A stretch of 64,000 nt of DNA from positions 24,043,913 to 24,107,912 of the forward strand of contig NC_068987.1 in the NCBI RefSeq assembly GCF_001194135.2. Reading direction: 5' to 3'. Of the stretch, positions 1-64,000 are shown in pieces. Source of the stretch: Octopus bimaculoides (taxonomy: Eukaryota). Below the pieces are notes generated by a model, which had not been told where the DNA came from, did no database searches, and was given only the letters and a program-made list of their open reading frames with translations. The position numbers were made by a program, and so were the translations under genes. Positions within the stretch are counted from its first letter, which is position 1; the number at the start of each line of letters is the position of its first letter.

Positions 1-2
1 TG

Positions 3-899
3 TATGTGATGCGTGGGAAGTGGGATCAGTTTTTGTATTGTCTTTTGGTTTAACTGTTTCTTTAGTTCTTGTTGTTGTAGGTGTTTTTCCGGATGCTGTT
101 TTATGTTCGTTTGTTGGTGTTGTTGGGTGTGTCTCATTGCTTGTTTTCTGTGTTGATGGTGGTGTGGGTAGTAAAGGTTCCTTTTTCCTTGTGGTTGTTG
201 TTCTTGCTCTTGTTGATTTTTCTTTGTTGTTGGGCAGTTAGTTCGGAGGTGCCCTTCTCTGCCACACAGGTAGCAGTGAGGCCTCCTGCCTTCTACCACT
301 AGATAGAGAATATGGCCATCTGGCATATCAATATGGTGTGGGATGTTGCTTACTTGACTCTCATTGATTTGGAGCAATACTTCGATCCTTTTTCCGGACC
401 ATTTTAGTTCCTGGTAAGTGGCATACTCGAGGATGTTGAAGTCCTCTTCCATACGGTAACAAATGTCGGATAAAAGCCATTGTGCCTCTATTTCAGGAGG
501 GATATTCCTTATTGAAACTTTGGTCATACGTTGCCCAAGGTAGGTCGGAATTAGTATTAGTTTGTCCGACTGTAGTGTGAGTGTCGACAGCTCTTTGGCT
601 TTTACTTCGATGTCAAAGCGAACTTGGATTGTGGCATATTTATGCCACCAGTTTACATATCTTTGGAAATCCCAAATCGGGCGTAAACAAATTTCAATAA
701 GTTCTTGGGGTGCTTGCTCTGGTCTGCGCGTTTTGGCATTTAAGATTTTGTATATTATTGTTCTCTTTTGTGTGTTCTCTATGGTGTTTTGTGGTATGTT
801 TAGTTGTAGGCCTGAACCCTTTTCTGTTAAGAGGGCTTTGGTCTGCTTGATCTGCTCCGGTGTGAAATGTAGAAGTGTTTTTCTTTGCTTCAATGCTTC
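3..899 (-). mobile_element. Non-LTR retrotransposon (LINE) ORF1/gag-like fragment with CCHC zinc knuckle; reading frame open from the N-gap to the window edge
   Basis: Manual minus-strand translation has no stop over ~299 codons: ...TKVSIRNIPPEIEAQWLL...IPHHIDMPDGHILYLVVEGRRPHCYLCGREGHLRTNCP followed by a Gln/His-rich tail. The CX2CX4HX4C knuckle is at 234-275. It is absent from the ORF track because no stop occurs inside the window. Confidence 0.8.
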
Positions 900-901
900 T
901 G

Positions 902-1416
902 NNNNNNNNNNNNNNNNNNNNNNNNNNNNNNNNNNNNNNNNNNNNNNNNNNNNNNNNNNNNNNNNNNNNNNNNNNNNNNNNNNNNNNNNNNNNNNNNNNN
1001 NNNNNNNNNNNNNNNNNNNNNNNNNNNNNNNNNNNNNNNNNNNNNNNNNNNNNNNNNNNNNNNNNNNNNNNNNNNNNNNNNNNNNNNNNNNNNNNNNNNN
1101 NNNNNNNNNNNNNNNNNNNNNNNNNNNNNNNNNNNNNNNNNNNNNNNNNNNNNNNNNNNNNNNNNNNNNNNNNNNNNNNNNNNNNNNNNNNNNNNNNNNN
1201 NNNNNNNNNNNNNNNNNNNNNNNNNNNNNNNNNNNNNNNNNNNNNNNNNNNNNNNNNNNNNNNNNNNNNNNNNNNNNNNNNNNNNNNNNNNNNNNNNNNN
1301 NNNNNNNNNNNNNNNNNNNNNNNNNNNNNNNNNNNNNNNNNNNNNNNNNNNNNNNNNNNNNNNNNNNNNNNNNNNNNNNNNNNNNNNNNNNNNNNNNNNN
1401 NNNNNNNNNNNNNNNN
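902..1416. other. Assembly gap (N run)
   Basis: Run of N. Confidence 1.
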
Positions 1417-1750
1417 GTGGGGAAGGCAGGGTAGGAAAGGTTATTGCATACGAGTGGCCAAACAGACCGGCGTTCGTCACATGGCTTGGAATCGCCATTC
1501 TCAAAATAAAATGGCTAAGAAAGCCGAAAATAAATTTAACAAAAATGGGGAATTCGCCACACAGGGCAGATTTCCCGTGCAAACAAGTTGCACAACTGAC
1601 TATGTCAGTTGTTGCACAGCTTTTGTACATAAAATATTACTGAGAAACAAACTTTTTAGAAGCAAAAAAGGCAAAACTTACGGAGCCGATGTGTCTACCG
1701 TCCGTCCATGATAGAGATAGATAGATAGATATTATGATGATAATATATGT

Positions 1751-1920
1751 AATGGACTTCTTTCAGTCTCTGTCTACTGAATCCACTCACAAGGTTTTGG
1801 TTGGCCAGGGGCTATTATAGAAGATACTTGCCCAAGGTGTCACTGTATGATACAATGGGACATTGATCTTGAAACTACATGGTTGGGAAGCATACTTCTT
1901 AACCACAGTCACACCTGTGC
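1751..1920 (-). mobile_element. tRNA-derived SINE, degenerate copy
   Basis: Reverse complement matches the family at 38772, 49682 and 50580 (gcacaggtgtgactgtggttaagaag...ccttgggcaagtatcttcta...ccttgtgagtggattcagtagac...aactgaaagaag). Confidence 0.75.
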
Positions 1921-2483
1921 TTAGTTATGCTTGTGTCATATAATGATGACATATTTTCAACTCAATGGCTTCTCTTTTAGTATTGTCTTCATCTTTAATG
2001 GAATGTTTGTCTCAATATATTATAGAACTGTATTTCAAAGAATTTTGTAGCCCTATATTCACTGTAGTTATAGACATCATTTGCCATGTACAATACACTG
2101 TTTCAAGAGGTTGTAAGGAGCCTTATAAAATGTGATACCAGTCAAATGAAAAGAACTATTGTTTTCATTGTCAAATTATGGTACACTTAATTGATCCAGT
2201 ATTGTGTGACCAATGCTAATAACATTGAATATTAGATTCAAATGTAGTTTTAAAATGTATTATAGTTAAGATATATCTCAGCAGCAGACATCTTAGAAGC
2301 TTGGTGTCATCTATTTAAACAGAAGCTCTGATCTTTATCAAATTTCAGAAATCTGTGTATTTGCTATGATCCACATTCAGTGATCCTAGATTCTCAAAGT
2401 CGTGAGTAATTCTTCATAGATAAACTGATGTTAAATAAAGTAATAGAATATTTGTGATATTTGTATGTAAAAACTAGTATGTA

Positions 2484-3125
2484 CATGGTCTGATCAATAA
2501 GTATCCAGACTGTTGCCAAAGTAACAAAGCTAAAGCATGCAGAGTGAGACCACTTGGCAAAGATTGACCTTGAACTCTACTGTTCATGCGTACTAAGTTT
2601 TAACATTCTAGCTGACTTCCGTTGTTTACAGCAGTTCTTGGAAGGAAGGTGTGTAGTGTGTGATAGTTGCATTGACCATGACAGAGAATGTTGTCATGGC
2701 GATACCTGCTCAGAGGCCTACACAAAGTTGCAGAAAGTGTATGGAGAGGAGTCTATGTTGATATTGACAAACGTTCTGGGAGACCTGCAACCAGCAGAAC
2801 TGAGAAAAACACCACTGATGTGCATTGAATTGCGAGGGGAAATTGTTGAATCACCATACGTGAGTTATCAGAGGATGTGCAGATTAGTTACGGTTCAGTT
2901 CAGTCCATTATCTCTGAAGAGTCAGGTATGAGACACATGTCTGCCAAGTTTGTGCCAAAACTGTTTTCAGCTGACCAAAAAGACACTCTGGTTTCAGTTG
3001 CACAAGATCTTGATTGTGTTGAGAACAATGGAAACTTTTTGGAAACTTTGTGTAGGCCTCCGAGCAGGTATTGCCAAGCTTTTGACAAAACTTGATACAG
3101 ATTCTCTGCTCAACTTTCTCTGACT
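2484..3125 (+). mobile_element. Mariner transposon remnant with left TIR, deleted transposase and an inverted duplicate of the 5' coding end
   Basis: TA followed by TIR-like catggtctgatcaataagtatccagactg. Transposase pieces read DTCSEAYTKLQKVYGEESM and MSAKFVPKLFSADQK. The inverted copy at 3044-3125 encodes KVEQRICIKFCQKLGNTCSEAYTK. Confidence 0.8.
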
Positions 3126-3389
3126 TATGATTTAATGGTAGTCTAGCAATGAACATCCTGTCTTTTTGTGCATTAAAGACTACATTGTCTAATGTATCCA
3201 TCCTTCTTTTTTAAAGATGTTGAGGGAGACTTTGCTGATATTTCTAATATGGTGAGCAATTGCATAAAGGATTATGTTGAATGAGGTAGAATTTAAAAAG
3301 TTCATAAAGAAAAACTAAATATAATGTATCATCAGTTATATGTAACACGATATGGCATAGAAGAACATAAAATACAGAAGTGATATCTA

Positions 3390-5005
3390 ATCAATAGGAG
3401 ATGTTTAGCATAGAAGACAACCAGAAGTTCCTTTGGGATAACTTGCTAAGAGCTAGAGACCAAATCTATGGCTGGTGTAAAATCCCAGCTGAACCAACAG
3501 TGACATTGTGAAAAAGTGTGGTTGACAGAGCTATAAAAGCAAAAAGACAAGCCTGGAAGGATTAGAAGGATGGGGGTAGCAGAGAATTATACCAGGTAGC
3601 TGGAAGAGAAGCTAGGAGACAGGTTTACATAGCAAAGGGAGAAGCAGAAAGGAGGTGATTTGCCAATGTTCTCTATAGCATGAGGTTAGAGACATGAGTG
3701 TTCCAAATTGCAAAGCAGAATGTCAGAGGAAATCAAGATGTGGATAGATAATGGTATGCTTGCACTTGGTGGTTCTGAAATGAAAAAGACATGGAAATGC
3801 TACTATGAAAGGCTATTTAACTTAGAAAATGACTGGGAGAAAGAGCCTTCCTTATGTTGATCCAACAGAGGAACCAACTATCTGAGTTGACAGCAGTGTT
3901 AATGATAAGGTTTTTAAGGATATGGAAAAAGGAAAGCCCCCTAGTCCATCAGTTAACCAAATTATACAGGAAGGTGTCTACTGTTACAAGAGTAAAGAAA
4001 TACCATAGATAGAAGTAATTACCAAGGTGTCAAATTGTTGGATCAGGTCATGAAAATTATGTGAGTTATAGCTTAATTAAAAACAGTAGATGAGATGAGA
4101 TACAGTTTGATTTTATGTTACAGAGATGTACTACCAATGCCATCTTCCAAGTAAGACAATTGTAGAAGTAGTTATCAGAAAGTAAGCCTTTGTACTTGGT
4201 ATTCATTGACCTGGAGAAAGCCCAGGCTCTGTGACTCAGTAGTCTCTAAGGAAGATAGGAGTTGACAAATGGCTTGTGAGAGCCTTACAAACCATGTATG
4301 GAGGTGCAATCAGTAAGATAGGAGTTAGGTGTGAGTATAGCTATGAATTTCGGGCACAGGGATCAGTTTTCAGTCCCCTCCTATTCATCATTGCCCTCCA
4401 GGCTACAGCAGAGGAGATTAAGACCAGCTGTGACTTCATTCTCATAGCAAAATTTATTACAGTAGAATAAGAAAAGAAATTCCAGATGTGGAAGCAAAAA
4501 CTGGAAATGAAGAGCCTTAAAGCTAACTTAGCAGAGACCAAAGTTCTAATAAACAGGAAAACAAACAAGACTTCACTCTCCTCAGGTAAATGGTTTTGCT
4601 CAATATGTAGGAAAAGTGTAAGCAGGAATTCCATATGATATGTCCAGTGAAAGCTATGGATGCATAAGTGGTGCAGTGGAACCACAAGAAGGTTAATGGA
4701 GGAAGTAGTGTTTGTATGTGGAAGGTATACAGGAGTCAAAAAGACTAAGAACACACATGGAATAACTTTTCTCAAATGCCCTGAGGGCTCCCTAGAAATA
4801 GCAAATAGCTTCTGTTAACTAGGTGACCTAATTAGTAGCGGGGGAGAGTGTTCTGAAAGTGTAGTTGCTTGAAGAAGAATAGGATGGAGAAAGTTCAGGG
4901 AGCTATTACCTCTGTCGGCTACAAAAGATCTCTTTCAGAATAAAAGGCAGATTATATGGTGCTTGTGTACAACAGTAGTGCTACATAGTAGTGAAACATA
5001 GGCTG
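3390..5005 (+). mobile_element. Degenerate RTE-clade LINE, reverse transcriptase region
   Basis: RT motif QGSVFSPLLFIIALQ (ORF 4276-4470), Cys-rich WFCSICRKSV...KLWMHKWCSG, then LGDLISSGG...GWRKFRELLPL and LHSSET*A. Many stops and frameshifts; the YADD motif is missing. Confidence 0.85.
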
Positions 5006-5125
5006 ATTGTGGATGATAATGATTCTAACTCAGTCATATGCAAAGGTACCTTCTTGTACAATGGTAAACTAAATAAGTAGCAGGTACTTTCCTGTACAAA
5101 CTCATAAACTAAGTTGAAAATATTG

Positions 5126-5245
5126 TTTTCCAACCATGTAATTTTGGATTCAGTCCCACTGCACCTTGAGCAAGTGTATTCTACTATAGCCTGGGACTGA
5201 CCAAAACTTTGTAATGGATTTGATAGAAACTAAAAGAAGCCATCA
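5126..5245 (+). mobile_element. tRNA-derived SINE, partial copy
   Basis: ccaaccatgtaattttggattcagtcccactgcaccttgagcaagtgtattctactatagcc matches the other copies. Confidence 0.65.
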
Positions 5246-5849
5246 TATGTACACCTTTTACCATAAGTGAGAATTATTTTTCTCCATGGTAAAATGCATG
5301 TAAATTGCCTTCAAAAGTTAAAATATGTTACAAATATATTTGAACTAACCTAAAGTTTGTATATTTCTTATCATTGCTTAGTGCTACTACTAATATATTT
5401 GTTCTGACTGGGCATTGGCAAAAATCTTCATTTGGATATAGAAACTAGTAGCAAAGTACACCTAACATTTATCATGCAGCTTAGCCTTTATGTATTCTAT
5501 TACCCACTTCTTTCTACTCCTTACAAACTCATATTTACTTCACTATTCCATCCTCGTCATATACTGCCTATCTGTGGTCCTGCTCTAATTATGGAATTAG
5601 TTCTTGCCTTGCAGCATGTTTTATCAAAATCCAAATCTCTGTTATACTGCAATTCTTTATTAAAAATTTAGATTCCCAATAGATGTTACTAATTATATGA
5701 AAAGCTATTTTCAACTTCTACATCCTCTTTTTTCAAGTTATAGTTCTATTCTCAAATTGATAATTTGGAATATTTATTTTATTTTTGAATTGACGTGTTG
5801 AATGCAATAACCTGCAAACAAAACCATTTCAGTTAAAGAATAAAAAATC

Positions 5850-6000
5850 TTACAGTAAATCACCTTTCTTCCAAACTTATTGCATAAAGAACTGATATAG
5901 ACTATTGCAGCTTAAATTCACAAAGACAAAAGTAATTGAGTCATAATACACAACTGTCAACTGTTTGTAACATCAAAATAGTAACAAATGTGTGTAATCA
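5850..6000 (-). promoter_or_regulatory. Conserved 3' flank / putative 3'UTR block of the ZNF genes
   Basis: acagtaaatcacc.ttcttccaa and (g)acaaatgt(c/g)tgt(g)taa recur downstream of ZNF1, 2, 5, 6, 7 and 8 (second motif near 5985, 15682, 34792, 44761, 52934, 61969). Confidence 0.55.
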
Positions 6001-6275
6001 GATCAGATATTTATGTTAATCCAAAGTGAATTAATAAAGAGGTTTATGAATTTATGTAAAGTTTAACTATACATATTATAACTTCTTTTATTTACACTGA
6101 TTTTCTACAAAAGAAATGGCCCCATTGAGACAAGTAAGTCCATATTTGTCTGCATTGTAGAAGGTTCAAGTTCAACATTATATCATTATTGCATAGTACT
6201 AACTGCCACATAGGAATCCATTGTGGTTTCCTGAAATAATAATTGGTATAATTTATTCAAAGTAATTCTATTTTT

Positions 6276-7514
6276 TCATGTCTTGTCTTTCATGTGATTT
6301 TGTCTATGACTACTCAAACTACAATTCTTAGGGAATGTTTCTCCACATATATCACAATGATATGATTTTTCACCTGTGTGAACACGTCGATGTCGAGTTA
6401 AATGTTGATTATCAGAGAAGGTTTTACCACAAATATCACAATAATATGGTTTTTCACCTGTGTGAACACGTACATGTAGTGTCAAATGACTGCTCTGGGA
6501 GAACGTTTTGCCACAGATATCACAGTGGTATGGTTTTTCACCTGTGTGAACACGTACATGTAGTGTCAGGTGACTACTTTGAGTGAATGTTTTACCACAG
6601 ATATCACAGTGGTATGGTTTTTCACCAGTGTGAATGCGCTTATGTTTAGATAATTTACTACTGTCAGAAAATGTTTTCCCACAGATATCACAGTGGAATG
6701 GTTTCTCTCCTGTGTGAATTCGTTTATGACTTGTCAGAGTACCATTCTCAGAGAAGGTTTTCCCACAAATATCACAGTGGTATGGTTTCTCTCCTGTGTG
6801 AATTCGTTTATGAGTAGTCAGAGTACCATTTTCAGAAAATGCTTTCCCACAGACATCACAATGGTATGGTTTTTCACCAGTGTGAACATATTTATGACTA
6901 CTCAAATAAGAATTTCGGGAGAATGTTTTTGCGCAAATACCACACTGATATGGTTTCTCTCCTGTGTGAATACGTTTATGAATAGTTAAACTATTACTAT
7001 GGGAGAATGTTTTGCTGCAAATATCACAGTGATATGGTTTCTCACCTGAGTGAATATATTTGTGTCTGGTCAAATGACCATACTGAGTGAATGTTTTGCC
7101 ACAAATATCACAGTGATATGGCTTTTCACCAGTATGAATACGTCTATGATTAGTTAAAGTACTACTTTCAGAGAAATTTCTACCACAGATATCACAATGA
7201 TGTGGTCTCTCACCTGTGTGACTGTATCTATGACTAGTTAAATAATACTTTCGAGAGAATGTTTTATTACAAATATCACAATGAAATGGTTTCTCACCAG
7301 TGTGAATATATTTGTGAACAGTTAAACTACTATTATAAGAAAATGATTTACCACAGATATTACAGTGGTATGGTTTCTCAGCAGAATGAACAGCTTGGTG
7401 TCGTGTTAAATGACTATATTTAAAGAATGTTTTACCACAGGTTACACATTGATAAATTTTCTCATCTATGTGAATATATTTATGAATAGGTAAAGAATTG
7501 CTTTTAGCAATCAT
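6276..7514 (-). CDS. C2H2 zinc-finger protein ZNF1, 14 tandem fingers, 412 aa
   Basis: 14 CX2CX12HX3H fingers with TGEKP linkers in one uninterrupted ORF. The start is a downstream ATG; the ancestral leader upstream is broken. Confidence 0.93.
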   Translation of the reverse strand: MIAKSNSLPIHKYIHIDEKIYQCVTCGKTFFKYSHLTRHQAVHSAEKPYHCNICGKSFSYNSSLTVHKYIHTGEKPFHCDICNKTFSRKYYLTSHRYSHTGERPHHCDICGRNFSESSTLTNHRRIHTGEKPYHCDICGKTFTQYGHLTRHKYIHSGEKPYHCDICSKTFSHSNSLTIHKRIHTGEKPYQCGICAKTFSRNSYLSSHKYVHTGEKPYHCDVCGKAFSENGTLTTHKRIHTGEKPYHCDICGKTFSENGTLTSHKRIHTGEKPFHCDICGKTFSDSSKLSKHKRIHTGEKPYHCDICGKTFTQSSHLTLHVRVHTGEKPYHCDICGKTFSQSSHLTLHVRVHTGEKPYYCDICGKTFSDNQHLTRHRRVHTGEKSYHCDICGETFPKNCSLSSHRQNHMKDKT

Positions 7515-7713
7515 TTTACCATAAGTCTCACAATGTTTAAGATTTTGAGCTTGTATGAATTAACTTTTGTTTAAGTATATTATTAGACTGTGTGAATACC
7601 TTCCTACAGGCATTGGAGTGTTGAGATTTTTTTTGTATTTACACATGAGATACAACACTAGATTCAGACTGCATTTGATAGTGAACCTTTCTTTCACACA
7701 ATTTCTCCTCCAT
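7515..7713 (-). pseudogene. Disrupted ancestral N-terminal leader of ZNF1 (MEEKLCE..., now a 24-codon uORF)
   Basis: ATG at 7713 reads MEEKLCERKVHYQMQSESSVVSHV then TAA (7639-7641). The frame continues IQKKSQHSNACRKVFTQSNNILKQKLIHTSSK, then a +1 frameshift precedes LKHCETYGKMIAK. It aligns with the N-termini of ZNF2, 4 and 5. Confidence 0.85.
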
Positions 7714-8156
7714 AAGTTTCCTCCTTCTTTTATAGTAAATATTTCCTTTTTGTAAATTTAGTTAAATTTCAGATGTCTCATGAAGAAGAATATATATATT
7801 ATATGAAACTTTCAATAAATACTGAAGATTACAATATATATACTCTAGGTGTAAAAAGTGATGTTTCACAAAGTCTGTAGATGTCTTGGTCATAAAGAAG
7901 CAGTTTCAAGATACTTTATTAGGACAATTTTTTTTTTCTTTTTCCTTCAATCTTGGAATTAAAAACAAGCAAGTAAACTGACTCTAGCTTTGAAGAGACA
8001 CTCAGATATGAAAGACATTACATGTAAACCAAGACAGATATGTTATCAAGTTTATGCTGCAATCCCTTTATAACTATAATTTAAATTTCACAGAAACCTA
8101 ATCAAGGTTATAAAGAACAGTTAATTGGGTTCCTTGATAATGTCTGTCTTCAATTT

Positions 8157-8237
8157 TCAAAATCTGACGTATTTCTTGATATATTTTGAATCAGCAATTA
8201 CCATTTCAATATCACCACAAACTCTGAAATAAAGAAC
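8157..8237 (-). promoter_or_regulatory. Putative splice acceptor (ttctttatttcag) and 15-codon uORF at the start of the ZNF1 terminal exon
   Basis: Polypyrimidine tract plus AG at 8225-8224; uORF MVIADSKYIKKYVRF* at 8204-8157. A homologous acceptor precedes all eight genes. Confidence 0.65.
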
Positions 8238-8628
8238 ATAAACTAGAAAGGATACTGAAAAGTGAACATGAAGGCTATTAAGCAGGGGAGACTTCAACAG
8301 AGACATGAGATGACAGAATAATAATAAAAAGGCTCAGAAAACATCTACATAAGAAAGAGACAATAGAATGGATATGTAGCATAAATGGATGATGTGGTGT
8401 GTGGATGGGGACATTAGAAATGAGTTAATAATAAGCTACATACAGATGTCAAAAGAATAGCATAATTAAGGATCATAAACATATAACAATATAAGGCTGG
8501 GAAGCTTAGACAAGAATAAGGTCATTGAAATTCCAGTTATAATTACTTCTGATAACAGATCTTTAGTAACAGCTTGATATCAATGTTGAGGTATCAGTAT
8601 ATATGTATAGATGTGTGTGTGTGTGTGT

Positions 8629-9050
8629 ACTAAGAAGTTTCCTTCCTAACCACATAGTTCTGGTTCAGTCACATGGCATGGTACCATGGATAAGCATCTT
8701 CTACTATAGTCCCAGGCTGACAAAAGTCTTGGGAGTGCATTTGGTAGTCAGAAACTGAAAGAAGCTCATCATATGTTTATTTATATATGTGTATGTGTGT
8801 GTGCATGTGTTACTGTCTCCTTCTTTTGATATTGCATAAAAGTTGTAAATGAGTGTTACTGTCATGCAAGCAGCACTCTTTATTTTCCATATTCCATCAA
8901 AACATGTCTGGTGATGGGGAAATATTATCTCACTTGAAAACAGGTAAGGGTTGGTGACAGGAAGGACAGCTGGCCATACAAAACCTGCCTCAACAAATTT
9001 CGAGTAACCCATGTAAGCAAAGAAAAAATGGATATTAAAATGGTGAGATG
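8629..9050 (+). mobile_element. Composite SINE: tRNA-like head, (TG)n, then RTE-like tail
   Basis: Same head-microsatellite-tail order as 49682-50045 and 50580-51002. The tail contains ggaaa.cagg.gagggttggtgacaggaaggg. Confidence 0.65.
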
Positions 9051-10214
9051 ACATATACATATATTTTTACACACACACATATATATGTATGTATATACAT
9101 GTAGGCATGTTATACACACACACCTGTGTCATTATGACTTTTATATCCACATTCCATGCTGGTATAGGATGAATGAGTCATCACCTTCCAAATCAGTTCT
9201 TATTTGGAGTTACTGCCCTCACAGATGGGTCAGGAGATTATGTCTCACTTGTACATTCCATTTTTGACATGGCTTCTATGGCTGTATGTTGCTATTCCTA
9301 ACACTAACCACTTTGCTGAGTGTATTGGAATTATTTTATCAAAGCACCAACTCAAGGGAGGTTGTGATGCCCTCATCCAGATTAAAGAGTTTTCTCAACC
9401 CTGAATTGTCTCTACCCTTTTGTCATCCACTTTACAGAATGTACTAGCATATTTTACCATAGTACAAGCCTTGATGAGGTTGCAACGTACAAGGCTAAAG
9501 AGTCCTCACTACCCAACAATGTTTCTGCTCACTCAAGGTAATATGATCAAGAGGGTAAATAGGACAGAGGAAGAACAATGGTGAATGAAAGAAGAGAGCA
9601 AGAATACATAAAAGGAAACAGAATATGAGGAAATAATGGAAGAAAGAGAATGATGGCAGCTACATGTTTGCTTGTGTGAGACAAAATAAGAGACAAAATA
9701 AGAGACAAAGATATAGAGAAAGAGAGACTGAGTGGTTGAAAGTAATAGAGATGGGTGGTGGTAAGAGAAAATGATGAATAGTAAGAGAAAGTGGTATAGT
9801 GAGGAAGTAGTAATAACTAATGACAAAAAATGATGGTAGTAAGTATTGGTTATGATCTAACATAATCCTTTACAAATAAGTATGTTGAAAAGAGAGAGAG
9901 AGAGAGAGAGAGGTTGAATGATAAGGATGGAGAGAGGTTTTGAATCTGCTTGTTATCCAGACAGCCTGGCACTGTGAATGGAAAAGATGCTCAGTGTCAG
10001 AGAAATTAGATGGTTGGATAGAACCATTGCTATCTTTAGTCATACTTGCTGCATAGTACAATGAATAGAAGGAAAGAGTGAATGATAGAGTTGAGAGAAT
10101 AAAAAAGTGATGGGACACATTAGGCAAGAGAACAAAAATCTAGGTATATTATCTCTCCCAATTTCCTTCATTCATTCCATTTTAATACTTGCTCTGCCTT
10201 GCCTTTATGGGTAT

Positions 10215-10700
10215 TCCCCAGCACCAAATCTTGCAACACAGTTTCTTCTTATATCCATCAAGAGGCTGAACATATTGAGGTCAGTTTTCACCACTTCATC
10301 TCATATCTTCTTAGGTCATTCTCGTCCACAAGTTCAATTCGCTAAGAGTGCTCTGCTTTGTACAGCTGCCACCCTCCATATACATCACATGCCTGCCCCA
10401 GAGTAAGCTTTATCGTTGCCTCTTATTCTCAGATTTTCTTTCATACACACTAACATTACACATCTAGAAAATCAAGTTTGCTTCATCTCTTTCTGGCCAT
10501 CTCAAATCGTCTCTATTTAAGAACCACGTCTAGCAATTGTGCAGCATCACAGTTTGTATACAAGTACCATACAATCTACCTTTTACTTTGAAAGGGAAAT
10601 ACCACTTTGTTTACCAGGGGATGTAATAGCTCACTGACCTTTTTCCAATTTGTTTTTACTCAGGTTGTTGCACTTTTGAAACCACCACCTCCATTATATA
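10215..10700 (-). mobile_element. Degenerate RTE LINE, C-terminal part
   Basis: Minus strand reads GGGFKSATT*VKTNWKKVSELL...FKVKGRLYGTC and CGRE*PKKI*DEVVKTDLNMFSL, resembling the end of the RTE ORF. Confidence 0.7.
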
Positions 10701-11387
10701 TTAGGTCACCGAAGTAAAAAAAAAAAAAAAAAACAACTTCTTCTAGGGTGCTATTTGGACATTTGAAAGTCTGTTTCACATGTGTACTTGTGTTTACATG
10801 TATGCTAAATTCGTTGCTGAGCTTATTGCTGACTGTACTTTTGTACATGGCTTGTGAGTCTTACAAGTCATTCATCATTTGCGAGCTTCTTCAACAATCA
10901 GCAAATAACAGTGTGGAACCCTTCGTTAGCAACCACTGGATTACAAAAATTGAACCCAGTTATAGATCTTCTATAATGGAATAAGGAGATACGAGCTGTG
11001 TTTGACAACGAAAGTGAACACAACAATGACAAAATATACGTAGATGAGTGCTAAAGCATCATATGAAGGAAACGTAGATCCAATGGGTCTTTATTTACAT
11101 TTTACATGAATATATAATTCATGAAGAATTCGATGACAAAAGTTAAAAATAAATATATTCAGCAATCTATTATTTAACTAGAAGTTACTGCAGACGTTCT
11201 TTTTATTCCGTGCACCCTACACTGTCCTCCCCCATACACCAGCAGATGTGGTATAAAAAATGATTCGAATACAGAATTGGAATACTTTGTGATGCAAGCT
11301 GGAAACAATACTGCTATCATTACGAGGAATGGGATTGGATCTTTGCTTCATACAGACCAAATTAAGCCTAAACGTAGTCACTTTAAA

Positions 11388-11519
11388 CACTAGCGTAGCT
11401 AGTGTGGGCGGTAGGGGCTGCACTTTTGGGTTCTGCTGTAGGCAATGTGTTTTTTGTGGGGTCCGGGGGCGGCAAACGGAAGCGCCGCCCCGGGCGGCAC
11501 ACACACTAGCAAGCTAGGA
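11388..11519. mobile_element. Short GC-rich MITE-like element with imperfect terminal inverted repeats
   Basis: Left end CACTAGCGTAGCTAGTGTG, right end CACACTAGCAAGCTAGGA. The interior is GC-rich in an AT-rich setting. Confidence 0.55.
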
Positions 11520-11929
11520 TAATGACAAGAATGGCAACAATACTAATTTTTCTGGTAGTGCCCCTCTTGGTATGAGAAGCACCTGTGGTAGTGACGAGGA
11601 ACACCGGGATAGAAAATGTGAAAGAAATCGTAGGAATACTCGATCTATATGTGGATAAAGACCGGGAAATATGAAGATGTTAGCATAATAAAACCAAAAA
11701 CGATGGCTTGCCTAATTATATATTATGTTAACAAGTCTGGGCAGAGATAAGAGACGAGAAACTACAAACAACGTAGGGAACAAACAATGGTTTTAATTGC
11801 TTTGGGATTATTACCAATACTGATGTCTTTCGATAAAGTGACGATAATTAAGTACAATAACACGATAAACCAAAATATATACACAGATATCTCGTCAAAA
11901 TTGAAACTGCTTTAACTGGGAAAACATTG

Positions 11930-12309
11930 TGACAATACGTTACAATTAATGACAAATACTTCAATGTCATTATTAGTAAATAGTTTCTTAAACTGAGCGT
12001 CACCAATGCTTATTTTTAAATAGAAATTAAGCCTGCATGTAAATAACATCTCAGAATTAATACATACTGAGGGTGGTTCAAAGATGTTTGCACTAAAACA
12101 TATTCAATAATTAGCTACTGATAATAGATTAACTTATTGTTTTCTTTGTGTCTTACCTCATTCTTTGATGCCACAGTATTGATAGGTGAAATAAATATAT
12201 AGGTATTAACAGACATAATACACTTCTTAGATATTCTTTTAGCTTAATTCACTTGTTTCACAGAAAACCGTGATCAATCTATCGAATAATAAGCCATACT
12301 TTCGTAAAA
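11930..12309 (-). promoter_or_regulatory. Conserved upstream non-coding module, copy 1 (ZNF1 unit)
   Basis: attaagcctgcatgtaaataac...ttattgttttc...GCCATACTTTCGTAAAA (12293-12309). Homologous blocks occur in the other minus-strand units. Confidence 0.65.
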
Positions 12310-12329
12310 ATAATTCTGCATAACTACAG

Positions 12330-13115
12330 ATTTCGGTTTTCGGATACAGAGATTCCGGAAAATTGCCAAAAATCAGAAGTTTGAAATTTCTATTGAACTA
12401 AAATTTTTTTGGTGAAATACGTAGAAAAATACGGAGATTATGATTCTGAAAAAAAAAAATTTTGTAAAATTTCAATTTTTCAAAAATAAATACCCCCACA
12501 TCATATCCCGGAATCATTGGAATTTGTTTTTTTGCATTGAATGAATTCCGGTGATCTACTATGCTACAAAACCCTTTTTTTTAGGCTCGGAAAACGGGGT
12601 GAGGTGGGGTGGAAGCCTCGGAAACTTCACCCCCACCCCCATTTTCAAATATTTTTTGCTATTTCTTTCTTTTCCCATAATTCTAGATAACATTTTGCAG
12701 AAATACGTTTTCGAGAGAGTGTGGATTACATTAGATTGAAAATTCAAAGAAGTTTGAAATGAATATATGAAAATGCAGAGGTTATAGAAGTTAGAGTGTG
12801 TACAGTTTTTGCATGTATGTGTGAAACGAAGTATAATATTAAGGCACTTTTTTGCCAATATTAAAACAAAAATATCTCCTGCCCATCTTGGCATAACTAC
12901 AGGGTTTTACCCCTAGTTATGCCAATATCTTTTTCTTACCTCTTAAAATCACTGGATATAATAATCCCAGATTGTAAAATAAATTTCCAATTTTTGGCGC
13001 CGAAATGAGTTTCATTTTTGTGTGGAGAGAGAGAGAGAATGAGTGCAATAAAGAGAGAGAGAGACAGAAAGAAAAAGAGAGTGAGTGGGTGATGAGGTTT
13101 ACCCAAACATTTGAC
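12330..13115. repeat. Interspersed repeat, probably a non-autonomous DNA element; same family as 31180-32720
   Basis: Long near-identical stretches are shared with 31320-32000 and 32220-32310, e.g. cattttcaaatattttttgctatttctttc...gagagagtgtggattacattagattgaaaattcaaagaagtttgaaatgaata and tttttggcgccgaaat. Confidence 0.75.
12878..12930. repeat. 53-bp hairpin insertion with 7-bp flanking duplication
   Basis: Perfect 12-bp arms TTGGCATAACTA (12888-12899) and TAGTTATGCCAA (12914-12925). AATATCT is duplicated at 12871-12877 and 12924-12930. The insert is absent from the family copies near 31940 and 32545. Confidence 0.75.
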
Positions 13116-14329
13116 AAGACAACACGTGCTCACGGAAATTACCGAGTAGTACGTTTATAGAATTCGAGTCAATACTAAATTACGCCCATGTTTATTATAG
13201 AGATCATGTAACGAATTATACTTTACACTGTTATATTTAACTGTGCGTGTATATTCCTTATCTTTGCTTCTGGTGTCTTCTGCCTTTCTATTAGAAACGT
13301 TTACCTGGGAATTTACTTAAAGTGAAAAAAAAAAAGATCGTATGCAACAGTTAAGTCGTCATAATAACATATTTCTGTATACCAGACCTTTAGCTGTTAT
13401 TTTTAGCACAACGAGTTTTCTGGTGAGGGCGTCATTTGCCTTCGTTGTCTGGACTTCTGTAGAAATCTACGGATGCACAAAACAGAAAAGGAAACAAATA
13501 TGGACGACTTGTTCCAAAACACTCCAACCCCCAATTGTTTTCCCCTAAAATCCTTATATCCTCGGAATCTAAATAGTCCGAGGTATATTTGTAGAGAATT
13601 TCTATAAAAAATTTCCATTTTCCTTAAAGTTAAAATGAATTGAAGTGGACTCCAGTGAATTTTCCGAAATTCTCCCCCTCCTAAAACACTCTCCCACAAA
13701 AAAAAAATTATATATTCGGAATCTACATGATATAATACATATTCGTAGAAAATTTCATTAAAAAATATCCATTTTTCTGAAAGTTATGATCACCCAAAGT
13801 CTGTGGGGTGGGGGCAGAAATTTAGTTCTGCCAAGAATTCTCTTTAAACACATAGGTTGCCTTTGGTCTCAGACAAATTTCAAGATCCTGCATATTTAAT
13901 TCTCAACTTAAGCATCTTTTAATTCTATTTCCTTTTTATTGCAAAATAAAATAAAGCTTTTTTACTCGTGGTCTTGCTAACCACGAATAGCACTATTTCA
14001 AACTTCTTGGGAATGATCGGCATGATGTAATTCAGAAGTTAATCAGTGACACCATCATGCATTTCTAGCTTGAACTGTGAAACTGCTTTAGTGGCTTGGT
14101 TACTCTTTAACAAACTGAAACCCAGGCTGAAAACAAGTAGCACAATTTTAAGCATCACATGTAAAGATTAACAACTCAAGAATTCAGGTTTACCAGGAAT
14201 AAGCAAAAGGATTGGACATCAGACTGCACTACAGAATTCATTGAGAGTTCTAATTGTGCTTGGACACCATTAACTATCAGCTACTCAAAAGACAAACAAT
14301 TCATTTTGTCTATGCTGTCGGCAATGAAT

Positions 14330-14825
14330 ACTGGTATACTGTTGCTCTGGACATGAAACAAATAGCTCCTGTTGAGGATTCATGAAAACTGCACCAACTT
14401 AAGTCAACTGTGAAGGGCTACATATCAACAAAAAAACAATTCTTGGTATTCAAGGTGTAGTTATTTTGAATTTTGATGAACATCACAGTCAAAGATGTGA
14501 CCATTTTATGACCCTACTCAACTATGATTTGTTCATAGATACCATTCTTTACATATTATCTGAGTGCCTAAAACATAAAGGTGTGCAAATCTAACCACAA
14601 ACTTCGGAACAAGGCCCCAGGTGTTGATGGTTTGTCTGGTAAGATCCTCACAAATTGTTTCAATGTCTTGGTTTCCTGGTTGCATTGTGTAATCACTTGC
14701 ATCTAGGAACAGGAGACTTAAAATCTCTCCCACAAGACTGGAGTGACACAGGCTTCCTCTCTTTCTTTAAGAAGGATGATACATATTCTTGCAACAACTA
14801 ATGAGGCATCACAGCCAAGATATTC
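14330..14825 (+). mobile_element. Degenerate RTE LINE, pre-RT region
   Basis: RNKAPGVDGLSGKILTN...LVSWLHCVITCI*EQE and PQDWSDTGFLSFFKKDDTYSCNN**GI match the KAPGxDG and PxDW...KKGD...NYRGI motifs. Confidence 0.75.
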
Positions 14826-15269
14826 ATTGTCCTTCTGCGACAAAATTTCTTCATGAGCATCAACACAGAGCACAAAATCAGTACAAAAATCTTTGCTGAC
14901 GCTCCATGTTTTGGATTTTGTGTCAAATTCTGATGTTTGTTGTCATTGATAGAGTGATTCTTTTCAAGAGCTCTTTCTCAAAAGATACCTCCCTTGGTTT
15001 TGGTGATGCATTCTGCTGTTCACAAAACAAAGTCATTTCTGATGTTACACCAGAGTCATTTTCAGAATGACCTAAATGGTAAGGTAGACAGCTGAAAAGA
15101 GAATTTATATGATCAAATTGGATCTTGAATCAATGTATAGCATCTGCCATTAGAATCATGACTGGCATCAAGCATATGTGATTGCATAGCATGGTCAGCT
15201 TCTGTGGATTCAGTTAAGTTTTATTTATATATATATATATAAGTTTGTGTCTCCTTGCCATTAACATAG

Positions 15270-15470
15270 CATATTTGTAAATGAGTGTCAGTCAGTGTCA
15301 TTCATTTTCCCTATTCAGCAAAAAACTTATATGGCCATGGAAAAATATTTGCTTAGAAACAAGTGAGGGTTGGTGACAGGAAGGGTATCTGGCCATCATA
15401 AGATCTGCCTCAACAAACTCATGCAAACATACACAAGTGCACATTAAAAATGATAATGATGATCTATAAT
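15270..15470 (+). mobile_element. RTE-like SINE tail, headless
   Basis: ttgtaaatgagtgtc...agaaacaagtgagggttggtgacaggaaggg...ttaaaaatgataatgatgat. Confidence 0.6.
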
Positions 15471-16176
15471 AGTTTAAATGCAGTAATCTGCAAGGGAACT
15501 CTTTTCAATTAAGACCTGACTTTTACAGTAAATCACCCTTCTTCCAGCTACACAAACTTACTATACTGGAAATAACTGATAAAAGATATACTTTGTAGAT
15601 TATTGCAACTTCAATTTAAAATCACAAAAGTAATTCCATAACGAAACACAGCTATCATCAGCTCATAACATTTTAATAGCGACAAATGTCTGTAAGCAGA
15701 TAAAATATTAAAATTTAATTATAAAATACATCAATTTTATTTGTTATTTAAATAAATGGTCCGTCCCATTTACACATGTAAATCTATATACACTTATTTA
15801 ATCATGCTGAAGAATGTTCTGGAAATTCTCCAGATTGTGTTGGAGAGAGTAAAAAAAGAAATTGTAGTTTGTAAACATTGCAAATCAGAAAGATTATTTT
15901 TTTATTAATCAGTGTATGAAAAATTTTATTGAAAATTTTCTTAACTATGTAAAATATTTGGGTGATATACAAAACAAATTGTTTTAGAAAGTTAACAGTT
16001 AATAAAAATTACAACACACTGATTTATAACCTTTTGCAAATGTTACAAAATATTCTCAAATAATTCAAGTAACATTATATAAACATGGCATTCATTAATT
16101 TTCTGTGATGTTCTTTAAACATTCACGGTATTAATTCCATTATGTCATAAAGTAATAATTTTACAAATTCTTTTAA

Positions 16177-17439
16177 TTATTTCCCTTGTTTTACAGTTTG
16201 GTTTTCATGTGCTTTTTGTTTGTGATTAGTCAAAATTTTATTCTTAGAGAAAGTCCTACCACAGATGTTGCAGCGATATGGTTGCACACCAGTGTGAACA
16301 GGTCTGTGGCGAGTTAAATGCTGATTATCAGAGAATGTTTTACCACAAATATCACAACTGTATGGTCTCTCACCTGTGTGACCACGTATATGAATCTTTA
16401 AATGTGTATTCTGAGAGAATGTTTTACCACAGATATCACAGTGGTATGGTTTCTCACCAGTGTGAACCCGTACATGTTGAGTTAAATGAACATTCTGAGA
16501 GAATGTTTTTCCACAGGTTTTACAGTGGTATGGTCTTTCACCTGTGTGGATGCGTATATGATTAGTTAACCTACTACTACGCGTGAATGTTTTCCCACAA
16601 ATATCACAGCGGTATGGTCTAATTCCTATGTGAGCTTGTTTGTGACTAGCCAAAGTATAATATGCAGAGAAGGCTTTCCCACAGATATCACAATGGTATG
16701 GTTTCTCACCAGTGTGAGTACGTCTGTGAACAGTCATGTTACCTCTTCCAGAGAATGTTTTCCCACAGACATCACAACAGTGTGGCTTTTCACTGGTGTG
16801 AATGTATTTGTGAACATTTAAATTAGAACTTCGGGCGAATGTTTTACTACATATACCACACTGATATGGTTTCTCACCTGTATGAATACGTATGTGACGA
16901 GTTAAGCTGTCAGTCTGAGAGAATGTTTTCCCACAGATATCACAGTGAAATGGTTTCTCACCTGAGTGAATATATTTGTGTCTACTCAAATGATTTAGCT
17001 GAGTGAAACTTCTCCCACAAATATCACAGTGATATGGTTTTTCACCAGTATGAATACGTCTATGATTAGTCAAAGTACTGCGGACAGAAAAGGTTTTGTC
17101 ACAGATATCACAGTGGTGTGGTTTCTTGCTTCTGTGAGTCAGTTTGTGTCTAGTCAAATATGAATTCTGAAGGAATACTTTACCACAAATTAAGCATTCA
17201 AAATCTTTCTGATCTGACTGAACACCCTTTGAGAATAAACGAGTTTTTGCAATTGCTTTGCTGTAAATTTTTTTAACCTTAAAGCTTGTAAGCAGTACAT
17301 TGGACTGTGTGAATGTTTTCTTATGAATGTCAAAGGGACATGATTGCTTTTCTACATCTACATATACCAGATTAGATATGTCATTGGATTCAGGCTGTGT
17401 TTGATCGTAAACCTGGTTTTCACAAAGCTTTTCTTCCAT
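16177..17439 (-). CDS. C2H2 zinc-finger protein ZNF2, ~78-aa leader plus 12 fingers, 420 aa
   Basis: Intact ORF starting [18 protein letters not shown] with 12 canonical fingers and TGE[KR]P linkers. Confidence 0.95.
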
Positions 17440-17863
17440 AATTTTCTTCTTTCTTCAATAATATACTTTTAAAAAAAAGTAGATTAATTTATAATGTTCA
17501 ATGAAGGTAAGCAAATTCTATGAAACTTCTTAAATACTAAAGTTAGAATGAATTTTCTTTTACAATAAAAGTTGAGATTTCACAAAGTCTGAAGATATCT
17601 CCTTCATAAGGAAATAATTACAAGATATTTTATTAGGACAGTTTCATTTCCTAGAGTTCAATATTGCAAACAAAAATCAGCAGGTAAGCAGACTCCAGTT
17701 CTCAAGATCCACACTGATATGAAAAGATATTACAGATAAACCAAACTGAATCTTCATGTTCTGTCTCTGTTACAATCTATTGTGTTCTTGATAATGATAA
17801 TCTTCTGTTTTCAAAATCAAATTTCTTGATATCAGCAATTACTATTTCAGTATCTACACAAAT

Positions 17864-17878
17864 CCTGAAGTGAAGAAT
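17864..17878 (-). promoter_or_regulatory. Putative splice acceptor of the ZNF2 terminal exon
   Basis: tattcttcacttcag with AG at 17866-17865, homologous to the other units. Confidence 0.6.
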
Positions 17879-18589
17879 ATAATGATATAATGTAGTACGG
17901 ACGTTATCTACAGAGGACAGACACATATAGTGGAAACAAATGAAAATTTTGAAAGGAAAAAAAATACAGGGATAATAGATTTAGACGAGCAGAATATTTT
18001 TTATTAGTGTTAAAATATAGAAAGTTTAGAGTAATAGTATGTATACACAGATTGATTTAAATGTCTTTATATCCACCTATCCATGCTAACAGAACCACCT
18101 CTGCTTACTACAAGAGAGCCTATGTGTGATTAATGAATGCGAGAAATAGTAGCCAAATATTCCTGGAATTACAACCTGTCTTGAAAATGAAATGTAGCTT
18201 GAGAAAAAGCTATGTCCAAAAGTAGGGTGGCGTGTTATAGAAACCTAGTTCAAACTCGCTCACTTTCATGTTGTTTCAATGTCTTGTTTAAATAAAGTAG
18301 AAACAAATTCTTTGTTAAAGGAATGTTCTGTTTTCAGAATGTCTCTAGATAGGATTTCTAATATGGCACTTTTCCTGTCGTATCATAGAATAGTTAATAC
18401 ATGTTAACACAAAAGCTATTAAAGGTAGTTATCTTTTTCGTTCGTACGACCTGGTTTGGTTTGAATTTTCAACATTAATGTAGTTTTACCTGCTAGTTAT
18501 GAAAATCACATTGGTTTTTTTTTTTTTTACATTATTTAAAAATGAAAATGTTACAACCCTTTAAAATTCGAAATTTTTGTTAGTTTTAG

Positions 18590-18847
18590 CCAATAGAGAT
18601 TAAACATAAATGTAAATAACATCTCACCATTAATACATATCACGGATTGTTACAACAAAGATATTTGCACGAGAAATACTAAAATACCCTGTTTAGCAAT
18701 TAGCTATTGACAATAGATCAACTTACTGTTTTCCTTCCGTATTTTCATATTATTTGATGCAATAATATTTAGAAATGAAGTGAAATCCAACATTTTGTTC
18801 CTTAATAAAGAGCTGATGAATGTATCATTAGCCGCTTTTTCGTAAAA
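18590..18847 (-). promoter_or_regulatory. Conserved upstream non-coding module, copy 2 (ZNF2 unit)
   Basis: gagattaaacataaatgtaaataacatctc...ttactgttttcc...GCCGCTTTTTCGTAAAA (18831-18847). Confidence 0.65.
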
Positions 18848-18882
18848 ATATTTTACAGGGCAATGAAATGGCAGAATTGTTC

Positions 18883-19694
18883 NNNNNNNNNNNNNNNNNN
18901 NNNNNNNNNNNNNNNNNNNNNNNNNNNNNNNNNNNNNNNNNNNNNNNNNNNNNNNNNNNNNNNNNNNNNNNNNNNNNNNNNNNNNNNNNNNNNNNNNNNN
19001 NNNNNNNNNNNNNNNNNNNNNNNNNNNNNNNNNNNNNNNNNNNNNNNNNNNNNNNNNNNNNNNNNNNNNNNNNNNNNNNNNNNNNNNNNNNNNNNNNNNN
19101 NNNNNNNNNNNNNNNNNNNNNNNNNNNNNNNNNNNNNNNNNNNNNNNNNNNNNNNNNNNNNNNNNNNNNNNNNNNNNNNNNNNNNNNNNNNNNNNNNNNN
19201 NNNNNNNNNNNNNNNNNNNNNNNNNNNNNNNNNNNNNNNNNNNNNNNNNNNNNNNNNNNNNNNNNNNNNNNNNNNNNNNNNNNNNNNNNNNNNNNNNNNN
19301 NNNNNNNNNNNNNNNNNNNNNNNNNNNNNNNNNNNNNNNNNNNNNNNNNNNNNNNNNNNNNNNNNNNNNNNNNNNNNNNNNNNNNNNNNNNNNNNNNNNN
19401 NNNNNNNNNNNNNNNNNNNNNNNNNNNNNNNNNNNNNNNNNNNNNNNNNNNNNNNNNNNNNNNNNNNNNNNNNNNNNNNNNNNNNNNNNNNNNNNNNNNN
19501 NNNNNNNNNNNNNNNNNNNNNNNNNNNNNNNNNNNNNNNNNNNNNNNNNNNNNNNNNNNNNNNNNNNNNNNNNNNNNNNNNNNNNNNNNNNNNNNNNNNN
19601 NNNNNNNNNNNNNNNNNNNNNNNNNNNNNNNNNNNNNNNNNNNNNNNNNNNNNNNNNNNNNNNNNNNNNNNNNNNNNNNNNNNNNNNNNNNNNN
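18883..19694. other. Assembly gap (N run)
   Basis: Run of N. Confidence 1.
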
Positions 19695-20140
19695 CTATTA
19701 CACTAAGTGACGAGAAATTACATAAGCCTAACTATCAACAGACTGTATTTTCGGGTATTTATTATCTTTTTTAGTTTCTTTCCCTAAACATTTGTAACTA
19801 ATTTTTTTCTTTATATTTTGCCGATTCCACAAGTTTCTTTCTTACACGCACGCACGCACACACACACAGATAAGCATACCAAAATTACTTGGGTTTAAAT
19901 CAGGATAATCTTCAAACTGTAGGTGCTTGTGTAAAGAACTTTCCATTATGTGCATTTTTTTGTTTCTTTTAATATATTTCTGAACTTCAAACAGCGAGTT
20001 AGAACATGCTTGGGGAAATCCGTAAACTTCTATTAATCGTATAATATATCCTGAATCTCGAGAATTAGTTATTTTTAATCAAATCCTTGTGACTTGAGAG
20101 TGTTAATACAACATAGGTACGCCATACAGCCACTTTACTG

Positions 20141-20462
20141 GCACTCTGCGGATTACGACGACGAGTGTTCCGGTTGATCCAATCAATGGAATAACCTGCT
20201 TGTGAAATGAATGTGCAAGTAGCTGAGTACTCCCCAGACACGCGTACCCTTAACGTAGTTCTCAGGGAGACTCAGCGTGACACAAAATGTAACAAGGCTG
20301 GCCGTTTGAAGCACAGGAACAACTCATTTTTTTTGCCAGCTGAGTGGACTGGAGCAACGTGAAATAAAGCGTCTTGCTCAAGGACACAACTTGTCGCCAT
20401 AAATCGAATTCGTAATCTTACGATCGTGAGCCGAATACACTAACCACTAAGCCATGCGCCTT
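20141..20462 (-). mobile_element. tRNA-derived SINE, near full length
   Basis: A-box TGGCTTAGTGG and B-box-like GAATTCGATTT, central gttgtgtccttgagcaagacgctttatttcacgttgctccagtccactcagctgg. The 3' half is shared with 22634-23008. Confidence 0.85.
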
Positions 20463-21007
20463 CACTACACATCCACTGGACACCTGGGAAAGACACATAG
20501 TGCTAGGCTTACACTCACCTGTGACATGAGTATGTTCATTAGTTTGTGTTTGAATCATACATGGCAGGGTTAGGACTCCTTGCCAAATTCAACATTTTTA
20601 GTTTTACCTTCTTAGAATTAGAGTACATAATCTATTATATGAACATTCCGAGACATTTCATAGCCAAACGGCACAAATTTGCTAATGGGACAGGACACCG
20701 GGACATATAGTATCTCTCTCTCCCGCTACGAAAGCAAATTTCTCATTTGTAAATTTGCAACAAATATGTTATGTTTCTAAATATTATCAATACTGTTGCA
20801 ATCTACTCCATTGAAGGCCTATCTTTACAAAATTTCATTAAAAAAATGTCTATTTTTCAGAAAGTTATTGCCTGACACCAAGCCTCGTATATGCCCTCAT
20901 TATGCACCACTATGTTAACTCCCTCTCTTTATACAATGTAAAGCATGATTAGAGAAATCAATCAACCAACAATTATTTGGCTGTTATATAGAGATTTTGT
21001 CTATTTT

Positions 21008-21023
21008 TTAATTTTTATTTCAG
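21008..21023 (+). promoter_or_regulatory. Putative splice acceptor of the ZNF3 terminal exon
   Basis: ttaatttttatttcag with AG at 21022-21023. The following sequence (attttctgttgacattgaga) resembles the exon starts of the minus-strand genes. Confidence 0.6.
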
Positions 21024-21279
21024 ATTTTCTGTTGACATTGAGAGAACATCAACCAATGTATGAAATTTTAAAGACTGCAGAATTACATTATCATCAAGAA
21101 AGCTTGTGACAGTTTATCTAACTATGATTAAATTTCATTAATAATTGTGGTGTTGATTGGAAATATATTGGTTAGATGGTGATGGTCATATTGGAGAAAA
21201 TTTGACATTACACCAGAACTATATTTTTGTTGTGTCTGATATCTGCTTCTTCTTTGAAATATTGGCAAAAGAGTAAATT

Positions 21280-22392
21280 ATGGATGGGAAACTGTGTAGG
21301 AGTGAGGTTCATGGTGAAAAACACCCTGATAATCTTTGTGTATCTAATCAAACAATGTACATTGAAAAGAAATCAAATCTCAGTAGTAACAACGGTAAAA
21401 TATTTGCACAAAGAACTAATACCTCAAAACATAAGATACTCAACACTAGCTCACTCCGTTACCAATGTGAAATTTGTGGTAAACGATTCCTAATAAAAAA
21501 CTTTTTGTCTTTACATAAATGTATTCACACTTCAGATAAACTCTATCACTGTGACACCTGTGATAAAACATTCTCTGAGAGAAGTCAGTTAATTTGTCAT
21601 ATATGTTTCCACATTGGTGATGGATTATACAACTGTAATATTTGTGGTAAAACATTCCTTGCGAGAGGCAAATTAAATCGTCACAAACGGATTCACACGG
21701 GTGAGAAACCATATTACTGTGATATCTGTGGCAAAACATTCTGTGGGAATAGTAATTTGACTAGTCATAAATGTGTTCATACAGGGAAGAAAGCGTACCA
21801 CTGTGATATTTGTGGTAAGTCATTCTCTCACAATAGTGCTTTGACTTGTCATAAACGTATTCACACAGGGGAGAAACCCTATCACTGTGATATCTGTGGT
21901 AAAACATTCTCACATACTAGTGGTGTAACATGTCATAAACGTATTCACACTGGTGAAAAACCATACCACTGTGATATTTGTAATAAAACATTCTCCCACA
22001 ACAGCGGCTTAACGTGTCACAAACGTATACACTCAGGTGAGAAACCATACCATTGTGATATCTGTGGGAAAAATTTCTTTCAAAGTGGTAAATTAACAAT
22101 CCATAAACGTCTTCACACAGGTGAGAAACCCTATCACTGTGAAACCTGTGGTAAAACATTCTCACGACATGATAGCTTAAACATTCACCAACGTTTCCAT
22201 ACAGGTGAAAAACCATATCACTGTGATATCTGTGGGAAAGCATTCTCTCAGAATACTCATTTGACTAGTCACAAACGTATTCATACTGGTGAAAAGCCAT
22301 ACTGCTGTGATATTTGTGGTAAAACATTCTCTCATAGTGGAATTTTATCAAATCATAAACACATTCACACTAGACATAAAGCATGGCACTAA
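21280..22392 (+). CDS. C2H2 zinc-finger protein ZNF3, leader plus 11 fingers, 370 aa, inverted relative to the cluster
   Basis: Intact ORF starting MDGKLCRSEV with 11 fingers. A decayed 12th finger follows the TAA. Confidence 0.94.
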   Translation: MDGKLCRSEVHGEKHPDNLCVSNQTMYIEKKSNLSSNNGKIFAQRTNTSKHKILNTSSLRYQCEICGKRFLIKNFLSLHKCIHTSDKLYHCDTCDKTFSERSQLICHICFHIGDGLYNCNICGKTFLARGKLNRHKRIHTGEKPYYCDICGKTFCGNSNLTSHKCVHTGKKAYHCDICGKSFSHNSALTCHKRIHTGEKPYHCDICGKTFSHTSGVTCHKRIHTGEKPYHCDICNKTFSHNSGLTCHKRIHSGEKPYHCDICGKNFFQSGKLTIHKRLHTGEKPYHCETCGKTFSRHDSLNIHQRFHTGEKPYHCDICGKAFSQNTHLTSHKRIHTGEKPYCCDICGKTFSHSGILSNHKHIHTRHKAWH

Positions 22393-22633
22393 AATATAAC
22401 CTATGGTAAACATTGCCTCAGAATAGTAATTTAGCAAAGACCTGAACGGAAGATGAATCATAAAAGTTTGAACCAAAGAGAGAGCCTCTATGCAACAAAA
22501 TTTCTTTTAAATCATACACTATTGTCTTTAGAAAAGATACATTGAATGCTGTAATCTGAAATGAACTATGTCTATAAGCAATAAACTTGTTTCACTTATT
22601 CAAACAATGTCCTTAAATATTATATTTGTCAGG

Positions 22634-23008
22634 AGTGGAGGCGCAATGGCCCAGTGGTTAGGGCAGCGGACATAGGATCGCGGTTTCGATTCCCAGACCG
22701 GGCATTGTGAGTGTTTATTGAGCAAAAACACCTAAAACTCCACGAGGCTCCGGCAGGGGATGGTGGCAAACCCTGCTGTACTCTTTCTCTCACTCTTACT
22801 TCCTGTTTCCGTTGTGCCTGTAATTCAAAGGGTCAGCTTTGTCACACTGTGTCACGCTGAATATCCCTGAGAACTACGTTAAAGGTACACGTGTCTGTGG
22901 AGTGCTCAGCCACTTGCACGTTAATTTCACGAGCAGGCTGTTCTGTTGATCGGATCAACTGGAACCCTCGACAACGTAAGCGACGGAGTGCCAACAACAA
23001 CAACAACA
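22634..23008 (+). mobile_element. Full-length tRNA-derived SINE with (CAA)n tail and 10-bp target-site duplication
   Basis: A-box TGGCCCAGTGG, B-box GGTTTCGATTCC, tail (CAA)n. ATTTGTCAGG is repeated at 22624-22633 and 23009-23018. Confidence 0.92.
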
Positions 23009-26000
23009 ATTTGTCAGGTTGATCATGATAATTAGGTAGAAGTGAGTGGTAAAGGTAAGAGGCTGTGTTCTACATGAATTACCCATCAATTAATGTTTTG
23101 CAGTTCATATATTTATTAATCAATTAATTGTATTTACATATATACAATGTATAAATTGTAATAAAAGTATGTTTTGTGATATTTAAAGTTTTAAACTGCG
23201 TAAGATGAAAATAATACTTTAGTTGATAGTGTTATGTATAACTGTACATAGTATAAACAGAGCAAGGCTAGTAATTATATGGAAAGATATTTGCATGTAT
23301 ATAAATATGTATGCCAGCATTACAACCCAAGTTTGATAACCTTTTGCTTGTTATTGCAAAAAACAAGTAGAAGAAAGTGAGAGCATCTCTTATGGAACTG
23401 AGTAACAGAATTTTGTGTAGCACCAAAGGTTCAATATTCCAACTTTAAATAACATTGAGCAAAACTTTTAGAAATACAATTTGGCAGGAATTCACAGTTG
23501 TCTTTAAAGTCTACTGCCTTACTGGTTACATTGCTTGCTGAAATTGGTTGAAAAAAATTCCTGTAGTCATTCATGCCTTTTAAGTTTTCAGAGCTGGTCA
23601 TGCCTGGTCTGAATATAGGTGGAATCCTCATTGCACATTTAATAAATTGAGATTGTATTGTACTGACAGAGTCCATTTTGTGAACATTGGAACCATCACC
23701 AAACATGAATAAATTATATCACAAAACAAGCAACATATCCATGTCCTGTCTATTACATTGGTTTTTCACACATAAAAACACTGCATGATAAATCATGTAA
23801 AATGTATGATATATATGCAAATCTGCATGTTAGTTGCTTCATATTCAGTTATAATTATGCTAAGTACCATAGGCCTGACGGCAGAAGACCATTAAGTTGT
23901 CAATGGAAGCAGCAGAGGTTGCCTCAAAGTGGCAGTGAATTAGAAGATGTGAACCCTGGGAGGGTTAGTGCTAATAGGACAAAAGCTGGGGCTTGATCAA
24001 CTCTGGCTGGTGGGCTTGATTGTTGAAAGACCTGGAACATCCAATGGTCTCTGGAAACATCACTGATGATGTGTTCAAGTACATCAAAGGATAATGTAGG
24101 GTAAAGTTATAGGTCTACTCTTTGTCCAAATTAGTGGCTTTTCTCCAATATCATCACCTTCATGGTTTTATTTTAACATTTAAAAGAAAATTTATATATA
24201 TATTTTTTTTCGTGTTTAAAACTGTTGGACAATAAAACATAAACTCTGTCTATCTCAAACCAATTGTATGTGTTGCTTAGCAGTTTTAGACCAGGTGTCA
24301 TTACTTCCTTCCATTGTCTATGTCAATTCATGACTCTTTTTGATCACCCTACATAACCATAATTGTGTGATTAACAACTTTACTTTCTTACCATATCATT
24401 CTGTGTTTGATCCTACTATGTGGCACGTAATGCAGGTATCTCCTACCAGTTTCAGGTTAACCGTGAAACATGTCAGATGACCTAATGGATAAAGTAGCAA
24501 ATATCAAGTTGAGATGTTGGTGATTCATGCAGTTGTAATATTTATTCTCAACTTCCTAAAGTAGTTGATTTATATATATATGTAATTGCTGCTGTATTGA
24601 TTTCTGTGAAAATATAACTTCACTACTTAGAACCATTTTTACAGTTCTTTCTGTCAGAGTTGAACTTTTGTGAACATTGTTCCAGAAGCCTCTATGACAT
24701 TGTGATTTAGAATTAGTGTCAAGGTAATCTTTAACCTGGCCTAAACTATGAATTTGTAGTTTTGAAAAGTATTACTGTTTGAAAATGTGTAGTGGTTACA
24801 TTTTCAACTGATTTAGAATGGATGAACTTAACCTTTTTCATACCAAGACATCTGAGACTGTCCTTGGTTCTGTGATACCAATTTCCCTGCTTGAAAGTGA
24901 TCTAAATTCAATCCTTTCAAAATTTCATGTTAAATCAAGTTCCAAACACCTGTTTGATAATAACAAAAGTTATTTGACAAAATTTTATGTTAATTTCAAA
25001 ATTCTTTGTAAGAAAGGCAGTGAATTTCAACAGAAATATGGTAATGAAAAGGTTAAGATCTAGTCTGGTTATATTTTACTGACACAGTTAATTTATCAGT
25101 GGTTTTACATTAGAAAATCCATTTTAATCAGTTATTTCTACAGAATATAAATGCATATTTTGATGTAAGAGTTAGCCTAAATCTTGTCCTTCAGAGAATT
25201 TTATTATTGCAAATATGAAGTACCAAACAAGTAGCGTGAAACAATTATGTTATACTGGAGTAAATAAAGATGTGATTTTTTTCATGTGATTATGTTTGTG
25301 TATGCCATGGCCAACCTTCAATCTTCTTTTTGTTAATTAAATCTATGGTTAAAATTGTGTTGGTGGCACATTTATGGTTTATAGTTCTTTACTATGTAAA
25401 TGATCTGCTAATGGTAGCCTATCAGTCTCACGGTTAGGCTGTTGGTAACTTAACTGGCAATACACTGGGGCTTTACCTTAGTTTATGGAGGCTGGATGAA
25501 CACTCTGGCAGGACAAAAAACATTATCTGTTGGCAAGAATAGACAAACTTAATGATTGTGGCCATCCATTAAATGTACAAATGGAGGCCTCATTAAAGTT
25601 TTTCGATCTAGCATTTCTGAATCTTGGTTGTCTATGTCAGATATATAGGCTTGCCTTTCCTTTGACCCAAAGGCATGGGTGAGAGAACCCTCATTGATAA
25701 ATACAAAGACTGCCCAAAGTAACTTAAATCAGTCCTGGCTTTACTTTTCTTTTTTTCTTTGCATTGTTGAAAACAACACACATTCCACAATTAATATCCT
25801 ATAAAAAGATTTTACTAAAAGTATTATTTCATATTAAATGTAAGCACAAGTAAAATGAATCATCTGGGATGTTTAAGTGAAGTTTTAAAAAGGAACATCA
25901 CATACATAACTTAATGAGCGCAATATTAAATAATCAATGCATCCAAATCCAACCTTAAACACCAATGGTCAAGGGAATAAAATTGCAATAAGTATTATTC

Positions 26001-26099
26001 ATTCAGCCCCCATGTGAGAGGTAGTATCAAATATAAAGGTACATAAACTTTTTGTTTGTGAGAATATAGAAGACTGGTGTTGGAAAAATCTGGTTACCA

Positions 26100-26390
26100 A
26101 AATGTGGTAAATGGAGCAGCCAGCTGAGCCAAAATAGTAAGCTATGGGTATGTAATGGTGAATACTAAGAGACCTACACAGAAACGATCATCTAAATGCT
26201 GTCCTGTTTCGTTTGTCTAGTGCATTGCAAAGTCTGCATGTAATGAGGTAGATGAAGTTGGTTAAAATTTTGAGTGACATTATTCTGGGATTTTAGATTG
26301 CTTATAGGTGTATTTTTGAGGTGAAGTTATAGAAGTGGCATCTGGTTAGGGGCGAGGATGTTTCTAATCAGCAGGTTATAGAGATTCCAT
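26100..26390 (-). mobile_element. Penelope-like element remnant (GIY-YIG endonuclease region)
   Basis: Minus strand reads TNFIYLITCRLCNAL (26218-26262), then after a frameshift ETGQHLDDRF (26181-26210). This matches the NxIYxIxCxxC...YIGETxRxLxxRF pattern. Confidence 0.7.
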
Positions 26391-26656
26391 TTCATTCTGA
26401 TGGATGATAATAAAAATAAGACTGGGAAGATTGTTTTAGAAAGACATAAATATTACAATATGATATTTAATAATACAAAATATTCTTTAATAATTCAATT
26501 AACAAAACAATAGTATATAAACATGGCTTTCAAATATTTTGCATAATGTTTATAACATTACATTAACTGTCACACAGAAATTCCATTACGAAGTAATTAT
26601 ATATACAATTTCTTTTAAAATAATTCTACTGTTTTATCATTTGACTTTCTTTGGGA

Positions 26657-27808
26657 TCAAAGTACCACTTTTAGAAAATGCTTCTTCACAGACATGGCAC
26701 TGGATGGGTTGCCTGTGTGAACAGATCTGTGACGTGTTAAACTCTGCTTATCAACATATGCTTTACCACAAATATCACAATTGTATGGTCTCTCACCTGT
26801 GTGACCACGTACATGAAGTGTCAAATGACTGCTCTGAGAAAATGTTTTACCACAGATATCACAGTGGTATGGTTTCTCACCTGTATGAATGCGTGAATGT
26901 TGAGTTAAATGAGCATTCTGAGAGAATGTTTTATCACAAATATCACAGTGATATGGTTTCTCACCAGTGTGTGTGCGTATGTGTCTAGTCAATCCAGTTC
27001 TGTCAAAGAAGGTTTTCTCACAAATATCACAGTAAAATGGTTTATCTCCTGTGTGAACCTGTTTGTGAATAGTTAAACTTTGACAAGCAGAGAAAGTTTT
27101 TCCACAGATATCACAGTGATATGGTTTCTCACTTGTGTGAATACGTTTGTGATGAATCATGTTACCTCTTTGAGAAAATGCTTTCCCACAGACATCACAG
27201 CTGTATGGCTTTTCATTTGTGTGAATGGATATGTGTCTATTCAAATAAGAACTTCCAGAAAATGTTTTAGCACAAATACCACATTGATATGGTTTTTCTC
27301 CTGTGTGAGTTCGTTTATGAATAGTTAATTTATGACTTTGAGAATATCTTTTCCCACAGATATCACAGCAATATGGTTTCTCACCTGAGTGAGAATATTT
27401 GTGTGTAGTCAAATGAGCTTGCTGAGAGAATGCTCTCCCACAAATATCACACTGGTAAGGTTTTTCACCTGTATGAATACGTTTATGCTTAGTTAAATTA
27501 CCGCTGTCAGAAAAGGCTTTGTCACAGATTATGCATTGATAAACTTTCTTATCCTTCTGAACATTTTTATGCAAAGATAAAGAACTGGTTTTAGCAATTG
27601 TTTTACTATAAATTTTTAAATATTTAAGCTTTGAGCTTTTATGAAGCAATTTTTGCTTAAATAAGGTATCAGATTGTGTGAATGTTTTCATATCACTTTG
27701 AAAGTAATATGATACCTTCTCTGTATCTTCATATGTCTGATAAGATATGTCACTGGATTCAGCCTCTGTTTGATCACAAGCCTGACTCTCACCCAGTTTA
27801 TTCTCCAT
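26657..27808 (-). CDS. C2H2 zinc-finger protein ZNF4, ~89-aa leader plus 10 fingers, 11th finger frameshifted, 383 aa
   Basis: Intact ORF. After TGNP a 1-nt deletion near 26703 moves [15 protein letters not shown] out of frame. Confidence 0.93.
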
Positions 27809-28236
27809 AATTACTACACAAATATTCTAAAATATTCTGTTATTGTCAAATACCTCCATGGAGAATACTAAAGTGCTTGAATCCACTTAATAAATATTGA
27901 AGTTGCAATGTATTTTCTTTTGAACTAAAAAGTGATATCTGATAAAGACTGATGATGTCTCAGTCATAAAGAAACAGTTTCATGATATTTTATTTGGACA
28001 GTTTTTGTTTTTTCCTAGAGTCCATTCTTGGAATTAAAAACCAGCAAGTAAACTGACCCTAGTTTTCGATAGACACTCAGATACAAAAGAAATTACACGT
28101 AAACCAAGATAGATATTATGTTATCAAGTCTATATTGTATTATCTGTTTATAACCATAATTTAAACTTCACAGAAACCTAATCAAGGTCATAAAGAATAG
28201 TTAATTGAGTTTTTTGATAATGTCTGTCTTCTTTCT

Positions 28237-28317
28237 TCAAAGTATGCCAAAGTCCTTGATAAATCTTGGATCAGCAATTACCATCTCAATGTCACCATAA
28301 ATCCTGAAATAAAGAAT
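28237..28317 (-). promoter_or_regulatory. Putative splice acceptor and 15-codon uORF of ZNF4
   Basis: ttctttatttcag with AG at 28305-28304; uORF MVIADPRFIKDFGIL* at 28284-28237. Confidence 0.65.
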
Positions 28318-28761
28318 ATAAGGTAAAAAGGACAATGAAATAGTAACACAAAGAGATGTTGGAATAATAAAGAAAAATGAGAAAATAGTTACAGAGAAAA
28401 CATACATAAGGATGACTATGAAGTGCAAGTGGATAATGTAGTGTGCAGGTGAGTCTGTAGGAAGACAGGATAAATTTCTCTTTTTCCTGGAGCACAAGTT
28501 AGTTGTTTGGACAGACACTAACCAGGTAGGGTTGGCGTTGTACACATTCAAACAACTTCCACCCAAGGCTAGAATGTGCCTTCAAACAAAGTTAATTCAG
28601 TTGCTGCTAGTACGTTGTTGAATTGACCACATCGTTTGAAGCTTCTCATTCTATCAGCCTCATCCAGAACATGCTTTCCTGGTTATTATGTTCCTGAGTA
28701 ATTCTGACTCTTCATACCTAATTTTTCTCTTGACTGTCAAGTTGTATGCTGTGATGAGTTT

Positions 28762-29002
28762 CATCATCATCATCGTCGTAGTTTAACGTCCGCTTTCCAT
28801 GCTAGCATGGGTTGGACGATTTGACTGAGGACTGGTGAAACCAGATGGCTACACCAGGCTCCAATCTGATTTGGCAGAGTTTCTACAGCTGGATGCCCTT
28901 CCTAACGCCAACCACTCCGAGAGTGAAGTGGGTGCCTTTACGTGCCACCGGCATGAAGGCCAGTCAGGCGGTACTGGCAACGGCCATGCTCAAAATGGTG
29001 TT
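28762..29002 (-). mobile_element. RTE-related 3' repeat with (GAT)n tail, young copy
   Basis: Near-identical to the reverse complement of 55003-55235 and similar to 32862-33095 and 42345-42620. Confidence 0.8.
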
Positions 29003-30619
29003 ATGTCAATTTATCCGGCTTGCAGAATTTAGTCTCTTCAGTAGTACTAGCGTCTGTACTATGGAATTTATATCCAACTTCATCTAAAAGGCAGTTGAAC
29101 CCATGTAAATATGTAGTAAGTGAAACCAAATCTATTCATGTCTTCCACTATATTCTTGTCAGACTGAGGTCTAAACTTTATGGTTTGTACACAATAAAAG
29201 GTCCCTGTTGCACACAATTGTTCAGCGTTCTAAAAGTGTGTAAAATAAATTGTTTTATTAGATTAAAATAAAATTATTGCCTTCTGATTCTCTCTGTATA
29301 CAGTTGACTTTCTGCATTATGACATTCTTGAATGAAACTAATGTTTGTACTAATCGAATTTATCATGGTTATTTGAATGTATATTCTGATAACCTTTGCA
29401 TATTGATTTACAAGGTGTTTAATAAATTTCTGTACTGCGTCATATTACTGACTATCATATCTTTTGCTAAAAGTCCTTTAGAGTGGAGATAATGATGGGA
29501 TACATAGAAAGAACAGAAGAGATACTGTGAACGAATAGATAAGTCAAAGATGTTATCTGCATAGTAAGCAATAATTTAGCTAGTGTTTGCATATTTCATT
29601 AAAAAAAAATCCATTTCCAAAACGTCAAGCAAAATTCAATTATTAAAAATTCCCTAGCATGCTAGAAATAGCAACAGTAAAGTTCTTTGCAGCTCTAAAA
29701 CATTTTGTCTCCCTCATTATTATAACAATAATATATTTGTTAATTAAATGCTACTGTTTACATAATGTAACTTCTCATTTTCATTCTAGCATTATTACAA
29801 CTTGATGTCTCCCCCTATGCTCTGACTTCGTTTCCTTATAACAAAGAAAGGGGAGAGGAGGAGTGTTTATTGGACATGTCCACTACAGACTGCTAAATGT
29901 TTGGAGAAAAAAAAACATACTCAGAATAAAACAGCAGTTATATTTTCATATGAGTGCTTCCGGCCACTGTGTCTGAAGACTCGTCAATACTGCCAAGCGC
30001 AACAATTGATACATAACATTCTGACCATAAACAGAAATATAGGGCTCGACGATATAAATACAAGTTTGCTGAGCCGATTAGTTCGATCTGCATAAACAGT
30101 GCTTCTTTGACAGTAGTGTGTCGATGTTGAAAGGCAAAGGAAAAAGACAGAAGAGTTGCAACATTAGAATATATCAAAATTGAAACTCATGCTTGAAAAA
30201 TCTGATGAATTTTATGATAAAGTTTACGAGTATGACAGCAACAGTATGCACTACGATTTAAAAGATGAGCAAATCTTAAAATAGTTTTCACTTAACTTTT
30301 GTTACTTAATATGATGATTAACACGTCTAATTAGAAATAACACGAGAAGATACAATCAACGGTTGGGTGTAAATATATTTAATGTTTCCACCGCATTTTG
30401 GTTTAATTATATCTTGTTAAAATACAATAATTAAGCATGAATACAAGATAAACCTATATATCTATGTACACACACGAGGACTCGATGAAATAGAAAATTT
30501 CCCTGGATGTCAGAAATAAAGGCTGACTAAAAATTGATTTGGCTGAATTAACACTCAGTTGACAACGAGAGAAAAAAACGAAGGAGTACATCGTGATAAC
30601 ATGTGATAATTAATAAACA

Positions 30620-30915
30620 AATACTAGAGGTTACCATGTTTAATGTCGGCTAAAAATTTCTAAAAGTGAACAGATAATAGAGATTAAACATAAAAGCAAA
30701 ATAACATGTAACCATTAATACATATTATGAGTTGTCACAACAGAGATGTTACCATTAGAAATACTAAAACCTTACATTCAATAGTTTTCTTTCTGTCTTT
30801 TCTCAAAATTTGGTACAATAACACAAGGATGAACAGACATTAACTGTAGTGCGACAAAATTTAGACACACTTCCGTAGTTTTAAGTAGCTATCTATCAGC
30901 TGCATTTTCGTAAAA
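30620..30915 (-). promoter_or_regulatory. Conserved upstream non-coding module, copy 3 (ZNF4 unit)
   Basis: gagattaaacataaaagcaaaataacatg...ttagaaatactaaaa...GCTGCATTTTCGTAAAA (30899-30915). Confidence 0.6.
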
Positions 30916-31446
30916 GGATTTCTCTTTCTATAACTATTTGCTGGCATATAAAAAATGCGCTTTCCTTTTCAATTTTTGAGTGTATGAAAAAAATTGTCCT
31001 GCATCTTATGCGCCCCTATTACAGACTGAATGTCCTAGGCTAGGGAGCCGAATAAGTATATGTTTGTTTCGTTCAATAACGTAGAATATTCGGTAAATTT
31101 TGAGAAATACACCCGCACGCGTTCACTAAGAAAAAAAAACTGCGTATTTTTTACGTGGAATCAAGGGTGTTATTTGATTCTTTCACCGGCACGATTTTCA
31201 CTAAGAAAGCAAACAAAACAAAAAAAAAACTCGGATTTTTTGCGTGGAATCAAGTACCCTGACCTCCTAATAAGCTACAAACTCCTTATTTTTGTTCGGA
31301 AAAAAAGTGGGAGGGAGAACGCCCCCCCCCCACCATATCCTGGAATCATTGGAATTTTTTTATTTTTTCGTTGAATGAATCCGGTGATCTCCTAATATGC
31401 TACAAAACCCATTTTTGGGTCCGGAAAACGGGGTTGGGTGAGGTGG

Positions 31447-31602
31447 NNNNNNNNNNNNNNNNNNNNNNNNNNNNNNNNNNNNNNNNNNNNNNNNNNNNNN
31501 NNNNNNNNNNNNNNNNNNNNNNNNNNNNNNNNNNNNNNNNNNNNNNNNNNNNNNNNNNNNNNNNNNNNNNNNNNNNNNNNNNNNNNNNNNNNNNNNNNNN
31601 NN
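31447..31602. other. Assembly gap (N run)
   Basis: Run of N. Confidence 1.
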
Positions 31603-32132
31603 CGGTGACCTCCTAATATGTCACAAAACTCTTTTGGGGGTCCGGAAAACGAGGTGGGGTGGAATCCTCGGAAAGTTCACCACCATTTTCAAATATTTTT
31701 TGCTATTTCTTTCTTTACCCATAATTTTAGATAACATTTTGCAGAAATACGTTTTCGAGAGAGTGTGGATTACATTAGATTGAAAATTCAAAGAAGTTTG
31801 AAATGAATAAGTGAAGATGTAGAGGTTAGAGAAGTTAGTGGTAACGAAGTGTGGAGAGGTAGACAGTAAATTCATCTTTAAAAAAACACGTTAGAGTTTT
31901 TGTATATATGAGTGAAATGGAGTAAAATATTAACAAAATATCTTTTTCCTACCTCTTAAAATCACTAGATAAAATATATATAATAATCCCGAATAGATTT
32001 TCCTGGCTTGCCACTCCTCAGTCAAACCGTTCAACCCATGCCAGAATGGAAAGCAGACGTTAAACGATGATGGTGATGATGATCATATATATAATTATGA
32101 TAGATTGTTACCCATTCAATGTTTAGGTAAAT

Positions 32133-32310
32133 AAACTTCGTCACCCACTCATTCACTCTCTCTCTCTCCACACAAAAATGAAACACATTTCGGCGCCAAA
32201 AATAGATTTTCTTTTTGCAATTTTTGGCGCCGAAATTTGTTTTGTTTTTGTGTGGGGAGAAAGAGAGAGAGTGAGAGAGAAAGAGATAGTCAGTGGGTGA
32301 CGAAGGGTTT
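32133..32310. repeat. Long imperfect inverted repeat (palindrome)
   Basis: Arm 32133-32202 (aaacttcgtcacccact...tttcggcgccaaaaa) pairs with arm 32221-32310 (tttttggcgccgaaat...agtgggtgacgaagggttt) across an 18-nt spacer. Confidence 0.85.
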
Positions 32311-32861
32311 TGTAGCAAATTTGGTCACCGGAATTCAGTCAATGAAAAACAAAAAATTCCAATGATTCCGGGATATGGGGGAAGATTGAATAGAATAAGT
32401 GAAAATGCTGAAGGTAGAGAAAGTGGTGGTAACGAAGTCTGGGCAGGAGAGATAAAGAATGATACAAAATTCTCCTGAAAAAACGTTAGTACTTGTGTGT
32501 GTGTGTGTGTGTGTGAAACAAGTAAAAGTATAATATTCAAACAAAATATCTTTTTCATACCTCTTAAAATCACTGGATATATTAATCCTAGATTGCAGAG
32601 GTTTCAGAAGAAAAAAGAAATCATTTTCCCTTCTCAATTTTTGGCACCGAAACTAAAATCATAACTAATGTGTTTCATTTTTGTGTGCGTGGGAGAGAGA
32701 GAAAGAGTGAGTGAAGGTGCACATCATGTATTTTTTTGCATGTATGTGTAAGTGACACTCTCGTTCTCTCTCTCTCTCACTCACACACATTATCTTTTAT
32801 GTAATACACTTTGTTTACCTAAATTTCAGTGGTACAGCAATATATTATATTATATATATAT

Positions 32862-33095
32862 CATCATCATCATCATCGTTTAATGTCCGTCTTCCATGCT
32901 AGCATGGGTTGGACGGTTTGACTGAGGACTGGCAAGCCAGGAGGCTGCCCAGGCTCCAATCTGTTCTGGCTAGGTTTCTACAGCTGGATGCCCTTCCTAA
33001 TGCCAACCACTCCAAGAGTGTAGTAGGTGCTTTTTATATACCACTGGCATGGGAGCCAGTCAAGTGGTACTGGCATCAACCACACTCGAAAAGTT
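32862..33095 (-). mobile_element. RTE-related 3' repeat with (GAT)n tail
   Basis: (cat)n-cgtttaatgtccgtcttccatgctagcatgggttggacgg... belongs to the 28762 family. Confidence 0.75.
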
Positions 33096-35415
33096 GAAAC
33101 CTAAACTATGTAGGTTAATTCTGTTCCAATGGATTGCATTAGCTGGGTCATCACATCATATATGTGGACACAGTTTATACAGAACTTTGTGGATGCGTAC
33201 ATTTTATACAAACTCACATGAATGGATACACACACAGATTACTAATCTGTAAATCTTATCTGTAATATCATTCTGCTCGGGTTGATGTATGTTTTGCTTA
33301 ACTATGAAATAAAATCAAAGACATAATCTAATATGCACACAAAAATTTATATTTCTATTAAACTATGGAACAAAATCAATGAGGTGGCCGACTGTTATAA
33401 ACAGCATTTAAATTATTTGCAAATTATTTCAATGTGAAATAAATACATACATAAATATATATGTATGTGTCAAGTGTGCATGCATGTGTATGTGTAAAGT
33501 TTTTTTAAGAATTCACTGTAGGACAGCTGCTATACTTCATTCAAGGGGAGTGTATGTTCAAGTCCAGTCTTATGCCCTTATTTGATATGAAAGGCAAGAT
33601 GTGCAATATATCAAAATTTTATTAAAGCATTATCAACATAGTCATACAATAGTAGAATTAACATCTTTGATTTCATTGCATAGTTACATAGTTAAGATTA
33701 TTTAAAGTGTTTGCTTATTATTCCTTGAACATATTTTTAATAATTTTAGTCACAATGGAAAGACAAAGAGAAGTGAACTAATATTTTCTAACAGACAATT
33801 ATATATAACACTTCCTAGTGTATATTTACTTCAGGATGTAAAAATAGAAATAAGAAATCACAAGAAAGATAAATTGAGATGCGTATAACAAATATAATTT
33901 TCAAAGATGATTTATACTTTTTAGAAAATAACTTTGAAACTTTACTCTACTTCAAGAAACAAACATCACAGCAAAGAATGCAGTTTCAAAAGAAATTATA
34001 TACTTCATAGGTCTCTGTAAACTTCAGTCTTTCAGTTTTCAAACATAACTGTGGGACTTCCATGGATGTTGCTAGTTTGCTTGAACCTGCATGCTTGTGC
34101 AGTTACTAATTGTTGATACCGCAGTCATCACCACAAGCTAATAAGGCCACTGATCCTTAGATCACCTCCAACCTGACCTAAACAGTGAATTAAATTATCA
34201 ACATATAGGGACATCATATATTGTAACCATATCTGAAGTCTGTTATTGATAATAATAAACCTTGATGAATGCCTACATATACACTATATTCTGTATCTTT
34301 CAAATATCAACATTTCAGTTAGTCATGGCTCTCCTCATAATTTATATTTTTTGCTATCATATTCTTCAATATTTTGAATGAAAGGGAGGTCATTCTAATT
34401 AAAGTTGGACTTTTAGAGTAACTCATTCTTCCAACTACACAAAATTACTTTTGCAGAACAGATGAAATAGCTTTCATAGATTATTACAGTTTTAATCTTA
34501 ACTCTTTTGACACCAACCTACCTGAGACTGCTCCTGGTTCCATGACTCAAACTTCATGTTTTAAAGTGATCTAAATTAAAACTTTCCATCAAAATTTCAT
34601 ATCAATTTGTTTCAAACACCAGCTTAATAATGACAAAGTTATTTTACTAATTTTTTTTTTATTTTCAAAATCAACTGAAACAAAGGCAATGTATTTCAAC
34701 AGAAATATATGATAACAAAAGTTTTAAATCACAAAAATAATTCACACAAAATACAACTGTCAACTGTTCGCAGCATCAATAAACATAGTGACAAATGTCT
34801 GTGTAACCAAATTAAGTTTGATGTTAATCCAAAGTAAATAGTGAACAATTTTACACATTTATATAAAATTTAATTATAAAATATTTGAACACCTCATTTT
34901 TGACTGACATTAAACCAGATACATTGACAAACATAAATCTACATTCAGTTCCATTATCACATCAATTTTATTTAACATTTTCCAGGATATCCTGGAAAAA
35001 ACAAAAAAAAATAAAATAAAATATCCAATTTGAGAGAACCTGACACCAGAAATTTCTCAAACATGAGATTTTTCAAGTTTGACAGACATAAAAACAACAC
35101 AATAAGGAAACATAAATCAATGAAATTAATTTTAATATATTGTGTGTGAATATTTTATTGAAACTTTTCTCAACCAAATAAACATTTTGGTTGGTATCTG
35201 ATAAAACAGTGTTATAGAAAGTTAACAATAGTAAATATTACAACACTGAGACATAATTTTCTTTAAAATGTTACAAAATATTCTCAAATACTTCAAGTAA
35301 TAGAACATTATATAAACTTTACTTTCAGCTAATTTTCATGATGTTCCATGACATTTGATTTATAAGTAAAGCTACCATATTTAATGGATATTTTGTCTTG
35401 ATTTCATGATGTTTC

Positions 35416-36519
35416 TTATTTGCGTACATGAACAGGTTTGTGACGGGTTAAACTTTGATTATCAGCATATGCCTTACCACAAATATCACAGCTGAATGGT
35501 CTTTCACCTGTGTGACCACGTACATGAAGTTTTAAATGACCTCTCTGAGAAAATGTTTTACTACAGATATGACAGTGGTATGGATTTTCACCAGTGTGAA
35601 TACGAACATGTTGAGTTAAATGACCATTCTGAGAGAATGTTTTCCCACATATATCACAGTGGTATGGTTTCTCACCAGTGTGCATGCGTATATGTCTAGT
35701 TAATCCAGTACTCTCAGAGAATGTTTTCCTACAGACATCACAGTGGTATGGTTTCTCTCCTGTGTGAACCTGTTTGTGACGAGTCAATTTATTATATTCC
35801 GAGAATGTTTTCTCACATATATCACAGTGGTATGGCTTCTCACCAGTATGAGTACGTTTGTGAACAGTCATATTGCCTCTCTGAGAGAATGTTTTCCCAC
35901 AGACATCACAGCTATATGGTTTTTCCCTTGTGTGAATGTATTTGTGTCTTTTCAGATAAGACCTTCGTGAAAATGTTTTAGCACAAATACCACATTGATA
36001 TGGTTTCTCTCCTGTGTGAGTTCGTTTGTGAAGAATTAATTTATCACTTTGAGAGAATCTTTTGCCACAGATATCACAATGATATGGTTTTTCACCTGAG
36101 TGAGTATACTTATGTGTAGTCAAATGACCTTGCTGAGAGAATGCTCTCCCACAAATATCACAGTGGTATGGTTTTTCACCTGTATGAATACGCTTATGCT
36201 TGGTCAAATTACTGCTGTCAAAGAAAGTTTTGTCACAGATTATGCATTGGTAAATTTTCTTATCTTTCTGAACATTTTTATGCAAAGACAAAGAGCTGGT
36301 TTTAGCAATTGTTTTACTATAAATTTTTAAATATTTAAGCTTTGAGCTTGTATGAAGTAATTTTTGCTTAAATAAGGTATCAGATTGTGCGAATGTTTTC
36401 ATATCATTGTCAAAGTAATATGATACCTTCTCTGTATCTTCATATGTCTGATAAGATATGTCACTGGATTCAGGCTCTGTTTGATCACAAGCCTGACTCT
36501 CACCCAGTTTATTCTCCAT
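35416..36519 (-). CDS. C2H2 zinc-finger protein ZNF5, ~89-aa leader plus 10 fingers, 367 aa; closest paralogue of ZNF4
   Basis: Intact ORF whose leader differs from ZNF4 at 6 of ~90 residues. It ends HKPVHVRK* with no trace of finger 11. Confidence 0.94.
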   Translation of the reverse strand: MENKLGESQACDQTEPESSDISYQTYEDTEKVSYYFDNDMKTFAQSDTLFKQKLLHTSSKLKYLKIYSKTIAKTSSLSLHKNVQKDKKIYQCIICDKTFFDSSNLTKHKRIHTGEKPYHCDICGRAFSQQGHLTTHKYTHSGEKPYHCDICGKRFSQSDKLILHKRTHTGEKPYQCGICAKTFSRRSYLKRHKYIHTREKPYSCDVCGKTFSQRGNMTVHKRTHTGEKPYHCDICEKTFSEYNKLTRHKQVHTGEKPYHCDVCRKTFSESTGLTRHIRMHTGEKPYHCDICGKTFSQNGHLTQHVRIHTGENPYHCHICSKTFSQRGHLKLHVRGHTGERPFSCDICGKAYADNQSLTRHKPVHVRK

Positions 36520-36959
36520 AATTACTACACAAATATTCTAAAATATTCTGTTATCAAATACCTCCATGGAGAATATTAATAAATTGCATGAATCCTCTTA
36601 ATAAATACTGAAGTTGCAATGTATTTTCTTTTGAACTAAAAAGTGATATCTGATAAAGACTGATGATGTCTCAGTCATAAAGAAACAGTTTCATGATATT
36701 TTATTTGGACAGTTTTTGTTTTTTCCTAGAGTCCATTCTTGGAATTAAAAGGCACCAGTAAACTGACTTCAGTTCTTAAGAGACACCTAGATAAACCAAG
36801 AGAAACTTCATTTTTTGAAATTATTTTTTTATTATAATTTGTTTATAAACTTCATTGCTGCTTTAGGTTACAGAGAATAGTTACTTGTATTTTTGATCAT
36901 GTCAGTCTTCAGTGTTCAAAATCTGACAAATTTCGTGAATTGGCAATGTTGCCACAAAC

Positions 36960-36974
36960 CCTGAAATAAATAAT
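36960..36974 (-). promoter_or_regulatory. Putative splice acceptor of the ZNF5 terminal exon
   Basis: tattatttatttcag with AG at 36962-36961. The flanking aaggtgaaaaggacaatg matches the ZNF4 and ZNF7 units. Confidence 0.6.
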
Positions 36975-38771
36975 ATAAGGTGAAAAGGACAATGGAAAGT
37001 TGACACAAAGGTTATTTTGAAGGTAAATCTTGACTAGAGATACTGAAATGATATGTACAGAAGAAAGGCACAATAGTATGAATATGTGTAAATGGAAGAT
37101 GTGATATTTGGAAAGGAGATAATAAATATGCTAGTGTAGAAAGAAGAGTAGGTTGTTTTTTCATAGATGTATTTACAAATAGATAATTTATGAACATAGA
37201 TCTGGATGAAAAGTAATAATTCAGTTAGTTCTATCACATTTGATGCAAGAAACACTAAAAAAAAACTATAACTAGAAATGATTATTAAATGAGAATAAAA
37301 CAATATTAATCAATGACTAATATAATTTTATTAATTATGGCATGTATAGGCAACAACTCCTGGTATATTTTGATCTTATTATGGCCTCATTAGCAAAGCA
37401 TACTGGAGTAAAAATGGAAAAATCTAAGTATATGAACAAATTTATACATTGGGTTGTGTAGGAAAATAGAGACACATCTGTTTCAGTCTTCTTTTGTAAT
37501 TTACATTACTGATATAGCCATATTAGTCTGAAACAATATCTTAGCACAAATATCTCAGAGATATTTTTTCAGCCAAAGTGTAATTATAATATCTTAATAA
37601 GACATATAAATTTATGTTAACAAACCAATTCTCATTACTATTGTAAATTCAGAAGATACCAACAACCGGCTGTGAAACACTGTTAATAAATAACAAAAGG
37701 AATCAAAGCAATTCATTTTCCAGGTGGGTTGATATTATTGCAGGCAATTTGGATGTTTGCATGGAATATGGTCTATTAAAAGGGTGACAGTTCAATAGTA
37801 ATAGTTTGGCTGTTCAGTTGGATACAACTTTTGAAAATAAAGTATCATGTGACAATGACTATATTTAGATAAACACTGCACAACACAATATTTCATCCTC
37901 ATCCTCATCACCACCACCACCATCAATTGCATCTATTTTCCATGATGGCATAGAACAGACAGGCTATCATGGTTTGAGTCAATTCTTCTTTCGAGTCACT
38001 GCTCTTCTAGATGGGGTTAGAGGATCATGTCTTACTCATACTTTTCTCCTGTCCTAACAGAACCAACTTATAAAGTGCACTGGGTGAGTTTTATCATGAC
38101 ACCGAGAGGTTGTCATGTCTTTGAGGCAACTAAAGAGTGGTCTCAATTATGACATGTCTGGTTTTTGAACTGAATATATCGAATTTCTTCTGGTCTCTTG
38201 GGTATTGTGCACTTAAAGATATGGAGAGGTGGTCAGAGAAATGTTACTGGAGACTAGAGATTGGTAAGACCATCGCTACACATTAAACAAGCAAAGTGAT
38301 CACCTAAGGCATTAAAATCTGGAGATGCCAGAAAAAGAAAATAAAAATGTTACAAATATTATCTTTTATCTTTGGTATTTGTATCCATATCTGTTGACAA
38401 AGAATTGCTGTGGTTGTTTGAACAGTGTTTTAGTAGAAAACTTAATCATTACTAGTTAAACTACTGATGCAGTATTGTTCACTATATATGCAGTTGTACC
38501 TGGCTGTATTCAATAAACAGTCATAACTAGAAGAGTGCAGTCATTGTAGAGCTAGCCTAATACTCTAGGACCACTCAGGACATTGGAATGCATATTATAT
38601 ATTCCGATGATGATGATGATTATCAGAATAATGCTTGGGAAACATGAAGGAACAGGTGATATGTTGTGTGCAACAATGAAATTGTACATTACATTGATAA
38701 AGTATAAGTGAATGTATGCTAAAAGATATAAAACTTAATAGATTTTCATTGAATTATTCTCTATTAATAGA

Positions 38772-38885
38772 TGCAGGCATGGCTGTGTGGTAAGAAGTTT
38801 GCTTCCCAATCACATGGTTCTAGTCCAGTCCCATAGCATAGCACCTGGCTGACAAAAGCTTTATGAGTGGATTTGGTATACAGAA
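38772..38885 (+). mobile_element. tRNA-derived SINE head, internally deleted
   Basis: gcaggcatggctgtgtggtaagaagtttgcttcccaatcacatggttc...gagtggatttggta. Confidence 0.75.
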
Positions 38886-40299
38886 ATTAGTTATAAAGAT
38901 TCATTAGAAACTAAGCTCATTGATATGTAGGATGCCAGAAATGACTAGGCACAATAACATAGTGCTTACAGTGAAGTAAACAACAACAAAGACATCAAAT
39001 GTTGGTAGGATACTGTAGCTCTGCATGTACCAAATCCAATTTAAACTATTGATCCGACTCAGCGGTTGGTCCTTACTGTGGTCTAGGTATAAAAAATAAA
39101 CACAAATGGTATTTAAAATTTACAACAGCTGATTTGGTTGAATTTTATTAATAGGATCATGTCTTACATAAAACTCACAATCATCAGGTAAAATTTTAAA
39201 CAGGTGAGATTTCTTACATTGATCTGGACAAATCCAACATTACTAGGATCAGTAACTCATTCAAACTTAACATTTGAATATATAGAATAATTAGGTGTGG
39301 GTAAATAAGAAACAAAGGGATCAAACAACCATACTATTTAAATTCACCTATCTGAATTACTCATGTTGAAATAGTTTAAGAATCCAGAAACATATTGTAG
39401 CCATAAGTCGTAATTAAATGGTCATCAAAACTAAGCAGGCATTTTCTCAGTTAAAAGAGATAATTTACATGGTTCCTAGCAGACAGAAAACATAAAACTG
39501 TCATCAACTTTTGCCCTAATCTCTCCAATTTACGCACAATAGATACACAGACACACGTATATATATAATTAATCCAATAGGATAAAATCTTTTATAAGAA
39601 TTTTATCAAGTAGTTAGCGTGAAAAAACTCATAAGGGAAAAAATCCATCATTTATTCCACTAGAATATATTTATTTATATTTATATAAGGGCATTACTAT
39701 ATTATGGTAGTTTTAGCGTGAGGCATTCTTCTATAGTAATGCCCTTTTATATATATATATATACATATGCATAGAGATATACTCCAAAGTATGGGTGTTT
39801 GATCTCTTTGTTTCTTATTGGCCTGTTTTAAGCCATAACCTCTAATTATCCTTTATATTCAAAAGTTAACCCTCTCAGACCTGGGCACCAGTGTTAAACT
39901 TTACCTTCCACCTGGGCCCCTGAGTACAGAAATTAATAGTTCCATACATAGCTCAAGAGTAATGATTGGAGGCTAACTAAAGGATAGAATTGGCTGCATC
40001 TTATTTCTCTGCGTGTGTTGTCCATTACTGAGAATATGGCAGAGATAACATTTAACCTATTCCTGCAATAGCAGGAATACGGCGTGACAGGGTTAAGTTT
40101 CAATGAACCACTGATCCAACAGACGTTAGATTTGTTCAGATCGATGTAAGAAATCTCACCTGTTAACAATTTTACTTGATGATTGTCTATTATGTGTTAT
40201 GATGTAATCTTCAATGAATGCATTAATAAAATTCTACTGAAACAGCTGTCGTATATTTTGAATATCATTTTTGTTTACTTTATATGTACGTATATATCT

Positions 40300-40500
40300 A
40301 TGTATCTGTGTTTGTCCCCAACAACCATTGTTGGTGTGTTTACGTCCTGGTAATTAACGGGTGGGGAAAAGATTCCGATAAAATAAATACCAAGCTTAAA
40401 AAAGAAAACAAGTACAGATGTCGATTCGTTCGACTAAAAATTCTTCCAGGCGGTTTCCTGCACGGCCGCAGTCTAATAACTGAAACAGGTAAAAGAATAT
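40300..40500 (+). mobile_element. SINE 3' segment
   Basis: gtgtttgtcccc...ggtgtgtttacgtcc...gtcgattcgttcgactaaaa...ggccgcagtctaataactgaaacaggtaaaag; the reverse complement resembles 44290-44460. Confidence 0.6.
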
Positions 40501-40759
40501 GTTACGAAATGCACATGTGATCAGAGATTAAAGAGAAAAGGAACTACAAATAACGACAAAAAATAAATGTCTTTAATTACATTTTACTGCCATATATTAA
40601 AGTGAATTTAATAAGCACACTGAACAAAAAGTAAACGTATGTATTCATACTGATCGTCAGAAGAGAAACTACTCAGATATCCAAAATATATGAACACTGA
40701 CTACAAACTGATGTGATTGCAACAAAAATCAGGAGAGAGAGAGAGAGAGAGAAAAACCA

Positions 40760-41146
40760 ATGGAAAATATGTTACAATTAATAACAAATACTTTAATGTT
40801 ACCGTACTGGTAAATGGCTTCTAAAAGTGAGCATCACTGATGTTTCACTTGTAAATAGAGATTACACCTGAATGTAAACAACACCTCATCATCGTGAGGT
40901 GTTTATATATTGTGGTTTGTTAAAACAAAGGATTCTGCACTAGAAATACTAAAATATCATATTCAATAATTGGCGACTAACAATACATCAACTTACTGTT
41001 TTCTTTCCAACTATATCGGTCTGGTGATACATTTTCAGTCACTATTTCTACCTCTGACAAAACAAACTTGACGGATAGCAAAACAAACTGATATTCTTTT
41101 AAACAAAACTAAATGACATTAATTCATGAGCCGTACTTTCGTAAAA
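40760..41146 (-). promoter_or_regulatory. Conserved upstream non-coding module, copy 4 (ZNF5 unit)
   Basis: gagattacacctgaatgtaaacaacacc...ctagaaatactaaaat...caacttactgttttc...GCCGTACTTTCGTAAAA (41130-41146). Confidence 0.65.
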
Positions 41147-42344
41147 TCGTTTTTTAAAAATTATTTTCCACAATAATAATCAGTATATTGATGCAGGAAA
41201 CACTGTACATAAAATTCCCTTTCTATATAATCTAAATATAAAGACTGTTACATTTCGATCAGTGATAACATTTAATTTACTAAGAATGATAAACAATATA
41301 GTTAAGTTGTGCATATTAACTTAGTTATCTTAAAAATTCTGCAGGGTGAAGAAAAATCGATATCAGTTAATGAGTTAAATTATTTTCGTTTTACATGTAA
41401 GCACACAGGAAACTGACGATACGAATGAAGTTGTATAAGAAACATCTAACATTAAAAACTCTTTATATACTTATTGCCAATTTTGGTTTTATTCTCAAGG
41501 AATTTGCTGTTGAAAATATCATTCATCTGTTCCACTGACTCACATTCCGACCCCACATTTGATAAGTGACTTCTGTCTTCAACAGTTACAAAATGTCACT
41601 AAAGTTTTATTGTGAATTATAGAAAATTTGTTCAAATAGTTATTCTATTTTAAGCTAGAAGTGAACTAACAGAAGCTTACACAGTACACAGGTAGTGAGA
41701 CATTTTAGGGAGCAGAGGAGATGGATATATGCTTATTAGAATAGAAGCTGATATGCCTGCAACAGATGAACGCATTGAATTGTGCTTGTTTAAGAGTTCT
41801 CACCCTTCCTCATTTTGAGAGTAATTTTCATTAATGTTGATGACTTTCATTTTCATTAGGATTTGTAGCGGCACAAGCAGTCAGCGCCATATTGGGTGAG
41901 ATCTTGCGGCAGCCATTGCCATCTCCAAGACTGGAGCAAGACCTCACCTGCATCCATTTGCCATGGGCGAGCTCACAATGAGGCTCGCAATGGCAAACTA
42001 TATAAAGGGAAGAAACCACGAGGTTCGATCTCTTTTCCCACTGCGGCCCGCTTGCAGAGCACACTTCACTGGCTGGGCCTCTAGGCTAATCTGCTTGTCG
42101 CATCTCCTGAGGCAATGGGCCCATGTAACGGAGAACGATGAATTCACACCGCATAAGATGGCTGCAAAGAGTAACATACCACACCTTTGTATATATTGTA
42201 AATAAAACTAATGGAAAATCAAACCTCCTCATACTCTACTTTTTATTGTATTGTTTTATTTTACCCTCCTCCTTTACCTTCCTACTAATGGTGTTACCCT
42301 GTTATCTTACTCTATTCTAGCAATGTTACTTGAGATACACCGAT

Positions 42345-42620
42345 GATGTCAGTTGTCCATGCTGACATGGGTTGGACAGTTTGACCAGGACTGGTAAGTT
42401 GGAAGGCTAGACTCCAGTCTGATTTGGCATGGTTTTCTACGGCTGGATGCCCTCCTAACGCCAACCACTCCAAGAGTGTAATGGGTGCTTTTACATGCCA
42501 CTGGCACGGGTGCCATTTGCATGACATTTGCGGTATCTGCCGCGACTGCAATTTGGTCGGCTTGATGGGTCTTCTTCTCAAGCACAACATAATGCCAAAG
42601 GTCTCAGTCATTGGCTCTGT
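42345..42620 (-). mobile_element. RTE-related 3' repeat
   Basis: tccatgctgacatgggttggacag...ggctggatgccctcctaacgccaaccactccaagagtg belongs to the 28762 family. Confidence 0.7.
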
Positions 42621-44289
42621 AAGGCCCAAAATATCTATACATATTCATATATATATATATATGTTATATCATATATACATATATATCATATATATATTTG
42701 TACTTTCTTTTCCTACTGCCTCTTTTACCTTTCTGGCAGTTAATGATGACAATGATGCAACCTCTGTCATTTTCGAAGATAACTTCAACAACCTCATAAT
42801 CTATGAAGTACTTTCACATCAACCACAACTCATGGTCTGAACATTTCAGCATTCCTTGATGAAACTGTAAACCTTCTCTCTTTTTGTCACTTGTTTTACT
42901 AACCACCTCTACATCTGAACACACATGTGAATCCATTACAAATACATTTTTCCAGCCCATTTGCACAACAAAATTATCATAAATATGGCCATTACATTTT
43001 GGACACATCTGGCCCTCCGTGGTATTGTGGTTGACATAAGTATAGTTTTACAGTATATCCTTTGTCATTCTCTACTTAAACAGTAATTACAAATTTCTTT
43101 CTATTGGCAAGGCATATTCCAATACACTTCATATCTACAATTTAACTTAGTTTCTTTGTATCATTCAGTGTTACCCACTTTTTCCATCACTGGTCACCCC
43201 TCTGACCTACCCATCTCTTCTCATCTTTACACTCTTACAGCTTCTACCCACTCACAATTCATGGTCTCCTATGTCAATCCACTTCTGTTCACCTTGTATC
43301 TTGATGGTCAACTCTAACTTCATTTTATCTCTTTCCAGCTCTACTCTGGCCACTCCCATCCTCTCTTCTATAATGTGAGTAGCTGTGTAACTTTTCAACA
43401 GCAAGAAACCTGTTCTGTTCTGGTCCCTTCATCCTATAGCATGAAGCTGCCTCCCTCTCTACTGAAGTCCTGCCAGCTCAGCCAAAGGAATGGAGAATGC
43501 AGGGTAACCACACTAGTGCTAGTGCCATGAAAATAGTACTAAGTACATGCTGTAAGTGGTTGACATTAGGAAGGGAATCCAGCCATAGGAACCATACCAA
43601 AACATATACTGGAGCACGATGCAGCTTTTGGACCCATCAGATCCTGTCAAACTGTCCAATTTATACCAGCATAGAACACAGACTTTTAATTTTGATGATG
43701 ATAATGATGTTGATTACCAAAACTGTCACCTCATCTACTTAGCTATTTCACCATTGTCTATGCTTCGCTGGTGTGGGAATTTACCTTACATAACCTGCCA
43801 ACCTACTGCACATATAAAAAAAGGTAATATATCTATACAGTTTGGTATGAACAGAAAAAAGAGGGAAGAATTCTATGTACATCTCTTTCTTGTTGGAATA
43901 TTGATCAGTAACTGTGCACTCACTCTGTATTCAAACTGTTAAATATGCAAACTAATTGAGCCTGTTTGCCTTTACCTCTAAAATTAATAGGCTTATAAGC
44001 AGTGTGTTTGAATTAGAGGGAGTGCTCAGTTGCTTACAAATGCAGTGTATAGATATATTGTTTGTATTCATCATAACACATAGTGATAGCTATTAAATCT
44101 ATAGATATGTTCTATTGCACATAATAGCAAGATCTTCACTGTTTTTCTCCACTTGGTATAATCCGCCATTTTTGCTTTTGGCGCTCTCTTCTAGCAATGA
44201 TATAAAATTTCAGCAGTGATCTGGGAACTATTTTAAATACATTGCCCTCTATATTTTGTGCAATACTCCAAAATACATTTTATTGTTTG

Positions 44290-44545
44290 GTATTTTTTAC
44301 TTGTTTCCGTCACAAGACTGAGGCTATGCTCAGACATACTCTTGAGGAATTTACTCAATTAAATCAACCACAGTACATATTTTAAAGTCTCATACATATT
44401 CTATCAATCTCTTTTTGCCAAATTGGTACATTATAGGGGCATAAACAAAACAACACAGTTTGTTAAATAGCGAGAGACAAACACTACATGCACAAACCCA
44501 CAACAGATTTTAGCAGCACAGTTTCTACCTACAAAATATACTTCG
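44290..44545 (-). mobile_element. Degenerate SINE 3' segment
   Basis: Reverse-complement similarity to 40300-40500. Confidence 0.5.
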
Positions 44546-44662
44546 AATGCATTTAGTCAACCAGTGCTTTTTAATCACATAACCAAGTTAACAGAAAAAT
44601 TTTATTTTACTTTACTTCCCATTTTGCATTGCAAATGCAGCCCATCCTCTGTGTGTGTGTGT

Positions 44663-44739
44663 GTGTGTGCATGCTTGCATTTATGTGTGTGCATGCTTGC
44701 ATTTATGTGTGTGCATGCTTGCATTTATTTGTGTGCATG
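44663..44739. repeat. 22-bp minisatellite (gtgtgtgcatgcttgcatttat) x3 plus a partial unit
   Basis: Units start at 44663, 44685 and 44707. Confidence 0.9.
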
Positions 44740-45143
44740 TATATGTGTATATATAATGATGACAAATGTCTGTGTAACCAGAGTAGATAAAGTGAATCAT
44801 TTAAAAATATAACTACCATATATTTTTAATCATTAATAATTGTATAGAAAGGTTTATACATATAAATAAAGTTTTATTCTAAAACATTCATTTTCTTCAT
44901 ATTTACAATAATTTTCAACCTGATAAATGGGTAAAATGATAAGTGTAAATTTACATTCAGTTCTATTACCATGTTTTAGAACATTCTGGAAAAAATCTTT
45001 TAAAAAAAATGTGTAGTTTATGTTAATGAAAATATCATTTTTGTCCATTTTCATTGTATTATCTGTATCACAAAAATTCCCTTGTGACTTCATGACATAA
45101 TAATTTGTGATAAGTCTGCAAAATAATTCTATTCTTTTATTGT

Positions 45144-46355
45144 TTATTGTCCATGTGCCTTTCCTTTATGATGAGTCAAGCTCCTACTCTCAGAGTAAGT
45201 TTTACCACAAATATCACAATGATACGGTTTTACACCTGTGTGAACAGGTTTGTGACGATTTAAATTCTGATTGTCAGCATATGATTTACCACAAATATCA
45301 CAGCTGTATGGTCTTTCACCTGTGTGACCACGTACATGGAGTGTTAAATGACCTTTTTGAGAGAAGGATTTACCACAGATATCACAGTGAAATGGATTCT
45401 CACCAGTGTGAACACGCACATGTTGAATTAAATGACCGTGCTGAGAGAATGTTTTCCCACAGATATCACAGTGGTATGGTTTCTCACCAGTATGCATACG
45501 TATATGCTTAGTTAATCCACTGCTGGCAGAGAATGTTTTGCCACATATATCACAGGGGTATGGTTTCTCACCTGTGTGAATACGTACATGTTGAGTTAAA
45601 TGACCATTCAGAGAGAATGTTTTGCCACAAATTTCACAATGATACGGGCTGTCACCTGTGTGCACACGTACATGCCTAGTTAATGTACTATTGTTTGAGA
45701 ATGTTTTTCCACAGATATCACAGCAGTATGGGTTGTCACCTGTGTGCAGGCGTAGGTGTCTAGATAATATACTATTGTTTGAGAATGTTTTTCCACAGAT
45801 ATCACAATAAAATGGTTTATCTCCTGTGTGAACTTGTTTGTGATTAGTTAACTTATTACACACAGAGAAGGTTTCACCACAAATATCACAATGGTATGGT
45901 TTCTCACCAGTGTGTATACGTTTGTGAACAGTCAAATTACTTCTAACAGAGAATGTTTTCCCACATTCATCACAATGAAAAGGATTCTCACCTGTGTGAA
46001 TACGTATATGTTGAGTTAAATGACCGTTCTGAGAGAATGTTTTACCACAGGTGTCACAGTGATATGGTTTCTCACCTGTGTGCATGCGTATGTGTTTAGT
46101 TAATCCACTTTTATCAGTGAATCTTTTTCCACAAATATCACAGTGGTATGGTTTCTCACCAGTGTGCATACGTATGTGTGTGGTTAATCTACTACTTTCA
46201 GAGAATGTTTTACCACAGATATCACAGTGATATGGGTTGTCACCAGTGTGCACACGTACATGTTTACTTAATGCGCTATTGCCAGAGAATGTTTTCCCAC
46301 AGACATCACAGTGGAATGGTTTCTCACCCATATGAGTACCTTTGTAATTAGTCAT
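45144..46355 (-). CDS. C2H2 zinc-finger protein ZNF6, leaderless, 14 fingers, 403 aa
   Basis: The ORF starts at the Met of a truncated finger ([23 protein letters not shown]). An in-frame TAA lies just upstream of that finger. Confidence 0.92.
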   Translation of the reverse strand: MTNYKGTHMGEKPFHCDVCGKTFSGNSALSKHVRVHTGDNPYHCDICGKTFSESSRLTTHIRMHTGEKPYHCDICGKRFTDKSGLTKHIRMHTGEKPYHCDTCGKTFSQNGHLTQHIRIHTGENPFHCDECGKTFSVRSNLTVHKRIHTGEKPYHCDICGETFSVCNKLTNHKQVHTGDKPFYCDICGKTFSNNSILSRHLRLHTGDNPYCCDICGKTFSNNSTLTRHVRVHTGDSPYHCEICGKTFSLNGHLTQHVRIHTGEKPYPCDICGKTFSASSGLTKHIRMHTGEKPYHCDICGKTFSQHGHLIQHVRVHTGENPFHCDICGKSFSQKGHLTLHVRGHTGERPYSCDICGKSYADNQNLNRHKPVHTGVKPYHCDICGKTYSESRSLTHHKGKAHGQ

Positions 46356-46516
46356 AGTATCTCTTTTGGGGAATGTTTTTCCACAGACATCACAGGAGTA
46401 TAATCTATAATCTTTTTATAAACTTGGTTTCAATTTCACAGGAACTTAACCAATGTTATAAAAACAGTTAATCAAATGATTAAAAAACAGTTCTTCTGCG
46501 TCTTCTGTCTTTAAAA

Positions 46517-46591
46517 TCAGACAAATTTCTTGATATCTCTTGAATCAGCAATTCCCATCTCAATGTTAACACAGACTCTGAAGTAAAGAAC
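46517..46591 (-). promoter_or_regulatory. Putative splice acceptor and 13-codon uORF of ZNF6
   Basis: ttctttacttcag with AG at 46579-46578; uORF MGIADSRDIKKFV* at 46558-46517. Confidence 0.62.
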
Positions 46592-47134
46592 AATGAAAAA
46601 TAAAGAACAAGAAAATAATGTACAAAAAAAACAATGAAAAGTTAACGTAGAGGTTATTAAACTGAAGAGATTATCAAGAGAGGTTGATAGGCAGAATAAT
46701 AAAAATAAGAAAATATCTACAGAGGGAAGATGCAGTACTCTAGCTTTGTAATGTAAATGGATGATATAATGTGTGGATGAAGACTTTAGAAACAAGATGG
46801 TAGGCTGATTGAACTAACAAATGGCAAAGGCATACATATATAAAGTAGTGGGTTGAAAAAGTTTGGTTAACCAATATTGTTCCTGAAGTTACACAAAATT
46901 CTCTCAAAAGGTTACTTAAAAGATCTAAAATCAGGCAAGAGAGATAATACCTACAAGATCAGCAAATCAAAATTTTTAGGAAATACAATGCATTAAAAAT
47001 GTGAGTGGAGTTGGTCTTTGAAACCAACTGGTGAAAGTAACAAATGTTTGTCTTATTAATCCTCCTCAGTGAAGCATACTCAACTCAGCTGGCAACAAGA
47101 CTTAGTGTGTGTGTGTGCATATAGCCATAGATAT

Positions 47135-47805
47135 AACTGTGAGGTTAAGTTCACTTCACAACCATGTAGTTTCAGGTTCAGTCCCACTATACTTAGTGCA
47201 AGCATCATCTATTATAGCCCTGGGCTGATCAAAGCCTTTTCAGTGAATTTGGTAGAGGGAAAAACTGAAAAAAAGTCAGCTTTATATTTGTGCATGCATG
47301 CCTCTGTGTACATGTGTGTGCATCTATATGCAAGTGGGTGAGCATGCATGTGTGTGTGTGTCTCCTTGACATTGCATGCTAATTGTAAACAAATGTCACA
47401 ATCACACAAGCAGTTTTGTCTGTTTTCAATTTTCCTTGAAAACACGTCTGGACTTCTGTCACCTCTCTGCCATCTGAGTCATATTACCTCAAAAATTGGT
47501 ACCCATCTCAGAATACTGTGTACTTTTATCACTCATCCCTCTCATCACTATTGTTCATACCTCTCACTTTGTAAAAAGGCAAATGAGCAAGCAGAGATGT
47601 GGAGCTGTGAGATCCCTCTAGTCATGAAAAAGCACCCAGAATACGCTGTGAAGTGGTTAACGTTAAGAAGGGTAAGAAGTGTAAAAACCATGGCAAAGCA
47701 GACATTGCAGCCTGATACAATCTTCAGACCTGTTGGATCCTATCAAATCGTCCAACCTACGCCGGTGTGGAACGTGAACGTTAAATGATGATTATGTTGA
47801 TGATG
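47135..47805 (+). mobile_element. Degenerate composite SINE pieces (tRNA-like head and RTE-like tail)
   Basis: Head at 47135-47290, microsatellite, then tail remnants ending ggaacgtgaacgttaaatgatg near 47790. Confidence 0.5.
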
Positions 47806-48699
47806 CATACATGGTCAGTGTGATGTGATATTTGATTTTCACCTTGAAATAACTTTATAAGGTTACTGAATAATACATATGTTGCAATACTTCATCGTTA
47901 TCATTTTCACATTTTACTAGTAACAAGTTTGACAATGACTGAGGACGGCATTTCTAAACTGACTATCAGCGCCTGCTTCGATTTAGTTGGGAAAATACAC
48001 TCAAAAAAACTAGGGAACCTCAAAAGTACAGTGCACCTCCATTAATTAAACTAGATAAATTCAAGTTCTACCATAGAAAGTACTAAACAAGACAGTAATG
48101 CCTGAACATTGCGTTTTTGATTTAGTGGAGTGGTAGTTAATTAAAAATGTTGGATAGAGAAAGTAAACGACAGCAAACACCATCATAATAGAGAGAGATG
48201 CCGGGAAAACGTATAATGTAAGTTCTGTTGTTTATGACAATAACAAAATATACTTAGTTAGGTGCTAAAAACAGATGAAGGAAACGTGGGTCAAGCGAGT
48301 CTTTTATTTACTATCTCATATTCGAGGAGTTTATGACAGAACCAGTTTAAAACAGGCATATTCAGTAATACACAAGAGGCGATTGCCAAAATGCACAAAT
48401 TAAAAATACAATGACTTTTATGCAAAAAATAAAGGAGAGCAAATATGTTTTCAATCACTTTTCACAGACATTTTTACTAATAAGGTTAATATTTTTGATG
48501 TATAAAACACTTCTGCGCTTCAAGGTAGGTTGTTGTTTCATTAAAATGAATAAACACAAAATACAAGACAAACCTATATAATTATAAACAAACTGAATGT
48601 TCAAAATATATCGAGACTGACAGCGAGCTAATTCGATTGAAACGAAACTAAAATCTAAGAGAGCAAAACAAAGAGAATTTGTTATTATTGCAACAATCT

Positions 48700-49084
48700 A
48701 TCACAGATAGTTAACAAATACTGGAATGTCACCATGCATAATGTTAGCTAAATAGTTTCTAAAACTGAATATTGCTAATGTTTACATTTAAACAGATTAA
48801 ACCTGAACGTAAATCGCATCACACGATCAAAACATCATATTGTGGATTGTTACAAGAGACGTTTTCATTAGAAATAATTAGCTACTGAAAACACACCAAC
48901 TTACTGTTTTTTAATCTTTTTCTCATTATTTGGTGTTATAATATTGAGAGATAATTTGATCTATGGATCTATAGACACAATATACTTACTATCTGTCCAA
49001 TAAACCATCTTTACAGATTCACAGAACCCAAGTGATATACTTCCATGCAGACTTAATCAAATCTTCAGCCGTACTTTCGTAAAA
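48700..49084 (-). promoter_or_regulatory. Conserved upstream non-coding module, copy 5 (ZNF6 unit)
   Basis: cagattaaacctgaacgtaaatc...caacttactgttttt...aaatcttcaGCCGTACTTTCGTAAAA (49068-49084). Confidence 0.65.
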
Positions 49085-49202
49085 ACGGATCTCTCTCTCT
49101 TCTTCCTTTCTCTTAACCAGTACACCAATATTAAAATGTGTAGCTGAAATTTATTTCTCCAAGTGTCTATTGTGGTGTATGCGTGCGAGTAAAAGTAATT
49201 GG

Positions 49203-49325
49203 CTTACCTCGTTTTCCTTCTTTTGCACGAGTCTGTTCTGCGGTATCCGATCCTCGCGACCCGAAGAACACTAGAAATAGCAGCTGCTTCTCCCAACACC
49301 TAGACGATCGCTTGGCACGTTCTCA
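49203..49325 (-). promoter_or_regulatory. Candidate non-coding first exon and splice donor (GAG/GTAAG) of ZNF6
   Basis: CpG-rich ~120-bp segment ending in a consensus donor (GT at 49207-49206), ~120 bp upstream of the conserved motif. Confidence 0.45.
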
Positions 49326-49681
49326 ATCATCAAACAGATAGAGTACTTATGCTGTAATTGGGTGATCCTACTTATATCGAAGTTTTGCCCTGTAATTGTA
49401 TATTTCATGATTTCAGAGTTGCACTTTTCTTTCTATTTTAAGAGGGGTCAAAATTTTCGTCACATTACTGCGACCTGTCACTCACAAAGTTCCACTGCAG
49501 ATGTTTAAAAGCCCTTTTTTTCTCTCTCCCTTTCCCTTGTTATACTTACACAGATATAAATCTGTTGTACAGATGTTTGATCTTTTGGAACTAGTCACTT
49601 CTGGGTTCTAGTCTATACTGGCTTATCTATTGCAAATATCAGTTATGCACTATGGTGAAAACGTTATTAATCAAGGAATAG

Positions 49682-50045
49682 AGGTGCAGGTGTGGCTGTG
49701 TAGTTGAAACTTTTCTTCTCAAATACATGGTTTTGAATTTATCCTCATTGCATCACACTTTCGATAAGTGTCTTCTATTATAGCCCTGGGCCAACCAAAA
49801 TTTTGTGAGTGAATTTAGTAGATGCAAACTGAAAGAAGCCAGATTATCTATCTATCTATTTGTCTGTATTTTTTGTTGCTTTGTCTTGACATCACATGAT
49901 AGTTGTAAATGAGTGTCACTGTTATACAAGTAGTGTCATTCATTTCCAACATTCTGTGAAAACATGTTTGGTCATGGGAAAATATTACTTTACTTGGAAA
50001 CAGGTAAAGGTTGGTGAGAAGAAGGGCATCAGGCTATACAAAAGC
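49682..50045 (+). mobile_element. Composite SINE: tRNA-like head plus RTE-like tail, truncated at a mariner fragment
   Basis: ggtgcaggtgtggctgtgtagttg...aactgaaagaagcc...ggaaacaggtaaaggttggtgagaagaagggcatc. Confidence 0.7.
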
Positions 50046-50047
50046 TG

Positions 50048-50345
50048 TCACACCCGCTGTACTCTCCTGATTTGGCACCAACGGATTTCCACCTCTTTCA
50101 AATGCTATGCGCGAAGTTTCGTTCAATACTGATGCAAAATTGAGAGCTTGGTTGGATCAATTTTTCGAGTTGACATCGGGTGATTTCTACCAACAAGGTA
50201 TTGAAAATCTTGTTGAACGATGGGAAGAAGTTGTAAACAACAAGGGTGAATACATTCTTGATTAATTAGTTGTTATTTTTTATTAAACCTTTTAAAAAAT
50301 TTAGATTTAAAAAAAAATGGTGGGAACTTAGTTGCCAACCCAATA
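50048..50345 (+). mobile_element. Mariner transposon 3' fragment with right TIR
   Basis: HPLYSPDLAPTDFHLF motif, then ...LRAWLDQFF...DFYQQGIENLVERWEEVVNNKGEYILD*. TIR-like aacttagttgccaacccaa ends in TA. Confidence 0.88.
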
Positions 50346-50579
50346 CAAAAACCAAACTATATCCTCTTTAACTACAGACTGTCTCTTGTACTAATTTACA
50401 TGTAACTATCTATGATGTAATTACTTGACACTTGTATTTTCTTCTCCCAATCACATCTTTCTGGAAGTTAATGATGCTACATCAGTCCTGTACACCCTGA
50501 TAAACTACATGATGGATAGTTTAACATCAACCCAACCTCATGGTTTGAATACTGTAACAATCGTCATGTTAATTGTTTA

Positions 50580-51002
50580 TTGTGTGGTTAAGACATCTGC
50601 ATCCCAACCACATGGTTTCAGGTTCAGTCCAAGTGAGTGGCACCTTTGGCAATTGTCTTCTACTATAGCCCCAAGCTCACCAAAGCCTTGTATAAGTGGG
50701 TTTGGTAGAAAGAAACTGAAAAGAAACTTGTATGTATATATGTGAGTGTGTCTCCTAGCCTTGACATTGCATATTAATTGTAAATGACCATCACCATCAT
50801 ACAAGCAGTGTCCCTCACTTACAATCTTCCATGAAAATATGTCTGGTCAAAAGGAAATCTTATCTTACTTGGAAACCAGTGAGGACTAGCAACAGAAAGA
50901 ACATCTAGCCATACAAAATCTGCCTTAACAAATTCCATCTGACTTATGCAGGCATGGAAAAATGAATGTTAAAACAGTGATGATGATGATGATGATGATG
51001 AA
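50580..51002 (+). mobile_element. Composite SINE: tRNA-like head, (TG)n, RTE-like tail with (GAT)n end
   Basis: Same organisation as 8629-9050, ending gttaaaacagtgatgatgatgatgatgatgatg. Confidence 0.72.
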
Positions 51003-53215
51003 TCCTGAAAATGATTCAGAAATCAGCATTTTGTTATCAATGAATCTGGTATTTGCCATTTATTCTAATGCCTCCATTTTTTAAGAGCTTTCACATCATT
51101 GTATCTTGTAAACATGCTGTAAATATCCGAAGTTAGACGTCACTGGCATTAACAGCCATATCCAGTGGAAGAATCTCACTTGTCCACATTCTTATGCTAT
51201 GAACTGTTGTATTTTATGACTGATTGTAGTTTCCCAATTTTTGAATTGAGTTGCAAAAATCAAAATGACGATGCACATATTCATTCTTAATACACTCCAG
51301 TAGATTCTAACATGAACATACTAATTGCTATTGTATTTTGTCTACTGAGAACAACTTCTTTCAGACAATGTGTGTTCACTAGTTATTTCATCGTTTCATT
51401 CCTCAATAATACTTTTGTGTATTTCGAAGAAGAAGGGTGATTTGTTGTAAACAGTTTACTTTATTTGAAACAAGATATTTTTCAGATTATTGCATTCAAA
51501 AACTATGAAAAGAGAAGCAGAGTTATGATTTGGAAAAAAAAGAGATGATAGATATCTCTCAATCAATGGAAATAGAATTATCTATTTGGACCAGGGGTAA
51601 TGTAGTCTAGGTTGCAATCCAAAGGATCAATAAACACCTGAAACGATTTTAAGCATTAAAGGTGTTGAATTATGAGCAAATTGAATCTAGAAAAGCATGA
51701 TAATTTAAGGTTAAAGCTCACTAATTTCCAGCCAAATATCAATACAATAACTACTAGTATTCATCAAACATATTTCACAGTATACATCCCGTCTATGTCA
51801 ATATAATATGACTGGATTTTTATTTTTCAATTTTGTTGAGTATTTTCATTAAATATTTATTAAAAATGGGTAATAGCACAAAAGGAAGGAAGGAATTATT
51901 GTTTTTAAATCAAATTTTTATTAATTATACTTACAAATTCACATGAAAGGAGTCAATAAGTTATCAACTATTCAATGGAGGGATCAATGAAATAAGTTTG
52001 CTGACCCCTAATTTAGATAGAGGATTATAACATAATAGAATACACGACAGTATTAAAATATAACATGCTACAATTCAGTGACTAGTTGTATAATGACAGT
52101 AGGTGTGATATCTACAAAGCAGGTCAACAGGTGACAGACTGGTGAACACAAATATAAGCACTCCAGTGGTACACTGAAATTAATGGAGTAGGACAATTTT
52201 AAAAGGTAGCTATATGACCAAACTGGAGCCAAAAGGTCAAAGATAGACAATTATGGGTTAGGGCTGAGAGGTGTTTGTTAAGTTAGATCAATAAGTACCT
52301 TAATAATGATCACACTGACATGCCATGTCGATTTGGACATACTTTTCTCCCCAATGACAATGTAGTTCACATGGACATACCCTTTAACACTTATAACATT
52401 TAAACACTTCAACTTCATCAATCATATTCTGATAGCAACAGTAATGTAACATGCATTCTTCTGTGTCACACTTTTACTTTCTATCCTTAAAAGGGTCACT
52501 TAGCTTTTCAAACTTCATCCTCCTATTCACCTATTGTATACTGCTTTGCTCCAAGTCCTGCTCTAACTGTACTATTAGTCACTTACTTCTAACATGTTAC
52601 AATTTGACAATATCCAGTGCTCTGTGATGCTATAAGTCAAAATTGTATTTCTCAAATCCCATTGAGAGATATTTGTCAGCACGTTTAGATTTTCTTTCTC
52701 CATTTGTATCTCTTCTTTTTATATTATTTAACATTCTGCATGCAATAATCAGCAAGACAGAATGTTTCAATTAAAGTTAACAGTTTACAGCAAATCATCC
52801 TACTTCTAAATACACAAACTTATTCTTGCAGAAACAAATGATGAAATAGTTTTTGTAGATTATTAAAACTTTAATTAAAAGACAGAGAAATACATCAGTC
52901 ACAAAATAGAACAATTCATAGCATTAAAATGATGACAAATGTCTGTGTAAGCAAACTAGATACTAAAGTTAATCCAAAATGAATCATTGAAAAATGTAAT
53001 AACCATGTAGTGGAGAGATTCTTTTATTATAACACTATGCACTGCTTCTTATTTACAATTACCTTCCATGCTTCAGTTCTATCATCATGTAGAATGTGTG
53101 AGAAAAAAGAAAATCTCCAGTTTATATTTGTCCATTTTCCAAAAAATTCCTTTGTATTATCTGTCCCATAGAAATTCCCTTTTGTCTTCATGAGGTAACA
53201 GTTCATAAAACTTCT

Positions 53216-53944
53216 TCAGATTAATTCTTTTATTGCTTGCTGTCCATGTGCCTTTTTTTTATGATTAGTCAAACTCCTACTCTCAGAGTAAGTTTTACCA
53301 CAAATATCACAATGATATGGTTTTACACCTGTGTGAACAGGTTTGTGACGATTTAAATTCTGATTGTCAGCATATGATTTACCACAAATATCACAAGTGT
53401 ATGGTCTTTCACCTGTGTGACCACGTACATGGAGTGTTAAATGACCTTTCTGAGAGAAGGATTTACCACAGGTATCACAGTGAAATGGATTTTCACCTGT
53501 GTGAATACGTACATGTTGAATTAAATGACCATTCTGAGTGAATGTTTTATCACATATATCACAGTGATATGGTTTCTCACCAGTGTGTATGCGTACATGT
53601 TGAGTTAGATGAGTATTCACCGAGAAGGTTTTACCACAGATTTCACAGTGGTATGGATTGTCACCTGTGTGCATGCGTATGTGTCTAGATAAATTACTCT
53701 TGCCAGAGAATCTTTTTCCACAAATATCACAGTGGTATGGTTTCTCACCAGTGTGCATGCGGATGTGCTGAGTTAATCTATTACTGACACAGAATCTTTT
53801 ACCACAGATATCACAGTGGTATGGGTTATCACCAGTGTGTATGCGTATGTGTCTAGTTAATGCACTACTGCCAGAGAATGTTTTCCCACAGATATCACAA
53901 GAGTATGGATTCTCACTACCCTGAGCACCTCTGTGATTAGTCAT
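53216..53944 (-). CDS. C2H2 zinc-finger protein ZNF7, leaderless, 8 fingers, 242 aa
   Basis: The ORF starts at the helix Met of a decayed finger (CYFNTCRKTFF*RGN-MTNHRGAQ). Confidence 0.9.
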   Translation of the reverse strand: MTNHRGAQGSENPYSCDICGKTFSGSSALTRHIRIHTGDNPYHCDICGKRFCVSNRLTQHIRMHTGEKPYHCDICGKRFSGKSNLSRHIRMHTGDNPYHCEICGKTFSVNTHLTQHVRIHTGEKPYHCDICDKTFTQNGHLIQHVRIHTGENPFHCDTCGKSFSQKGHLTLHVRGHTGERPYTCDICGKSYADNQNLNRHKPVHTGVKPYHCDICGKTYSESRSLTNHKKKAHGQQAIKELI

Positions 53945-54540
53945 GTTACCTCTTCAAAAGAATGTTTTCCTACAAGTATTAAAATAGCATGGCTTTTCAC
54001 TTGTGTAAATAGGATTGTGTCTATTTAATGGATATTCTAAAATATGCTTACCACAAATACCATTTTCATAGCCAAACATTAATTTATCAAATGCAGCAAA
54101 TATTTTTCCACAGATATTGCATTGATATGGTTTCTCACATAAATGAATATATTTGTGTGTAGTCAAATGACTTTGCTGAGAGGACACTCTTCCACAAATA
54201 TCAAAACAGTATAACTTTTCACCAGTATAGATACATTTATGCTTGGTCAAATTACTGATGTAGGATAAAGTTTTACAAGAGATTATGCCCTGATAAAATT
54301 TCTTATCTTTCTGGACATCATTATGCAAGAACAAAATTTGTTTTTGATAATTACTTAACTATTCATTTTAAAACATTTAAGCTTTTTAACTTGTATGAAA
54401 AACCAAAAAAACTTTCTTTAATAAAGGATTAAACTATATAAATGTTTTTTTACTGGTATACAAAAGACAAAATTTGTATCTGTGTAGCAACTAGATTCTG
54501 ATTTAGCTCGATCATGTTACATATCTCTATCACAATGTGC
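53945..54540 (-). pseudogene. Decayed 5' part of ZNF7 (old leader and fingers 1-5)
   Basis: ORF 54334-53954 (TTG start) aligns with [14 protein letters not shown]...[12 protein letters not shown] of ZNF4/5 but has lost many Cys residues. It is in frame with ZNF7, separated by one TGA at 53956-53954. Confidence 0.85.
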
Positions 54541-54633
54541 TTATAATCTTAATTCAAACATTAATGCAACTTCCTCAAGATGTTATAGATGTGTTACTTG
54601 TAATCTATTCTTCATAATACCAGTTTTCTTTCT

Positions 54634-54714
54634 TCAAAATCTGGTAAAGTTCCTTAAATATACTGAATTCCACAATACCATCTCATTGTCACCACAAAAC
54701 CTGAAATAAAAAAT
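54634..54714 (-). promoter_or_regulatory. Putative splice acceptor and 15-codon uORF of ZNF7
   Basis: ttttttatttcag with AG at 54702-54701; uORF MVLWNSVYLRNFTRF* at 54681-54634. Confidence 0.62.
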
Positions 54715-55002
54715 ATAAGGTAAAAAGGACAATGTAAATGACAGTTATTAGAGAAATAGGGCTTGACTAGATTGAATGAGAGAATAAAAGGGGAAGAGCA
54801 GAAAAACAATATTAAGGATATCCATACATAACATCAGTTATGATGTGATGTATGGACAAGAACTTTTGAAAGGAAATAATGAGACACACAGATGTAGAAA
54901 GAAATCAAGAATTCTTTTTGTGGGAGTATACACATATAAATAACAAACAGTGTTGTCATCCACATAGAAGGTTGAAAAAAAAAGCAATGAAAATTTAACA
55001 CA

Positions 55003-55235
55003 GTGCCCCTAGACTGGCTCCTGTGCAGGTGGCACGTAAAATACACCATTTTGAGCGTGGCCTTTGCCAGTACCGCCTGACTGGCCTTCGTGCCGGTGGT
55101 ACGTAAAAGCACCCAGCTGTAGAAACTCTGCCAAATCAGATTGGAGCCTGGTGTAGCCATCTGGTTCACCAGTCCTCAGTCAAATCGTCCAACCCATGCT
55201 AGCATGGAAAGCGGACGTTAAACGATGATGATGAT
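55003..55235 (+). mobile_element. RTE-related 3' repeat with (GAT)n tail, young copy with an internal deletion
   Basis: Near-identical to the reverse complement of 28762-29002 but missing ~39 bp between cacc and cagctgtagaaa. Confidence 0.8.
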
Positions 55236-55505
55236 TTGAAGAGAGTGGGGACTAGACCAGAACAATAACAATGTTACAATAAAAAATACAGAAAATACTG
55301 TGAAGGTGAGACACAATAGTGTGTAAATGGATGATGCATAGATGAGGTAATAATGAAGTATACAGACGTAGAAAAACTGATAAAATTTTTATTTATTTAT
55401 TTTGTGTGAGTGGACTATAATATAAATAGGTAACTCGGGGACACCATCAATTTACTAAAGAAAACATACCCATCAAAACTAGGCAACAACAATACAGCGA
55501 TGTAC

Positions 55506-56088
55506 NNNNNNNNNNNNNNNNNNNNNNNNNNNNNNNNNNNNNNNNNNNNNNNNNNNNNNNNNNNNNNNNNNNNNNNNNNNNNNNNNNNNNNNNNNNNNNN
55601 NNNNNNNNNNNNNNNNNNNNNNNNNNNNNNNNNNNNNNNNNNNNNNNNNNNNNNNNNNNNNNNNNNNNNNNNNNNNNNNNNNNNNNNNNNNNNNNNNNNN
55701 NNNNNNNNNNNNNNNNNNNNNNNNNNNNNNNNNNNNNNNNNNNNNNNNNNNNNNNNNNNNNNNNNNNNNNNNNNNNNNNNNNNNNNNNNNNNNNNNNNNN
55801 NNNNNNNNNNNNNNNNNNNNNNNNNNNNNNNNNNNNNNNNNNNNNNNNNNNNNNNNNNNNNNNNNNNNNNNNNNNNNNNNNNNNNNNNNNNNNNNNNNNN
55901 NNNNNNNNNNNNNNNNNNNNNNNNNNNNNNNNNNNNNNNNNNNNNNNNNNNNNNNNNNNNNNNNNNNNNNNNNNNNNNNNNNNNNNNNNNNNNNNNNNNN
56001 NNNNNNNNNNNNNNNNNNNNNNNNNNNNNNNNNNNNNNNNNNNNNNNNNNNNNNNNNNNNNNNNNNNNNNNNNNNNNNNNNNNNNNNN
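55506..56088. other. Assembly gap (N run)
   Basis: Run of N. Confidence 1.
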
Positions 56089-56519
56089 TCACTGAGATGC
56101 AACACAATTTTGTCAGTGAACAGGTCGCGGTCTCAGAGCGAGGAAAATATTTTGACAAATTAAATTTAAATGTTGAAGTGAATCTGACGGCTTTTGTGTG
56201 TTATTTTAAATGGCTTATAAACACCTTCCACGCTGCAATTGTTTACAATAAGTTTCTGTTCAAAAATTTTTTACCATTGTTTATTAATATTTTAAGTTGA
56301 ATACAATGTTTCTATTGTTGTTTAAAGTTCTTCTATATCGTTAAATTGAAACTAAAATATCCACATTGAACACAAGATAAACGTAAATATTTAAACATAT
56401 ACAGATAGATGCCTCGTCAAAACACAAAACACTTTGGATGAACAAAACATACCGGGATCCAGAACAAACTGATATGGTTGAAAAGAGATTCAATGACAAC
56501 AGAGAAAAAACAGGATTTG

Positions 56520-57124
56520 TTATTAATTATGACAATCTGTCACAAATGATACTTGAAAGTTGCCATGCTTAATGTTTGGCACATAGTTTCTGAAACTGAA
56601 TGCTGTTAGTATTTAAATTCAATCGAGATTAAGCCTGAATGTAAATAACACCTGACTACCAATAGATCATAATATGGATTATTACAACAGAGAAGTTTCT
56701 TGTACTAGAAATATTAAAATAATTAACAACTGACAAAGCATCAACTTAATGTTTTCTCTGTATTTGGTGAGATAATCAGATATATGGAGATATGTAGAGA
56801 TATAATATACTCACTATATGTCTAGTCAAGCAATTCCACTGATTTCACAGAACCTTAGCAATAAACTTTAATGCAAACCTAGTTCATCAAATCTTCAGCC
56901 GTATTTTCGTAAAAAAAAAGACTTATTTTCTTTTTTCTCATTATGTTGTGCCGTAACACCGAGTGATGGTCTGATCTGTGAGTGTATGCTTATATATATA
57001 TATATTTAGAGAGATAGAGATACTCAGTTTATGTGCAGTCAACCAACTTTATTTTCACAGAATCTACGCGGCATACTTTAATGCCAACTTAATTCATCAA
57101 ATCATCAGCCGCGCTTTCGTAAAA
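56520..57124 (-). promoter_or_regulatory. Conserved upstream non-coding module, copy 6 (ZNF7 unit), with its last ~130 bp duplicated
   Basis: gagattaagcctgaatgtaaataacacc... with the motif at 56898-56914 and again at 57108-57124. Confidence 0.65.
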
Positions 57125-59471
57125 ATAGATACGTCTCTATTTTTAACTTTCTTCTCTTTGATTTTTATTTAGTTCTTTTTCTCTCTCTTTTATCTTCCTT
57201 TGTTAGGAAAAATTCTATTTTTGTGTATTAGCTACATGAACGATGTCATCATTCAAATAATATTTTTATCAAAATGGATGCACATACAAGAAAACAGAGC
57301 AAGTTGATCAATTCTTTGTGAGTGAATTTGACAGATGCAGAAGGCCATTGTATATGTATATGTGTGTCAGCCATTTAGGTTTGTTTATGTCTCTATAATC
57401 TAGCAGTGTCACACCAATAAAATACTAACTAGACTTAGAAAATAAGAACTGGGGTCAATTTGGTCAACTTAACCATTTAGGGCAGTACTCCATCATGGGC
57501 GTTGACAATCTGGTGTGTTTGTTTGCCAGCCCAGGTTTCGCTGCTCATCAAGCTGAGAAGAGTAAGCTATCGACCACTCTCTAACTGATTTGTAGTCCAA
57601 CCTGTGGGTGTGGAGACCCCCAGCCTACATCCCTGCTCACAGCTCTTGGGCAGAGATGGCTATCAACAAATGCAAACCCTGTTAGTCAGAGTGGCTGTTC
57701 CAGTGCATCTTCCTCACCATCCTCCTGGGCAATACCTTTCCATTTTGTCCACCAGGACCATGAGGCAGACTGACAAGTCTTATAAACATAGCAACAAAAA
57801 TGGCATTAAATAAAAACCAAGTTTATATACAACTGTTTGTTTGGTTATCTATGACCGAGATGTATCTCATACTTTCGCACTGTGTTAGTGTGTAAAAGAC
57901 TATATTTACATTTTGCTTGCTGTACGAAAGCAAGGACAGGAGAAACAATGTCTGTCACTAATTAATATTACTTTACTTTTTCCAAAAGTTGACAAATTGG
58001 TGAAATTGTAAGGGAATCTTAAAAAAATGCATTGTGGTATTTGTTTCAACTCTTTACATTCTGAGATCAAATCCTGCTGAGGTTATATTGCCTGTCATCT
58101 GCCCAAGTTTGATAAAATAAAGTACCAGTTAAGTTCAATGGTACTGACTGACCTATCATCTCAAAATATTTGACTTTGTACTTAAATCAGAAACTATTTT
58201 CCTTTTCTGGTAGCATAAACGACCATTTCAAATCTGTTCCAACATATATTTTGACTTGATCAGCTGAGTTGTCAGATTTTCAAAAGTCCAAGTCAGAACA
58301 CTAAAACATATTATTGTATTTAGTCAGATATTGATATAATTTACAATGTGGACACACCCTTTGAAAACAAAGTGACTGGTTTCAGTCTTAATGAATCTCT
58401 TCACAGTAACCAGTGTCGGTATATATTTATAATGGACATGAAGGTTTAGATACCTGTGGAGTATCTCCCTCTTCTTCTCCCATTATAATTGTTTTGTAGT
58501 TTCAAGAAGCTGGAACGGGTCACTGATTTGTGATGTCTGTGCGAAGTGAGGTGATGAGAATGGCTCCTTAGTACACCACACGGTCGATACAATAAATATA
58601 AATAGAACAATGCATATATGTGCCAGAGGGAAATAAGAGACACAACTGGGTAGAACGTTTAAGAGATTTATTGATATGTTAACATGTGTGATTGTGTGTG
58701 CGTCATATTTACAGAATAATTGGCAAGCCATCATAAGAAGATGTATGCGTATGTAGAAAGATGTTGACATTAGGACAAATGGTGGCGACGGAGATGGAGG
58801 TCACTGAATGCTGCTGGACAAAGTTGATGAGTCTCCATGTGGCTGCTGTTGTGTTGTCGCTGGAAATGGCGGTGTCTTCTGTGGTCAGTGGTTAGACTTT
58901 AAAATGCCTGAAACCAAAGACATCGAGATGAGGAAAAGTTAGGTTTTTTTATAAGGAGTTGTGGGCTCAGCTGATGTAGAAAACAGGCTTGTCATACGTG
59001 ACCTTATTTGAAGGCTGTGGTTGGTTGGGTTGCATATTGGCACGCGATAGAGCAAGAGACAAATTGTGTCAATACCGACCAATCAGAGTAGTGGACACAA
59101 CAGGGTCCAAAATGTGGTCAAATGCTAGCGGTTATCTACTACATTCGTATGTATATATAATAGAGAGGAGAGGAATTTCACTCAAGTGTACACGACATAT
59201 TTACTAATAAACTGTGTCAACTAATATATAAATGTATATAAGCTTTTTTGTTCAGTTTGAATTATTACTGGTTGATGTCTGAAGGGAAAACATGGGCAGG
59301 GAAGGAGTTCTAGATATAATTTTTTTTAATACAAGTTTTTGTGTGAGATACAGGGTGGTTTGAGTGACTGAAACGATGTTTGGCAGTTCAGAAGAGCAGA
59401 GGATGCTATATAGCAAAGAAATAAAAAGAAGCTATAATATACTAGTGAGTTATCACATGCAATGTGAATAA

Positions 59472-59620
59472 ATGTAGTGGTTAGAATGCTGAATTCATGA
59501 TGGTAAGATTGAGGTTTTGATTTATGGACCAGGTGATGTGCTGAGCAAAATATTTAATTTCACATTGCTCCAGTCCACTCAGCTGGCAAAAATGAGTAAT
59601 CCAGCAATGGACCAGCATCT
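59472..59620 (+). mobile_element. tRNA-derived SINE head, same family as 20141-20462
   Basis: gtagtggttagaatgctg...tttcacattgctccagtccactcagctggcaaaaatgagt. Confidence 0.7.
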
Positions 59621-60144
59621 TGTTTAGAGATGGAGGGGATATATATATATGCCACACAATCCAAGGAACCAGTTTTATGAGCCTATGGCTCAGGATGAAC
59701 ATTTGATCTTCTCTAGTTCTTTTAATTTTTTATCATAATCATGTGGATGAGACTAATGACTTTTATAACCAAATTGTAAGTAAATTTAATTAGCTTCTTA
59801 ACAAGATTTCTACTATTTCTACTCTACACATATTAGTAATACTCTGAATTTAATTATTTTAAACCCACAGGTCCACATAGTTACCAGGTCTAGATACATC
59901 AGTGGTGATTTTAGGTCAACAAGGATACTCATCTTGATGTTGTTTCTGACTCAAAAAAAATGAACGAGGTCCAGGTTATCAACATACAGGGAACTCTGAC
60001 ATGTAACTAGATGTAAATTCCATTGTAATTACCACAATGAACTTTGAGTCTAAATATACATAATATTCTGAACTAGTTTACTGACTCTGCATCTTGCTTA
60101 TGGCAACATTATAAGTGTGTGTGCATTTGTGTGTGATGACATAT

Positions 60145-60505
60145 ATATATATATATCCTTCCAGTGTGAATGGTTTTTTATACAATGCCATTTTAAAAAT
60201 CCTGTAAATAATAATAATGGTATTTTTATATAATCTTAGAACTTATGGCAATCAGTGTGCAATGACCAAGGAAGATAGTCTGATAAAGGGGCATATAAGT
60301 CCTCGACTGAAAAAAGAAGGCTTTCCTATCCAATATATATATCCTTCCGGTACAAATATTTTTTATATGGCACCATTTTTACAATCCTATAAATAATAAT
60401 AATGGTATTTTTATATAAGCTTAAAGCTTATGGCGGTCAGCGTGCAATGACAAAGGAAAATAGTCTAATATAAGCCCTCAACAGAAAAAAGAAGGCTTTT
60501 CTATC
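60145..60505. repeat. Direct tandem duplication, two diverged units with a ~186-bp period
   Basis: atatatatccttcc...aaataataataatggtatttttatataa...aaaaaagaaggcttt occurs twice (atcctt at 60155 and 60341). Confidence 0.85.
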
Positions 60506-60959
60506 TCCTGCTTTGGCATGGTTTCTATGTCAACCATTTTACAGTGTACAGGGTGCTTATTATGTGGCACCGGCACTGGTACTTTTTATGTAGTACCAAC
60601 ACCAGTAGAGGCACCAAGTAACTTGCAAGATGAATACTTATTAGCAGGGAGAGGGAGTGAAAGGTTAGAGAATAATAGGACAAAGATAAGAGTCTTACCA
60701 TGAAGAAGAGATAGAGAGAAAGATAGAGACAGTCAGATTGAGAGAGGGGGAGGGGAATAGATGGTGTTGAAGATACATTGGGATCTGCCTGTAAGTATAA
60801 GCAGTACAAAGGGGACAGAAAGGCATGCTCCATTAGAGTGTGAAGGGAGCAGCATGGAAGACGGATTTTAAATGATGATGTGCTGGAGCAAAATTTGACA
60901 GCTTGCATGAAAGGAAAAGAAAACAATATTCTGTCAAAAAAAATAAAAGTACTTTAAAA

Positions 60960-61719
60960 AATAACAACTAGATAATGGTTGGAAGGTGACAGTTTACTCA
61001 AAGTAGCCATCCTCAGTTTCTATCACAGCAGCCACAAGATGGCTCTGGAACCTGGTGTACGTATTGCTCAGTGTCTCTGGGAAGATCTTTAAATACCTCC
61101 TTGATCTTAGCCACCAGTTCAGCTGTGGTATTGTAGGCAGAGCAGTTGGTGTCTTTCTCGACCATACCCCACACAAAGTATTCCATGGGATTACAATTAG
61201 AGAATTAGGAGGCGAGAAGTTGGGGCTGATAAAGTCATAGAAATTCTCTGACAACCACTTTTGACTCTTTCTGAAGGTATAACAAAGAGCTGAATCCTGC
61301 TGCCACACACATGGCCTTCCAGCAGCTTCACATAGCCATCTGAAATGAGCCTAAAGCCCTGATCAAATATGTGGGTATGAATTCCAGTGTGTAGATGCAA
61401 TTAGAACGTCTGCTGTGTCCCTTCTTGCTGGCCATGGCTTTGTAGCCTCTGTTGCAGCTGTCCAGGTCTTACAACTTTTACAGAGCACTGAGCAGCAGTT
61501 ATGATGCTGGCATTTTGATACCTGGTGCAAATCATTATGATACATGTAACTCTTTTTCAATATTCAGATGGCTTCCAATCTCCCATGTCAGCTAACTTTT
61601 TCTTAACAACTTTAATGTTAATGCTTTCCAGTGCTGTTGATTGTTTACAAATTCATCAAGCTGTTCCTGAAAAAAAAAAGGTGACATAAAAAAATCATCA
61701 AATTTAGCTAAGCACCCTG
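60960..61719 (-). mobile_element. Tc1/mariner-superfamily transposon remnant, internally deleted
   Basis: WQQDSALCYTFRKSQKWLSENFYDFISPNFSPPNS followed by a frameshifted CNPMEYFVWG, and HIFDQGFRLISDGYVKLLE. The left end begins cagggtgcttagctaaatttg. Confidence 0.8.
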
Positions 61720-62343
61720 TGTATGTGTGTGTGCTTTTACTAACGAAGGCTTGCCTCTCTTTTAATAGTTTTTGACATTTTGAATGCCATACTGTACAAA
61801 ATAACTAGTTTTATTTAAGGTAAAGCATTTATATCAAATCATCCTACTTCCAAATACTTCTAATAGAAAGAAACGGTGTAATAGTTTTTATAGATTATTG
61901 CAACTTTACTTGAAAGACAGAAAAATATATCAATCACAAAATAGAACAGTTCATAGCATTAAAATTATGACAAATGTCTGTGTAAACAGAGTGGATATTA
62001 AAGTTAATAATTTAAAAATATATATTTTTGATCTTTAATAATCTCATAGAGAGGTCTATACGTTTATGTAAATTTCCTTTTATAAAACATTAAACTGTTT
62101 CATATTTACAATGTTTTAGCCAAATTAGGTCAAAATGACATGTAAGTCTATATTCCGTTCCATTGCCATGTTGAACATTCTGGAAAGAAGTTTTTAAAAA
62201 GTATGTAGTTTATGTTTGTTAGAGACAAACATTGTTATGAAAACATAGTTCTTATCCACTTTCTGTAATGTTCCCCAAAAATTTCATTGTATTATGCCTC
62301 ATAGAAATTTGCTTGTGAATTTATGAAGTTTTTCAAAATGATT

Positions 62344-63234
62344 CTATTCTTTTACTGTTACTTGTCCATGGGCCTTTTTTTTATGATGTCTCAAACTCCT
62401 ATTCTCAGAGTAAGTTTTACCACAAATATCACAATGATATGGTTTTACACCAGTGTGTACAGGTTTGTGACGGTTTAAATTCTGATTGTCAGCATATGAT
62501 TTGCCACAAATATCACAAGTGTATGGTCTTTCACCTGTGTGACCACGTATATGAAGTGTTAAATGACCTCTCTGAGAGAAGGATTTACCACAGGTATCAC
62601 AGTGAAATGGATTCTCACCTGTGTGAATACGTACATGTTGAGTTAAATGACCATTCTGAGAGAATGTTTTCCCACAGATATCACAGTGGTATGGCTTCTC
62701 ACCAGTGTGTATGCGTACATGTTGAGTTAAATGACTATTGTCAGAAAACGTTTTACCACAGATTTCACAGTAGTATGGGTTGTCACCAGTGTGCACACGT
62801 ATATGCTTAGTTAATGAACTATTGCCAGAGAATGTTTTACCACAAATATCACAATGGTATGGCTTTTCTCCAGTGTGTACACGTATGTGTTGAGTTAAAC
62901 CACTTCTGTCAGAGAAACTCTTTCCACAAATATCACAGTTGTATGGTTTTTCTCCAGTGTGCATGCGTATGTGTCTAGTTAATCTATTACTGTCACAAAA
63001 TTTTTTTCCACAGATATCACAGTGGTGTGGATTATCACCAGTGTGCATGCGTACATGTCTTGTCAATGCACTGTTACCAGAAAATGTTTTTCCACAGGTA
63101 TCACAAGGGAATGACTTCTGTCTTATGTGAACCTGTTTGTGTTGAGTCAGACTATTACAGACAGAGAATGTTTTCCCACATATATCACAGTGATATGGTT
63201 TCTCACCTGTGTGAGTACGTTTGTGATTAGTCAT
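62344..63234 (-). CDS. C2H2 zinc-finger protein ZNF8, leaderless, 10 fingers, 296 aa
   Basis: The ORF starts [13 protein letters not shown] at the helix Met of a decayed finger (...EIFSEGGK-MTN). Confidence 0.91.
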   Translation of the reverse strand: MTNHKRTHTGEKPYHCDICGKTFSVCNSLTQHKQVHIRQKSFPCDTCGKTFSGNSALTRHVRMHTGDNPHHCDICGKKFCDSNRLTRHIRMHTGEKPYNCDICGKSFSDRSGLTQHIRVHTGEKPYHCDICGKTFSGNSSLTKHIRVHTGDNPYYCEICGKTFSDNSHLTQHVRIHTGEKPYHCDICGKTFSQNGHLTQHVRIHTGENPFHCDTCGKSFSQRGHLTLHIRGHTGERPYTCDICGKSYADNQNLNRHKPVHTGVKPYHCDICGKTYSENRSLRHHKKKAHGQVTVKE

Positions 63235-63281
63235 TTTACCTCCTTCAGAAAATATTTCTGCATACCATGCTGATAACTTTT

Positions 63282-63324
<43 letters not shown>

Positions 63325-63800
63325 GTGTGTGTGTATACAGTTAATTTACCTTTCTGCAAGAAACTTTTCTCACAGATTTCAGTGATGATTTCTCACCTGA
63401 ATGAATATATTTGGATTTAGTCAAATACCTTACTGTGTAATTGTTCTACCATAGATATCACAGTAGTTTGGCTTTTCACCAGTATGAACACATTTATGCT
63501 TGGCCAAATTATTGTTGTCAGAGAAAATTATGGCAAGATTATGCATTGGCAAGCTTTGTATTTCTGAACATTTTTACAGAGACAGCTGTTTTTAGCAACT
63601 GATGTACTGTGAATCCTAATAGGTTTGAGTTGGTATGAAGTGTTCTATTATGAATTATAAAAATTTTGATCTGGTATGAAGTAATTTTTGTTTAAATAAG
63701 GCTTTAGATTATGTGAATACTTTCTTCTTGATGTTTTTGTGATGTGATTTATTCTGTACACCTACACATGACAGATTCTGTATGTTACCATGCTTCATGT
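63235..63800 (-). pseudogene. Decayed 5' part of ZNF8 (old leader and early fingers), split by a microsatellite
   Basis: Remnants such as ...TKHKCVHTGEKPNYCDIYGRT... and KQKLLH-like sequence with stops and frameshifts; (TA)n(TATG)(TG)n at 63284-63337. Confidence 0.8.
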
Positions 63801-63976
63801 CTCAGTTGCAATATGTTTACAGCCTTAAATTATATTTCAAAGTCACTTATTTGAGGTTATAAAGAACAGCCACTTGTGTACTTCATGTCATAATGTATAT
63901 CTTCTGTCTTCAAAACCGGACAGATTTCTTTTAAATAAAAGGAATCTATCGTTACCATTTCAATGTCACCAGAAAA

Positions 63977-63991
63977 CCTGAAATAAAGAAT
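63977..63991 (-). promoter_or_regulatory. Putative splice acceptor of the ZNF8 terminal exon
   Basis: tattctttatttcag with AG at 63979-63978; flank matches the ZNF4 and ZNF7 units. Confidence 0.6.
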
Positions 63992-64000
63992 ATAAGGTAT

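Follow-up and report, generated by a model that had tools for sequence, protein, structure and literature searches.

An old tandem cluster of octopus zinc-finger genes with a near-terminal finger triad probably kept by common descent and mild purifying selection

The window, a stretch of 64,000 nt from Octopus bimaculoides, contains eight stop-to-stop ORFs built of C2H2 fingers, seven on the minus strand and one, g3, on the plus strand. A Krueppel-type unit (C-x2-C-x12-H-x3-4-H) recurs with a 28-residue period throughout the eight ORFs, which together carry 89 intact fingers, and the 84-nt lattice is exact for every finger. Finger columns A–L are named after g2 (minus strand, 16177..17439, within a stop-to-stop ORF of 16177-17454), which is intact, encodes 420 aa and 12 fingers, and comprises a leader, two dead fingers and fingers A–L. 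Similarly intact are g4 (minus strand, 26657..27808; ORF 26657-27826; 383 aa) and g5 (minus strand, 35416..36519; ORF 35416-36537; 367 aa), each with the 10 fingers B–K. Finger L has been lost from g4 through a frameshift and a deletion, and is missing from g5, where a stop codon directly follows finger K. In g2, g4 and g5, in-frame stops occur 5–6 codons upstream of the ATG, and at least the whole coding region forms one uninterrupted ORF. The plus-strand gene g3 (21280..22392; ORF 21277-22392; 370 aa, 11 fingers) represents a more distant subfamily, with a related leader and without the D[NK]Q finger described below.

The remaining minus-strand copies (g1, g6, g7 and g8) all lack the family's normal start codon. 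The ORF of g1 (6276..7559) holds 14 fingers, with three extra N-terminal examples followed by columns B–L, of which finger L is divergent; its decayed minus-strand leader (7543..7713, MEEKLCERKV...) is interrupted, ahead of the finger ORF, by an in-frame stop and a frameshift. Also possessing 14 fingers, in the order H H H I F G H H I H I J K L, the ORF of g6 (45144..46415) begins within a degenerate finger of column F, and the gene has lost its leader and fingers B–E by deletion. The 8 fingers of g7 (53216..53953; H H H I I J K L) are preceded on the same strand by decayed fingers B–F (53954..54420), which have lost zinc ligands and contain one stop directly before the retained ORF, and the 10 fingers of g8 (62344..63282; G H H H H I I J K L) by a decayed leader and fingers (63283..63750, minus strand) that are interrupted by stops and frameshifts and contain a (TA)n microsatellite. 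All three of g6–g8 start at a common Met, derived from the finger F helix. The range of 8–14 fingers per gene given in the original prediction is correct as a count, but partly reflects 5′-truncated or decayed genes; decay at the 5′ end and duplication inside the arrays, rather than a designed variable region, account for much of the spread.

Three N runs fall within this range (18883-19694, 31447-31602 and 55506-56088), all of them intergenic, at least 1.4 kb from the nearest intact finger ORF and crossed by no reading frame; the last lies past the decayed 5′ fingers of g7, at a distance of approximately 1.1 kb. A gap-free orthologous locus in Octopus sinensis (CM016865.1:30.06 Mb; L002) bridges the first two of the three with order and orientation kept, and the 3.3 kb and 0.58 kb of O. 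sinensis sequence matching these two gaps contain no finger or linker motifs. This locus is collinear with positions 15230-32112 of the window at 89–95 % nt identity, and harbours orthologues of g2, g3 (P0017) and g4. The g2 orthologue is 420 aa long, like g2, and that of g4 is of equal length to its counterpart and has the same truncated tail, so that the lengths of g2 and g4 and the truncated tail of the latter are older than the split between the two species and are not artefacts of assembly.

The seven minus-strand ORFs share a finger, K, with a helix of the form D[NK]QxLxR, preceded by a QxxHLx[L/I] finger (J) and, before that, a QxxHLxx finger (I), exactly as the original prediction had it. 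The helices of I, J and K read QSSHLTL, QSSHLTL and DNQHLTR in g1 (6378..6608); QNVHLTQ, QNTHLKI and DNQHLTR in g2 (16294..16524); QNAHLTQ, QSSHLTL and DKQSLTR in g4 (26717..26947); QNGHLTQ, QRGHLKL and DNQSLTR in g5 (35428..35658); QHGHLIQ, QKGHLTL and DNQNLNR in g6 (45240..45470); QNGHLIQ, QKGHLTL and DNQNLNR in g7 (53333..53563); and QNGHLTQ, QRGHLTL and DNQNLNR in g8 (62455..62685), all on the minus strand. The claim of RGH-TGERP in six genes likewise stands, g1 (RVH-TGEKP) being the exception amongst the seven. Only in g4 and g5 is the D[NK]Q finger the last, the other five genes adding finger L after it. Amongst 2828 fingers of 393 unrelated database zinc-finger proteins, none carries D[NK]QxLxR, and the looser pattern D(-1)/Q(+2)/R(+6) is absent as well; the match is therefore not due to chance. 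Within the family, D(-1), Q(+2) and R(+6) of finger K are invariant in 9/9 members, whilst +3 is H, S, N or G in a clade-specific manner that tracks the gene tree.

The cluster is an ordinary, old tandem family of the octopus lineage-specific zinc-finger kind, and not a new kind of system. Homology of gene bodies and flanks repeats at a spacing of approximately 9–10 kb, with intergenic DNA decayed to patchy 66–82 % identity. The ten fingers B–K are collinear in g1, g2, g4 and g5 at 71–93 % nt identity, with both unit-by-unit matrices and unit-level alignments diagonal, and the best match of every finger elsewhere is the same column. The same-column rule extends to an Octopus vulgaris paralogue (L001), one of two with K and L fingers at OX597820.1:36.92 Mb, which reads C-D-E-F-G-H-I-J-J-K-L; here the finger I helix differs (HKNSLTL) and the J–K pair is duplicated and partly deleted. 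We consider it probable that the cluster derives from one founder, with I–J–K kept by descent and by purifying selection on the protein. Such a founder would have had an acidic leader of approximately 35 aa, two degenerate fingers and 11–12 intact fingers (columns A–L), and would have given rise to the seven minus-strand genes by old tandem duplication of a unit of about 9–10 kb. The constant module would then consist of I, J and K (plus L in the genes that retain it), which are orthologous by position and come from that founder. The variable part of the array has three sources. Contact residues turn over near-neutrally in the collinear central fingers, above all D, F, G and H; in the g6–g8 lineage, H-type and I-type fingers were duplicated in tandem immediately upstream of J; and the 5′ end has eroded in g1, g6, g7 and g8, whilst finger L was lost from g4 and g5. 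The extra fingers of g6–g8 are all of H or I type, duplications of the kind that unequal crossing-over should produce on a lattice of exactly 84 nt.

Synonymous divergence of the triad (dS 0.59 for I–K) equals that of the middle fingers (0.56 for B–H), which excludes wholesale gene conversion; it is purifying selection on the protein that maintains the module. Contact-residue dN/dS is 0.32 in I–K versus 0.86 in B–H, with framework values of 0.21 and 0.18, respectively; neither the equal contact dN/dS in terminal and middle fingers nor the equally conserved synonymous sites of recent conversion, which the original prediction named as evidence against it, are seen in these figures. Every gene pair, the 5′-eroded g6–g8 included, has a pairwise omega of 0.22–0.45, and comparing the fingers with those of the O. 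sinensis orthologues yields a pN/pS close to 0.3. The DNA-contact residues of the triad change about half as fast as those of the middle fingers, a contrast that is statistically weak (p 0.02–0.1) and comes mostly from finger K. Specifically, the triad ranks 2/120 for contact constraint by pairwise or minimum-change counts (binomial p = 0.039), whilst an effect counted as tree events versus third-position changes is two-fold, with p = 0.10, and the rank weakens to 7/84 once the O. vulgaris paralogue is included. Finger K alone stands out, with p = 0.0036 when linkers are counted and p = 0.049 when they are excluded, neither value being corrected for the ten fingers compared. Contact-site dN/dS above 1, the mark of positively selected paralogues in an arms race, was not found, values being 0.86–1.00 in B–H and 0.79 in the duplicated H-type fingers; the range of 0.79–1.00 is compatible with relaxed constraint or a mixture. 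The proposed division into a constant tail and a variable array retains the lower contact dN/dS of the triad, but was drawn too sharply given the collinearity of B–K in g1, g2, g4 and g5.

That collinearity, which runs the full length of these four arrays, is also the starting point for a less probable, although serious, alternative, in which there is no special anchor but only the ordinary heterogeneity of fingers in a tandem family, with the tail constant through orthology by descent. Unequal crossing-over alters the interior of an array and spares its ends, finger gain here is interior and confined to H and I types, and the earlier comparison was anchored on the C-terminus. Furthermore, whole-finger dN/dS is similar (0.18–0.50) across all columns B–K of g1, g2, g4 and g5, contact residues at C and E are kept about as well as at I and J, the event-based test falls short of significance, and variation in finger number with contact turnover is a general rule amongst tandem poly-zinc-finger paralogues (PMC2604467). 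Against this, I–K contact residues change about half as often at equal dS in the paralogue comparison, and the independent comparison with O. sinensis orthologues finds no contact changes in I–K versus five in fingers A–H. In addition, K holds its D, Q and R in all nine members even though its framework is at least as changeable as the frameworks of other fingers, and I–L stay open in g6–g8, at an omega of about 0.23, after the 5′ halves of these genes were lost. A further suggestion is that g1, g6, g7 and g8 are dead pseudogenes, with arrays uninformative on function. Each of the four has lost the normal start codon, and the g1 leader lesions, the missing leader and fingers B–E of g6, and the decayed fingers and stops upstream of the g7 and g8 ORFs are all as one would expect of dead copies. 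Nevertheless, the retained ORFs are stop-free over 246–428 codons, g6, g7 and g8 share their start Met, and their omega is 0.22–0.25 over a dS of 0.26–0.36, a divergence that matches that of the neutral flanks and is 4–6 times that from O. sinensis; we therefore regard death of these genes as unlikely.

Concerted evolution, in which recurrent conversion between neighbouring copies homogenises the 3′ ends of the arrays, appears very unlikely, despite some local signals. Third-position identity is raised in columns C and J for most pairs, finger J has a dS of 0.076 among g6–g8 against about 0.25 in the 3′ flank, and fingers I and J of g1 are near-duplicates (90 % nt). A runs test reveals only a few short conversion-like tracts, in K of g6–g7 (p = 0.0005), I of g5–g8 (p = 0.006) and J of g1–g4 (p = 0.02; all uncorrected), but these measure about 15–60 nt and are confined to particular pairs. 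Pooled dS, moreover, is not depressed in I–K relative to B–H or flanks, with finger I at 0.66 and K, the most constant helix, at a normal 0.80; the clade-specific +3 residue of K agrees with the gene tree, and the 3′ flanks of g6–g8 are 76–80 % identical, in line with their coding dS. Conversion may nonetheless explain some of the constancy seen in I and J. The tail might instead be retained as a shared protein–protein or RNA interface, formed by K with L, rather than as a DNA-reading unit. In keeping with this, K of g4–g8 has Tyr instead of the conserved Phe, the two His residues of tail fingers enclose a Pro (HxPVH), the linker following K is TGV(K/Q)P, L has H-x4-H spacing, and no effector domain is recognised elsewhere in the protein by Pfam. 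However, K and L align without gaps to canonical DNA-bound fingers, and the invariant residues of K are the canonical base contacts −1, +2 and +6, its sole variable position being +3, which is how a change of middle base would look. L is, moreover, absent from g4 and g5, with the g4 loss persisting in O. sinensis, and an interface of this type seems unlikely.

With regard to function, a Pfam search of g2, g3 and g5 returns only zinc-finger families (PF00096 at 118–209 bits, cut-off 25; PF13465 at 208–292 bits, cut-off 40), with no KRAB (PF01352), SCAN, BTB or ZAD. The N-terminal regions of 81–91 aa match no Pfam family, and an N-terminal profile matches only finger arrays, identifying this region as degenerate fingers. 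Together with the O. sinensis locus, this agrees with the original assignment to a clustered octopus C2H2 family without KRAB. The family, which also has TGEKP-like linkers between fingers, would encode Krueppel-type poly-zinc-finger proteins without a recognisable effector domain, and evolve by birth and death. The I–L module aligns gap-free to the DNA-bound fingers of ZFP568, Aart, PRDM9 and CTCF, and the cluster proteins are predicted to bind DNA as canonical finger arrays. Owing to the invariance of D(-1), Q(+2) and R(+6), finger K would read the same outer bases in every paralogue, and the middle base would differ by clade, in step with the +3 residue. If so, paralogues share part of a subsite, chiefly through K and less so J and I, and differ elsewhere. 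An anchor joined to a variable specificity region is, judged from sequence, a plausible reading, and such an anchor may correspond to a shared half-site or to a protein or RNA interface. Similarity of I–L to ZFP568, Aart and CTCF arrays (PDB 5wjq, 5v3m, 2i13 and 7w1m; E-values of 1e-42 to 1e-110) is generic to the fold; these do not give a direct reading of the K subsite because none carries a D-x-Q-x-x-x-R helix.

Finger minisatellites of the PRDM9 type combine an exact 84-nt lattice with internal gain and loss of fingers by unequal exchange and stabler end fingers, all of which are common to the octopus cluster. The octopus copies are, however, diverged paralogous genes (dS 0.3–0.7) and not alleles of one hypervariable gene, they have no PR/SET or KRAB-like domain, and their fingers are far less alike (65–90 % nt). 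PRDM9-type structures matched in the PDB comparison are 5v3g and 5egb. Paralogues of mammalian KRAB-ZFP clusters and other poly-zinc-finger expansions likewise vary in finger number, with 28-aa units, TGEKP linkers, fast contact turnover, a conserved scaffold and short conversion tracts (Emerson & Thomas 2009, PMC2604467). Unlike KRAB-ZFP clusters, that of the octopus has no KRAB or other Pfam effector domain, and keeps its leader and two dead fingers in the same ORF as the array; its contact dN/dS, by comparison with these expansions, is only about 0.8–1.0. Lineage-specific C2H2 expansions are described for cephalopods and octopods (Albertin et al. 2015, cited in PMC10547256; PMC12513265; PMC9795677), and share with our cluster an octopus origin, many-finger Krueppel-type proteins, clustering by tandem duplication and a lack of KRAB. 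The relevant passages give no finger-by-finger anatomy of a cluster and name no D[NK]QxLxR-marked subfamily, and a term search of PMC12513265 finds neither 'C-terminal' nor 'gene conversion'. For octopod C2H2 expansions in general, that source describes expression enriched in nervous or embryonic tissue.

Eight long ORFs encoding C2H2 fingers are present in the window, which has a G+C content of 34.5 % and contains four runs of N. Seven lie on the minus strand at a spacing of approximately 9–10 kb (g1, 6276–7559; g2, 16177–17454; g4, 26657–27826; g5, 35416–36537; g6, 45144–46415; g7, 53216–53953; g8, 62344–63282), and one, g3 (21277–22392), is on the plus strand. An exact 84-nt lattice holds all 89 intact fingers; the remaining long 'ORFs' are translated N runs, not genes, and searches of the window for tRNA genes and Rfam families were negative. 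The three N runs within the range of the cluster are all intergenic, at least 1.4 kb from the nearest intact finger ORF, and thus no reading frame crosses a gap; that at 55506–56088 sits approximately 1.1 kb past the decayed 5′ fingers of g7. The other two are spanned by a locus of Octopus sinensis (L002, CM016865.1:30,060,468–30,083,197), which harbours the orthologue of g3 (database match P0017), is itself gap-free, and is collinear with window positions 15230–32112 at 89–95 % nucleotide identity. Order and orientation are unchanged across the gaps at 18883–19694 and 31447–31602, and the matching O. sinensis stretches (3.3 and 0.58 kb, respectively) contain no finger or linker motifs. For the former, 812 N (region 18803–19696) correspond to 3.3 kb (L002:3553–6867), meaning either that the gap length is underestimated or that O. 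sinensis carries an insertion. The latter, estimated at 156 N vs approximately 0.58 kb in O. sinensis, has flanks (31382–31440 and 31603–31661) that are 85 % identical to each other and that both (region 31325–31661) match overlapping parts of 12493–12794, placing it within a local direct repeat. Synonymous divergence between the window and O. sinensis (pS ~0.06) places the source within Octopus, with O. bimaculoides a likely candidate, and the orthologues of g2 (420 aa) and g4 (383 aa) match the window lengths, with coding DNA 97 % identical.

Finger columns A–L were named after the twelve fingers of g2, used as the reference. Identity matrices by unit and unit-level alignments are diagonal, and the best match of every finger in the other genes is the finger of the same column. 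The ten fingers B–K are collinear in g1, g2, g4 and g5 at 71–93 % nucleotide identity, and whole-finger similarity is no higher in the tail than in the head. Differences in finger number, which span 8–14 per ORF as originally noted, are the product of 5′ erosion, internal duplication and 3′ loss. The leader of g1 carries one stop and one frameshift, and this gene has three additional N-terminal fingers as well as near-duplicate F/G and I/J pairs. Finger L has been lost by frameshift and deletion in g4, whilst a premature stop removes it in g5. In O. sinensis, the g4 orthologue is of equal length and has an equal out-of-frame tail, so the loss in g4 is old and real rather than an assembly error.

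Erosion is most extensive in g6–g8. The leader and fingers B–E of g6 are deleted, fingers B–F of g7 are dead yet recognisable, with a stop directly before the ORF, and the leader and fingers of g8 are decayed, with a (TA)n-rich microsatellite (63284–63333) in this 5′ part. All three ORFs start at the same methionine, which originated in the finger F helix (RGNMT), and their extra fingers are all of H or I type, giving the orders H-H-H-I-F-G-H-H-I-H-I-J-K-L (g6), H-H-H-I-I-J-K-L (g7) and G-H-H-H-H-I-I-J-K-L (g8). Their divergence from one another is 4–6 times that from O. sinensis, with a pairwise ω of 0.22–0.25 at a dS of 0.26–0.36. The ORFs, of 246–424 codons, are free of stops, beside upstream DNA with stops, frameshifts and ligand losses, which together speaks for continued selection on the 3′ finger blocks once their 5′ halves had been released from it. 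A 22-nt tandem repeat (44662–44739; 3.5 copies, 98 % identity) lies approximately 400 nt 3′ of the g6 stop codon.

The plus-strand gene, g3, has a related leader but is a member of a more remote subfamily that lacks finger K. It is bracketed by a pair of 185-nt inverted repeats (20139–20323 and 22811–22993, 81.6 % identity), which may be either the trace of an inversion or two oppositely oriented copies of a dispersed repeat. Whilst g3 is an uninterrupted ORF of 370 aa in the window, the annotation of its O. sinensis orthologue (L002:10001–12730) gives a spliced product of 180 aa, and the long ORF there begins only within the first finger; this may reflect a lesion in either species or an incorrect O. 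sinensis gene model.

Two further members occur in O. vulgaris (L001, OX597820.1:36.92 Mb), neither more than 80 % identical to any gene of the window. As O. vulgaris is very close to O. sinensis, this locus is paralogous to the window, and the subfamily thus reaches beyond it. The intact copy (L001:8370–9584, 405 aa) has the order C-D-E-F-G-H-I-J-J′-K-L, with a K helix of DKQGLSR and an I helix of HKNSLTL. Duplication of its J–K pair was followed by partial deletion, the first copy being fused by the deletion (…HIRGH/KAYADYQSLTYHTPV/RHC…), demonstrating that even the 'constant' module can be duplicated and broken. The broken copy ends in I (QNGHLTQ), K (DNQSLTR) and L.

The shared tail on which the original prediction was built is confirmed. 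The D[NK]QxLxR helix of finger K reads DNQHLTR in g1 and g2, DKQSLTR in g4, DNQSLTR in g5 and DNQNLNR in g6–g8; it is preceded by J (QxxHLx[L/I]) and, before that, by I (QxxHLxx), and RGH-TGERP is found in six of the seven minus-strand genes. Neither this K helix nor even its combination of D(−1), Q(+2) and R(+6) is present in any of 2828 fingers from 393 unrelated database zinc finger proteins, and it is a genuine family signature. These 393 proteins were drawn from three protein searches, queried with the I–L module, the whole of g5 and a g2 construct without D–H, which appeared to cover only proteins of up to 1.75 times the query length; generic vertebrate and insect poly-zinc finger proteins dominated and long arrays outscored true relatives. 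Exact-sequence look-ups with the eight ORFs and a 394-aa O. vulgaris product returned no match in the protein collection. Across all nine known members, including two from O. vulgaris (Ov1 and Ov2), the D(−1), Q(+2) and R(+6) contacts of K are invariant, and position +3 tracks the clades, with H shared by g1 and g2, S by g4, g5 and Ov2, and N by g6–g8, and with G in Ov1. These frozen contacts are the most robust feature of the family.

At the opposite end, Pfam matches in these proteins are to zinc finger families only, and no Pfam domain was detected in the N-terminal 81–91 aa; an in-frame stop lies 5–6 codons upstream of the ATG in g2, g4 and g5. A profile search of this region against 1.8 billion representatives mostly matched the interior of finger arrays, showing the apparent N-terminal domain to be two degenerate fingers; by eye, the region comprises an acidic leader of approximately 35 aa and these two fingers, without zinc ligands. 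The same profile recovered one true relative, the O. vulgaris protein P0244, which identified the paralogous locus.

Similarity among the tails could reflect either constraint or recent gene conversion, and the tests set out in the original prediction were made with Nei–Gojobori counts pooled over g1, g2, g4 and g5. At the contact sites (helix positions −1, +2, +3 and +6) dN/dS is 0.32 for fingers I–K vs 0.86 for B–H, whilst synonymous divergence is alike (dS 0.59 vs 0.56), as is framework dN/dS (0.21 vs 0.18); for whole fingers, dN/dS is 0.18–0.50 across all columns. In addition, the 3′ flanks of g6–g8 are 76–80 % identical, in agreement with their coding dS. With normal synonymous divergence in the triad and flanks that match the coding sequence, wholesale conversion is excluded, and neither of the two outcomes named in advance as refuting the original prediction was observed. 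On a smaller scale conversion may have acted through short tracts in I, J and K: columns C and J show elevated identity at third positions, dS for J among g6–g8 is only 0.076, and a Sawyer-type runs test detects short tracts in K of g6–g7 (P=0.0005), I of g5–g8 (P=0.006) and J of g1–g4 (P=0.02; all uncorrected). Positive selection at contact sites was likewise not supported, as ω does not exceed 1.

The additional constraint on the triad is modest. I–J–K has the lowest mean pairwise contact difference of the eight contiguous triplets (0.29 vs 0.50–0.72), and ranks second of 120 among all three-finger sets. By minimum changes it accounts for 8 of 46 (binomial P=0.039), and tree events relative to third-position changes are 0.16 vs 0.33 (odds ratio 2.0, P=0.10). 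With the O. vulgaris paralogue included, the rank of the triad falls to 7 of 84, contact divergence rising from K (0.20) through C (0.38), E (0.42), J (0.45), I (0.60), F (0.72), D (0.75) and H (0.82) to G (0.88). The contact-to-framework ratio sets only K apart from the other fingers (P=0.0036 with linkers, P=0.049 without; uncorrected). An independent comparison with the O. sinensis orthologues, in which five contact replacements fall in A–H and none in I–K (2.1 expected; P ~0.12), points the same way. The interpretation originally placed upon the tail, an anchor joined to a variable region, is thus only partly supported: the lower contact dN/dS of the triad speaks for it, but the statistics are weak and B–K are collinear in g1, g2, g4 and g5, leaving it a reasonable hypothesis rather than a finding.

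Judged from sequence, the cluster most likely represents a family of putative DNA-binding proteins that evolves through birth and death; alignment of the module to the canonical DNA-bound arrays of ZFP568, Aart, PRDM9 and CTCF is free of gaps. Fingers I–K are positional orthologues held by purifying selection, and the central fingers D, F, G and H, like the H-type duplicates, undergo near-neutral contact turnover (dN/dS 0.79–1.0). Finger K probably reads identical outer bases in all members and a middle base that differs by clade, giving a putative shared subsite; any effector role for the acidic leader would be conjectural. We consider it unlikely that I–J–K goes further and serves as a family-wide docking unit on a shared core of approximately 9 bp, with the clade-specific +3 residue of K, the duplicated H/I-type fingers and the central fingers re-tuning neighbouring bases. 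Such an arrangement would give an invertebrate zinc finger family without effector domains a modular design of 'anchor plus tuner', and the canonical recognition code predicts a core of roughly 5′-G(N)C-nGA-AGA. Candidate targets would be a single family of repeats or the conserved element upstream of the genes themselves, which contains GACAGAAGA in g6 and g8. A rough recognition-code motif for K–J–I (GNCNGAAGA) occurs 11 times (46501–46509, 63900–63908 and nine other sites) vs 4.3 ± 1.9 in shuffles, although it was picked post hoc and the sites are not independent, several lying within paralogous repeats; two matches (GACAGAAGA) fall in the upstream elements of g6 and g8. This excess may be taken as a lead only.

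Clustered KRAB-less C2H2 expansions are established for octopus genomes (PMC12513265, PMC9795677, PMC10547256 citing Albertin 2015). Anatomy at the level of individual fingers was not found in the passages of these cephalopod papers that were consulted, and a term search of PMC12513265 returned no mention of 'C-terminal' or 'gene conversion'. Tandem poly-zinc finger paralogues as a rule vary in finger number, change their contact residues fast and carry short conversion tracts (PMC2604467). The present cluster resembles such families in its birth and death, finger duplication and contact-residue turnover, and reveals no new mechanism; it is an ordinary lineage-specific family, well resolved, with the frozen D/Q/R of finger K as its notable detail. 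The C2H2 expansions of octopuses are among the most prominent traits of cephalopod genomes. If upheld, the present reading would provide a small, tractable set of three intact and four 5′-eroded genes, with orthologous (O. sinensis) and paralogous (O. vulgaris) loci, in which frozen K contacts beside varying neighbours could reveal how effector-less arrays diversify their targets.

Outside the ORFs, an element of approximately 110 nt lies 0.5–0.75 kb upstream of each minus-strand ORF and is conserved in all seven genes (g1, 8112–8358; g2, 17779–17990; g4, 28142–28352; g5, 36890–37051; g6, 46500–46582; g7, 54535–54805; g8, 63807–63999) and in the O. vulgaris paralogue (L001:7645–7881); the copy of g6 is only ~0.1 kb from its ORF because of the deletion in this gene. 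The element opens with a pyrimidine tract and an invariant, splice-acceptor-like TTTCAG/G, followed by GTTTGTGGTGACATTGAGATGGTAATTGC..., which suggests that the finger exon may start here, with at least one exon further upstream. Two dispersed repeats are also present. One, SINE-like and of approximately 200–230 nt, occurs in both orientations in copies 70–87 % identical (28763–28995, 32860–33091, 42348–42506, 55043–55235 and 32001–32135), and is found in the O. vulgaris locus too (L001:1026–1245 and 7881–8021), with short stretches of up to 94–95 % identity. The other has one copy per duplication unit, between genes (11921–12225, 18580–18769, 30676–30769, 40754–41008, 48744–48987 and 56618–56765; L001:5640–5996 and 20013–20322), and one of these copies adjoins the gap at 18883.

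Follow-up and report, generated by a model that had tools for sequence, protein, structure and literature searches.

A conserved non-coding module accompanies the zinc-finger genes of a tandem cluster in Octopus bimaculoides, and it probably comprises the proximal promoter and a non-coding first exon together with the beginning of the first intron. The window analyzed, a 64-kb stretch of chromosome CM046607.1, contains eight C2H2 zinc-finger (ZNF) genes in a tandem cluster. Seven of the eight units have a full copy of the module, always in gene orientation, and its position in the ZNF3 unit is hidden by an assembly gap. According to the ORF list, the finger exons lie on the minus strand at 6276-7514 (ZNF1), 16177-17439 (ZNF2), 26657-27808 (ZNF4), 35416-36519 (ZNF5), 45144-46355 (ZNF6), 53216-53944 (ZNF7), and 62344-63234 (ZNF8), and on the plus strand at 21280-22392 for ZNF3, which is inverted relative to the other genes. 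Each of these exons encodes 8-14 in-frame C2H2 fingers and is complete within its unit, stop codon included.

The module copies were located with a profile HMM built from six of them and searched with nhmmer against both strands of the window and 13 kb of flanking sequence. They are on the minus strand at 11780-12317 in the ZNF1 unit (E=1.3e-98; motif at 12309-12300), 18337-18854 in ZNF2 (E=9.4e-95; motif 18847-18838), 30435-30924 in ZNF4 (E=1.6e-96; motif 30915-30906), 40618-41154 in ZNF5 (E=1.6e-122; motif 41146-41137), 48556-49093 in ZNF6 (E=1e-116; motif 49084-49075), and 56366-56917 in ZNF7 (E=4.7e-117; motif 56914-56905). The ZNF8 copy, which nhmmer places at 6771-7267 of L002, is just outside the window, 2.7 kb upstream of its gene. 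The ZNF7 unit also has a partial tandem duplicate at 56927-57130 on the minus strand (HMM positions 5-170, E=1.2e-20; motif 57124-57115), and self-BLAST matches 56780-56915 to 56992-57125. Besides the modules and this partial copy, the search found nothing else on either strand of the 77 kb. An earlier note on this DNA had described a block of 300-400 bp that recurs in one orientation 1-4.5 kb upstream of the ZNF acceptors and ends in a motif. The recurrence and the single orientation hold throughout, and the distance to the ZNF ORF is 0.9-4.3 kb in the six minus-strand units, but the blocks recovered by the HMM are longer, at 490-550 bp. The motif is at one edge of each block, and with the ZNF genes read from the minus strand this edge is where the block starts, not where it ends.

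None of the module blocks or motifs is interrupted by an assembly gap. The gap at 18883-19694 begins 36 nt upstream of the ZNF2 motif and covers the expected site of the ZNF3 block. A second gap, at 31447-31602, is 531 nt past the ZNF4 motif, within a repeat that recurs at 12493-12794; the sequence near it is uncertain because the gap is flanked by 60-mers that are about 85% similar. The third, at 55506-56088, separates the ZNF7 block from the conserved acceptor described below. The order, orientation, and spacing of features across it are as in the other units, with continuity unproven.

The conservation of the module and the pattern of its divergence show that it was duplicated along with the gene and retained by selection as the spacer decayed. 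The module core has a gap-penalized mean pairwise identity of 46-68%, and the motif block one of 51-54%, compared with 22±11% (99th percentile 44%) for unrelated window DNA aligned identically. Between the core and the motif block, and beyond about 700 alignment columns, identity is 11-38%. The internal spacer and the flanks of the module are down at baseline, with no conservation upstream of the motif. The block is therefore more conserved than neighboring DNA, and the flanking spacer cannot be aligned, as the earlier note had found by eye. At fourfold-degenerate sites the finger exons share about 70% identity, slightly more than the 65% of the module core, so the strength of the constraint rests on the comparison with flanking DNA. 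The module occurs once per unit and its distances track those of the finger exons (Mantel r=0.46, p=0.026), indicating that it was copied with the genes, as had been proposed. The module is a tidy but fairly ordinary outcome of tandem gene duplication. A search of 172 kb of other octopus ZNF loci turned up no additional copy, which is a weak test of the suggestion that the module is specific to this cluster. In another ZNF cluster (L012) the upstream DNA can be aligned but is unrelated to the module; that cluster is young, with 78-82% identity throughout, and so it is uninformative about constraint.

The invariant motif is most likely a transcription factor binding site at the proximal promoter. 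The sequence TTTCGTAAAA occurs exactly seven times in the window, always on the plus strand, at 12300, 18838, 30906, 41137, 49075, 56905, and 57115. These are the ends of seven 17-mers whose last 10 nt had been reported as identical, and the identity is exact. Only 0.21 copies are expected from shuffled sequence, and none of 100 shuffles reached seven. In gene orientation the motif reads TTTTACGAAA. Its shorter core, TCGTAAAA, is confined to the same seven sites in the window and is preceded by T in all copies. The 10-mer is the sole invariant run longer than four among the 266 fully occupied columns of the module alignment, and a run of at least 10 was obtained in 4 of 20000 permutations. The CpG within the motif is kept in all seven copies, and in three of them the neighboring CpG has turned into TG or CA. 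The CpG observed/expected ratio is 0.36 in the window and 0.46-0.96 in the modules, and the motif is best read as a constrained CpG site within CpG-depleted DNA. Two other readings of the motif block, a GNRA hairpin (UAC-GAAA-GUA) and small upstream ORFs, were considered and rejected because the bases after motif position 10 vary between copies. A metagenome scan for the motif block gave chance matches only, none of which reaches into the module.

On the gene strand the module consists of a 30-bp conserved block that opens with the invariant TTTTACGAAA, a poorly conserved stretch of 55-115 nt, about 45 conserved nt leading up to a predicted 5' splice site that was ancestrally ACA|GTAAGT, and about 350 nt of conserved sequence past this donor. 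Transcription would start at the motif or shortly downstream, giving a non-coding exon 1 of at most ~100-190 nt. This exon would be spliced to a conserved acceptor, that of block B, 0.9-4 kb downstream, and block B would then be spliced to the large finger exon carrying the start codon. The conserved 5' part of intron 1 probably carries further promoter-proximal control sequence.

In all units a GTRAG donor follows the motif at a distance of 95-195 nt, compared with a background of 1.83 per kb. The donor scan, with all sites on the minus strand, identifies ACA|GTAAGT in the ZNF2 unit, where it is the ancestral site (G at 18726), and in the ZNF5 unit (G at 40996), and both ATA|GTAAGT (G at 48989) and ACA|GTAAGT (G at 48904) in the ZNF6 unit. 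Three units have lost the ancestral GT, and each has another strong donor within the same interval. In ZNF1 the GT is now AT and GAG|GTAAGA (G at 12156) substitutes for it; in ZNF4 the site was removed by a 33-bp deletion seen in the alignment, and the substitute is AAT|GTAAGG (G at 30775); in ZNF7 the GT has become TT, giving TTAAGT, and ATA|GTGAGT (G at 56814) lies upstream.

The block-B acceptor, a polypyrimidine-AG site with the consensus YTTTATTTCAG|R, lies further downstream and is strongly conserved; alignment, nhmmer, and pattern search find it in each of the eight genes, inverted ZNF3 included. It is at 8212-8234 in ZNF1, with equivalents at 17853-17875, 28292-28314, 36949-36971, 46566-46588, 54689-54711, and 63966-63988, all on the minus strand, and at 21013-21035 on the plus strand in ZNF3. 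Judged from sequence, a usable donor is followed by a downstream acceptor. From this pattern, the block is likely to run from the promoter through a non-coding first exon into intron 1, taking in the first ~350 nt of the intron. The earlier proposal of a promoter-proximal or first-intron control element is supported in that the module is non-coding and appears to mark the 5' end of the transcription unit, but it does not seem to be one discrete element. Block B was also considered as a start-codon exon (…GAAATG|GTAAT), and this was ruled out by the lack of an ATG in ZNF2 and ZNF5.

Other observations bear on the promoter and exon 1 reading in both directions. The partial duplicate of the ZNF7 unit is in line with it, since inspection of the sequence shows that this copy covers only the stretch from the motif to the decayed donor region. 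Counting against it, the ZNF8 module has lost the motif, and ZNF1 retains the motif despite a broken N-terminal coding region. The most conserved part of the module follows the proposed donor, which is unusual in a plain intron. Finally, the ZNF6 unit has a CpG-rich, exon-like segment upstream of the motif, at 49202-49330 on the minus strand. It has 8 CpG in 100 bp and ends in a donor, GAG|GTAAGC (G at 49207). This donor is 123 nt upstream of the motif, in agreement with the donor and CpG-rich segment previously noted about 120 bp beyond it. For ZNF6 at least, the module could be intronic, and the segment is a possible alternative first exon.

Extended to the whole cluster, this would make the module purely intronic, a first-intron enhancer, silencer, or boundary, with the real promoters and first exons further upstream and the GTRAG sites of the module cryptic. 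The ZNF6 segment with its donor is consistent with such an arrangement, as is the lack of any exon signal in the best-conserved 350 nt of the module. It is nevertheless unlikely. The ZNF6 segment has no homologue in other units or loci, and the sequence upstream of the motif is not conserved. In addition, the turnover of donors inside a 100-nt interval in the three donor-losing units would be difficult to account for at an unused site.

That the module is the relic of a transposable element, either ancestral and passively carried or repeatedly inserted, is quite improbable. One variant would be a plus-strand retroposon with a conserved 3' tail, ...CAGCCGTACTTTCGTAAAA(A)n. Conservation does stop sharply at the motif and is followed on the plus strand by A-rich sequence, and the short extra copy at 56927-57130 keeps just the motif end. 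Octopus genomes are rich in repeats, and the search covered about 270 kb of octopus DNA. On the other hand, there is one copy per unit, with constant orientation and order relative to block B and the finger exon, and module distances follow exon distances. Dispersed copies are absent from the rest of the 77 kb and from the 172 kb of other ZNF loci, a small sample that low-copy families may escape. The module has no consistent terminal inverted repeats, no ORF, and no tRNA or Rfam match, and homology beyond its gene-proximal end is specific to subgroups. Passive carriage would also leave unexplained why the module has outlasted its flanks and why the 10-mer is invariant. A small peptide or a functional RNA, whether a miRNA or snoRNA hosted in an intron or an exon of an antisense lncRNA, would account for conserved non-coding sequence within a transcription unit, and octopus has many lineage-specific miRNAs, but either is highly improbable: RNAalifold finds zero consensus pairs in the whole module, the best local alifold window on either strand reaches -3.3 kcal/mol, an Rfam search gave no hits, and a six-frame check shows no coding exon, with no frame open across copies and indels that are not multiples of three.

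If the motif is a promoter site, its sequence points to a possible class of binding factor. TCGTAAAA is the optimal HOXB13 site, and the corresponding CDX site is GTCGTAAAA (PMC5896879). Changing a single base of the HOXB13 site reduces binding by more than 70%, and affinity is higher when the CpG is methylated (PMC5896879). As a match of sequence only, the 8-bp core of the octopus motif is the HOXB13 optimum, with its methylation-modulated CpG. It differs in the preceding base, which is T in octopus, whereas HOXB13 prefers C and CDX prefers G, and in having two further invariant bases. There is a slim chance that the CpG-containing core acts as a methylation-sensitive switch of the posterior Hox/Cdx class at every gene start, which might turn the array on regionally or promoter by promoter. 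If homeodomain binding does depend on methylation here, body-axis or neural patterning factors would be tied to a lineage-specific ZNF array. If the homeodomain reading is false, the cluster nonetheless shows clearly which sequences selection maintains in an old tandem duplication.

The cluster can be compared with other tandem gene arrays. In vertebrate clustered protocadherins, a short, CpG-containing promoter motif, the conserved sequence element (CSE), precedes each variable exon; it binds CTCF and is a proposed mediator of methylation-sensitive promoter choice. Like the CSE, the octopus motif is a single short, highly conserved, CpG-containing sequence in each unit of a tandem array, and if it were a switch it would be the invertebrate ZNF counterpart of that promoter-choice element. 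The two motifs are unrelated in sequence, however. In the protocadherins, the units serve as alternative first exons that are joined by splicing to common constant exons, whereas each octopus unit is a complete gene with its own finger exon and stop codon.

Mammalian KRAB-ZNF clusters, such as the human one at 8q24.3, are also tandem C2H2 ZNF duplicates with related 5' regions and common binding-site modules, and their architecture is like that predicted for the octopus genes, with non-coding exons at the 5' end and the fingers in one large exon (PMC2865497). The 8q24.3 promoters are TATA-less CpG islands with common SP1, EGR1, and ETS sites and no alignable 500-bp block (PMC2865497). In contrast, the octopus genes lack a KRAB domain, and the paralogs retain alignable sequence and one invariant AT-rich 10-mer. 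Expansions of C2H2 ZNF genes in cephalopods have been linked to nervous-system evolution, and to our knowledge their cis-regulation has not been described. The locus provides a concrete promoter model for one cluster, with a predicted start region, predicted junctions between exons 1 and 2, and one 10-bp site at which the CpG has withstood decay within heavily CpG-depleted DNA. The earlier note had raised co-regulation of the ZNF expansion as a possible role of the element. A recent survey of cephalopod C2H2 expansions does not mention promoters or motifs, and it reports that tandem paralogs are often in different co-expression modules (PMC12513265).

A protein search with a whole ZNF gave thousands of unrelated ZNFs. 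The N-terminal non-finger region had no matches, and the C-terminal tail matched only short octopus ZNFs with 60% identity and no orthologues. No transcriptome contig was found to encode any of five window proteins, the sole match being the genome record. Within the cluster, there is gene conversion among the finger exons, with ZNF4 and ZNF5 showing 89.7% identity over 1.3 kb.

The recurrence of a non-coding block upstream of C2H2 zinc-finger (ZNF) genes, as described in the earlier note, is confirmed. A profile HMM was made from six copies of this module, and both strands of the window and of DNA fetched beyond its end (L002) were searched. Full blocks of 490-550 bp were recovered in gene orientation at 11780-12317, 18337-18854, 30435-30924, 40618-41154, 48556-49093 and 56366-56917. 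The ZNF7 unit also has a partial tandem copy of 200 bp (56927-57130), which covers just the stretch from motif to splice donor, and an eighth full copy lies 2.7 kb upstream of ZNF8 (L002:6771-7267, equal to window 65968-66464). No further match was found on either strand of the searched DNA. The CpG-bearing 10-mer motif, TTTCGTAAAA, occurs exactly seven times in the window, on the plus strand only, while 0.21 occurrences are expected from shuffles. All seven places where it had been reported hold an exact copy; no recognisable motif was found in the eighth (ZNF8) copy. The motif had been described as the end of the block. Because these ZNF genes are encoded by the minus strand, however, it reads TTTTACGAAA and marks where the block begins, on the side away from the gene.

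Exact matches of its proteins assign the window to Octopus bimaculoides chromosome CM046607.1 (GCA_001194135.2), and window coordinates are record coordinates minus 24043912. The window contains eight long ORFs with 8-14 C2H2 fingers apiece, seven on the minus strand (ZNF1, 6276-7514; ZNF2, 16177-17439; ZNF4, 26657-27808; ZNF5, 35416-36519; ZNF6, 45144-46355; ZNF7, 53216-53944; ZNF8, 62344-63234) and one on the plus strand (ZNF3, 21280-22392). The G+C content is about 33% and the CpG observed/expected ratio is 0.36, with an excess of TpG and CpA, a pattern typical of germline-methylated DNA.

Three assembly gaps are present, and none of them cuts a block or a motif. ZNF2 and the inverted ZNF3 unit are head to head (16177-22392), separated by the first gap (18883-19694, 812 N). 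This gap begins 36 nt past the ZNF2 motif and occupies the expected site of the ZNF3 block; in the 1.3 kb that can be read, no module for ZNF3 is detectable. The second gap (31447-31602), 531 nt past the ZNF4 motif, is inside a repeat also found at 12493-12794, and its flanks are 60-mers about 85% similar to each other. It falls within a complex repeat located 190-420 nt upstream of the motif solely in the ZNF1 and ZNF4 units (12493-13067 and 31325-32709, both orientations). The third gap is between the ZNF7 block and the ZNF7 acceptor, where order, orientation and spacing are as in other units, with continuity across the gap unproven.

The block is more conserved than its surroundings. A seven-way alignment covered the span that starts 35 nt upstream of the motif and ends 1 kb downstream of it. 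Mean pairwise identity, gap-penalised, was 51-54% in the motif block and 46-68% in the core, the best-conserved part of the module; it dropped to 22-36% in the intervening stretch of 55-115 nt and to 11-38% past the block. Window segments unrelated to the block, aligned likewise, gave 22±11% (99th percentile, 44%). Ungapped identity was 65% in the core versus 49% in the internal spacer. These values agree with the flanks being unalignable, as noted before, and argue against a block no better conserved than its neighbours. In the six full copies that bear the motif, 27% of the fully occupied columns do not vary, and the 10-mer, given as identical in all copies in the earlier note, is the one unvarying run of more than four columns (4/20000 permutations gave a run of 10 or more). 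Its CpG is retained in 7/7 copies; a neighbouring CpG eight bases on is TG or CA in three of the seven aligned copies. As a caveat, identity at fourfold-degenerate sites of the finger exons is about 70%, which is not below that of the module core. The exons, however, undergo gene conversion: over 1.3 kb ZNF4 matches ZNF5 at 89.7%, as against about 64% for their modules. The flanks and internal spacer are therefore the better neutral yardstick. In the matching stretches of ZNF4 (26718-28057) and ZNF5 (35429-36767), identity peaks at 97-99% near the start codon and in the 250 nt or so before it. For the modules of these two genes and for block B, the acceptor region described below, it is only 63-73%, which points to a recent gene conversion or partial re-duplication leaving out the putative promoter module.

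Splice signals partly support the proposal of a promoter-proximal or first-intron element, and they refine it. On the gene strand, ZNF2, ZNF5, ZNF6 and ZNF8 carry a consensus 5' splice site in the conserved stretch GAAAGAAAACA/GTAAGTTGAT. Each of the three units that lost this donor has a nearby substitute. The GT is changed to AT in ZNF1, which has a strong donor (GAG/GTAAGA) 22 nt upstream; a 33-bp deletion has removed the donor in ZNF4, where AAT/GTAAGG, also strong, lies just downstream; and the GT is changed to TT in ZNF7, where the strong donor ATA/GTGAGT, in common with ZNF6, is nearby. Thus no unit lacks a GTRAG donor in the interval 95-195 nt past the motif, against a same-strand background of 1.83 per kb. 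Block B, which precedes each finger exon by 250-750 nt, contains a short exon-like stretch and a polypyrimidine-AG acceptor, YTTTATTTCAG/R, strongly conserved in 8/8 genes including ZNF3 (minus strand, 8054-8274, 17700-17900, 28142-28354, 36845-37011, 46405-46616, 54529-54742 and 63803-63999; plus strand, ZNF3, 21004-21141). Weak matches to it precede ZNF ORFs of another O. bimaculoides cluster (L012, CM046628.1:5806671-5831467) at 7771-7858, 17050-17126 and 23481-23555. Upstream of the block B acceptor the module is the sole conserved sequence. Its CpG observed/expected ratio is 0.46-0.96, above the window average, and no coding capacity or RNA structure was found in it. In the simplest model the block would begin with the proximal promoter, continue through a non-coding exon 1 no longer than about 100-190 nt and take in the first 350 nt or so of intron 1, and transcription would start at the invariant motif or shortly after it. 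Exon 1 would then be spliced from the donors at 12156, 18726, 30775, 40996, 48904/48989 and 56814 to the block B acceptors at 8224, 17865, 28304, 36961, 46578 and 54701. The best-conserved part sits after the donor, so the start of the intron would have to carry a function of its own. The CpG-rich segment with a good donor reported for ZNF6 was found 123 nt upstream of the motif; it is exon-like and unique to ZNF6. The segment could serve as an alternative first exon; another possibility is that the block is intronic in this gene.

The evidence points to the module having been copied along with the genes rather than inserted. There is one copy per unit, in gene orientation throughout, and the order of module, block B and finger exon is constant. 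Module and finger-exon distances are correlated (Mantel r=0.46, p=0.026) and have the ZNF6/7/8 group in common, and homology runs on beyond the gene-proximal end of the block, subgroup by subgroup. The module copies have no terminal inverted repeats, and the module has no ORF, tRNA or Rfam match. The earlier note had named a dispersed transposon as the alternative. Other octopus ZNF loci, 172 kb in all (96 kb from O. bimaculoides, the rest from O. sinensis and O. vulgaris), yielded no copies. Together with the HMM scan of the window and its flank, this excludes a dispersed element only if it is abundant. Two dispersed repeat families are scattered over the spacers in both orientations, one at 8607-9051, 15220-15417, 47200-47323, 49678-50047, 50589-50986 and 1742-1901(-), the other at 28763-29001, 32860-33091, 42348-42506, 43517-43708(-) and 55043-55235(-). 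They are probably transposon fragments, explaining part of the unalignable DNA. In L012, intergenic DNA of more than 1.7 kb can be aligned between the units at 78-82% (4539-5740, 14860-16566 and 20927-22649); L012 is a younger array, and its sequence is unrelated to the module.

The motif is a candidate HOXB13/CDX-type site, on the strength of a sequence match rather than a demonstration. Its core, TCGTAAAA, is identical to the reported optimal HOXB13 site, and the CDX counterpart is GTCGTAAAA (PMC5896879). Any single mutation of the HOXB13 site loses >70% of binding, and CpG methylation raises affinity (PMC5896879). The octopus motif differs in that the preceding base is T, not C or G, and two additional bases are invariant. 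All occurrences of TCGTAAAA in the window belong to modules.

The octopus cluster is a fresh instance, in an invertebrate ZNF array, of a known type of organization with a conserved 5' element per unit. In clustered protocadherins each repeated unit has its own promoter element, short, conserved and with a CpG, and the octopus array likewise has a short CpG-bearing conserved element in six of its units. Mammalian KRAB-ZNF clusters contain tandem ZNF paralogs with common 5' regions (PMC2865497), and related 5' regions are found among the octopus paralogs as well. In contrast to both systems, the octopus array has another motif and an alignable block that is unusually well preserved. On the co-regulation raised as a possibility in the earlier note, published expression work found that cephalopod C2H2 paralogs often fall in separate co-expression modules (PMC12513265).

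Two further observations concern the genes themselves. In ZNF1 the N-terminal part outside the fingers is disrupted (7515-7800, minus strand), reading MEEKLCERKVHYQMQSESSVVSHV and then a stop and a frame change. The 412-aa ORF of ZNF1 restarts from an internal Met, and the motif is nonetheless kept; the gene may be truncated or may have become a pseudogene. Immediately 3' of stop codons is another conserved stretch, block C (5777-6031, 15474-15709, 34731-34878, 44752-44822, 52717-52984 and 61758-62008), which is probably 3' UTR.

Follow-up and report, generated by a model that had tools for sequence, protein, structure and literature searches.

Three 5'-truncated zinc-finger genes of the C2H2 type from a tandem gene cluster of Octopus bimaculoides

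Three neighbouring open reading frames (ORFs) in a zinc-finger (ZNF) cluster of Octopus bimaculoides start at a methionine which, in related genes of the same cluster, lies inside a zinc finger. The locus raises the question of whether these ORFs, ZNF6, ZNF7 and ZNF8, are genes that survived the loss of their N-terminal part or the remains of dead genes, and of how they came to have the same start. Albertin et al. reportedly described in 2015 how C2H2 zinc-finger genes have expanded in tandem within the octopus lineage.

Gene structure and transcription

The window, which is the whole 64-kb stretch of DNA analysed and in which all positions given here are counted, contains eight ZNF ORFs forming a tandem cluster on CM046607.1 (GCA_001194135.2). 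ZNF6, ZNF7 and ZNF8 are tandem close paralogues on this Octopus chromosome, as in an octopus lineage-specific C2H2 expansion, and are of the C2H2 (Krüppel) type, with tandem C-x2-C-x12-H-x3/4-H units and TGEKP-like linkers. The ORF of ZNF6 (45144..46355, minus strand) encodes 403 amino acids, with a 13-residue head (MTNYKGTHMGEKP) followed by 14 intact fingers; that of ZNF7 (53216..53944, minus strand) encodes 242 amino acids, with a head (MTNHRGAQGSENP) and 8 intact fingers, and that of ZNF8 (62344..63234, minus strand) 296 amino acids, with a 13-residue head and 10 intact fingers. Every C2H2 ligand is present in these units. Pfam analysis of ZNF7 returned zf-C2H2 (E = 3e-49) and zf-H2C2_2 (E = 3e-69), and no match to the KRAB domain (PF01352) was obtained in ZNF5, ZNF7 or the isolated leaders. 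A single gene plan was found across the cluster: exon 1 is non-coding and is spliced to a conserved acceptor, behind which lies a long terminal exon. ZNF6-8 retain the constant C-terminal finger module of the family. They represent a small clade whose members are 5'-truncated, a real and ordinary subfamily within the tandem cluster.

RNA contigs revealed that transcription and splicing of ZNF6-8 follow the pattern of the intact paralogues, the conserved acceptor being in use in ZNF2, ZNF4, ZNF6, ZNF7 and ZNF8. In ZNF6, a GT..AG intron (46578..48989, minus strand) was defined by the joint 46577->48990 in two RNA runs, and the contigs were unbroken over 46221-46577; the 3' part of its non-coding exon 1 was placed by RNA at 48990..49072 (minus strand), may reach about 49223, and is 76% similar to exon 1 of ZNF7. 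The GT..AG intron of ZNF7 (54701..56814, minus strand; joint in four RNA runs) is preceded by a non-coding exon 1 at 56815..57028 (minus strand, from RNA contigs, 5' end not fixed). Contigs of ZNF7 were unbroken over 53793-54698, raw-read depth fell to zero beyond 54708, and raw reads with loose ends at 54700 matched the end of exon 1. The assembly gap at 55506-56088 lies within this intron and is bridged by spliced RNA from the four runs; as it is intronic, no reading frame crosses it or is affected by it, and it was ruled out as a reading-frame problem. For ZNF8, RNA contigs covered 63329-63977 with a splice at 63977; its exon 1 lies outside the window, and no homology match to it was found in the 5 kb beyond.

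From the acceptor, the contigs ran on without a splice into the finger array in ZNF6 and ZNF7, and in ZNF8 as far as a microsatellite only. No hidden intron excising the decayed upstream sequence was found in the RNA contigs or raw reads of ZNF6 and ZNF7, and no T>C change that would indicate A-to-I editing of the ZNF7 stop codon was seen at 53954 in raw reads, where depth is low. A coding upstream exon joined to the array, which the original prediction had named as evidence against itself, was ruled out: the spliced exon 1 is non-coding, the acceptor lies 222-756 nt upstream of the methionine, and stops lie in between, with 5, 16 and 19 in-frame stops across ZNF6-8 and stops in all three frames of the element that follows the acceptor. 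The mRNAs use the normal family acceptor, with contig depths similar to those of ZNF2 and ZNF4 (about 10-40), and are not the aberrant transcripts of a pseudogene.

The common start, the leaders and the finger arrays

DNA alignment with MAFFT placed the ATGs of ZNF6, ZNF7 and ZNF8 at the codon for the methionine that ZNF2, ZNF4 and ZNF5 have at position +4 of the finger-5 helix (RGNM). The reference codon lies at 35869..35871 in the intact ZNF5, and its equivalents at 27158-27160 in ZNF4 and 16735-16737 in ZNF2 (all minus strand). Of the intact fingers in the seven minus-strand genes, 78 in total, only 3 have methionine at helix +4 and 75 have leucine. The in-frame strings directly before it are PKRDT-M in ZNF6, *RGN-M in ZNF7 and EGGK-M in ZNF8. 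ZNF2 has no methionine between residues 1 and 235, and at the site of Met40 in ZNF4 and ZNF5 both ZNF7 and ZNF8 have lysine. The three common starts are one inherited event rather than three coincidences. An ORF lister will by its design take the first ATG behind a stop; what goes beyond chance is the abrupt switch in evolutionary regime at the methionine.

Upstream of this codon, the three terminal exons hold leaders in differing states. The ZNF6 leader (46356..46577, minus strand) comprises the conserved post-acceptor element, a deletion junction at about 46381-46420 and half of finger 5; the front half of this dead finger (46368-46400) has a His replaced by Tyr, an in-frame TAA lies at 46416-46418, and all sequence from about 160 nt past the acceptor to finger 5 is gone. 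In ZNF7 (53945..54700, minus strand), the conserved element and a junction at about 54506-54527 are followed by the decayed leader and fingers 1-5, a remnant with 126 open codons (53954-54334) that has lost 10 of 20 ligands, with a TGA stop at 53954-53956. The ZNF8 leader (63235..63977, minus strand) has the conserved element, a junction at about 63780-63803 and a broken remnant, in which fingers 3-4 are replaced by a (TA)n(TG)n microsatellite (63283-63339) and an in-frame TAA is found at 63283-63285. Frameshifting gaps number 7 in the remnant of ZNF7 and 14 in that of ZNF8. The junction is common to ZNF7 and ZNF8, which are collinear there, and marks a deletion of ~370 nt that takes out the ancestral start codon; the stretch of intact ZNF4 absent from both genes (27752..28118, minus strand) holds the start codon at 27808 together with distal 5' UTR and roughly the initial 17-20 codons.

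The original prediction had described a leaderless, finger-only subfamily starting at a methionine equivalent to that in the helix of ZNF2, ZNF4 and ZNF5, and both parts agree with the DNA alignment and with ORFs that begin at the finger-5 methionine and keep the C-terminal module. Its account of the remnants, mostly open in ZNF7, split by a microsatellite in ZNF8 and nearly all deleted in ZNF6, was likewise recovered by alignment. The three stages of decay read from them held in that the remnants differ, but they are parallel neutral outcomes plus one large deletion and form no ordered series.

Plain NG86 estimates on the remnants gave omega values of 0.46-0.58 and were replaced by branch-specific counts with an expectation corrected for the mutation spectrum. 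By these counts, 148 of the 194 remnant substitutions specific to ZNF7 or ZNF8 were nonsynonymous (0.763, against 0.757 expected from the observed mutation spectrum). Compared with ZNF5, the remnants have changed at 27% of aligned sites. They have acquired 0.20-0.24 substitutions per site since the start codon was deleted, and have evolved neutrally since the split of ZNF7 and ZNF8.

The arrays evolve differently. All 128 zinc ligands of the ZNF6-8 arrays are intact, and their 2,823 nt contain 0 stops and 0 frameshifts, every lesion lying upstream of the methionine, which is not the lesion pattern of a pseudogene and bears out the statement that the 8-14 downstream fingers carry no disabling change. 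Ligands were lost at 21 of 40 positions in the remnants and at none of 72 in the arrays of ZNF7 and ZNF8 (P = 5e-12); at the lesion rate of the remnants, a lesion-free array would arise by chance with a probability of 5e-7 in ZNF7 and 6e-14 in ZNF8. The omega-like ratio of the three arrays together was 0.29 (P = 2e-8), and pairwise NG86 omega ranged from 0.16 to 0.40. On their own branches, the array of ZNF6 had 16 synonymous and 15 nonsynonymous changes (omega-like ratio 0.29, P = 7e-4), that of ZNF8 22 and 13 (0.18, P = 1e-6), and that of ZNF7 7 and 14 (0.62, P = 0.2), the last not being significantly constrained. Purifying selection acts on the individual branches of the ZNF6 and ZNF8 arrays, which do not show the neutral evolution of a pseudogene. 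The difference between sequence upstream and downstream of the methionine on which the original prediction depended was found in the neutral remnants and in these two arrays, but did not extend to the own branch of ZNF7. The first two fingers past the head are constrained (omega 0.11-0.30), and the 13-residue head itself has 6 nonsynonymous and 0 synonymous branch-specific changes.

Synonymous divergence was 0.17-0.24 in the last four fingers compared to 0.4-0.9 in the first ones, which suggests that gene conversion may have shaped the arrays. Polymorphism in four DNA runs amounted to 18 variable positions in 19 kb, too few for pN/pS; two of them are in the ZNF7 ORF, one synonymous and one changing His4 to Tyr in the head. 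RNA contigs from three other organisms of the same study gave only generic finger matches of 35-50 nt, and no orthologue from another species was recovered by which the events could be dated. Protein homology searches with full ZNF8 were swamped by generic ZNFs from all animals, those with the C-terminal module gave only 5 weak matches, and an exact-sequence cluster look-up gave none.

Origin of the truncated genes and alternative explanations

Taken as a whole, these data are fairly well explained by loss of the start codon, restart by default at the finger-5 methionine, neutral decay of the leader and retention of the arrays by selection, a course of events which we consider probable. The ancestral gene would have consisted of a non-coding exon 1 and, joined to it by splicing, a long terminal exon with a 5' UTR of 425-500 nt, a start (ME[EN]KL), 90 amino acids of degenerate fingers as the leader and then 10-12 fingers. 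Presumably the first event was the loss of about 370 nt from the terminal exon, which would have carried away the start codon together with distal UTR and the opening 17-20 codons. The following ATG in frame is that of the methionine standing in place of the usual leucine at helix +4 of finger 5, so that the ORF would have restarted there by default, which is a better description than the co-option of an internal methionine originally proposed. The sequence upstream would have turned into 5' UTR and then decayed neutrally, and in ZNF6 a second deletion would have removed most of the former leader. In the products, an unstructured head of 13 residues would precede 8-14 intact fingers, and these proteins are predicted to bind DNA. 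Since all coding sequence is in the last exon, lesions should escape exon-junction-dependent mRNA decay, and the mRNAs would therefore persist.

Translation of the arrays, as judged from sequence, probably begins at the finger-5 methionine. The constraint on the first two fingers implies that it must begin upstream of them, and the start is bracketed by the last in-frame stop and the first constrained finger. Initiation elsewhere in this region, at a near-cognate codon before finger 1, at the codon-9 methionine of ZNF6 or by reinitiation in ZNF7 after an upstream ORF that ends 9 nt before its ATG, appears improbable. It would fit the freely evolving head, the second ATG of ZNF6 and the open codons before the ATG in ZNF6 (20), ZNF7 (3) and ZNF8 (16), but the latter are just three in ZNF7, and the MTN ATG, the sole ATG in the bracket of ZNF7 and of ZNF8, is the only one common to all three brackets and has an A at -3 in each gene. 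Upstream ATGs in the terminal-exon leaders number 2 in ZNF6, 17 in ZNF7 and 12 in ZNF8, about as expected from base composition (15.9 for ZNF7 and 13.0 for ZNF8), and the intact ZNF4 also carries 8; some upstream ORFs overlap the main ATG or stop within 9 nt of it, which argues against efficient initiation by scanning.

This heavy and undepleted load of upstream ATGs in ZNF7 and ZNF8 would also suit a reading in which ZNF6-8 are transcribed, untranslated pseudogenes whose arrays look constrained through older divergence and gene conversion from functional paralogues. Changes on the branch of ZNF7 itself would fit neutral evolution, and its head is polymorphic and in decay, while the low synonymous divergence of the last four fingers and the 89-98% identity of the last three among ZNF6-8 could reflect conversion. 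Expression alone proves nothing, since nonsense-mediated decay should not act on lesions in a last exon. We nevertheless regard this reading as rather unlikely, given that the start deletion is common to ZNF7 and ZNF8, whose remnants have since diverged neutrally to the extent given above while their arrays stayed free of stops and frameshifts, and that in ZNF6 and ZNF8 branch-specific changes show a strong bias towards synonymous sites. Finger number and order also vary (8, 10 and 14), and the C-terminal module is 80-87% identical to that of the intact genes of the window, where no donor is visible.

The leaderless proteins could in principle act as antagonists, occupying the sites of leader-bearing paralogues or pairing with them without the effector function of the leader. 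In the last three fingers of their module, the contact residues match those of ZNF5 fully or almost so (QGHQ, QGHL, and DQNR against DQSR), the leader is moderately constrained in the intact genes (omega 0.38-0.43), and expression levels are similar. Such a role is nonetheless highly doubtful: the leader contains no domain recognisable by Pfam and resembles degenerate fingers, and the other 5-11 fingers differ from those of ZNF2, ZNF4 and ZNF5 in number and contact residues, which makes competition for whole sites unlikely. ZNF1 has lost its leader independently, which suggests that the leader is simply dispensable. It seems equally far-fetched that ZNF6-8 and, independently, ZNF1 form a selected functional class that competes or pairs through the C-terminal three-finger module, with start loss and restart at a methionine within the array as a recurrent route to antagonists.

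Comparison with known systems

The proposed survival of ZNF6-8 by loss of the start and restart further downstream resembles several known cases. Vertebrate KZFP clusters contain effector-less (e.g., KRAB-less) ZNF paralogues and isoforms, which have likewise lost an N-terminal non-finger part while the array, with variable finger numbers, remained open and constrained. In the octopus genes, however, the leader has neither KRAB nor another recognised effector domain, and it was lost through deletion of the start codon within the terminal exon rather than through loss or skipping of an upstream coding exon. Truncated factors arising from a downstream in-frame AUG include GATA1s, caused by exon-2 mutations, and C/EBP-beta LIP and C/EBP-alpha p30, produced by leaky scanning. 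As in the octopus genes, whose translation is deduced from selection, loss or bypass of the canonical start shifts initiation to the following AUG in frame and leaves the DNA-binding region in place; those factors are single-gene isoforms or disease alleles with demonstrated translation and antagonism, whereas the octopus state is fixed and duplicated in the germline. In dominant-negative isoforms of the Ikaros family, the N-terminal fingers are similarly absent and the C-terminal fingers are common with the full-length forms. Dimerisation through the C-terminal fingers is established for Ikaros, whereas the octopus module is known here by its sequence.

The event is of a kind expected in a fast-evolving tandem family, an ordinary gene truncation that is unusually clearly displayed. 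It provides a clean case of a ZNF gene that lost its N-terminal part and yet survived, with a freely decaying leader set against a conserved array. It also supplies the exon structure of the octopus family (non-coding exon 1, conserved acceptor, and a long terminal-exon leader rich in upstream ATGs), which, like 5' truncation and start-codon shifts, is not described in the octopus papers examined (PMC12513265). These report lineage-specific tandem C2H2 expansions in octopus (PMC12513265), with which the present genes agree in forming a tandem Krüppel-type cluster on one chromosome with TGEKP linkers, and in being multi-exonic, with the whole array in one exon and expression in RNA-seq; they differ in that a three-gene subclade is here resolved to the level of gene structure and start shift. 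ORF-based counts of octopus ZNFs include such leaderless derivatives, and if these forms are common and translated, they would matter for the diversification of the very large C2H2 repertoire of octopus.

Zinc-finger ORFs and the methionine of finger 5

With a G+C content of about 34%, the 64-kb window is AT-rich; it contains eight long ORFs of Krüppel-type C2H2 fingers, seven of them on the minus strand. Three minus-strand ORFs are without the N-terminal leader found in ZNF2, ZNF4 and ZNF5: ZNF6 (45144-46355; 14 fingers), ZNF7 (53216-53944; 8 fingers) and ZNF8 (62344-63234; 10 fingers). All zinc ligands of their finger arrays are intact (128/128), and public gene calls on CM046607.1 (GCA_001194135.2), where the window occupies about 24.04-24.11 Mb, modelled products of 403, 242 and 296 residues with the same start methionine as the ORFs. 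ZNF6-8 belong to the C2H2 family and to the tandem expansion seen in octopus; the C2H2 expansion of O. bimaculoides is very large and partly species-specific (PMC12513265), with which the UniProt match agrees. According to the Pfam domain check, ZNF6-8 are not KRAB-type. Long plus-strand ORFs with repeated HRYHSxMVSH motifs at 45107-45511, 62439-62810 and 26539-26988 were rejected as genes, since they mirror the 84-nt finger period in antisense. The 3' ends of ZNF4 (26657-26720) and ZNF5 (35416-35440) lack the last finger (..HKKKAH), which ZNF2, ZNF6, ZNF7 and ZNF8 retain and of which ZNF4 bears an apparent frameshifted remnant; these intact-leader genes are thus truncated at the opposite end. 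In addition, residues 126-181 of ZNF6 (45810-45980) repeat fingers 5 and 6 internally in intact form (SNLTVHKRIH, where helix position +4 is Leu, then NKLTNHKQVH), which points to duplication within the gene or to unequal crossing-over between a truncated and a full-length copy.

In the DNA alignment of the 5' regions, the ATGs of ZNF6-8 coincide with the codon for Met in finger 5 (F5; ..SQRGNMTVH..) of ZNF2, ZNF4 and ZNF5. The strings in frame before this Met were exactly those of the original prediction, namely PKRDT-M in ZNF6, *RGN-M in ZNF7 and EGGK-M in ZNF8. Among 78 intact fingers of the seven minus-strand genes, helix position +4 was occupied by Leu in 75, and Met was found only in F5 of ZNF2, ZNF4 and ZNF5. 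Two caveats attach to the identical starts of ZNF6-8: they are a single inherited state rather than three coincidences, and an ORF lister by construction gives the first ATG following a stop.

The decayed sequences upstream of the Met, here called remnants, also matched their earlier descriptions, so that the observation was confirmed as a whole. In the ZNF7 remnant, a frame of 126 codons homologous to F1-F5 and the end of the leader is still open, and 10 of 20 ligands are gone; the ZNF8 remnant is broken by 14 frameshifting gaps, and its F3-F4 are replaced by a (TA)n(TG)n run (63283-63339). In ZNF6, everything is gone from about 160 nt past the splice acceptor up to the start of F5, which kept both Cys and has a His to Tyr change. 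The three stages of decay proposed earlier are more plausibly parallel neutral results of a single event, together with one further deletion, than a temporal series.

A probable initiating deletion and the ZNF6-8 clade

ZNF7 and ZNF8 were mutually collinear over one junction (GAGAYATGWARCATGRT), at which, compared to ZNF1, ZNF2, ZNF4 and ZNF5, about 370 nt were missing. The lost stretch takes in the distal part of the 5' UTR together with the start codon and the opening 17-20 codons. ZNF2 has no Met from residue 1 to the F5 Met at 235, while ZNF4 and ZNF5 have one additional Met at position 40, where ZNF7, ZNF8 and ZNF2 have Lys. With the start codon gone, the next in-frame ATG would have been that of the F5 Met, which would explain the common start of all three genes without the special co-option step originally proposed.

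In ZNF6, a larger deletion spans the junction position and hides whether the first deletion was inherited. Its sequence indicates that it belongs to the ZNF7/ZNF8 clade, nearest ZNF7: all three genes have the Val-to-Asn change (MTN) and a common C-terminal module, at 89-98% nucleotide identity, and pairwise synonymous distances were 0.23 for ZNF6-ZNF7, 0.31 for ZNF7-ZNF8 and 0.44 for ZNF6-ZNF8. A second, independent leader loss was observed in ZNF1 (6276-8223, minus strand): the old start (MEEKLCE..., ATG at 7713) has survived, but its frame is closed by a stop after 24 codons. The 14-finger ORF, which is intact, begins instead at a new Met that replaced Thr (ATG at 7514), some 20 codons ahead of finger 1.

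Transcript structure and the assembly gap

A conserved polypyrimidine tract with CAG precedes each minus-strand ZNF, and after it comes an equally family-wide conserved element, ~150 nt long, with stops in all three frames. RNA contigs revealed that this tract is the acceptor of the terminal exon, which begins on the minus strand at 46577 in ZNF6 (intron 46578-48989, exon 1 from 48990), at 54700 in ZNF7 (intron 54701-56814, exon 1 at 56815-57028 or beyond) and at 63977 in ZNF8 (exon 1 beyond the window). The same acceptor is used in the intact ZNF4 (28303) and ZNF2 (17864), whose contigs are unspliced from there through the ME[EN]KL start codon. The contigs of ZNF6 and ZNF7 are likewise unspliced from acceptor to array, and 5, 16 and 19 in-frame stops lie between acceptor and Met in ZNF6, ZNF7 and ZNF8, respectively. 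Exon 1 is non-coding, so that the finding which would have refuted the original prediction, a coding upstream exon spliced into the arrays, was looked for and not seen. Contig depth over the 5' regions was of the same order in truncated and intact genes (about 10-40). Premature stops are not expected to trigger exon-junction-dependent decay where the ORF lies wholly in the last exon, and expression by itself is therefore no proof of function.

The assembly gap at 55506-56088 lies within the ZNF7 intron, and no reading frame crosses it. In RNA contigs from four runs the gap is bridged by a 54700-56815 joint with GT..AG ends, and raw reads ending at 54700 bear the final 25 nt of exon 1. DNA contigs approached the gap from both sides via very high-copy repeats. 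The stretches 55092-55728, 59551-60187 and 50000-51270 are high-copy repeats, their k-mer depth being extreme in RNA and DNA runs alike (as high as about 7e5), and the first of these, which contains the gap start, probably caused the gap.

Further features of the 5' regions were noted. In the ZNF7 exon 1 region (56843-57125), the last ~75 nt are tandemly duplicated (57125-57053 vs 56915-56843, 81% identity) with a (TA)n run between the copies, and ZNF6 exon 1 (48988-49085) is 76% similar to ZNF7 exon 1. The non-coding exon 1 of ZNF4 (29921-30731) is at least 812 nt long, and one run showed an internal splice of alternative type (30104->30776). With 495 nt from the terminal exon added, the gene has a very long 5' leader rich in upstream ATGs, although it is intact. 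Raw RNA reads also showed many backward joints (47361->44650) between TG runs (47344-47361) and a 22-nt satellite (TGTGTGTGCATGCTTGCATTTA, 3.5 copies; 44650-44739), which are most likely dispersed-repeat cross-mapping and not circular RNA.

Selection on the arrays and the probable start of translation

Ancestral codons of the remnants were inferred from ZNF2, ZNF4 and ZNF5, and changes private to ZNF7 (21 synonymous, 66 nonsynonymous) or ZNF8 (25 and 82) were counted, amounting to 0.20-0.24 private substitutions per site. The nonsynonymous fraction was 0.763, against 0.757 expected from the mutation spectrum of the same changes (P = 0.93), indicating neutral evolution of the remnants from the time ZNF7 and ZNF8 separated. 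Changes common to both remnants lean synonymous (8 synonymous, 12 nonsynonymous; ratio 0.34), as they should if part of the stem branch predates the deletion. For the arrays, changes private to one gene were counted over seven aligned orthologous fingers (189 codons). The omega-like ratio was 0.29 in ZNF6 (16 synonymous, 15 nonsynonymous; P = 7e-4), 0.18 in ZNF8 (22 and 13; P = 1e-6) and 0.29 for the three genes together (45 and 42; P = 2e-8). Thus, the proposed upstream-versus-downstream comparison showed neutral remnants and constrained ZNF6 and ZNF8 arrays, but left the ZNF7 branch equivocal (7 and 14; 0.62, P = 0.2). Pairwise NG86 omega of the arrays was 0.16-0.40 overall and 0.11-0.30 in the first two fingers past the head, the 13 residues of dead F5 that precede the first intact finger. 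Ligand loss affected 21/40 positions in the remnants versus 0/72 in the arrays of ZNF7 and ZNF8 (P = 5e-12), and at the remnants' rates of stop-creating substitution and frameshift the probability of a lesion-free array was 5e-7 for ZNF7 and 6e-14 for ZNF8. The head changes freely (6 nonsynonymous, 0 synonymous) and is polymorphic in ZNF7, where G>A at 53935 in one DNA run changes His4 to Tyr, the MTNY state of ZNF6. A second ZNF7 variant, G>A at 53891, is synonymous and present in RNA runs too.

The main alternative, that ZNF6-8 are transcribed pseudogenes with arrays kept open by recency or gene conversion, draws on the equivocal ZNF7 branch and on low synonymous divergence in the last four fingers; it is unlikely, as the start-codon deletion is old and shared, neutral divergence has built up since, and the three arrays differ in finger order. 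Constraint on the first finger after the head means that translation must start upstream of that finger. The nearest in-frame stop precedes the ATG by 3 codons in ZNF7, 16 in ZNF8 and 20 in ZNF6, and within this bracket the MTN ATG is the sole ATG in ZNF7 and ZNF8 and the sole one common to ZNF6-8, with A at -3 in all three. From this pattern of selection we infer, as originally predicted, that the MTN ATG is the start of translation; initiation at a near-cognate codon, or at codon 9 in ZNF6, appears quite improbable. Against efficient use of the MTN ATG count the upstream ATGs of the terminal-exon leaders (17 in ZNF7 and 12 in ZNF8, about as composition predicts, and 2 in ZNF6) and upstream ORFs, one of which overlaps the main ATG in each of ZNF6 and ZNF8, and one of which in ZNF7 terminates 9 nt before it. 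ZNF4 has 8 upstream ATGs in addition to its long exon 1, and ZNF2 has 3, so that such leaders are normal in the ZNF family of this window.

It was also proposed that leaderless ZNF6-8 and leader-bearing paralogues form a putative regulator/antagonist system. The contact residues of the last three module fingers are the same or nearly the same as in ZNF5, which makes a partial overlap in specificity conceivable, but the majority of fingers are unlike those of ZNF2, ZNF4 and ZNF5, the leader is without a Pfam domain and resembles degenerate fingers, and ZNF1 lost its leader independently, making such a system very doubtful. A place for ZNF6-8 in the dominant-negative class would be speculative. 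Leader loss with a downstream start is a type of event well known among fast-evolving tandem families; what is new here is this subclade, with its probable initiating deletion and its exon structure, and how cleanly neutral sequence gives way to constrained sequence at a Met within a finger helix. By analogy, ZNF6-8 may work like effector-less ZNF paralogues, and they would resemble GATA1s and C/EBP LIP, transcription factors restarted at a downstream AUG, with the start here deduced from selection.
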